From Amoebophrya sp. A120 (lineage: Eukaryota; Protista; Dinoflagellata): a stretch of DNA of 64,000 nucleotides. Shown here one piece after another: positions 1 to 64,000 of the stretch. Every line of letters begins with the position of its first letter. The stretch's first letter is position 1. The stretch spans positions 5,917,754 through 5,981,753 of the forward strand of contig CAJINV010000005.1 of assembly GCA_905178155.1 (NCBI GenBank), written 5' to 3'. The notes under the pieces were generated by a model. The model searched no databases, was not told where the DNA came from, and saw only the letters and a program-made list of their open reading frames with translations. Made by a program: the position numbers and the translations under genes.

Positions 1-945
1 TTGCAGTCCCTCGGGGGAGCGGGCTGGAGCTAGCATTTGCAGGAACTACCATCTGCAGTCCCTCGCGGGAGCTGGCAGACTTGTTGCGACCTGGCGCTGA
101 TTGGAGCGACCCTAACTGAATCTGCAAACAACATTTACAAGTGTGGAGGACCAGTTTAGGTCAACTTTCACTTTGGCAGCCTGCCTGCATCAACATCCAG
201 CGATGGCCCCAATCCGTATAGCTGCAGAAGATGAGTAAGACTAAGGGTAGTTCTTGCAGAACTTGAAGTAGATGATACGAGTGCGCAGCAGCGTACACGT
301 ACAATGACAGTAAGAAGTCTTCTACTAACTACGTATTCGGCAAGGCACTGTTTCCACTCTACTAAGCTGTCTAGTCTTGTCGTGTCGATCTGCGGCGCCA
401 AATGAATCTAGAAACCTTAAAGTGACCTAGATTCTTCACTCCCTTGAAGTCTGGGAACGGGGATTTTTCTCGTCACGATAGCACTACTTCGCTTAGTTCG
501 AGCTGCCTGCAATTGACTACGCCAGGGGTTTGGGACGTTGATCCACGCTGATACAGCTGCGGGCATTTTTATGGAAACAAAAAACGCTGCCTACAGCTAC
601 TCCAATGCACGTGCATGCGCAAAAAAGATTCTCCGGCGCACGAGAGAAAACGGAAACATTCCGGCGATGGCGATGGGTTTATTCTGTATGACATCGAGCT
701 TACTTCTGTTCTAATTCAGGCACTGGGATGGAGACCAAAGTAATAAAATGATCACGAGCGTGGCGAAAGTTATACACACTTCCACCGTTTCGGGTGTCAT
801 GAGTTTCTGCATGGAAAATCATTCTCATTCAGGCATGCCTGCGCATGGATGAGGATAACGATAAAGCCCAAACGTTAAAAAAATGATCAGCGTGCCGCGC
901 ATAATTCGCGCAACATCTATCTTCTACTGAACGTGAGCACTAGAC

Positions 946-2741
946 TTATATTTGACTCCTCGCCACAATGCCAAAATCCCTTCGCGAACGCGATAAGTTT
1001 CGTAGTTGTAGAGACAGCACTGCTCTTCGCTTTCGTAACCTCCCTTGCTTGACATCCTCCAACTTTTGCTCATAATGCTCGTCGGTGCGAAGTATTCGGG
1101 CGGTGCAGTAACCAGAACGCTCGTTGGCGGGCAGAATATCCTCGTCTGGGCGAACGCGAACAGCCTTTGTTGTATGACAGGGAAGGTATTTGAAGACATC
1201 TGTGCCAACGGAATGCTGATAATTATGGGATTCTCAAATGTCACATTCTCAACTGTTACATGAATTTGTCGTGCAAGAACAGCAAAAGTGAACGCGGGAA
1301 GATTGCGCGCTTTGCATTACAAATTTGGAGCGCATTCAGGTGGTGTTTAGCCCTTCGAGAATTTGTCATGCGAAGCACCTTGATCGTGTGGCGGCTTATG
1401 GTTATTTTGCATGACAAATCATGTAACTGCTGAGAATGTAACAGTTGAGAACGCCATAATAATACGTATTCTCTTTCATGTTCTTCTCGATGTAGGCTTT
1501 GACGTCTTCTCCTTCGCCGCAGCACCCTCCTTGCGGCAAGTTTTTCGAGGTCTCCTCAGAAACTTGAGCTGGAGCTGTCCGCCCTGCGGACGTCTCTCGA
1601 GGTGAAGGCTGTTCAGCAGGAGGTATTTTTTCGACATGATGATCATCGGGCGGGACGGGAGTAACTTTGCGACCCAACAACGTAGGAAAAGGAGTAGGAC
1701 ATAGCTCCGCCTCCGCAAAGGTACTGAAAGGCCCTCCTGCAGCGGGTGATCCTTGCGCCTGCCCTGGGGAGAGATCTTCATCGGGTGCTGCAGCCGTTCC
1801 TTCAGAACCACTCTGGAGCTCCCAAGTATCGCATTGAAGACACCACTCCCCAAAAGAGAAAAAACAACAGACAAGCACTGTCGACGCAATATAGATAGAT
1901 GATGGCGCAGGCGTGAGTGTTGAGTTGCAGAGGGCATCCAGGATTCATTGCCGATGTCTAAGATTGCATGTTTAAATTGATGCATCAAGAAGACAGCTCC
2001 AATGCAACACGAGTCGCATTATACAGAAAAATGAACGATATTTTTTTTTGAAAAAACAGATACAAGCTCACTTTCCTCCTTCTGCTGAACGTGGAGCGCT
2101 CAGTTTTCAATGTAATACCCTGGAGATAAACTCGCCAGCGACGAAGCCAGGTCGTGCGCCTCTCCCGCCCGACCACGTTGGGTCAAAGTTTCATCTCCTG
2201 TGAGGCTTTTGACAGCGGCCGCTGGAACCATCTCGCCTGCGGCCTGTGCGTCCTGCTCCGACAGCAATCCCGCATGATCCTCACCCGTCTGCAAAAAATC
2301 GGAATGCCCCCCAAGCGCGGTTTGGCTGCTTGCATCAGCATCCACTTGGTCGCTACTGGTCACGGAAGACAACGCCGAATGCAAGAAACTATTGTTGCGC
2401 TTCTTGTTCCCATGGTGGTGCCCATGACCATACCCTCCACCACGCCTTCTCTTCCTTCTGCCCCTGCTGCTTCCCATCCCGGACCGCCGCCCGGGCGCCT
2501 CCCCGGAATTCGCCATGGCGAGGCCAAACCGCGCGGCCATCGCTTGCTCGTACGCCATGGCTTGCTCGTCAGCTTCGTGATGCTCTTCGAGGAAAGCGTA
2601 CGGATCTTGTTGTTCGGGTTTTTCGTTTGCTGCTTTATTCGGGGTAGTTTTGGTTTTCCTCCTCTCGCCAGAAGCGGTGCTGTGTGGGGAGAGAAGGGCG
2701 GCGAACGCTGCCCGCGCGAGGTAAGTGCGTCTCGACATCAT
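946..2741 (-). CDS. Three-exon hypothetical protein of the modular (probably secreted) family; lacks the peptidase domain
   Basis: ORF 2100..2741 joins ORF 1402..1878 (LSPG|ELQSG) on removing 1827-2117+5 nt. It continues after 1224-1458+5 nt (ENTYY|QHSVGTDVFKYLPC) to TAA at 946-948. It shares GHSDFLQT...GEAHDLASSLASLSPG with the gene at 4956-9629. Start uncertain. Confidence 0.7.
1224..1458. mobile_element. Introner (IR-bounded non-canonical intron)
   Basis: TAT..ATA ends, roughly 55-bp imperfect IR, perfect TSD ataat/ataat; removing 240 nt keeps frame. Confidence 0.85.
1827..2117. mobile_element. Introner, same site as 8509-8810 in the duplicated module
   Basis: IR tatcgcattgaagac / gttttcaatgtaata; flanks ccaag/ccctg; removing 296 nt matches the ORF frame offset. 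Confidence 0.75.
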
Positions 2742-3388
2742 CAGCGGGGACAGCGTCGTGGTAGTAGACGACCAGCTAGTAGCAGGTTGGTTGTCGGCCG
2801 GAAATAAACCAACTAGAACTTGATGCTGATCGCCGTCCTGCCACTGCTACTGTATTTGTTCAATGCAGCTGATGCGGCACCTAGAAAAAGTTGGAGGCTT
2901 TGCTTAGTTGTAATGAAAACGCGAGTCGTGGTGGTCGTCCAGGTGGCCACTCAGATCATGCCGGGACATGTTCTTTGTTGGAACACACTGCCGAACTGAA
3001 ACAGAAGAAGGTGGGTCAACAGAAATCCAAATCTCGAGGTGCAGCTTGAGCTTATAAATATTTGCCTCAACCTCGCCGGGGTCAAATAAATCAAAAGTCG
3101 GAAAACCGTAAAATACTGAGGTGGGGCGAGTTCGAGCCTGATTTTCATATTTTCATTAAGAAATGCAGTTTTTATCTTGTCGTTGTTACTTGAACTTGAT
3201 GAGAGGTTGCCAGGAAACTATTCTATCGTATCGATACCATCAACGAAGGACCGAAGTAGAGCAGCTTAGGCGCCACGCACTGGCACTACACGACCGACCG
3301 CCGATATGGAATAATACGCAACGGCAAACGACCCATTGGAGGGTTGATACTAATGTAGAAGTACAGTACCGCTTTTGCTTTTGGTGTT

Positions 3389-4395
3389 GATGCACGTCAA
3401 CGCGAGCTGCACGACAAGGTTGCAAGTTATCTCAAACCTAAGCGGCGCATAACATGCATTTTAGCTCAATTCTAACTAATTTCTAAAGGATTGACTTTTG
3501 CAGTTTTCAGGTGCGCAGCAGGCCCCTGCAGTAGTGCTCAAAAGGCCTGACACCTTGCCGCGCCGCCACTGCATAGCGATCGCAAAACGAAGCGCAGGAT
3601 ACCTCAGAGGGTCCCTTTCGAAGCGGCGCGTGGGGGCCAAAAAGGTGCCCGAGCTCCGGCTTTTTCACGAACTGGCAGCGCATTGGCGTGGCATTGCAGG
3701 GCTGTAGATGGTGGGTCTAAGAAGAGGGGGGCGGGGCTCTGTCGCGCCCCTCCCCGCAAGCTATTGCTTACCTGCGGCACAGAGCCAGGGCTCAGGCGCT
3801 GCAACTGCGAATTCGGGCCCAGGGGCAGAGGGAAGGTGCCACGCAAGTGGGCTCGCGCGGCTACTAGACAGGGCACGAACGGCGAGGGCGGGGCGCATTG
3901 AAAAACAATGAGCCCGACGGGATGACGCGCCAGACTCGAATACATGTTACAAGAGGCAGAGGTCAACGACTGGCAGTCGGAGTATTCATTTGATGGACAT
4001 TGAAAATTCCAAGAGCAAGAATTTCAAAGGTCCATCAAACGTCCATCAAAATCAAAAAAAAGGTCCATCAAAAATCCAAACCCCTAGTCAGAAGAAGGTT
4101 TGACTTTGATGGACATCTGATGGACCCAAGATGCATTTTCTGATTCGAAATTAGAAGGCCCATCCCGGGTTTTCGGGCAATTTCAAACACTTATCAAGAA
4201 ATCGGACCAATTTCAAACACTTATCAAGAAATCAGACCAATTTCAAACACTTATCAAGGATCCCGGGCACATTTCTAAAGCTTATCAGACCCCCAAAAGT
4301 GAACGCCACACACCCCCCTGAGAGCTCTCTCGCTACCAAACATAACTTATTCCCGAAGATGCACGTCAACGGAGCTGCACGACAAGGTTGCAAGT
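3389..4395. mobile_element. Intergenic ~930-bp segment between 38-39-bp direct repeats
   Basis: gatgcacgtcaacg(c)gagctgcacgacaaggttgcaagt at 3389-3427 and 4358-4395; the interior carries gtccatc/gatggac motifs and a 30-bp tandem array. Confidence 0.5.
4178..4287. repeat. 30-bp tandem repeat, about 3.5 copies
   Basis: caatttcaaacacttatcaagaaatc(g/a)gac at 4178, 4208 and 4238, plus a degenerate copy near 4269. Confidence 0.9.
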
Positions 4396-4955
4396 AAAAC
4401 TCGTACGACACCGAGTATTAGAAGAGAGAAACTGGAAAATAAGCGTGTCTAACAATAACATACCGAAATCTTATTGTCTGAACGATGTTGTTGTTGACTT
4501 GAAGACGATAAGTGGTGCTAAAAAAGGCCCGCGGTCATAATTGGTTCTTGGACTTCAATTTCATAGATAATGATAGTACGACCGATATAAATTTCGCGCT
4601 GTTCTCTCACGAGCCGCGCACGCCACAATCTCGGCACGGTGTGGCTGTGCAGCGAGGCTGGAAACACAGTTAGCGATTGTATTTTAAGTAAGTACTTGTT
4701 AGGACGTATTCTGGACGAGAGACTGAAAGCGAAACTACGAAGAACGCCTGGATAGAAGACCGAGCTTGCGGACTTGTCTACGCTGTACCAGTGCTGAACG
4801 CCAATACAGCGACTACATCTACATGATATTGTGCTACTACATCTTTAAAAGATGAAAAGGGTTTAGTTTTGTGATGCGTTCTCGTGCGACAGAAGTTGCA
4901 ACGCTCGCTGCGTTGCATGCTCGCTGCCCCAGATCGCGTTGCATGCTCGCTGCGT

Positions 4956-7900
4956 TCACCGGCCGGAACCAGTGCCGGGGCAAGTAGAAGCATGGTCCTC
5001 GAGGTATCTTTCCAGCCTGTCGCGATCCGACGTCAAGTCGCGTTTTTCTTTTTCTGCGTCCTCAAGCTTCCAAAAAGCATCTAGCGCGCGCGCCTCTTCC
5101 TTGGAACAATCTTCCAGCGCCTTAATATCCACCGCACTCTGCACAACGGGCTGTAGAATTTGAGCAACACGCTCAGCGTCCGTCAGCCTTTGTTTTACTT
5201 TGGAAAGCCTCCTGTCCTTCAGCTTGCACTTGTGCGCTGCCAAACGCGATCCCCCCACGTTCCAGACCATAAGCTCCTTCCCAGTCGTACCGGCGCCCGT
5301 CTGCCCTTGTGGCACCCCCCCAAAATACTGCACATATCTGTCTTCGCGCTGCCGGGGGGTCCAAGGAACGACTGCGGCTGTCTGCTCTACGATTCCCCGC
5401 ACGCGTTCAGCTGCACGGCCGACGCCGCGCGACATCTGGCTCACATTCCACAGCTCCTCGTCGTTCGTCCGCCAAAGATTGGCCAGATCGTTGACGAAAT
5501 GCTGGCAATTGCGCCAGCATAGCCAATAACCCGATTTTTTTTTCTTTTTCTTTTTTTCGCTAAGCTGCCCATTAGCTTTAGGCTTAGCACCATATCCGAG
5601 CGCCTCCCCCAGTTGTTCCACCACCGACGCAATTTTCTTTAGGGAGACTCTGTGGCCGCCGCCTTCATCCTTGGGTATGTGCAAGTTCGTGGCGAGCAGC
5701 ACAAACGAACTCCAATCCACTTCGACCTCGCGCACGGCGTTTCCTACATCTTTCGCGAAACGGTCGACCTCATTTAGCAATAAACTTACCATTCCCTCAA
5801 AAGCCGTCGCTCGTTCCTTCTTCAGCCCCTCTTTGTCATCAGATGTCAGCTTCCACGACGCCGGCGACCAGCTTTCGAGCTTCTGCTTTGCAGTCTCGTA
5901 CTGTTCGGCATGCTCCTTGAGCACTTGTCTTCTGTTTTCGCTGAGTTCTGATAGAGTGTTGTCATCATCGGACACATGACCGAGAGCAATTTTACGATAG
6001 TTTGCGAGGACCTCGCCCGCCTTTTCGTAGACGTAGGGCTTGCATGTGGAAGACTCGAAAACGGCGATCTTCGGCGAATTCCACACCAGCTGAGGTCGAT
6101 CGACAATCCATCCGTCTGGTCCAAACTCGGCAACCACGACCTCCTCAAGGCGCTTCTCTGGCTCCGTAAGTGGTTCGGCGCCGGGAGCTCTGGCTGGGGT
6201 AAACGTAACGTAGAAATGCTCTATACCTAGACCCATTATACGACACATTTTGGCACGGATTTCCGTGATCGCGTCGGTGGAGATTTCCTGGTCCCACTCG
6301 TTCGTAAATGTGTTGCCCTTTCGCTGGCCGACGTCTCCTCCAGCAAAAAAGGCCGTGAGGTGTTGCCACACTGTTGGCGCCACGTCTACGACATCAACAC
6401 CCGGCGGTGGGTACTCGTCGAGAACCCTGTCGTGCACGGCATCGCGCTTCTCGTCTGTTGTTTTCACACTCTGGACCTGCGGGAGGCCGCCCGAGTTTGG
6501 ACTCAACAATGGCAACCGTGGCATTGTTGAGTCCACGCCCACGCCCAACGAGTTTTTCTGTGTAAAAGAGGGACCGCTCAGCTGCGACGATTCGTGTGTC
6601 GCAACATTTCCTTCTTCACCCATAGCGTAGTCCCCGAGACTACTTCCAGCAACTCCCGGCAGAGGGGCTCTCTCGTTCAATTGGGTTTGAGTTTTTTGTC
6701 GGTCTACTTCGGGTGCTTCTTGATGTGCTTCTGCTTTTTCTACTTGCATCTGTTCTCCTCCGACGCGTTCTTGCGTCTCACCTGCACCCAACCTTTCCCC
6801 AACGGGAATTCCTCTCCTGCCGGGATTCGTGTTTCTCTTTGTCTTTTCCGGCTCTTCTGAAGCAGGTTCTGCGTCATATCTTCCAGTGCCACTTGTTTCC
6901 GTTTTCGTTTGCAGCGTCACGCTGCCTGTTTGCCTCATTTGTCCTGCATCCAATTTCACAAGCTCAGTTTGTTCATCTTCAACACCGGTCTTACTTTCGA
7001 AGTGCGGATCAGCCTGAGCCTCATATGCAGTGCAAATGCGTCGTCGTCCATTTCCATCCTCATTATCTAGAAACGAAATTTGCAAATTAACAGGCCCGCC
7101 AAGAAGACGACGCCCGGTCAATGTTTTTTTCAGCTGCTCGACGTCCGTCTTGTACTTGCTTACTAGTAGTTTTTAAGAGCACGAGCTGTCATTTTATTTA
7201 CTTTTTTCGCGAGCGTGATCATCATGAGAGAGCAAAAAATAAAAAAAGAAGTTGTACTATAGTGCGGTCTGTGCCTGCTGCACCACATGCCAGCCTGACA
7301 ACAGTTTCCGTTCGACGAGGACCTGAAATTGACCCATAACAAAAATGCGCAACAAGTGAACTCGATTACGCCCCCAAAGCTGTAGTATCCACTTATCATC
7401 TGTAAAAGTAAGCTCGGACTGTGCAGCTACAATTGACGGCGTTTGGGATATTCTTTGGAGGTAGAGAAGTTCCACCTCCTCCTGCAGTAGTTGAACTAAA
7501 GGTATACGTCATATTTGCACTGCATACACGACAGCCCTCAAGGTGCGCGAGAGGTATGCCTTGGTCTTCAGGACGTGCTTTTTGGGTAGGGACATCTCCT
7601 CCCGTCAAAACCCCAGCGTCTGCTGCTTTCTCCACATCACGAGCTTGTCCTTGTCCATGTTGATCTTCGGAGGTTCCTTCGAGCTTGAGAAAGGACTGGT
7701 GGGAGTCGTCCTTTTTGTCGTCCGCTGGTAGTTGTTCCACAGGGGCTTCCACTCCGTCCGGGATCAGCTTCAACATGTTGTGTGGCGTAGGAAATTGTAA
7801 CGACGGCACTTCTTTTCCTATCCACTGCAAACGCGTCAACGGGTTCGGGGTCCCAACGAGCCGCTTGCTGACATTGCAAGCTCGTGAAGATGCTGGTATT

Positions 7901-9629
7901 TGTATATGGTATTATTAACCATGGATCAGGATAAGTCTGCGAAGACTTCTAATTGTCATCCCTCAAGAGGATGAGCGAAGGCTCTCCATGTTTTGCCCCG
8001 GGAAGCGAACGGGTATCAACATCTGTCATGCGGGATAAGCATCTTCAGGCTCGGGGTCGGGTATGAATAAGATGCGCATGACAAAGGATGTTCGCACATG
8101 GTTTACTCCCAGCTTAGAAGAAGACTAAAGGTTTGCAGTGGATATTCAGATTCGCCCCAACTGCACTTGTACTTCCGGCGACCGCAACATTGTCTGCTTG
8201 TTGTACTTGCAGAGCAGAGTGGTCAGCAGAGCCAGCCTGCCCGCCTTGCGCTCCCGCGTGGCTTTCCTGAGTCGGGATCAACTTCAGCATGTTGTGCGGC
8301 GTCGGAAATTGCAAAGAAGGTTTTTCCTGATCCTGAGCGGAACCTCCAGAACGCCCTCGTGTGAGCGTAGTTTTCGTTTCGTCATGATCCTCGTCTTCTT
8401 GTTGTACTGCTTGCAGAAATAAAGGCAGCTTTTTCCGCAGCGTGCTGTCGCGCTGAAGCTGCTCGAGTCGAGCATCTCCCTTCCGCAGGGAGGAAGATTC
8501 TTCCCAAGTATCGCATTGAAGACGCGGTCCTCCCCACATCAGAAAACAGAAGAGAGGAATACTGTGGCCCCCTTCTTGTCGCTACAAGAATAAAAGGAGT
8601 AGCAGGGCGGGTGCGGAATCGGAATCACACGCCACAAATATGGTGATTTGCGGATCATTCGGATTCGTGAAACGCAAGAATTATGCAGATCCAGATTCAT
8701 CATATCAAGATTAAAATGCTCAATTTTACGAATGGAAAAACGCAACTCTCACGAACTCATTTTTCTGTTCCAATCCTTCAAAAGTTGAGCGCTCAGTTTC
8801 CAATGTGATACCCTGGAGACAAACTCGCCAGCGACGAAGCCAGATCGTGCGCCTCTCCTGCCCACCCGTATTGTCTGGTAGAAGTTTCATCTGCGAAGCC
8901 CTTGGAAGCGGCCGTTGGAGCCATCTCGCTTGCGGGCTCCTCCTGCTCCGAGAGCAATCCCGCAGCCGCACCCGTCTGCAAAAAATCGGAATGCCCAAAT
9001 AACGCAGTTTGGCTGGTGTTCACATCGGGATCGCCATGATCCGAGTGGTCGCTTGTCGAGGATACGTGTGTGAAAGAAGCGAAAAACGCGGCGGCTGATT
9101 GTTCCACTCCGGAGCGGAGGGCGGTCCAGAGCTCTGTCGCAGTAACATTTGTCGTGCTGTTTTGGTCCTGTGTCCGGTTGTTCGGCGTGTAGTAGATTAC
9201 CGTCTCCGGGTCTTTCAGGAACAGCCACTCCGGCAGCGCGTCGAAGAAGCCAGTACTTCCACCGAACCCCTGTTCCATCAGATGGGACTGCTCATTGTGT
9301 AGTTCCAGGAACGAAGTTGAACTAGAACTGCTGCTCGAGGACGCCGCGTTCTGTTCCGCCTCCGCCACTGCGTCAACAGCATCGTTTTGGTCGTCATTTC
9401 CAACACCGGCCTCGTCTCCTGCTCCAACTGGAGGTGTTGTTGTGCCACCACCTCGTCCACCCCCCTGGGCGAATCCGGATGCGCCGAATGCCGCGCCGCC
9501 CGGATAATTCGAATTCCCGCTATAATTTTCCACCCGGCCGACCACGTCGCCCTTCTCGTCCAGCAATTCTAAAACGAGTTCGTTTGGCGCCAAAAATTTC
9601 GTCGCGTCCCGTTTCCAAGTTTTTCTCAC
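4956..9629 (-). CDS. Multi-exon protein with C-terminal PPPDE/LRAT-like permuted papain-fold peptidase domain (paralogue A)
   Basis: ORFs 8793..9629, 8114..8539, 7396..7839 and 4956..7121 fuse in frame after removing three introners. Motifs EHFYVTFTP...VVVAEF and YWLCWRNCQHFVNDL. 5' end unresolved (may extend to ~10000). Confidence 0.75.
7024..7526. mobile_element. Introner, 503 bp; reads GT..AG in the inferred splice register
   Basis: Perfect 14-bp IR tatgcagtgcaaat; degenerate flanks cctca/cacga; removing 508 nt matches the frame offset. Confidence 0.75.
7819..8144. mobile_element. Introner, homologous to 49847-50130
   Basis: Perfect 14-bp IR tatccactgcaaac; flanks tttcc/ttcag; removing 331 nt gives GANL|KEVPSLQF. 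Confidence 0.8.
8509..8810. mobile_element. Introner, same site as 1827-2117
   Basis: IR tatcgcattgaagac / gtttccaatgtgata; flanks ccaag/ccctg; removing 307 nt matches the frame offset. Confidence 0.75.
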
Positions 9630-12352
9630 TCTTCTTTTCAGCTGCGGAGGAGTCGCGGTGGTTAAAGTTGATATAATTTTCTGCGATTCTCATTCTTTTA
9701 TCGTTGCAGCGCCCTCCGTGTCGTCCGGTGCGGAGGTGATCGTGCTTGTACTCGTCTCCTGCTCTCGTTCCGCATCAATTGTGTTCGTCGTTGTAGTTCG
9801 GACACGCATCGCCATTAGGAGGCGAAATTGCGCCAAGAAGTGCGGCGCGAGGGCGCGGAAGAACCTGGTGAAAGATTTCCGCCGCATTGCCCGTTGTTCT
9901 CCGCCGGTTTTCTTCTTCAGTTTTTGGATGGCGAGTCTTCCTTTCCTCGTGAGTCGACGCAATTGATGTGCGGGGGGGGGGGGCCAATGCGTAATCAGAA
10001 ACGGAGGCAAAAGCTGCAAAACGCTCTAGGAGCTCTACTAACTGTATCACGACAGGAGCGAGTTCAAATAAGTACTTACAAAAAAAAATGCCACGACAGG
10101 GAAAAATATAAATGAAAAAAATTATGTTGCGTAGAATAGAATCACTGGGCTTCTGGATCTGGTGCGTGCAGTCTGGTGCCGAGGAAACTACGGGGTCGAG
10201 ACATGGCTCTCGAGGGTTCGGGAGCCTGAGATTCATGGGCAAGGGATCTTTTTCTTTGATATTAGCAAATTGCCTTGCTACGGGAGATATGAACAGCCGA
10301 CAGTAGTTCATCAAACATCGCCATCCAGCACGTCGGTGGACGAAACAAAACTACACATAAAACGAACTACCACGACACCGATCCTCCACTACCACACCGA
10401 GCCAAGACGGAATCACGAGATGAACGACAGGCACGTAGTGCTGGCACAAAAAGTAAAAGACGAGCAGATCATGAGAAGATTATCAAAGGCGCGAAACCGA
10501 AAGCAACATCACCGAGAAAAAAAATACAAGCTGACGCTTCTGACGTTGTTCTTTACTTGGTCATTACTAAGACCTCAGTGTACTACTAGTACTAGAAGGT
10601 TCGGACGTTAGCGTTACGAATTTTGCTGAAGATGGCGAAACTAGAAATTGGAATGCGGCGATTCGTTAGTGACTACTGGACGACGGGAATTTCAAACGAG
10701 CGGACGAACGTCGAGAATAACGTCTCGTGGTTGTACGAAAGGAAACGAAACATGCCTGCTTTCCGAAGAAAAAAACATCGCGGTGTAGCAGCTACGATTT
10801 CGTTTTCGAGAACAACTACAAGCAGTCACGAGAAAGTTGTGTGTAGTACCGCCGCTACTTGCGGCGGTCTTCACCTCCAGCAACCAAAATAGTAGTCAAT
10901 AAAGCAGCGAGAACTAACATCACCATCACTGATGTTGCTTTAAGTCTTTGATATCATGCTCCTTTTGCTTCTACATCTACAAGGGAGGAGGTCATCATGA
11001 CGATCCTTTTACTACTTTGTCTTTCCGTCGTGTAGTTTTGGTTTTTCGTCGCTACTCAGAATCATATACATGGTTTTGGTCTTTTGCAAATTATAGTGTA
11101 GCTGTTCGGGTGAAGAGCGTGAGCGCTGGGACCAAACTGAAGAAGTCGCTCTTGTGTGCTAGTGCAATCATAAAATCAATACAGTGAATGAGACTTTTTG
11201 GTGGAGGCACGTCGTATTGTAAATGTTTAAAGAACTATGACTATAGTCTTTTTTTTCGCGCCTAAAAACTGATAGAAACGGTGCGGCTCTCTCTAGTGCT
11301 CTTCTTGTGAAGATGCTTCTGCTTCATAAAAATCTTCATAAGTACTTCTTTTTGTTCTCGTCCCTTCTAGAATCATGGCTCCCCTTTTATTTAGTCTTAC
11401 ACTTCATGTTCACTTATTTCTTTGGACGGTAAAATTAGTGCACTCCTCGGCCAGCATTCAACTCTTTCAATTTGCATTTTCAGCATCTTCCGAAAGGGTG
11501 GTCATGGCTCTTGATGTTGTTTGATTTTTTCGCTCTAATTATTTTCTCGGACAGCAATAAAGCCAGCCTGTTGCTGCAACGAAGGCTACAGCTTCTCCAT
11601 CCCTATGGGAGTAGACGCTGTGTGTTGCACTTGCAGAGCGGTGGCGCTCTGTATGATAGGCTCATGTAGTATACGGCTGAGTATAGATCGCATGTGATGC
11701 GTAGGAAACGGCGACTCAGCGGCTTGATTCAAGCGTCATCTTGAATTTATTCTACACATATTACTTCAAACTTCTTTTTAAGGCATTTCATATCATACTA
11801 CATTCTGCTCTACACATACAAGATACCTGCATAGAAGGAATGGCAACCGCGTTATGCCGTCTTGGTCTTTGAGGCTGCGCTCGATGGATGCCGCCATTCT
11901 TCTGCAACAAGGAACAGAGCCTCAGCCTATTTATTATTCTGACTATCGTACAGCTATCCTGTTCTTGCGTCCTTCAAGAGCGCAGTGGTCAGCTTCAAAG
12001 TTCAAGGGATTTCTGGACGAGGCGATACTACGCCCAGTCATATTTTTTACGCTATTCTACAAATCAGTTGCGCTCGCTCCTGGTGTCCACAATTTTCGAA
12101 CGTTGAAGAAGATAAGTAGGCGTAATCAACATTGAAGAAGACTGAAGAATCCCGTCCTTCAGCTTCACATCACTTCGTCTTGTTGTGCTGGCCACTTAAT
12201 AAATTCAAATACTGTAGGCGTCGTCGTGTTGTAGACCCATTTTTTCAATGAGGAGTTTATTATTTCCATCTTGATCTTCCTTGCTCAAAAAATTTTATAA
12301 AATTCGTGCTTCTTTTTTATCTTACAGCAAGCTGCCTGCTGCTCCTTTTTCC

Positions 12353-15300
12353 TCACTTCAACGTAGTTGATGTCGTGCTGTCCTGCACAAACAACGACCC
12401 ACCTACCAGTGGACTGCTCCCTCGCTCGGACTCGAAAAACAGCGACATCCTTCGCTCGTACATTTTTTCCTTTTCGTCCTCGTAGTCCAATTCTGTAATC
12501 GCCGAATGGGTCTGCCAACACTCCGGAATGGAGTTGTCATCCTCTACAAGCTCGAAGGGAAACAAGACCACGGACGGCTCATAGTCTTCTCCTAGGTCGA
12601 CGTCGTTTTCAACTGCAATATCGCAGTTATTCTTCCTCGTTGTGGTCCGCCTTCCAGAAAATTCATATTCATGAAATTTCTCTCCTCCACCTTCTTGCCC
12701 CTGCTCATCATGTTCGGGATTATAGCTTTCGTTCGCAAATTGAACTTCCGAACTGTCCTCAATTTCCTCGAACTGAAAATCATCCTCAACCGGGGGGAGG
12801 TGGTCCAGTTCGTGGCCAGTAACGTCATCTTCGTCCTCGTTGTACTCGCCCCCGTCCCCGTGGAAGTTGTGTAGTTGACCCTCGTCCACCTCGTCACAAG
12901 GATCATGCTCTTCGTTTCGCTCGTGGTCTCCTGCTTCCTCGTAAAAATATTCCTCCTGGCTGAAAGAACATCTCCTGCGCATTGTCTGGTGAAACTGGTC
13001 CTGGTCCGCCACAATAATCGTATTTTCATAACCCGGAGGTGGGTCGTGTGGGTCCTGATCTAGCAGGCTGCTAGCTGGCCGGGAAGTACTAGCTGCTGCA
13101 GGTAGCGAGCGGCTTCTAGGCTCAGGTGTGATCATCATGTCATTTGTAGTAGTCGACATCCCGCCCCCGCCGGGAAAGGGCTGGTGCAGCAGCGTGCCGT
13201 AGTTCCTCCAGGTCTGCAGCGTGGCTTCCCGATGCTGGTCTGTATCATGTGTTGTATGATCAGCCTGGTGCATCACGCAATCTTCGATATCAGCGTCTAT
13301 GTCTTCGTTCTGGTTTATTCGGTGCTGAATGCTAATATTTTCAACCCTTCTCCGTGTCCGTTCCTCCTCGACGCTGTCTTGGATTTTGTTAAAGAGCACA
13401 TTCGTCGAGGTGTAGTGACGGGCGCGTGATGAAGTACAACTACGATTGATGTTCTGATCACGATCATCATGATCTTCCTCCTCGTCAAAAAACGCCCCAC
13501 TGCGTTCTTCGGCCTTTTGTGCTGCTCGGGGGAAATAAAAGTCGCGACCTACGAGGTGGTCGTCCTCCTCTTCTCTGCCGCTGCTGTTCCGCCACTGACC
13601 CAAATAGGGTTGGTTGTGGCTGTACTGGGTTTTCTTGTTTTCAATGAACTTATCCTGCCGAGGATCATGGGAAGAACGGTTGACAAGATCTTCACTCCTT
13701 GCTCGTCTGGCGTTGTAGTTGTACCGAGGCCCGCCTGTCCTCGTGGTGACACAAGCAGTACTTCCAGCCGCATTGATGTGCAACTGCGATGTTGCAGCTG
13801 CTGTTTCTGCTGCTGCAGCCGCGGCTCTCCGTCGTCTTGCGGCACGCCGGCCGCCCCTACCTTTGTTGCCGCCCTTGCCGCCTTTTGCTGCAGAAAAAGT
13901 AGCGGCCGTGTTGTTGTTCTTGTTCTTGCCAGCTGCATCGAAAGAACTCCGGCTGCTGGTATCCTTGTGATTTCTGGAACAGGAGGACGAATCGACACGA
14001 TAGCGATAAGTGGTGGAATATGCAATGCAAATATGTCTGGGTCTGGAAGAATGAAGCCTGTCATGCGAAATCTGGATCACGAGATGAAAATCTGTGTTGC
14101 ATGAACGCCAACAGTTACCCAGCTCTCGCTAGGCAAAAGGGGAATTTCTCATGCGGAAGCGGCATGGGGAAGGTCTTAAAGAATCTGTGATGCTTCTGCC
14201 TGCATTACAGACCATGAGTGTGGTCCGCGAGATGCATGACAAATCTCGCAACTTTCGAGACCGAGACATTTTTGCATTTGATATGGAAGTAGTTTTTCCA
14301 TTCGCCTTTTTCACACCAACCTTCGATAATTTCGAAGAGGAGCTTGTGCTACCGCTCCGGACAAAGAGATGAGCTCCTGCTGGTGCCTTCTTGCTGTAGT
14401 TCTTGTTTCTGTTTCCTCTCTTGTTCGTCCAAGAACTCCTTGACTGCTTGTTGTTCAACATCGTAGAAGTTGCTACAACAGTACTGCTTTTCCGGGTCTC
14501 GGCTGTGGTGCTGGAGAAACAAGAGGAGGAACGGTTATTGTAGTTCGCCATATTTGTATTGCTGGTTGGCACACCCGCATAATGTTGGTGGGTCTTGTTG
14601 TAAGAGTTGTGCTTCTTGTGACCACCTTGCTGTTCCCCACACGGAGTGCTAGTGCTGCGCTGCAGCATCACACCACCATTTGTTACGTGATACTCCTGTT
14701 GATCACGGTACTCATTTTCGCAAGAGCTTCTCCCATGGTTGTGCTCCTCCTCGTAAAAATAACTCGCAGGAGAACTACTTCTCTCCGACAAAGACTGCCA
14801 AGTTGACCTGCTGTTCGGAACTACTGGCACTACAGGAGGTGAGCTCCTACTCTTTTTCAGCCCCTGACTCTCCGTTTTGTAAAAAAAAGAGGACGACGAG
14901 GGTGCCCGGGTGGTGGCGGTCGTAGAGGAAGTTGCTCTTGTTGTCCTGGATTTTTTCTTCCCTGTTAGTTCTACATCACGTGGTTGATTTTCAACATGTT
15001 CCTCTTCTTGTCCTCCGGAACTGCAAGTCGTGCAGGGGTCGTGAGGAAGATTCGACATAGAAGAAGGAGTGTAACCCGCGACCATGTGCGCCGAGCAGTA
15101 AGAAGGAGGTGCACAACTTGTCGGATGAATAAAACCAACGTAAGGCAGTCCCGCTGGTGCAGGCATGACCATGGCCGGTGGCGGTAACAAATGCGATGCG
15201 CTGTGGAAGCTGGTTAGACGTGGGTCAACACAGGGGGTTTGGTGGTGGTAAACAGCTGGCATACAGCTGGCCGGGACTCCTGTGGCGGGGCAGGGTGGCA

Positions 15301-15934
15301 CTAGTAACCCGGCGGGTAAAGCTGGTGCTGAAACTAAAGCCATTCCGACTTGGACTGGATGGTGCCCCGCCGCGGTCAACATCCGATTCTGTTGCTGTTG
15401 CGCCATCATGTGCTCCTGTTGGTGATGCAGCGCTTCTGCAGTTGCCAATGCCGCCTGTTGTTGGGCTCCCATTAGTTGCGCTGTCGTGAAGCCCCCGAAT
15501 CCAGAAAAGCACGACGAGGAGGACCCTGGTGTCGGCAAATGCTGGTGCTGGTGGTGCTGTATACAACATGAATTTGTCGCGGCACTGCCAGTAGAAAACA
15601 CAGCTCCTGTGGTGGAAAAAGAAGAACTAGCGAAAGATGAAACACGACTACCGCAACAGCCTGGGTGTAATGATGAATGTTGTGCCATCATGGTGCCAGA
15701 GGCTGTCGACATAGCAGACAGACACCGCTCCCTCTTGGCAGCTGAAGCGCGCCTCGTGCGTCGTTGTACATCGACATGCTGGTGCTGTGCGGTGGAAGAT
15801 GCTGTACTAGACTGCTGCCGTTCGTGCTCCTGGTGTTGCGGATGAAGGTTGGGGCAGTAGAAAGAAGACGCGCTCTGCTGCTGCAGCTGGTACGCAGGAG
15901 CCGCGGCGGGGTTGTTAGTGTACGAGTAAAACAT
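12353..15934 (-). CDS. Low-complexity (Ser/Gln/His-rich, acidic C-terminus) hypothetical protein, at least 2 exons
   Basis: ORFs 14129..15991 and 12353..14080 are in the same frame and join as KTTS|TTYRY on removing 14019-14283+5 nt. Likely start MFYSYT. No domain recognised. Confidence 0.7.
14019..14283. mobile_element. Introner family B (~265-270 bp)
   Basis: IR tatNNNNtgcaaatatgtctgggtctggaag; perfect TSD tggaa; removing 270 nt keeps frame. Confidence 0.9.
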
Positions 15935-17800
15935 GATCCTAGTACAGCTTGAACTTGTGCTTTGCTGCTTGAGGACCAATAAATAAATCAAAAAAAATAT
16001 ACAAAGTGCTGGAGCTGGCGGTGACCGTTAATAAACCAGATTTCTATACAGGTTCTTGTTTGGTTTCTGTCGCTCGCACGCAAATTAGAGAAAAAAAAAC
16101 ATGTCAAAAAATTGCTCATGGTTGCTTAGGGCTTTGCGGTTAGTCGTGAGAACTTGAAGGCAGCTCAAGTAGTTGTAGTCGATCACGCTCGCAGCCACAG
16201 TAGTTTTAGATAAAACGGTGATTAAGAGTACTCGCTTGTTGTGCTAGATTGTTTTTCACATTTTACAACGGTAGCATAATCGTTATAGTACAAAAAAAAG
16301 TTGTTCTACGTTACATTCATTCTACTTGTTGTTCTCACATGTTGTTGAGTTCCAGACAAGCTTTCTCCGTCGTTGTGGTAGGATAGAAGTAATGTAGTGC
16401 GGATCATCCAAATCAGTAGAGGCTGTGACTGTGTGGTACAATTACAAATGGGAATAACGTAAAAAAGGTAGTGGTATGTAAAGAGACTTAGACGGCTCTC
16501 ATTTTTCGGTACTACAGAACGACAATCCGAGAGCAGCGCATTGCTTTCGGAAGGGAAATGCTTGCAGGTCACGAAACGAATAGTGCAGTTGTTCTTGTTT
16601 TGATGCCGGGAAATAGAAGAACTATGCTGAGAAGACTATCTTAATCTTCCTCTTTCTTTGTCTTTCTCTTTCTAGGAAAAAAAAAAAAATATAAGCTCGT
16701 TACAAGTGGCGTCCTAGTTGCTGATATTTGTAGAACTTATACTGTCGCCTCTTAGTTAAAATCTATATCATACAACCGTTCTGTCTTCTGGTCTCATATG
16801 CATATTAGTCACGTGCTCTCCTCGACTACGTCCTCCCTGCCAGTGGCGTACTCGCCACCTGTAATTCAAGGTTTTTTTCAAATAAAGAAATGAATTTGAA
16901 TACGGGAGTTCAGGTTTCACATCCATCAGCAGTTCTATTTCATCTTCGTGAGGATCTCTTTGAGATCTACTTGTTCGGGCTCTTTGATCTTTCTCAGAAA
17001 AGTAGGATCTACTGATTTTCATCATCCGTCCGCCTCCGCCCGCAAAGTTTGAACTTGGCGCGCGCCCAAGTAGTGGGTGGCTAGGATCTAGAACAAAGAT
17101 CTTTTGGAAGGCTCGGGGACCGAATGTTTTTTGAGCCGTGGGGTTCTCACAACTGGATCCAGCTAAAAAGATTTAGATTGGGTTATATCACGTTGATCTT
17201 GATGGCGAAAAGTTATTTATTAGATCTGTTTCTTTATTTCAAGGCTCTAGATCGCACGACCGCCGATAAGCTGCACTACTTCATCCTCTTCCATTCATTT
17301 TATCCCTGAGCGGCATCTATATGATTTCCTTCGTTCTCACCAAACACTAACCCTATCGGTAACGCAATTTCGTTAAAATGATCCTTCTGGTCGCACAACA
17401 GTCGCGCTACTGATCAAAAACATGGCAAAGCTAAAAGACTTCAAAAGTCCGCAGAACAGGTCGGAAGTACTCCGACCGATCGACAGCAGAGATGATGTAC
17501 TTCATAAAGTAGTACAGCACGCGCAGGGCCATGTGCTTTTACTTTATTCGTTGCCAACATTCTTGATCTTGAATAAAAACGACCACATTTTTGCACCACT
17601 TCTAGTAAGCCGGATGTTTATGTTTTTGAAATAGAAATCTAGGATTGTTCGCTTGCGCTTCTGATGTAGTGGAAATAAGACATCAATGACATGATTCCCG
17701 ACCTTCACCTTGTTCTGACGTAGCCACTACTCGTGGCCATATCAAAAATGTTACGGACGACGAGCTCCCGCTTCCTCAAAGTTGTATTAAACATGGTTCC

Positions 17801-20800
17801 TCATGACCCCGTCGTAGTTCCAGCCCCCGCGGCAGCCGAACTTCCACCTCCCTGAGCTACGCCGGCCGCTGCAGCTGCACCTTCTCCTGTAGTTCCTGGG
17901 TTCGCGGCGAACATTGCAGGAGGAACACCACCAACAGCACCAGCCGGACCCGCCACACCGGCTCCTGCGGGCATCGGCATGTAGATGGTTTGGATGGTCT
18001 GTTGCCCCGTCATGGGATCGATCGTGGCAATCTGCTGTGGTACCAACATCATCGGTTGGGCGGCGCCGGGGGGCTGCATCAGCATGGGCTGGGCAGCGAA
18101 CGCCGGTTGTAGTTGTGGTTGCTGGTGCATCATCGGAAAATTCGGGACGGATGCGGATGGCGTCGTGCCTGGCTGCACTGGTTGCATGGGCATTTGCATC
18201 ATTGGTTGCTGTGGTTGCATCATCATCGGCTGCATCAGGGGTAGTTGTTGCGGCGCAAACATTGCACCTGTCTGCGGCTGTGCTGGCTGCTGCTGCTGTA
18301 TCCACAGTAAATTTCCTGTACACGTACAAATGCGGTCTCTGCATGGCAAAACTTGGCTTCGATCCTAGTTTAGCATAACAAGTTTCACACTCCAAATGCG
18401 GGAAATTTGTGATGCATCTTGTACATGTACGGGAAATTTGTAATTGTATTGCATATGCTGTACAGTCATGCTATTAACCACGTTCGCAAACGCGTTGAAA
18501 GTTGGAGCCTGTTGTAGAGGTTCTTGTCCTTCTTGCGCCGCAGGAGCTCCAGTTACAACTGAGCTTACTGCAGCCGCCGTTCCTGCTGCCGCACTGTCAT
18601 CTGCTGCGTTCGTACTATTCTGTTGCTCCGACGCAAGCTTGTCTCTGGTCTTCTTATACGGACCCCTGACATATGCGCTAGTTCTCGTGTATGACAGTCC
18701 ACTTGCAGCTTTTGCCTTCGCAGCCTTGGCTGGCTTCACCGAGACAAGTGCAGTACTAGATGAAGATGATGCTGCGGCAGGAGCCCCGCTAAGAGTACCT
18801 GTTTTGTTAGAGGAGGAGGTCGCGGCGGCGGTATTGGTAGTTCCTGCTACTTGTCCTCCACCTCGCTGACTCATCTTATTGCTCCTGCTAGCTGCCACAA
18901 ACCGCTCCTGAATCACCTTATCTCCCTCCATAATCCGCTCAATGTCCTCCCCCAACAGATTTCGTTTGCTCTCGCTGATCAAGACATTCGGGCCGAGAAA
19001 GTACTGCTTCTTCTTTATGCATTGCGAATATGTCTGGGTCTGGAAGGATGCGAGGTTTGCGCTTGCCATGCGCATTTTGCATGACTCCTGATGTCTGTGA
19101 TGCATGCCCTAGCGTCACAGATTTTGGGAGGGCTTCCTGATGCCTATACCGCATGAGAAATGTCCTCTCTCCGGGGGAAAAACTGGACCTCTTTTGCTGT
19201 TCATCATGCAATACAGATTTATTGCAGAATCCAAATCCAGCATCACAAGTTGCAGTCTTCCAGACTCAGACATATTTGCAGTGGATATTCTTCGGAATCA
19301 TGCGGTTCGGGAATTCGGAGAGGGCGGGCTTGGTTTTGATCTTGTTGTCCTCGGAGACAGGAGATACAGTGTCCTTGTTCGTGTTCCCCTTAGCTGACTT
19401 CATCATCTTTCGGCCAGAGGTGGTCGCGGCTCCTTCTGCTAGCAAAAGCGAAGCTGTTGTACTTTTTTTTTCTACTTTCGGATTCCCCTCCGTATCGTAG
19501 TCCGTCAGCATCTTCAGCTGATCTAAATCCGCCTGCGTTTTCCGTCCCTTGGACGCCCGCACGCGCTCCGCCCCGTTGCGGTCGAAGAGAAGCGGATTTT
19601 TCCTCCTCTTGAAAAGTTTTGGCTTGAACAGCTTGTACTTGGAAAAGAAATTTGGAGCTCCTGCGCTACCAGCTACTTTGGACGCCGATGCAGCTGCACC
19701 TGCTCCTGCTGTTCCTGCTGCGTCGTCGTCGTGGTCAGCATCTTGATCTTCATCCCCGTCGTGGTTCGCAGAAGTCGGCAGCTCACGTCGGCCATTGTAA
19801 AGTTTTTCCAGAATCGATTTGGTGATTTTGATTTTGTTCACCTTCGAAGTAGCTACCCCTCCCGGTCCACCTCCAAAACTCCCGTAGAAATTCTGTTTCG
19901 GCACGCAGAGTCCCACCTCCCGTTTCCATTTCGAAACCACCAGCGGCCGCTGTTTCTCGACGTGCAGGTTCAGCTCCTGAATACGCAATACACGCCGTTT
20001 CGTGTCGATGAGGTCCTGTTTGAAATCGTCCTTGAACGGGAGATCGTGGAAGAAAAGCGGGGTTGTGTACAGAAATTCGCTGGCCAGACGCTTTTTCCAA
20101 TTCGTGAGACCAGGAGTAGTTGAGCCTCCCCCGCCTGGCTGGATTAATATCTCGTCTTCGGAGTCGTTCGTCTTCTTGTCGTGCAACGAAGATGAACCTG
20201 CTCCGAAGTAGCTCCTCTGTTCCAACACCAATCCCAAGTCCCGACTTGCAAACAACTCCTCCATCGGCAGAATGGGCAACACGGCGTACAGGCGTAAAAC
20301 CGACCGCAGCCAGGGCAAGGCCGTGTCGAAATCGTGGCGGGGTAGGAACTCGCAGTTAGCGTAGTGATGGAAAGAGTGGTCAGCCGTGTCAGTCTGAGTG
20401 TTTAAGTTTAATATCATCGGAGGTGCCTGCACTGTCGCGAAGGGGCAGAAACGACGGTCGAAGAAGAAGTCGGGTCTGCTGGAGGAGCTGATGTTCGGTG
20501 TTGATGATTTACTTCTTGTAGTTCCCTTCTTTGCGCCGTCCTTTGCGTTCTTTTCCTCTATAATTTCCTCAGTCCCAGTTGTATAGCTGGTGTTCTCCTC
20601 AACCAATCCGTAGCAGGGGTCAATCACGTATCGTGCAAAAAAAGTTGTGTTTTGAAGTGTAACAAATTTGGGCATCATATTCATAATGCAGTGAAGACAA
20701 CATCAACACATCAAGCAAGAGTAGACAACTACGAAGCACCAAAACTTGTACTTGTACAACTGCAGAAGTAGACCCTGCTGCACATTAGAGAAAATCTGTC

Positions 20801-23800
20801 ATGCGTTACTGAAGCCCTCAAATAAATCGTTAACGCTTAAAAATACACTTTTTCTGTTTGATACCACATGCAGCCCCTCCGCGGAGGAAACGGTGGACTC
20901 AAAGGTTCGGGCGTACGGATGTTGTAGTGCAGTCGATGAAACCGCTCCTGATGACTTTGATTTATTTCCACACCTCTTCACCTTCTTCTCCAGATTTTCG
21001 AAAAACGTGGACGCGCTGAGCCGCTGGCCGTGAAAGTCGCCGATGGATTCCATGGGAACGCGGAAGTACATCGAGAAAACGCCGTAGGTGGTCTTCTTTT
21101 TGGTTGCATCTGAAGGAGCTTTCGCCTTACTACACGAGGAACTTGATGTTGTACTAGGAGCGGTATACACCCCCTGTGGGTAAAACCACACCTCCGCGGG
21201 GTCGTGGCGGTCCAGGATTTTCGCAACGGTGTCTACAAGAATCTTCGGGACGTGGTATCAAATGCAAAAGTGTCTGGGTCTGGAATGTTGATGCCGGGTT
21301 TGTCATGCATATTTTGCATGACCCAGGATGTCTGTAATGCATGACCCAGCATGGCAGATTTTTAGAGGGCTTCCTGATGCCTATTCCGCATGACAAATGC
21401 CCTCCCCGCGTAGCACAAACTAGACTCCCCTTGCTGATCATGCAATACAGATTTTTTGAGAGTCCAAAGTTAGCATCACAAGCTCCAACCTTCCAGACCC
21501 AGACATTTTTGCATTTGATACGTGAAACTTCTCCACGAATTTCTCGTGCAGCTTCCACCCGTGGGTCTTCACCGCGATAACCTTCTTCTTGTTTGTCGAC
21601 ACATTTGCTGACGAAGAGGCCGCAGGCTTGAGAAGAAGACTTGTATTTGAGGACGCTGCACCCGGGACGAGATGATTCTTTACCGAATCCAAATCGAATT
21701 CGTCCCTCTCGCTGCTGCCGATTTTCACCACAGTTCTATTTCCCGCAATGTAGTTGTTCTGTGATTTCTGACCCGCCGTATTTGATCCCGCCGCAGCCCG
21801 TTTTTTCTTCGTAGTTGTCCCTGCCGCGGCGGAGCTACTGGAAGAAGATGAAGCTCCCCCACCACGAGCGCTTTTTCCACCAGGTTCGAATCCTGCTTGA
21901 TCCTGTTCTTCAGGACCACTACTTCTATCGCCCACCACCACCACATCGTCAAAGCACGTGAGAATCTTCCGCTTCTCAAAGTTTTCCTTGTCGATTTCCT
22001 CAAAATCCTTCAGCAATTTCTCGTCCACATTCGCTTCATTGACCGCAACGCCGGTCGAGTCGAACAGAGCGCGTTCTGGGATCAGAAATCTGTGCAATTT
22101 CATCGAAAAAGCAGTGGAGAAATCATCCTCGAGGACGGCTGGATTTTCAATCATCGTCGCGGTACTAGTAGTTCCAGTAGAACTTGACGACGGTTGTACA
22201 TCTACTCCTGCCCTAGACAAGAAATCTTCCCCCACTTCCACAACTTTCCCCCGTGCATAATCCGGGACGATGTTCAGTCTTAGCAAACGCCAAAACGCGT
22301 GGTTCGCGCGGTTTTGGTGCAGGAAGGCACGGAGAATGGTTTGCTGCTCAAAGTAGGTGGTGAGCAGGTTCTTGTGCAGGTGCTCGATCTTCTTCGGGTA
22401 GGCAAATTTGTCCTGGTCGGGATCGGTGTGGTAGTTCGGGCAGGGATTGAGCATCTCATCCAGTTTGAAGCGGGACACTTCCCGCCAAAATCGGTGTGCG
22501 TTATACATTGCAAAAGTATCGTACTAGTGTGGGTCGCGTGACAAATTAGCTCAGTATGAAGAGAAATGGAGTCTGTCATGCTGATTTGCCTTGAGATGGA
22601 GGTTTGTAATGCATGACTGCGATCACTACGAGTACGATACTTTCGCATTGGATACGCGTATAGCTGCTGCGATTTCAGATTTGGCGAAAACTGCTGCTTG
22701 TCGTTCGTACCGGTCTGATGCCCAACATCTTCCGTAGTTCTTGTGTCATCAAAATCATACACCACGGGGCGGTAGGGATAGGGTTTTGGAAGGCGGAAGT
22801 TTTTTGATGACGACGACGACGACGACGTAGAAGTACTAGCTGCACTCGAACTCGTGCTATCACGGTAGGAAACTTTTGGAAAGTATCGGAGCGGCTGGGA
22901 AGTGGACTCTGCCAGTGTAGTTGTTGTACTGGAGGTGGAAGATGCACCAGCTACTGCGCTTGCTACCTTGTTCTTTGAAGTAGAAGCTGAAGCAGTGGTC
23001 GCTCCGGACGATGAACTCGTCGCGGAAAGTAAAACAGCGTTTCGAAAAATCCGCTCCATCTCCCCTGCCTCGTACGGCATGGGCTGGTGCGCAAATCTGG
23101 AATCAATGTATTCGTCGGAAGTCGGCTGGAGTGGGGGCGACTGGGGCAGCTCTACCGACTTTTTCCGGGCGGTGGTGGAGGACTTGTTTTTTGAGTCCAC
23201 CTTGTCTTTTGTTGAGTTCTTTTTTCCTGCTGCAGGCCCTGCTGCTGCTGCTGCAGCTCCCATTTTGTTCATTTTGTTTTTGCTTCCTGTTTTGGTGTCT
23301 GCAGGGGCATCTTTTTCTTTATTCTGTTTTTTCCCGGATTTACTGGTCTGCTCCTCTTTCAACTTTTTTTTCTTGACTGCTGTTCCAGCATTTTTGTCCT
23401 GTGCAGCTGCCGGGCTCTTTGCATCGTCATGACCTTCTTCATTATCGGCCGAAGCACGACGATCATTCCCGGAGAGACCAACTCTTTCCCCCCGCCAGAC
23501 CCCGTCGCCAAACCGTTCTTCTAAATACTCCTTCTGTTGTTTCCGCATTTTTTTCTCCGTTTTCTTGTCCAACAACATTAGTGCGACCTGGAGCTGATAC
23601 AGCAGCTCTTCCGCCTGCTCGGTTTCCTCTTCGTCGTAATAGTCGTGGGGATCGGGGTTGGCAGTAGTTGTATTTGAGGTGCTCGCTTTCATATCATCTT
23701 TTGCATTTGCGCCGGCTTGTTGAAATAGAAATTGCTTGCTCTCTTTTTCATCCCCCCGACGGTCTTCCACCGTTTGCTCCACGGAGCCCTCCACTTCCTT

Positions 23801-26800
23801 CACGACATAGCACTTACTCGGCAGTCGGGAAAATAGCTTCGAGCGATGTAGATGAAAAGCATTGTTTATTGTTTTCGCTGCAGACGAAGAAGATGTGTTC
23901 AAGTTCATCATCTTCTGCTCCAGCGAAAAATTATCCAGTTTGTTGCTTGTAGTTCCGGCGACGTTGTCCTCTTGTTCCTCAGCGTCCACCATTTCGACAT
24001 CACCGGTTTCATCTACATTCAGTTTGTCTTTGTTCTTCCTCTTCTTCGCACTGCTTTTATTGTTCTGTCCCAATTCTCCTTGACAACTCACTGTTCCACC
24101 ACCTCCCGGTGGACTGTTCAACACCTTTCGCCGCTTCTGCTCATGCTTCTTCTTTTTCGTCGAAGCATCTTGTAGTTTAGCCGCGGCGGATGAACTTACA
24201 ACTTTATCGAGCGCGCTGTCGTTTTTCTTGTTCTTTCCCATTTTATTCACCTTTTTCGCGGCAGAAGTTGTGGCTCCACCTCTGGCACCACCGCGACGAC
24301 CGTTTTTCTCATCGTCCTCGCCGCTGCTTTCCACAACTATTACACGATCTGCACCATCTTCCGAGTCCGAAGAGAGTTCGATCACGTCGTCGGCGATTTT
24401 CGGCACCAGTTCCACATCGACGATATCGTCAAAGTCATCTTCTTGGAGGTCATCCCCGGCTCCTCCCGCAGCACTGGCATCGACTTTTTGCTCCACGCTA
24501 ATCATGCTCTCCTCGAAAAATCGGTCGCGGGGGACCACCTGCCACTTCAATTTCTCGAGCAGCAGCTCGCCCGACACGATTCTCCGGAACTCCAGATTGC
24601 ACCACTTCACGTAGAGCAAGTTCTCGGTGACGTTTTCCACAACGCATTGGTACCAACCGGTGACAAACAGCGGATTCACTTTATTCATCGACGACTGGTG
24701 CTGGTGGTGGTGCGCGCCGGAAGTGGTTGTATTTGCCATGCTGCCCCCGATGTTGAAATTCTGGCCAAAATTGTTCGTAGCTGCTGCCCCGCCACCACCA
24801 CCTCCCGCCGCTGCTCCTGTATTATTGTGTCTCACCTGCAGGTACTCGAATTGCTGCTCCACAGTTAGATTTTGCCCACCTCCGAGAACAACACCTCCTG
24901 CACCACCAGTTCCAGCTCCACCGCCTGCGCTCAACAAGCTGTCTCCACTTCCGAACCGCATTCTGTTGGTGTTCATGTTTTTAGACAAGGAAAATCGCAG
25001 AAGTTCATCAAAAATCGAACACCCCCCTGCCCGGGGCTCCCGGGGAATATAGTTGATTTGTGTGGGCCCCAACCATCGCGCATTTCCCCCCAGCGGAGCC
25101 CGCCCCACCATCCCATGCCGCTGGCATGCGTGTCGCTTTTAGTTCTCACGCCTGCGCATGTACTAGCCGACGCGATCCCAACATTTGCTCTGCAGCCTTG
25201 CTCCGGTTCAAAGGAGGACGCCTATGACAGAACAGCTCGAAGGGGTTCGAAGATGGCGCGCTTTCGAAATCAGCGCCATTGTTCCGAAAGCGTTCCCGGG
25301 TCCTATTTTTTGTCCTGTCGCAGGGCAGAGCGCTTCCACTTTCTCACTTGAATCTCTCGCGCAGCTCGAAATATGTAAAGCAGCGCCAGTACATTCACCA
25401 GCAGAACCACCCAAAGCGCCAGGAGCAAACGGGCACCCGCCCAGCCTGCGTCCCAGCCCCGGCCCGGTTGCCGGACGCGCCGGGCGCATGCGCTTTCGAA
25501 AGCGCCGCGCCTCCGTCGGAAATCGGCGGCAAGGCCGGCCGCGGTGCCAGTGGCCTGGGCCGATGCGATACGTTTTGCGGATGCGGCCTCCGCCCGATGA
25601 CCGGAGGCGCCCCGACCGTCCCGTCTCCTGTTGTCGAAAGTTCTTGGCAGATGCAAAAGCGCGCGGCCTTGCGCCCGCCTTGGCTGCGAAGAACAGGCGG
25701 CGCGACGTTCTTTCTCCTAAAGGCCCTCGGCCGTGGGTGTCTTGGGGTGCGATTGTCTTTAAGACATAGCGGGCGCGAAGGCAGTAAAGCGAAGAAGGCG
25801 AGAAGAGAAGGTCGGGAGGATTTCTTGTCCGAAGGCGAAGTCGGGGGGGGCCCCCAGGGGGGTGCTCTAGGGGGGTACTTTTTTGGGCGCGGAATTCTTC
25901 AGTTTTAGGTGGGGGAAAGGCTTTCCAAGGGGGGTGCTTTTTGGGGGTGCTTTTTTTCGCAAAGAAGGGGGCCCCTTTGGCTGCCCGGCTGGGGCCCTCG
26001 GCGGCCGCGGAAGCAGCTTTTTTCGCTTTTGCGAAACAAGAACGCCGGCGGCCCCGGAGCCAAGCCGGAGCTCGCCAAGCTGCCCCCCTTCGGACCGGCC
26101 GCCGCCCCGGCCGCCGGGCAAAAAAACCGATCGCAGCGAAGGCGGGCAAAAGGCCGCGCGCTTCTGCCTCTGCCGGAAACTTTCCAGACTGGGGCGAGAC
26201 GTTCGGGCGGCCTCCGGCCATCGTGCGGAGGCCGCGCGCTCAAAGTGCATCGCACCGGGCCACGCCACTGACATCGTGGGCGGCCTCGCCGCCGACTTCC
26301 GACAGGCGCGCGGCACCTTCGGCGACGCCGGTGCCCGGCACTTCCGGCAGCCGGGCCGGGGCGGGGACAAAAACTGGGCGGCTGTTGGTTTGTTACTGGC
26401 GCTCTGGGGGGTTCTGCTGGTGAATATGATGGCGCTGCTCTACATTATCCGGGCTGTGCGAGCGATTCAGGCGGCAGGCTGGAAGGGTTCCGCGCTGTGA
26501 CGGGACAAGAAACGGGGGCCGGGAACGTTTTCGGAACAATGGGACTCATTTCAAAGGCGCACCACCTTCAAACCCCTTCGAGTTGTTCTCTCATAGGCGG
26601 GCGCCTTTGAACCGGAGCAAGGCTGCAGAGCAAATGTCGGGGGCGTTTTGCCTAGTACATGCGCAGGTGTGAGAACTAAAAGCGACACACTTGCCAGCGA
26701 CAGTGCATGGCGGGGCGGGCTCCGCTGGTGGGAGATGCAAGATGGTTGGGGCCCACACAAATCAACTATATTCCCCGGGAGCCCCGGGCAGGGGGGTGCT

Positions 26801-28024
26801 CGATTTTTGATGAACTTCTGCGATTTTCCTTGTCTAATGTTTCCCATGGTGCCTAAATCGGATGCATTCGTGTTCATCTGAAACAGCGTTTTATTCACAC
26901 AGTAGACGAAAATCTGCTCCCCAACAAACGGCAGGTCGCGGTTGAAGTACTCCGCCCGGCCCTTTGACTTCTCGATGCAGCGCCGGCTGGTCAGCTTGTC
27001 CAACCGTTCCGCGGTAATGTCCGGAAAGACGGGCACACGGGTCTGGGTTTCCAACCCGTCCAGGTTTTCCAGACCAAAGGTGTCGAAACAGGCCTCGAGT
27101 TGCTGCATGTCCAGGTCTATGAATTGAAAGAGTATCGCACTCGTATAAATGCATTACAAATTTCCACCTCGGCGTGAAAAATAAAATCTGTAATGCAGAT
27201 TTGCCTTAAGAACAAGATTTGTAATGCATGATTGCGATACGAGTACGATACTTTTACACAGGATAAGGTCGTCAAGCTTGAAATCTGCGTACGGGTCATT
27301 CTCGTCGACATGGAATTGATCTTGCTGCTTTTCGTTCTTCTGTGGTTTTGCCATGCTGGTCGCTCCTGTGGCCACATTCATATCCGCAGAAAAAAACCCA
27401 TCCCCATCCATTTTTTGCATGACAAACAAAAGTTTTACACGTGTTCTGCATGACAAAGTGGATGGAGATATTTTTTTTTTTTTCCGTGGATAATTTATGT
27501 TGTGATCCTCCAGTATGATCTTGTCAGCTTTCTCGAACTTGTCCTTCTTCCCCTTGAAGAAGAATTGTATGCAGTTTGAAAACACGACACATTCATTATC
27601 GCGATAAGCGGCCTCATCTACCCTTCTACGCCGGTTTCTTCAACATCGCATCATTCAGAAGAACAACGCGCACAAAGATGACAAACTCAAACGGCATAAA
27701 AAATTCTCCAAAAAGCGACAGCACGCCTCCTGTGGTCATGCAATAGTGCGCCATCTTCTATACATAATTTTTTACTTGCCACCACTGCTGTAGTATCTCT
27801 GTAGTGTGGTTGCACTTTTTCGCGGCATCGACGTGTCTTGACTGCAGGATACTCTTGTCGTTCATTTTGTCTTCCATCCTGTAATCATCCTCTTTGGTTC
27901 CACCCGCAACGGCGCCGCTGGCGGGCTCGTCGACATCATCATCCTCATAGTCGTCATCCAGATCCAAGTCCAGGAAATTCTCATCCCGCTTGGCGGACGA
28001 CATCTTAGCTTTGCGCGGCGGCAT
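17801..28024 (-). CDS. Large (roughly 2,300 aa) putative nuclear protein with a Tudor/Agenet-like segment and Gln/Pro/Met-rich C-terminus; split by 8 introners and at least 1 GT-AG intron
   Basis: Seven ORF fragments chain in frame: KLDD|LDMQQ, TMGN|MNTN, QLY|AHRFW, KFHV|PKIL, GLHV|IDPC, MIPK|KKQY, MTVQ|QQQP. FVGEQIFVY...GWYQCVVENVTENLLYVKW resembles a Tudor barrel. Linkage of the first exon (27758..28024) is inferred. Confidence 0.75.
18299..18455. mobile_element. Introner family C
   Basis: TAT..ATA ends, IR core aaatttcc(t/c)gtaca(c/t)gtaca; perfect TSD tgctg; removing 162 nt keeps frame. Confidence 0.85.
19016..19287. mobile_element. Introner family B
   Basis: Perfect TSD ttctt; removing 277 nt equals the ORF frame offset. 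Confidence 0.9.
20629..20863. mobile_element. Introner (family D-like)
   Basis: TAT..ATA ends, imperfect IR; flanks tcacg/ccaca; removing 240 nt keeps frame. Confidence 0.75.
21256..21520. mobile_element. Introner family B
   Basis: IR tatcaaatgcaaaa(g/a)tgtctgggtctggaa; flanks cgtgg/cgtga; removing 270 nt keeps frame. Confidence 0.9.
22502..22654. mobile_element. Introner family A (~135-153 bp)
   Basis: IR tatNNNNtgcaaaagtatcgtact; flanks tgcgt/cgcgt; removing 158 nt equals the frame offset. Confidence 0.9.
24981..26837. mobile_element. 1.86-kb foldback element (~700-bp arms) interrupting a coding exon; putative giant introner
   Basis: Ends ttagacaaggaaaatcgcagaagttcatcaaaaatcga / tcgatttttgatgaacttctgcgattttccttgtctaa; TSD tgttt; removing 1862 nt restores DLGTMGN|MNTNRMRF. 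Confidence 0.9.
27118..27265. mobile_element. Introner family A
   Basis: Perfect TSD aggtc; removing 153 nt keeps frame and removes a stop codon. Confidence 0.9.
27381..27492. mobile_element. Introner family E (stop-free, 3n length)
   Basis: IR tatcc(g/a)c(a/g)gaaaaaaa; flanks attca/attta; 117 nt; interior similar to 55615-55746. Confidence 0.8.
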
Positions 28025-28488
28025 GATTTTTGTTTACGTCTACTTCTACGTGGATACTTCTAAATAAGTACTACCGGCACCAGGAGCAAAAACTACTGAG
28101 CCGCTCTTTTCCTCCTTAATAAAACTGTGTTGCTGCATAGCCGACGGCTAGTGTGAGAGTGGGTAAGGATAATCAGGCAGAGAGCCGAGCGGTTTTCGCT
28201 TTCGAAACCGATGCTTTGACCACAGATAAACTGATGAATCTTCTTAGGGTACAAGTACAACTAGTATACGTTTGTCTTGACTGCCGGGACAACAAGAATT
28301 TGCAATTAGTATCAATATATTTAATCTGGAAATCTATTTATGCTGTAGGTATAGGTACAGTGAGTCTTGCGCTTGGAGTCGTTGCGTCAACGCATTATAG
28401 CAACTCAACCACATGAAAGATACAGCTTTAGTTTCTCGTCCGCTAGCATGTGGCACCGTCAACAAGAAAGCAAGTTTAGATCATCATC

Positions 28489-29219
28489 TCATCTCGTCTT
28501 TCCGAGACCAACACACGACCTCTCTCCGGCGCAGTACACAATCTTCTCGGAACTTGTTTCAACTTCTTTCACAACTCCGTTCTGTGCTGACGCATCTTGA
28601 ACTTGATGATGGAAATTGAAGATATTCACGTCCATCTTCAGTGCCTTTCGTTCTTCTTCACCACCTTTGCAGCTGCAGTTCCCACAATTCAATGCTGCGC
28701 CCAGTTCGTAGCTTGACAAGGACGTTCCTCTTGTCCACGTCCACCTCCGTGCACCGTGAAGAAATATTACTTAAACATGACTCGAACTACCAAAGAGCCA
28801 CCATATAAAGAACAACGCCACGACATAAATCAGTGGCCGTCCCCCGCAGCACCGCAAAACAGAAAAAGTTCTGCCGAGAAATTGCCTGGTAGCTGTTATT
28901 TCTTTCGTTGTATTTTTGCTTACTTTCGATGCTTATCATCATCAAATGCAGCAATCTAGATGATTGTCGCTTGTTGCACTATCCTGGTACGAGTTCTTTT
29001 CGTCGCGGCGGCGGCGCACGCAACAACTCTCATAACTCCAACTGCTTGCGCTTCCTGTCTTCGTTCTAGGGTGTAGCTCGTTCCAGCATTGCCGTTAATG
29101 CGAGGTGCAGAAGCAGATCCCGTGATCATTTTTGGGATTTTGAAAGCAGCAGCTCCTGCACAGCTGGGCTTGTTTCCCTGTTCAACTTCGTTGCTCTTTG
29201 GGTTTGCAATCAAATACAC
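28489..29219 (-). CDS. Possible exon fragments of a hypothetical protein
   Basis: Two short minus-strand ORFs with coding-like composition; no splice model established. Confidence 0.3.
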
Positions 29220-30006
29220 CTGCGTAGCTGCAAGTGATATACAGCTACTTCTACTTCTGCACTACTAGCTCATCGTCATCTTCACTTGACAGGGGCAGGG
29301 CAGCTGCTCCATCGTTGTGCGATGCGTAGCTCCTTGAAGTCGCGTAATTCTAATTTACGGGGGGTAGGCGGGGAGGGAAACGAGTTGTCGTTGTGAAAAT
29401 GGTAAGTCAGAGAGTTGGAAAATTCTTTTGCTCCTGCGTTTCACTAGATGATCAAAACAACTTCCTTGAATTTTGAAAAAATAGCCGACTGTAGCTAATT
29501 ACTTTCTTCCCTAGAAAAAACTCCTCGTGGTCACGTAGTAACTTCTAGTGCCGTCGGCTGCTAAAGATCTGCATTTATTTGCACCCTTTGGAAACTCTGA
29601 TAAAACGGGCGACGACAAGCAACGTTGATAGAAGTTCTTCTTCGAGAAGCAAGCAATTCGCCGAGCAGGTTACCTTGAAGATAAATAATGGGTCGCTTGG
29701 GAGGTCGTGGGGATGTTGAGGGGGGATGGACTCGCAGTACTAGCAAGAAAACAGTAGGAGCAGGGGCGATTTTTACGGTATTTTTGAGTAGTAGCGCAAC
29801 TCAGAATTTATGGAGCCATATTCTCTAGATGTTCCATTGGGCGGAAAACTACAACAGACTACAACAGCAGAGCCAGAAGCTGGTCGTGTCTACGGCAACG
29901 TAAGCCCGACAAAGCGACGAGAAGATTATATTTCGTTTTCGGGTACGTACAAGTAGTGAGTCAAGACAGGTGGAGAGCAGGACTGCAGCAGCAGGAGGTG
30001 GTCCGC

Positions 30007-32645
30007 CTATCCTCCACCGCCATCCAGCACTCCCCCGCCGTCGTCGTTGGCGTCGTCGTCTGGGTTAAAATGCGGCCCTACGACAAACCCGCAGAGAGGG
30101 CACTTATTTTGGTGCCCCAAGAGCCACTGGTCTACACACGCGACGTGGAACGTGTGACCTGACAGATTTTGATGTTCTAATTTAACTAAGAGATGGTCGT
30201 GTCGTTCAATAACATCCGACTGCATGATTTTCTTGTCGTGCTCCAGAACAACTCCCCAGACACGTTGCCGAGACAAAAATCTTCTGTTGTGCAGAAAAAA
30301 AAACTTAGCATCCCGATCTTCTTCTCTTTCTTGTAGATAAGCATGATAAAAAAGCAACCAACTATACCGCATTTTAGTCTGCGTATATTTTCTCCTTTCG
30401 AATATGGCCCGTAACATATTGCGCAGTCCGCCTCGTCGTCGTCCTGCTTGTTTTCCTCTGCCTTGGTAGTTCCACTATCGTCTGAAGACGCGCTAGCTGC
30501 AGCGACTGCTTTTGCGCTCCATCTCATGAACTGGTCCGTGAACCGCATTTGCGTCTCCCACAGGAACCGGGTGGTGTACCTAATGTGATGATGAATTTCG
30601 CATGCAGTTTTTCGCATCAGAGCGGGCACGGGCTTCTGTCATGCATAAATCCCAAACCCAAATCATTATCATAAAAAAATACTTGTTGACGACGTCTTTC
30701 GGTATGCCCCGCATCAGATCGCAGTGCATCAAGTAGTAAAAGAGCGAGACGCAGAGCAATCGGTGCACGATCAGCGAGATGACGTTTAGCACGCAGTGGC
30801 GCCACAGTGCCGCCGAATACCCCATGGCGGGCAACGTGGGCATCAGGAGGGTCACCATCGCTATACCCATATGAGAGTGTCAGAATTGAAATCGTCAAAG
30901 TTGAAATAGTTTGTGATGCATAAAATGCGAGACGCAAAGGGCCTGTCTTGCAGAGCAGGCAAGTGAGGCCGATTATAAGCCTGTTTGGGGTTTAAGAAGA
31001 TAGAGCTGCTAAAATACCAGCATGACAAAAGGAGTCTTCTCTGGTCAAACAGCATGACAAATTGGATTTCCATGCTCCCAAAATTTGTCATGCGCCACTT
31101 GCAAACTGGGCCTCAGCTTGTATCGCTTTTCTGCATTACAGATTATTTCAACTTTGACGATTTCGGTCCTGACGCTTCCATAACCCAGCAGCCAGGCGTA
31201 GTAGAAGGCGAAAAAGATGCGTATCCTGCGGAAAAACCTCCCCACCCCATAGCTGTCATGCAAACCTGCAAGCCTCGCACGTTTGTCATGCAGAGGCCCA
31301 TGAGAAGCATTCTGTAATGCTGTCTGGCAGTCTGTCATGCTATGATCAGCATAAGGGGATCGATTTGTGATGCAGCTACAATAGCTAAACGCGATGACAC
31401 TGCGAGCCCAAACTTGTCATGCGCGACAGCCAAGAGATGCCGGCTTTGTGTAGCCAAATCCCGATCTTGACTATGGGGTGGGGACGTATTTGCATAGGAT
31501 AATCCGCTCCACTTTGGATTGCTTATTGTAGATGTAGAGCAGCCTTCGCGTGACCAACTGCGGCGTCGGCTGGTACCGTGCTTCTATGAATTCCGCGCGG
31601 GTGTGGAACCAGTAGTAGGGCCGGGGCATGGCACAGATGATTCGGAGAATCTGTGGTGGTGTTTTCAATTTTCATTTTGCTCAATGTAAACGAATCTTTA
31701 GCTTGTTTTGTTTTGCTTTTCAATTCTTGCGCCGTGGAATTATGTCTATGTGGTCATCGTGATGCTGTGCTTGTGTGGTCATCTTTCTCGGTTGAATGTA
31801 CCAAAGGAGATTCTGATGCAATTATCGCAAGTAGTACATATGAAAATGAACAATTTTTTAGCACTTCTTTGTACCGCGAACCCCCGCAGCAGCGTGTCCA
31901 CCTCGATTTCGCTGTCCCAGTGCTCTACCGTTATCAGCATTTATCAAGCAGAAAAAAGAGTTGGATCTCAGAATGATATGATTCTCATTGCTTGTTACGA
32001 TCCTCTGTAAGAGTTCGTCCGCTTCTAAACTGCGTAGGGTTCTCCACTGTTCGCATGACAAAGACAAAGTCGTCCTTTTTCAGAACGCTGCTCGTCTTTC
32101 CAAATATAAAGCCGAAGACGATGTGCCCGTCCTGTGTTGCGCTTGAGCACCGTCTTTTTTGCAAAGAGGAACCACCAATTTATTATCTGTGATGCGCTAG
32201 CACAAGTAGAACTACAGAAGTATCATCTTTTGTATCGGACAAGAAGTCGTGACAAGCGCTCAAGAGTCAGGTCATCTCCTCTCAACCACCCTTTTTCTCC
32301 CCCGGATAAGATGCAATGCGCTACTAGGATGTAGGAGCACACCACCCCGATTTCGATGCCCCGTCGCATCACAATCGCAGACTCATGCGGAAAATCTCCG
32401 AACATCTGCGCCGTTGAGTGCTGGTTCGCATTTCGGTTCATGTTATTTCTCGCATTGTTATTTCTCGCGTTGTTATTGTTATTGTTGTTGTTTGCACCTC
32501 CCGCTCCCGGAGGGGCTGCCGCGGGGGCTGCTGCTCCTGCTATTGGAGCCAGCTCCACTTGGTCTGCGAGTCCACCTCCGACAGGACCGCCTGCTGCTCC
32601 ACCTGGCGCGGGCGGTACGTCGGCGGGAGGGGCGGCGGCGGCCAT
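30007..32645 (-). CDS. Membrane-associated RING-H2 E3 ubiquitin ligase, 7 exons
   Basis: CAIC-x13-CG|HTFHVACVDQWLLGHQNKCPLC after GT-AG intron 30159-30367. Further GT-AG introns at 30580-30682 and 31651-31874, plus three introners. Hydrophobic segments such as RIFFAFYYAWLLGIAMVTLLM. Confidence 0.85.
30870..31182. mobile_element. Introner with ~60-bp IR
   Basis: IR core gaaatcgtcaaagttgaaata; perfect TSD accca; removing 318 nt gives WLLG|IAMV. Confidence 0.9.
31222..31501. mobile_element. Introner
   Basis: IR tatcct...ccccaccccatag; flanks atgcg/atccg; removing 285 nt gives KVERI|FFAF. Confidence 0.85.
31942..32308. mobile_element. Decayed introner
   Basis: TAT..ATA ends with weak IR and degenerate flanks; removing 372 nt gives VAHCI|LITVEHWD. 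Confidence 0.55.
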
Positions 32646-33769
32646 GGTGGTGGTCTTCGCAGCTAGTACAGGTTGATGCTCTAGTGGTCTCGATGTTCCG
32701 GCGAGGAGAGCAACAAAATCAGCGACAACTGCTCGCGAATGTGAGGAGAACGGGCTCCTCTTGCAGCTGCACTGCGGGTGCTCTAAATTCTATCCTCGTC
32801 GACGTGCTGCTAGATAACTGTAATTCCGTCTTCAAAAAAAACCGTTCTACTCGTGGGGATCGGCGGAGCTGCGATGTTGCGCTACCAGAAGACCAGTTGA
32901 TGTGAGCCGTTGTCGTTGTACACAACTCAACTACTCTTTCCGGAAAGGGATGCAAATATCGCACTCGGGGGCGATGTGGTTTGAGTGGCTTTTTTTTGTT
33001 GAATTTGGATTCAGAAGGTATCTTTCATCCACCCCATTCCGCCTTTCGCTTTCCTACGATTGTTTGCTGAGAGGCTGACTTGTGTTTCCAATTTGCTATC
33101 GTCTTGCTCAGATTCAGCGTTCACGGAGGTAACTGCAATAGAGCAGGAGCTGAAGGGCAGGTGCTGCAATTGAAGTCGCTAGAAGAAGTCTTCAAGGTGC
33201 TGTCGTCGATATTACACCACTGTCGTGCGGAGCTAAGCGTTAGTATGGTCGTCGCGTTCAGGACCTGCAGCTGCATCAGACCGCAAGGACTATTCTTGCG
33301 GCGGCGTTTCAAAAAATTCGTGCAGAAACAAGTAGTCTAGTGCAAGAAAGTCGAGCTCCGGGTGGTCAATGTTGTGTTGATCATGCGCGGTCGTCCCGGC
33401 TGCAGCAGCTGCTCCTCTTAGAGATTTTTACGTCGTCCGCTACCAAAAGCCCCGACAAGCAGAGGCTGGTGGTGCGGGCTTCTAGCACCTGACTGAGGCC
33501 ACCTAGTAGCTGCAACACGACAAGAAAGATCAGGGTGGCCGCCCTGGTCGCTGCCCTGGTCACTACAGGTGGCAGCTGTAGTCCGTGCACCAGTCATACA
33601 TCATTGTTTGAGCTCAGACACAGTTGCAATCCTTATTCCCTGTACAATTTCAACCCGAAGCTATTTCTACATAATTTTGGCGAGGTGATGAACAATAACC
33701 AGAAAAAAATTGATGCGTGCCAGCTGATCATCACTTTTTTAGCAATATCTTCCGAGTGTGTTCTCGTAG

Positions 33770-36700
33770 TTATAATTCACTCTGAAAGAGCGGGTAGCGG
33801 ACGAGGGGAATCGTGCAAAAATGGTATAGTGTGCAATCTTCTAAATAGTATACAACACATTTTTGAAAATCATCCGTGCGGGAGTATCGTGGTTTCGTGA
33901 GAAGGCCGAAAAAGGCCTGATAGAACGGCCCTGTTATTGCAGAATCGAAATCGAGATCGACACGAAGAATCTGTATGATAGAGCTGCATCTTCGGCAGGA
34001 GCTCTTCGTTAATATTTTCAAAACGACCCTCGAGCATTGCTCTTACCCTCTTGATGGCATCTTCAAATTGGTACCGTTATAATTGTCGAGTGACACTACA
34101 ATGTAATAGACGTGCAGTTGTTTCTCACCGTAGTTGTCTCCTCTTGATTTCATCGCAGAAAAATCAAAATGGCAGATCGGACCGACAGAAATCGAAAACC
34201 GATGTTGCTGAAAATGTTCTGAAGTTGAAGTAGCTCGTCGTGATACTGCAGTACCGTACTAAAACGACCCGTGTGCGAGCGGGACAGGAAAGAGAGTTGT
34301 TTTTCTTGCGAAAATCATTTTCGTTGTTCCGTGTAGTGTTTTCGTCGAAAAAGTAGCATGCTCGCGCTGCTGGTAGTCTTCAACAGATTTGTGTCCTGTG
34401 GTCAACGAGCAAGAACACATTAGAAGTGTCATCAGGATCATCTAATTCATCTGGTGCAGATTCGTTTTTATTTTTTGCACTTGTTTTGTTTGAAGACATT
34501 TTGCCTTGCAAGAAAGCTTTTTTGATCTAAGTACCTTGTGATGTCGTGTTGAACTCAATGATGCCACATCGCAGAGGACGGAGGTTCCAGTGGTTCATCT
34601 ATGAAAGCCTCCCAATTTGATGCTAGTAACGAGGCTGGTCGTCACGACGAGTACACAAGAAGCAATTTTCACGTCTCCGAGTCGCTTTCGGCGTCCGAGT
34701 CTCCCCGTACGGCAAGTGGTATGGCTCCGTGCAAGATTTTGCCCGCGAACACCTAGAGTTGAAGAAATTTGTGTCATGCAGAAACACGACATCAAAGTTG
34801 ACTTTGCACATTCTCATGATTCCTGTAGCTCGTGCATGACATAAAGAAGATCAAAGATCAAGATGATCAAGCATTACACTACTGAAGATGATGATGAACA
34901 AAGAAACTAAAGAATCGACTTTTATACCACCCTGACATCGTAGTCTCGACATTCCAGTGCTGGCGGCACTTTGATGCAAAGCTTCTTGCCCTTTTTTATC
35001 CCTGACGGCTTCAAGGTCAACTGTGTACAGGAAATGCAGGGACAAAAATCTTCTTGTTCCAGTTCAGATGTTCATGTTTTATTTTTCGGTCGATTCTTGT
35101 TCAGGCGAATAATTTAGTTTAACGTACTACTCTTGCAAAATAAGTCGCATTACACCCACGACCAGCGACCAGGTTCATCTGCAAAAACAAAAGCTTAACT
35201 CAAGTAAGATCAAGAAAAGATTTTTCCAACCATAACTGAGCTTCCGCCAACCAGAAGTATCTCCACTTGGTTCCACCTAAAAAGCGTGTTGATCAAAGAG
35301 ATGAAGCTTTTTGTATCGCAAAGTCACAATCATGGCTGGATCAAAAATACCTATGAGCATCGTCAGACACCACAGGTACAAAGAACATGAGTAGGAAAAA
35401 AAAAAACCAAAAAAGGTAATGCTCACATAGTAGAGGACGACCAGCTTATTTCGCTTACCATTGCTCTGGTATCTCCTTCCGCAGACCTATCACCAAAGCT
35501 ATCCAACGAAAAAGAGGAAGTTTAGTCAAGCATAGCTGAGCTTTACAGAAGTGCATCGTATCGGACGATTTGCATCACAGTTTTCGGTTTCTTTGTTCAA
35601 AAGCAATCGCACTTACGAGCCCTAATAAAGGCTTGTGGGTACTCAACCTTCAGACAAACTTCAACTTTTATCGTGCAATTGCTCTTGTCTCAAAATTGCA
35701 AATCAGCCCCTGCGTGACTCATACAATGATTTTCACCATCTGATACCCGTTCCACCCGTGGCTGTCGGCACCTCTTGTGGCTTTATGTAGAGCAGTATGC
35801 AATACAAATAATTTCCCGCATATGCAAAAGATGCATCACAACTAAATTTCGCCAATTTTTTGGAGTGCGACACTTGTCATGATAACTACGATCGAAGGCA
35901 ATCTTTATTTTTGTCATGCAGAAAGCTCATTTGTACTTGGACATGTACGGGAAATTTACTGCGGATAAGCAGCCGCTGTCCGTCGGAACTTGAGATGGAC
36001 TTATTCAGCAGCCCGCCACCGGCGTTCATGCTACCCAGACTGGTAGTATCAACGGGGAAAAACGCTAGCTCTATTGATGCTTGATTTTGCATGACGATGG
36101 TTTGCGTCTTCTTTCAATCTTTTCGTTCTTTTGCTTTCGGCATGACAAACTTGAGTCATATGCTAGCTTTTTTCCCTTCACGATAGGCAGCGCTCGGAGT
36201 TCCTGGTTGTGGTGCGCCACCTGGCGGCCCACCTCCGAACTGCCCACCACCGACCGACCCGCTTCTTTGCGTGCTTGCCCGTGACCAGATGCTAGGAACC
36301 GAACCGACGTCAGACCCACACTCCCAAGACCATCCGAAAATGTCGGAAAAGGGTGTGCTGCATGCACTGCAAAAGGCTTCTTTCGTATCGTCTACGCAAG
36401 TACTACAGCACTACAACAACTACAGATAGAGTGACTGATACTGGTTCCAACAACTACCGCATGACCAAACAATAAATGGCTTTGTGTTACTCCTCGCTCC
36501 TAAGTACTGCAAGTCGGTGAAATGTAAAAGACGCTTTCATTGCAGTGCGTATCTTGTTATGAACTGCAAAAGTATCGTACTCGTATAAATGCATTACAAA
36601 TTTTCTCAGCATGAGAAATAAAATTTGTAATGCTGATTTGCCTTGACAAAGAAATTTGTAATGCAAGACCTGCATTTATACGAGTACGATGCTTTTGCAT

Positions 36701-38040
36701 TTCGTACTTGTTTTGGTTTATCGGGTTCATCTGCAGGTGCCATCACACCAAAAAGTGTTAACGTTGACGGAATTTGTAATGCAGGAGCGCATCACAAAAC
36801 ATGGCAAAATTTGTAAATGCATAGCATGCATATTGGGCTACGCTTGTGATGCATGACTGCAATCTGTGAAAACCGTTAACGTTAACACTTTTTCCTGTGA
36901 TAGGTGCGACTGGAGTGGTACCCCTTCTTCTTCGGGGTTTATGCCGGGCAGGGTTGAAGACCCACCGAGAGCCCCAAAGTCGATACTTGGGCTATCACGT
37001 TGAAAAAAAAAGCTCACCCTTCAAATCGAAGCCCAATTTGTGTTGCGGTGTCAGTTACAACTGATATTAGTAGTTGTCGTTACGCGTAAATTTTCCATAC
37101 GGAGGTAAGGATAGCTGACGGTGTTGGGGCTTTGAATGCAAAATGGAGAACAGAGGTATATGTCCCTTTGACACCAATGTTGCCTTGATGCACGACAGGC
37201 TACGACCACCTTGTGACAACTAGAAATGCTGGCTTCGAGTGTTGTGGGTTGTTTTTTTTTTTTTCCTTCTCATACCCGCCCCGCCCCGGGTAAGCCATTG
37301 ATTGGTGCGCGGTAATTGCTATGCATTGCACAAGTATCGTATTCGTAGTATTGCAATACAAATTAGCTCAGCATGACTACAAATGGAATTTCTCACGCTG
37401 ATTTAGCTTAAAAGAGAAATTTGTCTTGCGAGTACGATACTTTTGCACAGGATAATGGCGGGTGTCTGCAGTTTTGGTGTTTGCTGTACCGAGTTCGCCG
37501 AGAACTGCACGGGGTTTGCCACATCTGTGCGTGTCAGCGGAGAGGCGAGAGGAAGATTTGGCGCGTCTGGTGCGGATTGGTGTTGCATGTTGTGTTATGG
37601 AATGTAAAAATGTCCGGGTCCTCTGGAAGATTCTGACACTTGTCATGCACGTTTTGCATGAGCCCTGATGTCTGTGATGCATGCCCGAGCATCACAGATT
37701 TTTCGAGAGCTTCTTGCTCTTGATGCCTATTCCGCATGAAAAATGCCCTCTCCGCGTAGCAAAAATTGCATTCCTTTTGGTACTCATGCAATACAGATTT
37801 TTCTAGAATCCAAATGCAGCATCACAAGTTGCATTCTTCCAGACCCAGATATTTTTACATTTGATACGTGTCCGGCACTTCCGGGAGTTGCTGCTCCACC
37901 GCCCCGGTGCTCCTCGTGCTCGGAGATGGTCAGCATCGCGACTACCAGAACAATCTTGGTGCCCGCAACTACAGCCTGCAGCTATGTGGGCTGCGTTCCC
38001 GTACTAGCAAGCCGGTCGTCCGATTTGTTCTTGTAGTATA
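33770..38040 (-). CDS. Highly fragmented hypothetical gene(s); exon chain only partly resolved
   Basis: Short coding-like segments separated by five introners and GT-AG introns (e.g. 34753-34927); joins such as SAGH|NMQHQS and GQRLL|YIKPQEV are open. Confidence 0.45.
35796..35967. mobile_element. Introner family C, inverted relative to 18299-18455
   Basis: Perfect TSD agcag; the reverse complement aligns along the whole length of 18299-18455. Confidence 0.85.
36558..36706. mobile_element. Introner family A
   Basis: IR tgcaaaag(t/c)atcgtactcgtataaatgca; perfect TSD cttgt. Confidence 0.9.
36741..36902. mobile_element. Introner family D
   Basis: IR (c/t)atcaca..aaaaagtgttaacgtt; perfect TSD ggtgc. 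Confidence 0.85.
37320..37454. mobile_element. Introner family A
   Basis: Family A IR; flanks attgc/atggc. Confidence 0.85.
37596..37866. mobile_element. Introner family B
   Basis: Homologous to 19016-19287 and 21256-21520; flanks tgtgt/cgtgt. Confidence 0.9.
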
Positions 38041-51159: not shown

Positions 51160-53092
51160 ATTGCTTTTCTTCTTGGGGAGCAGGACCAACGCCGATCGTT
51201 GTTCCTGACTCCGGCGGATTTGCTTTCCCCCTTGTTCTTCTACAACTGAGCCTGCGTTGTTCGACGCCTCTTTTGCTTGCACTTGGTCAAGATTTTTAGA
51301 TTTATTCCTCTCTTGTGAAACTACCGGCGGTCTTCTTCTTGCTTGGAGCTCCTGGGCCTGGAACAGGCTCTGGTCGTTTTGCAACTTCTATCACCAGCTG
51401 CTAGTACACCGAAGTCGTTACTCGCTGCAACCGTCGGAGTTGTGGATGACTCGCAAGACAGGACGAGGAAGGTCGCGGGCCCTCGTCGAGGTCGACTTCT
51501 GGCGAATAATTTGTTTGTTGAGGGGTAGCTACTTCTAGCTCTAGACACGACTAGTTGCCGTTTTTATTTGCGGTCTCCGGTGTGATCCTGCTTGAAAAGC
51601 TTACGAAGGATTTGCAAGAGGGACGAGATGGCAACATTGAATCAGAATGTTGCGCAAGTACAAGTATTGTGGATATCAGGATTTAGGAATTAATAGCGGG
51701 TCTTCAGGGACACTTAGCAGGGTGTTCTTCTACTCTGGTGAAGATTCGACTACACAGACAACAAAAGGTCGTATGAACATGAAGAGTTCAATAAATTAGT
51801 CTTGCAAGTAATCGTAAAAAGGATGAAGGCCTCCACGTGGCTCAACGTTGCCAATCCTTGTTGTACGACATTACTTACCACGATGAGGACGAAGAGCCAG
51901 GAACCAACAACCGACATTGATTTTCAACTGGCCGCACGACTTCTAGCTGAGCTACTTTTATTCGCTACCGGTCCAGTAACTGTAGCTGGACGAAAACGCA
52001 GAAATTGCACGAATACCACCGACCACATGGGAGGTAGATGTCAACGACCGAAACGAGAACTAGAGAAGCAGAAGTACAAAAACTCTTATAATGCTCGTCA
52101 CGCAAGCCAGAATGACTTGCTGTACGAACATCCTCTCGTCAGACCGAAAGCGAAAGCACATACATCATTGCAAAACTACCTCCAACCGAGACCGACGGAG
52201 CAAACTACAAGCTCTTTAGGAGCATAGAAGACGTGCCAGATAAAAGTGGATATCCCAAGCCCTGAAACCTAACCTAAACCCTTTCCGGATCGAACTTGTG
52301 CAGCAGGAGAAGGCGTAGATCGAAGGTGAGACGGTCGCGACGACAGTCATCCCGTGCCGGCGGCGGTGGCGGCCTACCTAAACCGAAACCGAGAAAAAAA
52401 CTGCTTGGTGCCAGATAAAAAAAGAATCCCAGACAACGCATTTTTCTATGTTCTCTTTTTATCCTCTCCTGTGAAAGAAGAAGAAGAAGGTGTCCTTTTT
52501 TCATCTGTGAAAACATTTGAGAAACTACCTTTGCGAAACTTCGTAGTGTCATTTTGACCCTATGAGCCCGTCCAAGCAATGGGCGCAGACTTGCCCTGAA
52601 GTAGATGACACGAAATTGAAACTCTGGCTCAGACTAAAGTAGACATATTGCGTTTGCATGAATCGCTATTTCTGGTTAAAATAAGTCTTAAAAGTCACAT
52701 TGATCGATCATTTTACAAAAAATCATTACCATATGGTCTGATGGTCACTATCACTATGTTGATCCGTTTCATCTCTAAGCTATAGCTGCTAGCACCTTGT
52801 TCTTCCTCGGCTCCTACTTCTACTACAACTACTTTACTCTTCTTCAGCTGTTGTTGATGCTCGTCTGACATTTTCCATTCTGCATTCCCTCCTGGACGAG
52901 CCGGATGATTTCTTTTCAAAAAGTAAAAGGGTCAGCAAGTAAAAAGCAAGCCGCCGCGGCAACCACCGATCGCCACCTCTTGCGCGGTAACCACAAAGAT
53001 TGTTCCACCACCGCCCCATACCGTGCCCTCCGCCCGATGAAAACAAGTAAGCGAGAAACAGTCAGCGCACAACGTCAGCCAAACGAGAGAAG

Positions 53093-53326
53093 CCGCGAAA
53101 TTTCAAATTTTTATTTTTATTGAAACCGCGGATCCGCGAAAATTCAAAATTTTGTTTTTTATCGGCCACCCCGCACATCAAAGGCGCGCGACACTGGCGT
53201 GGAGAAGAGAACCCACACACCCGCAGATTTAGTGACTCGGGAATTTGATGCATAATGTTCCAAAGCAACAAAGCGAAATCTCAAAATCAACCACAAACCG
53301 CGGAATTTCAAATTTTTATTTTTATT
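53093..53326. repeat. Three copies of a ~29-bp intergenic motif
   Basis: ccgcg(a/g)aatttcaaatttttatttttatt at 53093 and 53298, with a variant at 53134. Confidence 0.8.
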
Positions 53327-53787
53327 ACGGGGAAATGTCACATGAAATGTTCAAAACAAACCCGGGGCGATAGCTCAGATGTCCTTCGGAGGGAAATGAC
53401 GGTGGAATCCGAGTCCAGCTATCTGGGTTACTCGCCCGCCGCCCGTCCGGGTTCTTGTAACTCGTAGTAGTCCTGCGACGTGAAGACTAAAAACAAAGAG
53501 CTGCTGGCCTGTAGGAAAAAGATCATGACGCAACTTCAGCATGAATGAGAAGAAGACCTTCGATCAGATGCGCATCTTCACAACGGGGCTCAGCCACATA
53601 ATTAACCACTGAATTGAAGCGATTCTCATCCTTACAAATGCGTCTAGTCAACAACAAGCTACTGGTCGCAATAATGATTGTGAATAAGGAACTAGCTCTT
53701 CCCGCCGACGCAACGCCTACGAGCGCGAGCGTCATCCCAGCACCCAGAAGTCGTCCTCCTGCTCTTCCGACTTTTCATGATCCACCG

Positions 53788-56700
53788 CTAGTAGCGTCCC
53801 CGCCCGCTGACGTGATTTTGGTTCATTGTCGGGGTGGAAAAGTCATTCATGTTGACCAGGGTGCCGGCCTGGTTGTTTAACTGGTTGTATTGCGACGTTT
53901 GCGCCGGATAATTCGGGTGGTGTTGCTGCAATTTTTCCCCCGTGTAGAGGTTTCTCGTCGGAAGTCCCGGATTTTTCGCTCCCACAGTCCGGGCGGAGGA
54001 GGAAGAAGAACCTCCTAGTCCTCCCGATGCTCTAGTACTTCCACCACCCGCCTGGTAAAGATTTGAGGGAGGCAGTGGTGGCGTCATGGTTAGACTTGGG
54101 TTCAGATTTGCGTAGTTGATGTAGTCCGCGGAGGTCGTACTCAATTTATTTGCAGATCCCGCTGCCGCTGGAAGGGGCGGAGGGAGGGTTGGCGTCATTC
54201 GTAGCGCTTGATGCGGCTCAATATCGACGTGTAGTTCCTGTCGCGATGATGAAGAACCTCTTTCTTCGTAGAAATTGCCGCCAACACCGTCGCTAGACCT
54301 CCGCGCGGAAGATGAAGTTAGAGCTGCATTGCCATTGGAGGTCGCGTTCGCGGCTGCAGTGTAGCTCCTCGCCGAGTTCTTCAGTTGCTGGTTGTTCAGC
54401 GCGAGGGACCGGTTGAAATTCATCAGCGCGCGGCTGATGTTGGTCTCCGCGATTTCAATTTTTTTCACACACTTCTCGATTTCGGATCTACAGCCCTCCA
54501 CCTGGCTGGACAGTTGTTGGTGCTGGGTAACCAGGAGCAGCGGCCATTTAATCTTTGGAGGCGCAGCAGAAGAGCCGCCGAATTCTTGAAGTAAGTGGCC
54601 GTCCTGTTGAAGCTGCTGTTCTTGTTCCTGTACTCCTACATGTACTGTTGACAACAATTCCTCATCCTCGAGTAAAGGCGCTATGGCGTGCTGCGGAAAC
54701 AAAGCCTCGGCTTCTCCACCGCCAGCTGGGGTTTTTTGGCTGCTGGAGGAGGACGTCATAGACACACTCCGGATCTGAATGCTCGAGGTTGTAGTTACTG
54801 CCGCAGGTGGCATGAGCTCCTGGGGCCTATTCCGAGTTGAAGTCGCAGCGGATTTTTGATCTCCAAGAACGACTTGCTCGCCATTCCTCTTTGACATTGC
54901 TCCTCTTCTGTTCTTCGCATCGACCGGCTCTTCACCCTTCTCTTCTTCCCCCTCCGACCTCCCAGCAGCCTCCTGTGCTCCACCACTAGCTGCACCTGCG
55001 CGCGTTGCTGCATCACCGACAATGAGATGACTAGACGCTGCTGGACCCACGAAATCTTCACTATTGAAGTTGCAAAGCGTGAAAAACTTCACGTCCAGGC
55101 AATCCAACAACTCCTTGATTTTCGCAAAAGCGACCTCCTCGTCCCGATTGATCATTTGTAGCAGCGAGTGGCTCATATGAACTGCAAAAGTATCGTACTC
55201 GTATAAATGCATTACAAATTTCCTCAGCATGAGAAATAAAATGTGTAATGCGGATTTACCTTAACACAGGGATTTGTAATGCATGATTGCAATTCGAGTA
55301 CGATATTTTTGCACAGGATAATTCACCCGTCGCAGCAACTCCGCTAACTTTTCATTAAACGAGTCCTCGGTCTGTTTTATCCGCAGCTGCGTTTTCTGCT
55401 CGACGGAAGCCTGGAACTGCGCCAATGCTGCCTTGGTGCAGATGAAGTCGTCCTCCTGTTCGGAAGGACGGACCGCTGGAGTAGATGAAGTTGTGGCCGG
55501 TCGTGGTGCACCAGAGGGTGGAGCGAATGTCGTCGCGCTAGCTGAAGATGACGAGGAGGAGGAACCACCAGCAGCTGTAGGAGCTGCCAATGCTACTGCG
55601 TCCTCGAGTTTTGCTATTCCTCGAAAATTTGCCACCCTCAACATCCATTTTTTGCATGACAAAAGCAGAATTGGAATTCAATTATCCCCTCCCCCGTGTT
55701 TTGCATGACAAACTGCATGGGGATGGTCATCAATTTTCAGGGAATATTGGCGATCCGTCGGCTGTATTTCGTGTCCAGCATGGCCACAAGCTTATTGAAC
55801 ATGCTGTCGGCAGGGATCATGGTAGTGGGATTGTGACCACCTCCACCTCCGGGTTGCTGGCCACTGCTGGAGGAAGTGGAAGAAGACGATGCAGATGCAG
55901 CTCCGTTACTTGCTAGATCCTGCAGCTGTTCAGCGGAGTTACTTATGCACTTCAAAAACTTTTATCCGAATCCGCCGGTGATGTATGGCCTTGCAAGAAC
56001 AACTCGAAAGCTATTTTTACATACACGACATAAAAAGCTTCGTCTACTTGCCATCAATTCACTTGGAGGTGAAGCCCGTTGTGAATTCCGTTGTGCTGTC
56101 AACATGCTGGAGTTGGTCGCAGGAATAAAGTTTGTGATAAACAAGAGCAGCTTATGTAATAATGATCGATCTCGTGAAGTAGATCATCGTGCTTGTTATT
56201 CTAATCCGGTGTGATCGTCGTTTTTGCAAATGCTTTTCACCACACGGCACGCAGCGGGAGAGAAAAGAAGTAATGCTCCGGATAATTTTCCTCAGTTGCA
56301 CAAGCGGTTCGTCCTCGTATTTGTTTTCCAACTTTTGCAGCTTCTGTTCCAGAAACTGCAGCCGTGACTCGAGTTGCAGTGAGTAATCGTTCAGTTTCAG
56401 AAATCACAAGGGAAAATTTTGTTGTGTCAATCGCATGCGTAGTTTTTTTTTTCTGTCCATCAACATAGCCAAGCGCTGCTCGTGCTTCACGCGCACGCCC
56501 AGCAAGAACACGACATGCTGCTTCCTAGTCCTCTTTAGTCATGCACACTTGACACAATCTCTTTATTTTCCTTCGATATCGAGTTTGCCCGCTCCATGTG
56601 CTCCGCCACGAGAAGGATTTCCTGTGAATTTGTATTTCTTGCTCCTGCTACTTAGCACGATGTTAATATCCCAGAAACAATAAAAACAGCTTGTAGAACC

Positions 56701-58256
56701 AGATGTGCGTTTCATGTTACATCTCTATGCATGACAGGAGGACGCAAAAAAATCGGAAAAGCAGAAAGCTTCTTCTTCTACCTTCGAGGCCGGCATGTAT
56801 TGCTCCCGTAGCGTGGTCACCTCGCGCTCCAATTCTTCCAATCGTGCGTCCCTTTCGTCATCGTGATAAGACTTCTGCTGGTTATCCTCCCTCTCGTGTC
56901 CTGACGAGGTGTCTCGTTCTCGATTTGGCTTGATGTTGTTCGCATTACTCGTAGAAGAGCTGCTGCTAGTGCTCGCCTTGATCTGAAGAAGAAGAAAGAC
57001 TTCACGATGAAATTTGTGATGCGTGACCCACCTATGAAAAGCAAATCTGTGATGCATAAACACGAATGAAGAAAACAAAAATTTATACATATACAATGTC
57101 AATCTTCTTGTGCAGCCGTTCCACCTCCTCGTAGAGCTCCTCAACATGCTGCACCTTCAGGGTATCACAGGAAAACCTTTATCTACAAGAACGACTCTCT
57201 ATCTCTTATTCTTCCGTCACCGTCCCAGCCTGCCACTATACAAATGATGTTTTGTTTTCATATTCACTACGGGAACAAAAACGAAGCCGCCGGAAGCAGC
57301 TCCGCAACTTGTCATGCAAAACCTGCTGCTGCTTCTGCTGCTAAGTCTTCCTCTGCGCAGCTAAGATCGTCACTGATTGTAGCAACTAGCATCACAACTT
57401 CGGCTGAATTGAAGTGGCTGTAACGGGTAAATCTAACGCTGTGATAAGCACACTCCGCATCCAATTTCCGCACGATCCACTCATGCTCAGCTTGCAGCTG
57501 GTCGCAGACGGCATACTGGAGTTTTTCAATACGTGGAACTCATGAATTTCTAAAAATGCAGCATCACAGACTACCTAGTATTTCATTTCCTTGTCGTCTA
57601 GTACTAATTTGTCATGCGCGCCGGAAAGAACGACCACGACATGCAAACAAATCTACTGACCGAATCATCTTCGCGAAACTGGTAAAATATACCAGCTTCC
57701 GATTTTCTTCCCGCAACTGTTGTTCGCTCGCAACGAGTCTCCCAATCCGCTCGTCGGTCAGAAACGTGCTTCGCCCCAGCTGTTGGTGTGCTGTTGCAGA
57801 GGTGGGCGTCGGGGTGGCGGAGCTCGGGGTGCTCCCTGGACCTGCAGCGGATGATCGCAGCACGACCTTGTTTTCGGTCGACATGATGCTTTCGGTGTCG
57901 TAGTTCGTGCACGCACCGTTGGCTCAGACGGGTTTTTTTTGGCAGGCTCTTGGAATATCAACAGGGAGGCACTGTTGTAGTCACGGCCGGATGACGGAAA
58001 TAACGGCTTCACCGTGCTCCTGCTGCAGGGCCCGCAATACGCAGTAGTGTTGACTGTCGCAGAGGAGTGACCGGTGGGCAGATGAGGGGCGCCCTGGAGC
58101 GAAAACTGTGCACAACCACGGGTGCCGGTGCAGCAACAGCTGTTGGTGTAGTTGACCTAGCTCTCTCCCGCCGTAGTACTAGGCCTAGTTCATCTTGCTC
58201 ACCTTCCAACTGCTCCTGTTTCTCTTGAGTTGTTGTACAACGGGCCCTCTAGACAT
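53788..58256 (-). CDS. Multi-exon coiled-coil/low-complexity hypothetical protein
   Basis: Joins RRIA|KLEDA and LRRVN|HSLLQ across introners, and KKIDI|IKAS across GT-AG intron 56983-57094. Heptad-like segments are present. The 5' exons are tentative. Confidence 0.6.
55176..55320. mobile_element. Introner family A
   Basis: Very similar to 36558-36706 and 27118-27265; flanks gctca/attca; removing 150 nt keeps frame. Confidence 0.9.
55615..55746. mobile_element. Introner family E
   Basis: IR tattcc..gaaaatt; flanks tttgc/ttggc; removing 137 nt equals the frame offset. Confidence 0.85.
57163..57446. mobile_element. Possible decayed introner
   Basis: 8-bp IR tatcacag/ctgtgata, no TSD left; removing 289 nt keeps LDAECA|KVQHVEE open. 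Confidence 0.45.
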
Positions 58257-58630
58257 CGTCCTGAGCGCGACAAACGATATTGCGCTCGTGCTTATATGTA
58301 AATGTATGATGTTCTCGTAGATTGATGCACTCACCCGCCGTCCACCTTCATCTGGAGGGACCCACGCAGCACTCATCGTTCTCTCGAATAAGCAGCCAAC
58401 ATCTTCTCCGAAATGTTGAATGTCCTCTCATGAAGAACGGGAACTGAGAAAGAGTGTAGGAGAAGGAACTATTGACCGGATATTGAAAACTGAAACTGTG
58501 TCTTTGCACAGACGAGGGTCGTCGTCGTGCTTCTGCTTTTTTAATTCTCGTTGTGCGTTTTATTGCACTCACAATTAATATTAAACATGATCACCAAAAG
58601 TGGTCCTGCTCGCCGAAGAACGAGGTATTT

Positions 58631-61600
58631 TCAGCGTGACACCGCCGCCCGTTTCAGCCTCTCATCGTGCCTGACCCTCCGTGCCTTTTTCTCCCTTCGC
58701 TTGTCCGCGGCTTTCAGCTTGTTTGCCCGCCAGTTGGTCCACGGCAGGATGCGCTTCAGCCGTTTTCGCAGCAAGAGTCTCTCTACAGCCTGATCTCCAT
58801 GATCTGTAGTGCCGCGGCTTTTGCGAGAGTTTGCCCGCCCGCGGTGAAGAGCGGATAAAGCACCTGCTCTCCCGGATGACGATAATGAGCGATTGCATGA
58901 TCCCGTCAAAGATGAAGATCTGCTCCTGCCACTCCTCGTGATGGTCAGCCGGGGAAGTTTGTAAATGCGGGTAACGAGGAGTGATGTTGGGGTACTAAAG
59001 CTTCTTGCAGATGATGTGGTTCTTTGCGCAAACGAGGGTACGCCGGATGTTGCGCTTGTGCTGCAGCTCGTCAACAACCGTTTGGCGCACAAATCGCTGA
59101 CGTCCAGAATCCAACCCGTTTGGCGGCTCGCTTTCATCATCATACCGACGTGCTTCTCCAAGAAATCACTCCGCATCTTTTGCTTGTCGAGAAGATTGTT
59201 GTGACCCAGCAGCTTATTTTTGTACCTGCTGGAGGCGTGGTAGTTCTTGGCCGCAACCATATAGGCTTGTTTTTTCCGTCTCTCCTTGACGAACCCGAGC
59301 CACTCGTTTTTCAAATGCATCAAAATCCACTTTTTCACAAGGTCCATCGTGTTCAGATTTTGGCACGACGGATCGTGGATGTGAAGGGTTTGAAAGTGCT
59401 TCTTCCGCTGCAGCAGGCTGTAGTTGGAAGTCGTGTTTGATATCGTGCTACGACCCATCGAAAGCAACGATTGCTGATCTCCTGGCTGCTCGCCCCTTCC
59501 ATCCGTGAACAGGTCTAACGGGGATGGGAATCTTCCATTGTCCTGCTCTCCTTCTCCCATCATCCGGACGGTAGATCCGGAAAGCAAGGCTAGCGCACCG
59601 TGCAACACAGATTCGATCTGGTCCAAGGACAGGGATGAGTCAGCGGCTTCCTGATTCACATCGACATCATCCACATCCGGGTTCACCGCGGCTGCCAGTA
59701 GCCTCCTGATCTCGGCAACTACAGGCACCACCCTCTCCTCGGGAACTGCCGCCATTTCGTCGAAAATGTTTTTCAGTGTTGCGCCCAACAAAATATCGGA
59801 CTGCGTTAGCGTCGCAGGGGCTGCAGACGTCGCGGGCAGCTCCAGGAAGCCAGAGCAGCCACTATGCTGCGAAAAATCGTTGGAGTTGGTTCCATTTCGA
59901 TTTCCAGTGCCCATTTCTGCTCTTTCACTCCAACCACCGCTGTTGGAGATCACTGGTAATTTAAACTCCCGAAAAGCCGCTTCCCAGGGGTTCGTGCACA
60001 ATGCGAACTGTTGGCCGCCTCGCGTGCTGTCGTTGTCAGACGTCCCAGGAGGAGACGTTTTTGACCACGCCCCGGATTTCGAGGTGGGCAGATCAAAAGA
60101 CTTCAAAATTGCCCGTCGTTGGTCGGTGGTACACAGGACGATCGAGCGACCAGCTGAGAAAAGAGGAGAGCTTGGTGCTCCACCTGCTCCGGCGGGTGGT
60201 GGTAGTTGTGTAGCTCCTAGTACATCAGCAGGAACAGTTTCAAGAACGCCGCCACCGTTCATCGTCCCAGCAGCACTACTGGATAAACAACTCCCCGCCG
60301 CCAGCAAATACTGACACCGATTGGCGTAGACGTTCAGATCCCTGGGTGGCTGAAAGGAGATGAGGGTCAGCTCTTCCGATGAACTACCATGTGGTCCTAA
60401 AATCTCCTCTGGCGCCAGCTTCACCGTACGCATCACAGCTTCGGTCGTTATCAGCACCTGAATCCGGTTGTTCATATTGTTGTAGCGTGGTCGTTGTATG
60501 GCCAAGCCCACTGATCCCGGCTTGGTTGTCGTCGAAGTCAAACCATCATCATCTTCGCTCGAGCTCATGATTAGGTCCTCACCACCAGCAGCATGATCCA
60601 ATTCGTTCGCTCTCAAATGAAAAAACTGCGACAAAATCTGTTGTCGCCTCGCCAGCGAGTGGTGCAGTAAGCTGGAGGATGCCTTCCTGTTTTGCTCCCC
60701 GAAGAATGACACGTGTTCCCCATGATCTTGATTACCCGCAAGCTCTTTCATCGGAAGCAAAGCCTTCACGCGAAGTTTCGGAGCATAATTTTTCGATCCT
60801 CCATGTTGCCGCTGCTGCTGTAACAGAGGGTGGCTGCACAGCGTTTCGCACTCCTCCGGCGTTCGGGCGAAGACCAAGCATTTTTTTGATTTGCCAAAGT
60901 TGTTTTTGGTGTGGTAATCATACGCGTCAACCTCATCACCTTTTGCGCCATCAGCTGACGCTCCTGCGCCTTCATCTCCCCAAGCGCCACTCTGATGCTG
61001 CAACACCACCTCGAGCAGCCTGGCGAGCACTTGAGCCCGCTCTGCGTAGTCGCATTGGGAGGAAATCGCCCTCGCTTTCTTTTTGTTCTTGTCGGAAGTA
61101 AGTGATCCATTCGTAGCTCCGGAGTTGGAACAAGATGTTGTGTGAGGCAGCATGAGAAACCGGTGGTCTATCCTCGTGCGAAAATCCTCCAAAGTGCAGT
61201 TCGCGGCGGAAACGAGGCTGCTTTGTTCGTCATGCTCGCCAAATGAAGATGCTGTACTCGCATCAGATGTGTCTTCGACATCCAAATACCGTTCCTGTCC
61301 CTGGGACCAGTTCTCATCGCGGCCCGCCTCGGAATGTAGAGGAGAATCTGCACTCTCCAAATCAGGGGATCCTGCTCCTCCCGCACTATAGGCTGTCGAT
61401 CCTGGTCCGAAAACAGAAGCAGCTCCTGTGATCTTCCGCTCCCCGAACGATGCAGGTGTCGCCGCCGAGCAGCGGCCCGCAGTAGCCTTATTCCGAGCTG
61501 ATGTAGAGGAAAGCACGACGTCCTTATGCTCCACCACACTTTCCTCGTTCAGAACCAAGTGATCTTCTTCTTCAACCTCGACAAACGAGCCACCTCTTAC

Positions 61601-64000: not shown

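Follow-up and report, generated by a model that had tools for sequence, protein, structure and literature searches.

The introners of the marine parasite Amoebophrya sp. A120 insert with a 5-bp target duplication, are removed at the RNA level, in all cases tested, with a net loss of element length plus five nucleotides (L + 5), and are tolerated in both orientations. We consider it probable that A120 introners follow this L + 5 rule in a single splice register, in which the intron begins 1 nt before the TAT of the element and stops 4 nt after its ATA (register 4), and that one integrase-type transposase moves them and a modified spliceosome removes them. The elements themselves are most likely non-autonomous integrase-type DNA transposons cut out by such a spliceosome. 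Introners as such are not new. Non-canonical introns make up about 65% of the A120 total, and the genome paper (Farhat, 2021; PMC7789003) settled neither their borders nor their mechanism; a relaxed spliceosome, if it makes these cuts, would account for a majority of introns that function without GT-AG. One positional rule would reduce tens of thousands of seemingly random intron ends to one code and make re-annotation possible. It further shows how transposons can insert into exons in either orientation without coding cost, and it points to a spliceosome that requires neither G at +1 nor AG.

Element inventory and target duplication

The window, i.e., the whole stretch of 64,000 nucleotides analysed, was assigned by three exon queries, all of which matched Amoebophrya sp. 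A120 proteins at 100% (3/3). Elements were listed by a motif-free inverted-repeat scan, a triplet scan and reading by eye, which together yielded 34 short TAT…ATA inverted-repeat elements and one 1857-bp element with TTA…TAA ends. Between 1224 and 57446, the scans and the eye first gave 29 short elements besides the one of 1857 bp, in agreement with the count of a preceding sequence-only reading, and five more were added (starting at 1827, 8509, 31942, 55944, and 56402). The end triplets of that reading, one CAT start and three GTA ends, had to be corrected to three and four, respectively. No introner was found within the 1401-aa DEAD-box ORF at 58631–62836. Frame evidence only is available for 15 of the 34 short elements; the features are as follows (duplication given as matching positions).

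1224–1458, minus strand: introner, 235 bp, duplication 5/5; frame only
1827–2117, minus strand: introner, 291 bp, duplication 3/5, paralogue of 8509–8810; frame only
7024–7526, minus strand: introner, 503 bp, duplication 2/5; annotated intron 508 = L + 5
7819–8144, minus strand: introner, 326 bp, duplication 2/5, paralogue of 49847–50130; annotated intron 331
8509–8810, minus strand: introner, 302 bp, duplication 3/5; annotated intron 307
14019–14283, minus strand: introner of family B, 265 bp, duplication 5/5, inverted relative to the other family B copies; L + 5 joins a 1134-aa frame
18299–18455, minus strand: introner of family C, 157 bp, duplication 5/5; annotated intron 162, RNA contig boundary at 18456
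19016–19287, minus strand: introner of family B, 272 bp, duplication 5/5; RNA skip 277, annotated 277
20629–20863, minus strand: introner, 235 bp, duplication 3/5; RNA sum 510 with 21256, annotated 240, excludes register 5
21256–21520, minus strand: introner of family B, 265 bp, duplication 4/5; RNA sum 510 with 20629, annotated 270
22502–22654, minus strand: introner of family A, 153 bp, duplication 4/5; RNA skip 158, annotated 158, excludes register 5
24981–26837, no strand: foldback element, 1857 bp, TTA…TAA ends, duplication 5/5; no recognisable transposase
27118–27265, minus strand: introner of family A, 148 bp, duplication 5/5; frame only
27381–27492, minus strand: introner, 112 bp, duplication 4/5; frame only
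30870–31182, minus strand: introner in RING-finger gene, 313 bp, duplication 5/5; RNA total skip 1511
31222–31501, minus strand: introner in RING-finger gene, 280 bp, duplication 4/5; RNA total skip 1511
31942–32308, minus strand: decayed introner, 367 bp, duplication 2/5; RNA boundary 32310, exact register 4
35796–35967, minus strand: introner of family C, 172 bp, duplication 5/5, orientation opposite to the family C copy at 18299; RNA joint skip 177 in runs X1 and X3, depth 0 in X5
36047–36185, minus strand: introner, 139 bp, duplication 4/5; RNA joint skip 144, needs register 3–5
36361–36551, minus strand: introner, 191 bp, duplication 3/5; residues at the join recur in homologue P0006
36558–36706, minus strand: introner of family A, 149 bp, duplication 5/5, separated from the preceding introner by a predicted 1-nt exon at 36553; frame only
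36741–36902, minus strand: introner, 162 bp, duplication 5/5; frame only
36993–37274, minus strand: introner, 282 bp, duplication 2/5; frame only
37320–37454, minus strand: introner of family A, 135 bp, duplication 4/5; frame only
37596–37866, minus strand: introner of family B, 271 bp, duplication 4/5; frame only
40593–40846, minus strand: introner, 254 bp, duplication 4/5; L + 5 joins an 897-aa frame
42827–43162, minus strand: introner, 336 bp, duplication 4/5; frame only
44773–45176, minus strand: introner, 404 bp, duplication 3/5; empty site in paralogue
49847–50130, minus strand: introner, 284 bp, duplication 2/5; annotated intron 289
50319–50635, minus strand: introner, 317 bp, duplication 4/5; annotated intron 322
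55176–55320, minus strand: introner of family A, 145 bp, duplication 3/5; annotated intron 150, needs register 4 or 5
55615–55746, minus strand: introner, 132 bp, duplication 4/5; annotated intron 137
55944–56284, minus strand: decayed introner, 341 bp, duplication 2/5; annotated intron 346, needs register 3 or 4
56402–56578, minus strand: decayed introner, 177 bp, duplication 2/5, transcript 3′ end ATT; annotated intron 182
57163–57446, minus strand: introner, 284 bp, duplication 0/5; annotated intron 289, needs register 4 or 5

In the 29 window elements, a list that is not blind to the end triplets, the 5-bp flanks are identical at 112 of 145 positions (77%), compared with 17–33% for lengths of 2–4 and 6–10 bp, and the repeat is perfect in nine, the same count as obtained before. 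The second set comprises 410 elements found without using the flanks in 129 loci of a related metagenome assembly, which is independent and carries the same families. Here the 5-bp duplication is perfect in 311 and matches at four or more positions in 377, other offsets match at 24–32%, and no element has a perfect 6-bp duplication (0/410). The same scan returned no elements from three shuffled windows. When end triplets were ignored in detection, 346 of 358 metagenome elements started with TAT and 344 ended with ATA. In both sets the terminal inverted repeat consists of TAT, about seven loose bases and AAA.

The rule extends over many families, with 28 clusters among 423 elements, as had been claimed. 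These families, described as unrelated, share the terminal consensus TAT-S-N-N-N-T-G-C-AAAA and an internal motif, TGT[ACG]ATGC, which occurs in 398 of the 410 metagenome elements at a density of 12 vs. 1.3 per kb and points inward 806 times vs. 431. Aside from the figures of Farhat (2021), no earlier report of such a family-linking motif was found in the accessible literature. Families insert in both orientations (27/26 for B, 20/15 for A).

Removal at the RNA level and the splice register

Within window positions 18001–38000, element junctions were compared with contigs of runs X1 and X3, which we infer to be RNA, and of run X5, which is probably DNA; raw-read run X8 contributed only 4 reads. 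Among the junctions listed, X1 and X3 skip 177, 144, 158, and 277 nt, each equal to L + 5, and the summed skips of 510 nt (two elements) and 1511 nt (RING-finger gene) match the L + 5 prediction exactly. Four transcript-based A120 proteins agree at 15 of 15 spanned junctions. RNA contigs and transcript-based gene models together thus bear out the predicted gap of element plus five in all 19 short elements tested, including that at 57163–57446, which is removed as L + 5 despite a 0/5 duplication. A search for the protein annotated at the gene with eight elements retrieved homologues only. For the element at 44773–45176, paralogous sequence near 50907–50940 has an empty site, read directly, that is shorter by the element plus five.

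The reading frames behave likewise: at 25 of 30 minus-strand junctions, removal of L + 5 preserves an open frame of 150 nt or more to either side, in line with the frame offsets of the sequence-only reading, vs. only 7–11 of 30 for +3, +4, +6, and +7. However, any insertion with a 5-bp duplication gives a frame offset of L + 5, so that the offset alone is no evidence of splicing, whereas the RNA is. The inferred RNA status of X1 and X3 would leave room for removal from DNA or an assembly artefact, but X5 reads through the same elements, shows no difference where it crosses their edges, and has zero depth at the two joints listed. Furthermore, X1 also skips canonical GT-AG introns, and the same families recur in the metagenome assembly. 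This explanation is refuted for 18001–38000 by the X5 read-through and the missing joints, and we regard its probability in general as negligible.

Register 4 is the sole register compatible with all tested junctions, those with decayed duplications (0/5, 2/5) included. It fits all 15 annotated junctions; register 5 fails at 20629 and 55944 (annotated) and at 22502 and 32308 (RNA), and register 3 fails at 55176 and 57163. RNA fixes register 4 exactly at one junction (32310), besides which the exclusion of register 3 rests on two annotated proteins. The expectation that exactly one duplication copy is removed holds for the net loss, which equals the element plus one duplication length, but no whole copy is dropped: in the mRNA, four bases from the upstream copy are joined to one from the downstream copy. 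Since the copies are identical at insertion, these 4 + 1 bases restore the coding sequence exactly.

Alternatively, splice sites might slide within the duplication and differ by element, with register 4 a coincidence of few informative junctions. The legend of Figure 3 in Farhat (2021; PMC7789003) indeed calls the sites variable, the paper gives the border as unknown or variable, and NT starts and AN ends occur at similar frequency in the counts of Gozashti (2025; PMC12130899; 6681 and 6598 of 9716 for fam2). Yet all informative junctions agree on one register, decayed duplications included, and an aligner that slides the gap toward GT/CT or AG/AC wherever the 5-bp repeat is perfect would be expected to yield such symmetric counts. 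We therefore hold sliding sites to be improbable. Because equal NT and AN counts likely reflect aligner placement, neither Farhat's Table S4 nor the Gozashti counts were taken to support register 4. The accessible text of Gozashti (2025) gives no splice register, and no statement of a single register was found in the accessible literature, the figures of Farhat (2021) aside.

In the deduced register only one window element, 7024–7526, reads GT-AG, which upholds the earlier remark that such pairs are almost absent: 33 of 34 are non-GT-AG and lack the ends of U2-type introns. Among oriented metagenome elements, 3 of 159 have GT-AG ends. The 34 window elements display 22 different end-dinucleotide pairs. 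Mismatches in the window hinted at a drift toward GT-AG (G at +1, A at −2), an idea abandoned when the 159 oriented metagenome elements revealed no drift to G, A, and G at +1, −2, and −1, as a standard spliceosome would favour.

Constant bases, pairing and the excision machinery

U at +2, A at +3, A at −7, and U at −6 are each present in 34 of 34 window elements, a selection that was itself guided in part by the end triplets; the first two are also the bases of a U2-type donor. Among 244 oriented metagenome elements, donor position +3 has two substitutions and +2 none. In transcript sense, this set has no first-base variants at the 5′ end but 5 at the 3′ end, and third-base variants number 7 vs. 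1, an asymmetry that is not significant in the metagenome alone (p = 0.06 and 0.07); adding the window gives 0 vs. 9 for the first base (p = 0.004) and 11 vs. 1 for the third (p = 0.006), with one 3′ GTA as exception. U+2 and A−7 are held constant and their hairpin partners drift, a point for which we found no precedent in the literature. In transcript sense, G·U pairs do not outnumber A·C (231 vs. 233 over 251 elements; 52 vs. 56 for the window), although this test is blunted by family-fixed mismatches. Taken together, constant U+2 and A−7 with drifting partners and the lack of a G·U excess argue against excision by pairing alone. The element at 35796–35967, moreover, is spliced though, in its predicted fold, none of its first 15 bases pairs with the opposite end. 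In the form proposed from the sequence, structure-guided excision lacks support, given the G·U counts, the strand-asymmetric end variants and, as far as the predicted fold holds, this element.

The same observations bear on a spliceosome-independent nuclease-ligase, which might remove the same elements in the same register by measuring from the hairpin base, as suspected in euglenids. Such an enzyme would explain why +1, −2, and −1 are free, with 22 dinucleotide pairs and no drift; in most elements the two ends are predicted to pair; U1 snRNA was not found, according to Farhat (2021; PMC7789003); and Euglena introns have a hairpin code with fixed spacers (PMC12501133) and circular excision products (PMC11282704). 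The G·U counts, the asymmetric ends and the splicing of 35796–35967 speak against it, as does the resemblance of the 5′ end to canonical donors, since all six modelled in the window start with GTA. We regard this enzyme as a serious but unlikely candidate.

A modified spliceosome is thus preferred. The palindromic element end would provide a donor-like N-U-A-Y and, seven bases from the 3′ end, an A that stays fixed, and the 3′ cut may be set by distance rather than by AG; a following purine is not needed (22/34). The hairpin could help to join the ends, with other signals acting besides. According to the genome paper, A120 possesses U2, U4, U5, U6, and nearly all spliceosomal proteins, and introns of the sister strain A25 start with TT, with TTA…TAA ends (Table S4; Farhat, 2021; PMC7789003). 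It is conceivable, if doubtful, that the tip is a complete orientation-proof code with a U1-independent N-U-A-Y donor, a branch at A−7 and a 7-nt 3′ ruler that dispenses with AG. A25 would then keep U+2, A+3, and A−7 with the register shifted by one base, and one transposase family would have reshaped the spliceosome to read its ends.

Mobilisation and known systems

The suggestion that a single transposase type serves all families is favoured by the shared terminal consensus, the 5-bp duplication and the internal motif, a candidate transposase binding site. No enzyme was found to go with it, and one A120 family has Mutator ends and an 8–9 bp duplication (Gozashti, 2025; PMC12130899). Long copies encoding a transposase, which the sequence-only reading had proposed to seek, were not found in the window or the 129 metagenome loci. 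Eight frames of the 1857-bp element contained no transposase and a set of 20 window or A120 proteins no transposase family; nor was one seen when 125 of the 129 long ORFs from the metagenome loci were scanned (four duplicates left out), and no integrase-like DDE transposase was found in the approximately 0.6 Mb examined. One candidate autonomous element (L044, 476–2934), a seemingly long pair whose duplication is perfect and whose 415-aa frame has no Pfam match, proved to be a short family B copy beside host-like sequence. The 1857-bp element is a foldback with 643-nt arms and has no match in the metagenome loci; the annotated protein P0001 begins directly downstream, and none of the RNA pieces listed crosses it.

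Several unrelated transposases or a retro-type mechanism might instead have moved the elements, with shared ends arising from selection for spliceability. Besides the lack of a transposase in the long element and the 125 locus ORFs, the TTA…TAA ends of the former fit this idea, as do the TIR, non-LTR, and unknown classes, the Mutator-ended family among them, into which Gozashti (2025) places A120 introners. On the other hand, one duplication length prevails across clusters (377/410 with at least 4/5), and the families have one terminal consensus to position 14 and one symmetric internal motif. As tip splicing does not require these features, they point to one protein family, and several movers seem rather unlikely.

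The closest known elements are the A120 introners of Farhat (2021; PMC7789003), which come from the same organism and comprise the same annotated introns as the window. That paper describes inverted repeats of TAT, seven loose bases and AAA, direct repeats of 3–5 nt (a 5-bp example in the legend of Figure S19), and RNA-supported non-canonical ends; the window elements agree in genome, TAT/AAA repeat, 5-bp direct repeat, non-canonical removal and division into families. Outside its figures, it reports no transposase in A120, doubts transposase-mediated spread, takes both the length of the repeat and the place of splicing to vary, and mentions no family-linking motif, whereas we describe one repeat length, one register, strand-asymmetric bases and a shared internal motif. 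That the class was already known had been rightly stated; 5-bp repeats and TAT ends are likewise in print (Farhat, 2021; Gozashti, 2025). In Gozashti (2025; PMC12130899), A120 family 38 is listed as “Ginger, 5-bp TSD, TA/TA termini,” with TIRs and integrase-like ORFs and without Ginger termini; 7 of 58 A120 rows give 5 bp, and the others 2–6, 11, or nothing.

Among integrase-related transposons, Ginger2/TDD elements have TGT..ACA termini. The window elements match their 4–5 bp duplication but, with TAT..ATA, not these ends. IS3EU/GingerRoot elements (PMC10045372) have TA..TA termini, terminal inverted repeats and a likely integrase-related mover, as here, but their duplication is usually 6 bp rather than the 5 bp of the window introners. 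Nonconventional Euglena introns (PMC12501133) likewise have paired ends, cuts at a fixed distance from motifs and no GT-AG; their signature N3-CDG … CHG-N5-6|R, however, is not that of the window elements, N1-TAY … AT-N-N4. Non-canonical introns of Fritillaria borealis (PMC11282704; PMC13326754) are MITE-derived with TIRs and duplications, like the window introners, and a U2-type spliceosome removes them with relaxed ends. Their dominant ends are AG-AC and AG-AT and the species retains U1, whereas in A120 the bases at +1, −2, and −1 vary freely and no U1 was found.

Elements and their removal from transcripts

All long frames of the window, which is eukaryotic, lie on the minus strand, and three of three exon queries match proteins of Amoebophrya sp. 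A120 with 100% identity each. A triplet scan combined with reading by eye gave a first list with 29 short elements plus the 1857-bp one, and a motif-free inverted-repeat scan yielded 38 clusters. The A120 gene models, which are based on transcript alignments (PMC7789003), added five elements and one boundary correction, for a total of 34 short elements. For the first 29, the two 5-base flanks agree in 112 of 145 positions, as against 17–33% at other lengths, and a recount returned a perfect 5-bp duplication in 9 of 29, the number that the sequence-only reading had given. The elements are a real class, as it had held, and one already published. Removal of length+5 (element plus one 5-bp duplication) leaves at least 150 nt open on both sides at 25 of 30 junctions (7–11 at other offsets) and, across eight elements, a single 2199-aa frame. 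The proposed equality of frame offset and element+5 stands at these 25 junctions, but it is no proof of splicing, because any insertion with a 5-bp duplication produces the same open frames.

Contigs of X1 and X3, two sequencing runs taken as RNA, skip 177 nt (35796), 144 nt (36047), 158 nt (22502) and 277 nt (19016; elements named by start, region 18001–38000), and a joint 510-nt skip of 20629 and 21256 is implied from the remainder of the same contig record; all equal length+5. The probable DNA run X5 reads through the elements without change, and its depth at the 35796 and 36047 joints is 0. A RING-finger gene model with three elements removed at length+5 and three GT-AG introns takes 1511 nt out and keeps 642, which equals X1 record 4. 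At 29990–32790 lies a membrane RING-H2 protein of 423 aa, with six introns in its model and the same length as the RNA contig. All 15 element junctions spanned by four A120 proteins likewise correspond to length+5. The predicted gap of element+5 therefore holds in the 19 of 34 short elements tested by RNA or gene models, with none in disagreement; for the other 15 the support is the reading frame only. The element at 44773 is absent in a paralogue, which is shorter by element+5.

An independent set of 129 loci (532 kb, of about 200 existing; full flanks for 80) was taken from a single metagenome assembly with a 22-base family-B end as query, and is by design enriched in family B. These loci carry the same families as the window (identity up to 74–98%) and have no long unique stretch in common with it. 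A flank-blind detector, which exactly recovered 19 of 34 window elements, with 2 other calls there and none in three shuffles, found a perfect 5-bp duplication in 311 of 410 locus elements and at least four of five bases in 377, with other offsets at chance. The end triplets, ignored by the detector, were TAT in 346 and ATA in 344 of 358 locus elements; 423 elements formed 28 clusters.

Splice register

The number of duplication bases retained in the upstream exon (q) can be bounded only where both duplication copies differ.

Bounds on q by source
RNA: q ≤ 4 at 22502 and 20629; q ≥ 3 at 36047; q ≥ 1 at 21256
RNA: exactly 4 at 31942–32308, the exon beginning at 32310 in both runs
Gene models: 4–5 at 55176 and 57163; 3–4 at 55944; 3–5 at 7024, 8509 and 56402; q ≤ 4 at 20629

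A q of 4 is the sole value compatible with every bounded junction, including 57163, where the duplication matches at 0 of 5 bases; therefore the element ends, not the repeat, set the cut, and the intron has the form N-TAT…ATA-NNNN. The claim that exactly one duplication copy is removed is correct as to the net loss, whereas the cut itself falls inside the duplication and leaves four upstream bases. All 34 window elements have +2 U, +3 A, −7 A and −6 U when read in this register, and +1, −2 and −1 are free. The reported near-absence of GT-AG is borne out, since only 7024 among the 34 reads GT-AG here; GTA begins all six canonical donors modelled in the window. The element at 7024–7526 is old, with a decayed duplication and GT-AG now in the same register, a possible path from introner to canonical intron. 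At 36553 a one-nucleotide exon is predicted between two adjacent elements, and the joined frame agrees with the homologue P0006.

One element departs from this pattern:

24981–26837, long foldback element of 1857 bp with 643-nt arms, TTA…TAA ends and a perfect 5-bp duplication

In register 4 it departs from the rule of A at +3 and −7. The annotated protein begins downstream of it, and no RNA pieces cross it among those listed. Its ends resemble the TTA…TAA ends published for the sister strain A25. This A25-type foldback in an A120 gene has an X5 DNA depth of about 3–5 times background, and a diverged copy is present in an X3 contig.

Recognition and mobilisation

Pairing alone as the signal would predict strand-symmetric end variants and favoured G·U. 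Among 244 metagenome elements oriented by open frames (unanimous in 48 of 49 loci), first-base variants numbered 0 at the 5' end versus 5 at the 3' end, and third-base variants 7 versus 1 (p=0.06 and 0.07); with the window added, these became 0 versus 9 (p=0.004) and 11 versus 1 (p=0.006). Given this asymmetry, U+2 and A−7 are retained while their pairing partners drift. G·U (231) and A·C (233) are equally frequent; neither result supports the proposed structure-guided excision if pairing were its sole signal. A standard spliceosome is disfavoured in turn, as a set of 159 oriented elements shows no drift toward G+1 or AG. By inference, a relaxed spliceosome would read a donor-like N-U-A-Y, take the distance to the 3' cut from the far element end and be assisted by the hairpin; A−7 as branch point is a guess.

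The families have a terminal consensus in common up to position 14 and insert in both orientations. The internal motif TGT[ACG]ATGC is carried by 23 of the 29 elements searched in the window and by 398 of 410 in the loci (median three copies per element, most copies facing inward). It also lies in 4 of 6 canonical introns examined, and may therefore mark old insertions there or have a splicing role. No transposase was found in the proteins and ORFs of the window and locus set examined. Other features of the window are:

30580–30682, 56622–56781, 56983–57094 and 57516–57692, GT-AG introns with the internal motif
34772–34871, 35147 and 35572, further motif sites, which may flag unmodelled introns
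10481–10953, TAT…ATA inverted pair with no 5-bp duplication, outside modelled genes; possibly an old element within an untranslated region
3980–4320, intergenic repeat with an inverted pair (4020–4135) and a short tandem array, its ends differing from introners
38904–39003 and 47042–47141, direct repeats between genes, 88% across 100 nt
53090–53330, repeated AT-rich unit, intergenic
949–2846, 4959–9278, 40813–45700 and 47624–51400, local paralogous gene family with weak PPPDE peptidase matches in some members and element insertions partly common, partly absent
58631–62836, element-free DEAD-box helicase frame, 1401 aa

Relation to published elements

The same elements, with TAT starts and 3–5 nt repeats including a 5-bp example, were described in the A120 genome paper, which described the splice sites as variable and their border as unknown (Farhat 2021; PMC7789003); 'lariat', 'subterminal' and 'ATGC' are absent from its main text. 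In a later study, family 38 combines 5 bp with TA/TA, and 5 bp appears in 7 of 58 A120 rows of supplement 8 (Gozashti 2025; PMC12130899). The portions of the Amoebophrya literature covered, whose figures may contain part of this, state neither a fixed register nor a common motif. The additions to the published class (one splice register, the strand asymmetry of the conserved bases and the common internal motif) open the splicing question to direct test. Among known transposons, IS3EU/GingerRoot has TA..TA ends like the elements here, but its duplication is described as 6 bp rather than 5 bp (PMC10045372).

What the first reader, a model, noticed from the sequence alone, without database searches (positions are those of the whole stretch)
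7019..55325. Inferred fixed splice register (1 nt before, 4 nt after the hairpin) and drift towards GT-AG
Seen, in transcript orientation: at 40593 the TSD copies are TGTGA/TGTGC, and the empty paralogue (Cys-Ala) needs base 5 from the downstream copy. At 44773 they are TCGCA/TCGTG, and the paralogue (Leu-Ala) needs base 4 from the upstream copy. At 31942, taking base 1 from the downstream copy would create TGA. Together these place the cut between TSD bases 4 and 5, so intron = N-TAT...ATA-NNNN. In that register three mismatched TSDs (20629, 22502, 37596) have G in the upstream copy, creating a GTAT donor. The 55176 element has a terminal AG, and 7024-7526 reads fully GT..AG. Inference from few sites: these elements are progressively converting into canonical introns.
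Basis: partly seen in the sequence, partly recalled or inferred. Interest (0 to 1): 0.85.

Follow-up and report, generated by a model that had tools for sequence, protein, structure and literature searches.

The report
Fixed cut rule for hairpin introns
In the marine parasite Amoebophrya, known transposon-like hairpin introns are cut from the RNA at one fixed position (1 base before and 4 bases after the hairpin) whatever letters lie there, which gives an exact rule for boundaries reported as variable and points to a likely relaxed spliceosome, while the proposed drift towards standard GT-AG ends is not seen.

Summary
The window is Amoebophrya sp. A120 and the elements are its published TAT...ATA introners (Farhat 2021). 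The register is real: in 14 RNA-contig junctions and 15 gene-model junctions the cut after duplication base 4 is never excluded, while every other cut is excluded by several; intron = N-TAT...ATA-NNNN. The paper left these borders 'variable/unknown', though its Table S4 fits the rule. The drift is not supported: among 230 oriented elements of a related assembly, G at +1 is 30% (background 31%), GT..AG 6 of 230, G gained only in the intron copy 4 versus 8 times, no trend with hairpin decay; that sample is young-biased and has no RNA. Intron +2 U and -7 A are better kept than their pairing partners, and two abutting elements leave a 1-base exon. I favour a spliceosome with relaxed ends (about 55%) over a Euglena-like separate machine (30%). 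One clue survives for conversion by another route: 7 of 8 GT-AG introns here carry the elements' internal repeat. The scan noted similar hairpin introns in other genomes.

The parts
7020..7527 (-). Element intron (hairpin 7024-7526), reads GT..AG; the only such case among 37 elements
   Evidence: P0002 allows cuts 3-5
7815..8145 (-). Element intron (7819-8144), AT..AA; same site as 49847 in the paralogue
   Evidence: P0002 allows cuts 2-5
8505..8811 (-). Element intron (8509-8810), GT..TG
   Evidence: P0002 allows cuts 3-5
18295..18456 (-). Element intron (18299-18455), perfect duplication
   Evidence: P0001 lacks element + 5 bases
19012..19288 (-). Element intron (19016-19287), perfect duplication
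   Evidence: P0001
20625..20864 (-). Element intron (20629-20863), GT..TG
   Evidence: P0001 excludes cut 5
21252..21521 (-). Element intron (21256-21520), GT..AC
   Evidence: P0001
22498..22655 (-). Element intron (22502-22654), GT..GC; base-5 difference is silent
   Evidence: P0001
30866..31183 (-). Element intron (30870-31182), perfect duplication
   Evidence: RNA joint 30864-31183
31218..31502 (-). Element intron (31222-31501)
   Evidence: RNA joint, cuts 3-5
31938..32309 (-). Element intron (31942-32308), TT..TG
   Evidence: RNA piece begins at 32310; other side inferred from a 63-base record offset; only cut 4 fits
35029..35235 (-). Element intron (35033-35234), T-TAT...ATT-TCCT
   Evidence: RNA joint 35028-35236 with no slide; only cut 4; the ATT end was assigned knowing the joint
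35496..35746 (-). Element intron (35500-35745), G-TAT...ATA-GCTT; duplication decayed to 1 of 5
   Evidence: RNA joint 35495-35747 with no slide; only cut 4
35792..35968 (-). Element intron (35796-35967)
   Evidence: RNA joint
36043..36186 (-). Element intron (36047-36185), CT..AC (reads GT..AG on the other strand)
   Evidence: RNA joint, cuts 3-5
36357..36552 (-). Element intron (36361-36551), downstream of the 1-base exon
   Evidence: RNA skip of 350 = 196 + 154
36553..36553 (-). Inferred 1-base exon (G) between two abutting element introns
   Evidence: RNA joint 36356-36707 keeps this base; also recovered by the RNA-blind parse
36554..36707 (-). Element intron (36558-36706), GT..AA
36737..36903 (-). 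Element intron (36741-36902), CT..AC
   Evidence: RNA joint
36989..37275 (-). Element (36993-37274), GT..CC; removal opens the frame
   Evidence: sequence and frame only
37316..37455 (-). Element intron (37320-37454)
   Evidence: RNA joint, cuts 3-7
37592..37867 (-). Element intron (37596-37866), GT..AC
   Evidence: RNA joint excludes cut 5
40589..40847 (-). Element intron (40593-40846), AT..TG
   Evidence: RNA pieces 40588|40848 and P0005 exclude cut 5
42284..42804 (-). Decayed element intron (42288-42803), AT..AA; an AG 3 bases downstream is not used
   Evidence: 19-base record gap and P0005, cuts 4-5
42823..43163 (-). Element intron (42827-43162), GT..AC
   Evidence: RNA piece begins at 43164; excludes cut 5
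44769..45177 (-). Element intron (44773-45176), AT..GT
   Evidence: RNA piece ends at 44768, P0005 gives length 409; only cut 4
49843..50131 (-). Element intron (49847-50130)
   Evidence: P0004, cuts 2-5
50315..50636 (-). Element intron (50319-50635)
   Evidence: P0004
55172..55321 (-). Element intron (55176-55320), TT..AG
   Evidence: P0003, cuts 4-5; folds as a hairpin, z -5.9
55611..55747 (-). Element intron (55615-55746)
   Evidence: P0003
55940..56285 (-). Decayed element intron (55944-56284)
   Evidence: P0003, cuts 3-4
56398..56579 (-). Element intron (56402-56578), 3' arm ends ATT
   Evidence: P0003, cuts 3-5
57159..57447 (-). Element intron (57163-57446), duplication fully decayed
   Evidence: P0003, cuts 4-5
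1220..1459 (-). Element (1224-1458), splicing untested
   Evidence: sequence only
1823..2118 (-). Element (1827-2117), same site as 8509 in a paralogue; splicing untested
   Evidence: sequence only
14015..14284 (-). Element (14019-14283), splicing untested
   Evidence: sequence only
   Evidence: sequence only
   Evidence: sequence only
30159..30367 (-). Canonical GT-AG intron, GTAT donor, no exact copy of the element repeat
   Evidence: RNA joint
30580..30682 (-). Canonical intron, GTAT donor, one element repeat
31651..31874 (-). Canonical intron, GTAC donor, one element repeat
34753..34927 (-). Canonical intron, GTAT donor, three element repeats
35277..35458 (-). Canonical intron, GTAA donor, one element repeat
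56622..56781 (-). Canonical intron, GTAG donor, one element repeat
   Evidence: P0003
56983..57094 (-). Canonical intron, GTAT donor, two element repeats and an element-like 3' arm at 57033
   Evidence: P0003
57516..57692 (-). Canonical intron, GTAT donor, two element repeats
   Evidence: P0003

Best explanation
These Amoebophrya A120 hairpin elements, likely non-autonomous DNA transposons, sit between 5-base duplications and are removed from the RNA at a fixed register, one base before the opening TAT and four bases after the closing ATA, likely by the ordinary spliceosome with relaxed end rules. Shown: element + 5 bases is removed, the cut is after duplication base 4, it does not depend on the two copies still matching, and the letters at +1, -2 and -1 are free. 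Inferred mechanism: the predicted terminal stem holds the two ends together in place of U1 (reported undetected in A120); the element's TAT serves as intron bases +2 to +4, matching this organism's own GTA(T/C) donors; the first A of the closing ATA (position -7) would be the branch adenosine, and the 3' cut would be set by distance from it, so no AG is needed. Because one whole duplication is removed, any insertion in either orientation restores the protein, so there is little pressure to gain GT or AG; mismatches between the copies are neutral decay.
For: Register: cut 4 excluded by 0 of 14 RNA junctions (cut 3 by 5, cut 5 by 7, cuts 0-2 by 8) and by 0 of 15 protein-model junctions. The same RNA contig lacks GT-AG introns and an element, and DNA-like runs X5/X6 hold all sampled words of 39400-45000. 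All 9 commonest A120 non-canonical end pairs in Farhat Table S4 have T at +2. Free ends. Donor likeness: 8 of 8 canonical introns start GTA, 6 of 8 GTAY; snRNP27 was not detected in A120 and its loss goes with +4 U donors in yeasts (abstract). Strand asymmetry although elements enter in both orientations: changes at +4 outnumber changes at its partner -7 by 10 to 2 in 263 locus elements (p 0.04) and 4 to 0 in the window; changes at +2 are rarer than at its partner -5, 1 to 3 and 0 to 5. Predicted end pairing in most elements and not in canonical introns. A120 keeps nearly all spliceosomal proteins and U2, U4, U5, U6.
Against: No lariat, circle or inhibitor data. A spliceosome normally needs G at +1 and AG at the end (recalled); neither is favoured here, even weakly, once codon position is controlled (AG 14 observed, 10.6 expected of 138, p 0.26). 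The donor is predicted to be buried in the stem. The +2/-7 asymmetry was noticed in the window first, is modest in the independent loci (only the -7 half reaches p 0.04), and a few locus elements do vary at +2, +3 or -7. No excess of G-U over A-C mismatches in stem positions 4-15 (89 vs 103). A 1-base exon and Euglena's separate system fit a non-spliceosomal machine as well. Several spliced elements have weak predicted end pairing (18299, 35500, 55944).
Confidence: 0.55

Rival explanations
1. Same fixed register, but a separate, non-spliceosomal machine (endonuclease plus ligase, or a specialised complex) measures 1 and 4 bases from the base of the stem, as proposed for Euglena non-conventional introns.
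For: Ends are indifferent to G and AG; an AG 3 bases past the 42288 end is ignored; 1-base exon at 36553; Euglena uses fixed spacers N3 and N5-6 around paired motifs, with circles reported.
Against: +2 U and -7 A are kept better than pairing alone predicts; TAT matches the organism's canonical +2 to +4; no candidate enzyme is known to me.
Confidence: 0.3
2. One reading: after insertion the intron copies of the duplication progressively gain G at +1 and AG at the end, turning elements into canonical introns.
For: Window: G only in the intron copy 6 vs 3, two intron-only AG, one full GT..AG. Farhat report repeats and inverted repeats in 15% of A120 canonical introns and canonical ends at 24.8% of strain-specific positions. 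The most decayed class has G in 14 of 35.
Against: Related loci: G +1 69 of 230 (background 30.9%, p 0.83); GT..AG 6 of 230 (p 0.66); intron-only vs exon-only G 4 vs 8, and 10 vs 9 in a second detection; AG 1 vs 1 and 2 vs 2; no rank correlation with hairpin quality (p 0.88, 0.24). Aligners can slide a joint inside the duplication, and 2 of 14 element joints here read GT..AG on the wrong strand, which would inflate published canonical counts (inference).
Confidence: 0.1
3. Conversion by a different route (compatible with the best explanation): the few elements that have GT..AG by chance, or whose 3' end shifts to a nearby AG, stop needing the stem, lose their arms and survive as canonical introns.
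For: The element's internal repeat GCAT[GTC]AC, counted on both strands, has 8.2 copies per kb in 8 canonical introns (7 carry it; 11 copies vs 0.5 in shuffles, 0 of 2000 shuffles reach it), 8.1 in elements, 0.46 in exons, 0.14 in other non-coding DNA; 7 sense and 4 antisense copies, symmetric as in elements; intron 56983-57094 holds an element-like 3' arm 46 bases before its AG.
Against: Only 8 introns; no terminal stem or clear duplication left; the repeat could be a general intron signal, or later insertions into old introns; my RNA-blind predictor of canonical introns failed (1 of 8 exact), so this could not be tested in the loci.
Confidence: 0.3
4. The elements are excised from DNA, or the joints are assembly artefacts.
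For: X1 and X2 are only guessed to be RNA and are one sample; many joints are flagged 'between: not known'.
Against: The same contigs lack GT-AG introns; every element joint is exactly element + 5; DNA-like runs hold the elements; Farhat validated such introns by RNA-seq.
Confidence: 0.02

Closest known systems
Amoebophrya A120 introner elements (Farhat et al. 2021, PMC7789003)
   Same: These are those elements: same organism, TAT + 7 bases + AAA inverted repeats, 3-5 base direct repeats, non-canonical ends.
   Different: The paper calls the splice sites variable relative to the hairpin and the border unknown (Fig. 3 legend), inverted repeats '1-5 nucleotides' from the sites (Fig. S23 legend). 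Here: 5-base duplication, one fixed 1+4 register, +2/-7 asymmetry. I saw legends, not the figures.
Euglena non-conventional introns (PMC12501133, PMC4770533, PMC6221363)
   Same: Paired ends, fixed spacer between stem and cut, longer 3' spacer, probable MITE origin, coexistence with GT-AG introns; 'intermediate' GT ends judged not to show kinship with canonical introns.
   Different: Signature N3-CDG...CHG-N5-6|purine versus N-TAY...ATA-N4 with no purine rule seen; different lineage; Euglena introns are reported to leave as circles, untested here.
Fritillaria borealis and Polarella glacialis transposon-derived introns (as described in review PMC11282704)
   Same: Terminal inverted repeats, target duplications, non-canonical ends, ascribed to an adapted U2 spliceosome.
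   Different: They keep preferred end dinucleotides (AG-AC/AG-AT; GC-AG); here +1, -2 and -1 are free.
IS3EU/GingerRoot DNA transposons (PMC10045372)
   Same: TA..TA termini.
   Different: Usually 6-base duplications, here 5; no transposase was sought or found.

Membership tests
Amoebophrya A120 introner elements | Occurs in Amoebophrya A120 | tested here: met
   Three window proteins are 100% identical to records named A120
Amoebophrya A120 introner elements | Inverted repeat starting TAT, seven looser bases, then AAA | tested here: met
Amoebophrya A120 introner elements | 3-5 base direct repeat at the exon-intron borders | tested here: met
   5 bases; 238 of 343 perfect
Amoebophrya A120 introner elements | Repeated families | tested here: met
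   67-88% alike copies in the window, 78-91% alike in other contigs
Amoebophrya A120 introner elements | Removed from mRNA with non-canonical ends | tested here: met
U2 spliceosomal introns | GT (or GC) start and AG end | tested here: not met
   1 of 37 in the window, 6 of 230 in loci
U2 spliceosomal introns | U at +2, A at +3 | tested here: met
   36 of 36 window elements; 262 and 259 of 263 locus elements; also the transposon end, so not diagnostic alone
U2 spliceosomal introns | Branch adenosine and lariat | tested here: inconclusive
   -7 A conserved beyond its partner; the GCATGAC repeat is strand-symmetric and not a branch signal; no lariat data
U2 spliceosomal introns | Dependence on U2/U5/U6 snRNPs | not testable with these tools
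   needs experiment
Euglenid non-conventional introns | Paired CDG/CHG at +4..+6 and -8..-6, N3 and N5-6 spacers | tested here: not met
   pairing starts at +2/-5 with TAT/ATA
Euglenid non-conventional introns | Stem joining the intron ends at a fixed spacing | tested here: met
   register shown, stem predicted
Euglenid non-conventional introns | Excision as full-length circles | not testable with these tools
   contigs cannot show it
IS3EU/GingerRoot transposons | TA..TA termini with 6-base duplication | tested here: not met
   termini fit, duplication is 5
IS3EU/GingerRoot transposons | Cognate DDD/E transposase | not tested
   no genome held

The most novel reading that the evidence does not exclude
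Amoebophrya A120 runs a U1-less spliceosome that reads a transposon end as a complete intron code: TAT as donor bases +2 to +4, the paired ATA as branch site with the 3' cut counted six bases on, and no G or AG needed; it splices across a 1-base exon, and many of the genome's GT-AG introns are worn-down copies of the same transposons.
Probability: 0.25. Interest if true: 0.88.

Novelty: new variant of a known kind. Interest (0 to 1): 0.62.

Why it matters
How A120 removes its non-canonical introns (65% of 66,565 RNA-validated introns, Farhat Table S4) is an open question stated in that paper. A fixed 1+4 rule turns 'highly variable splice motifs' into one motif plus free bases, gives exact boundaries for annotation, and names the bases to test (+2 U, -7 A, spacer lengths). 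It is a second lineage, after euglenozoans, where a fixed spacer from a stem sets the cut. The lack of GT-AG drift says such introns can persist without becoming canonical. If the spliceosome does this, it splices without G+1 or AG, which would surprise specialists.

Tried and rejected
No whole genome is held, so no genome-wide A120 test. RNA lay covered only 26850-46800; it showed 15 of 29 joints and 16 of 741 pieces; the 2026 raw RNA runs X8 and X9 do not cover the genes; no RNA lay exists for 7024, 20629, 22502 or 55176, which rest on protein models. No run was on record as RNA holder. Viral contigs: 0 matches to the element end. Rfam: 0 matches. GCATGAC as branch point: rejected, 25 plus and 23 minus copies, symmetric spacing. 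AG favoured at insertion: 20 of 165 perfect duplications at bases 3-4 vs 6-9 at other positions (Fisher p 0.002) but not after codon-position control (p 0.26). Stem extension by one pair (+1 with -4): 6 vs 0 in the window, 18 vs 11 in loci (p 0.26), not replicated. AT-ward drift as an independent register test: no consistent pattern. +1/-1 association p 0.003 was not pursued; both are neighbouring codon bases. RNA-blind prediction of canonical introns: unreliable. P0006 does not map to the window. Pfam names none of P0001-P0003.


Full report
Source and elements. Three exon-sized queries each found one protein, 100% identical and named Amoebophrya sp. A120 by NCBI. The genes lie on the minus strand. 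I curated 37 elements of 112-516 bases bounded by TAT/TAC and ATA/ATG/ATT inverted repeats. Farhat et al. 2021 (PMC7789003; I read the abstract, found passages, sections 11, 12, 16, 32, supplement part 3 and supplement search hits; figures are not held) describe exactly this: inverted repeats starting TAT, seven looser bases and AAA, with 3-5 base direct repeats. So the elements are known. Their Fig. [quoted passage not shown]

Register from RNA. I laid four runs on 26850-46800. X1 and X2 (one sample, contigs, RNA by guess) cover the genes; X8 and X9 do not. The tool showed 15 of 29 joints: 5 GT-AG introns, 9 single elements and one double. The pieces table gave both sides of 40593 and one side plus record offsets for 31942, 42288, 42827 and 44773. 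In all 14 single-element cases the skip equals element + 5. Calling j the number of duplication bases taken from the upstream copy, j=4 is excluded by 0 of 14, j=3 by 5, j=5 by 7, j=0-2 by 8; four allow only j=4, two of them (35028-35236, 35495-35747) shown whole with no slide; chance of a common fit about 1e-4. At 35500 the two copies match at 1 of 5 bases, so the cut does not rely on the repeat. The joint 36356-36707 skips 350 = 196 + 154 bases, two abutting elements each cut in register around a 1-base exon at 36553; a single intron with no 5' spacer gives the same mRNA and cannot be excluded.

Register from protein models. P0001-P0005 test 15 further elements at codon level: j=4 excluded by 0, j=3 by 2, j=5 by 2, j=0-1 by 8. 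These are annotations built from transcripts and may share data with X1/X2, so they are not fully independent. All nine commonest A120 non-canonical end pairs in Table S4 have T second, as N-TAT requires.

Drift test. A pattern for one element family found 137 loci in contigs of one metagenome assembly (391 kb with overlaps; the scan stopped at 25 of 64 parts). They match the window only in element DNA, have no RNA, and are not shown to be A120; I assume the register there. I found 343 distinct elements without using the duplication and oriented 230 with a coding model (113 dropped for weak calls; 36 of 36 right on the window, all minus-strand; 118 of 123 neighbours agree). G at +1: 69 of 230 against 30.9% in flanks; AG end 23 of 230 against 7.4% (p 0.13); both 6 of 230. 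Among 52 partly mismatched duplications G was only in the intron copy 4 times and only in the exon copy 8 times; AG 1 and 1. No correlation with hairpin quality. A second parse of 70 of the 80 long loci (238 elements, overlapping set) gave 10 vs 9 and 2 vs 2. A raw AG excess at bases 3-4 vanished with codon control. In the window the counts are 6 vs 3 and 2 vs 2; three of those six G differences are silent, three are not, and three are CG/CA pairs. Limit: 72% of the oriented elements have perfect duplications, so very old elements are under-sampled. Published numbers that could favour drift (15% of canonical introns with repeats; 24.8% canonical at strain-specific positions) are open to sliding and wrong-strand calls: two element joints here read GT..AG on the opposite strand.

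Mechanism. Most element introns are predicted to pair their ends and the canonical ones are not. Elements enter in both orientations, so DNA-level forces should treat the two arms alike, yet +4 varies more than its partner -7 (10 vs 2 in 263 locus elements, 4 vs 0 in the window) and -5 more than +2 (3 vs 1; 5 vs 0). The idea came from the window; only the -7 half is significant in the loci alone (p 0.04). All 8 canonical donors start GTA, 6 GTAY; snRNP27 was not detected in A120 and its loss goes with +4 U donors (PMC10581693, abstract only); U1 was not detected. From recall, not from a call: +2 U is central to spliceosomal catalysis, group II introns branch at an A 7-8 bases from the end, and some protists fix the branch-to-acceptor distance. 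I therefore favour a relaxed spliceosome with -7 A as branch (0.55) over a Euglena-like machine (0.3). No step of the chemistry is shown.

A surviving clue for conversion. The elements' internal repeat GCAT[GTC]AC is as dense in the 8 supported GT-AG introns as in elements and nearly absent elsewhere. This fits descent of canonical introns from old elements by survival of rare GT-AG cases or a shifted acceptor, not by stepwise drift; a shared intron signal is the alternative.

Literature. Ten searches; those on Amoebophrya introns listed no paper whose passages I read that states a fixed A120 register. Read: PMC12130899, PMC12005148, PMC11453091, PMC10045372 (passages); PMC11282704 (passages, section 6); PMC12501133 (abstract, opening, discussion); PMC4770533, PMC12621601, PMC6221363 (abstracts). 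Roy et al. 2023 and Henriet et al. 2019 were seen only as cited in reviews, and Farhat's Figs 3, S19-S25 and the datasets of PMC12130899 were not seen; any could contain the rule.

Verdict. Observation confirmed; register supported; drift not supported; elements known, rule new as far as I could read. Interest 0.62.

Noticed in passing
window 36357-36707: Two abutting hairpin introns separated by an inferred 1-base exon (36553); the RNA keeps that base.
   Followed up: partly
window 30159-35458 and 56622-57692 (8 GT-AG introns): Canonical introns carry the elements' internal repeat GCAT[GTC]AC at element density; 5 of 8 start GTAT.
   Followed up: partly
window 24981-26837: Long GC-rich inverted repeat, arms of about 700 bases, 82% complementary; not studied.
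   Followed up: no
window 4959-9278, 39366-45419, 47624-51159: Three paralogous genes (P0002, P0005, P0004) with internal SLQFPTP repeats; P0004 and P0005 have weak PPPDE peptidase (PF05903) hits below the cut-off; they differ in which elements they carry, and 7819/49847 share one.
   Followed up: partly
window 7024-7526: The GT..AG element holds a further element-like end at 7394, perhaps a nested insertion.
   Followed up: no
window 42804-42822: 18-19 base exon between two element introns; a nearby AG at the 42288 end is not used.
   Followed up: yes
window 58631-62836: Intronless 1401-codon ORF with a DEAD-box helicase hit (PF00270, E 1.6e-7).
   Followed up: no
window 28979-32400 (minus): Spliced frame of 423 codons ends in a Cys/His pattern that looks like a RING finger after hydrophobic stretches (label from recall, not searched).
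   Followed up: no
window 3989-4330: Short inverted and tandem repeats in non-coding DNA.
   Followed up: no
window 37850: Element family 37596 is covered by very deep contigs in X1/X2 (summed depth about 13,000), probably many transcribed family copies.
   Followed up: no
Farhat Table S4: All nine commonest A25 non-canonical ends start TT, matching its TTA inverted-repeat start: A25 may have its own fixed register with no 5' spacer.
   Followed up: no
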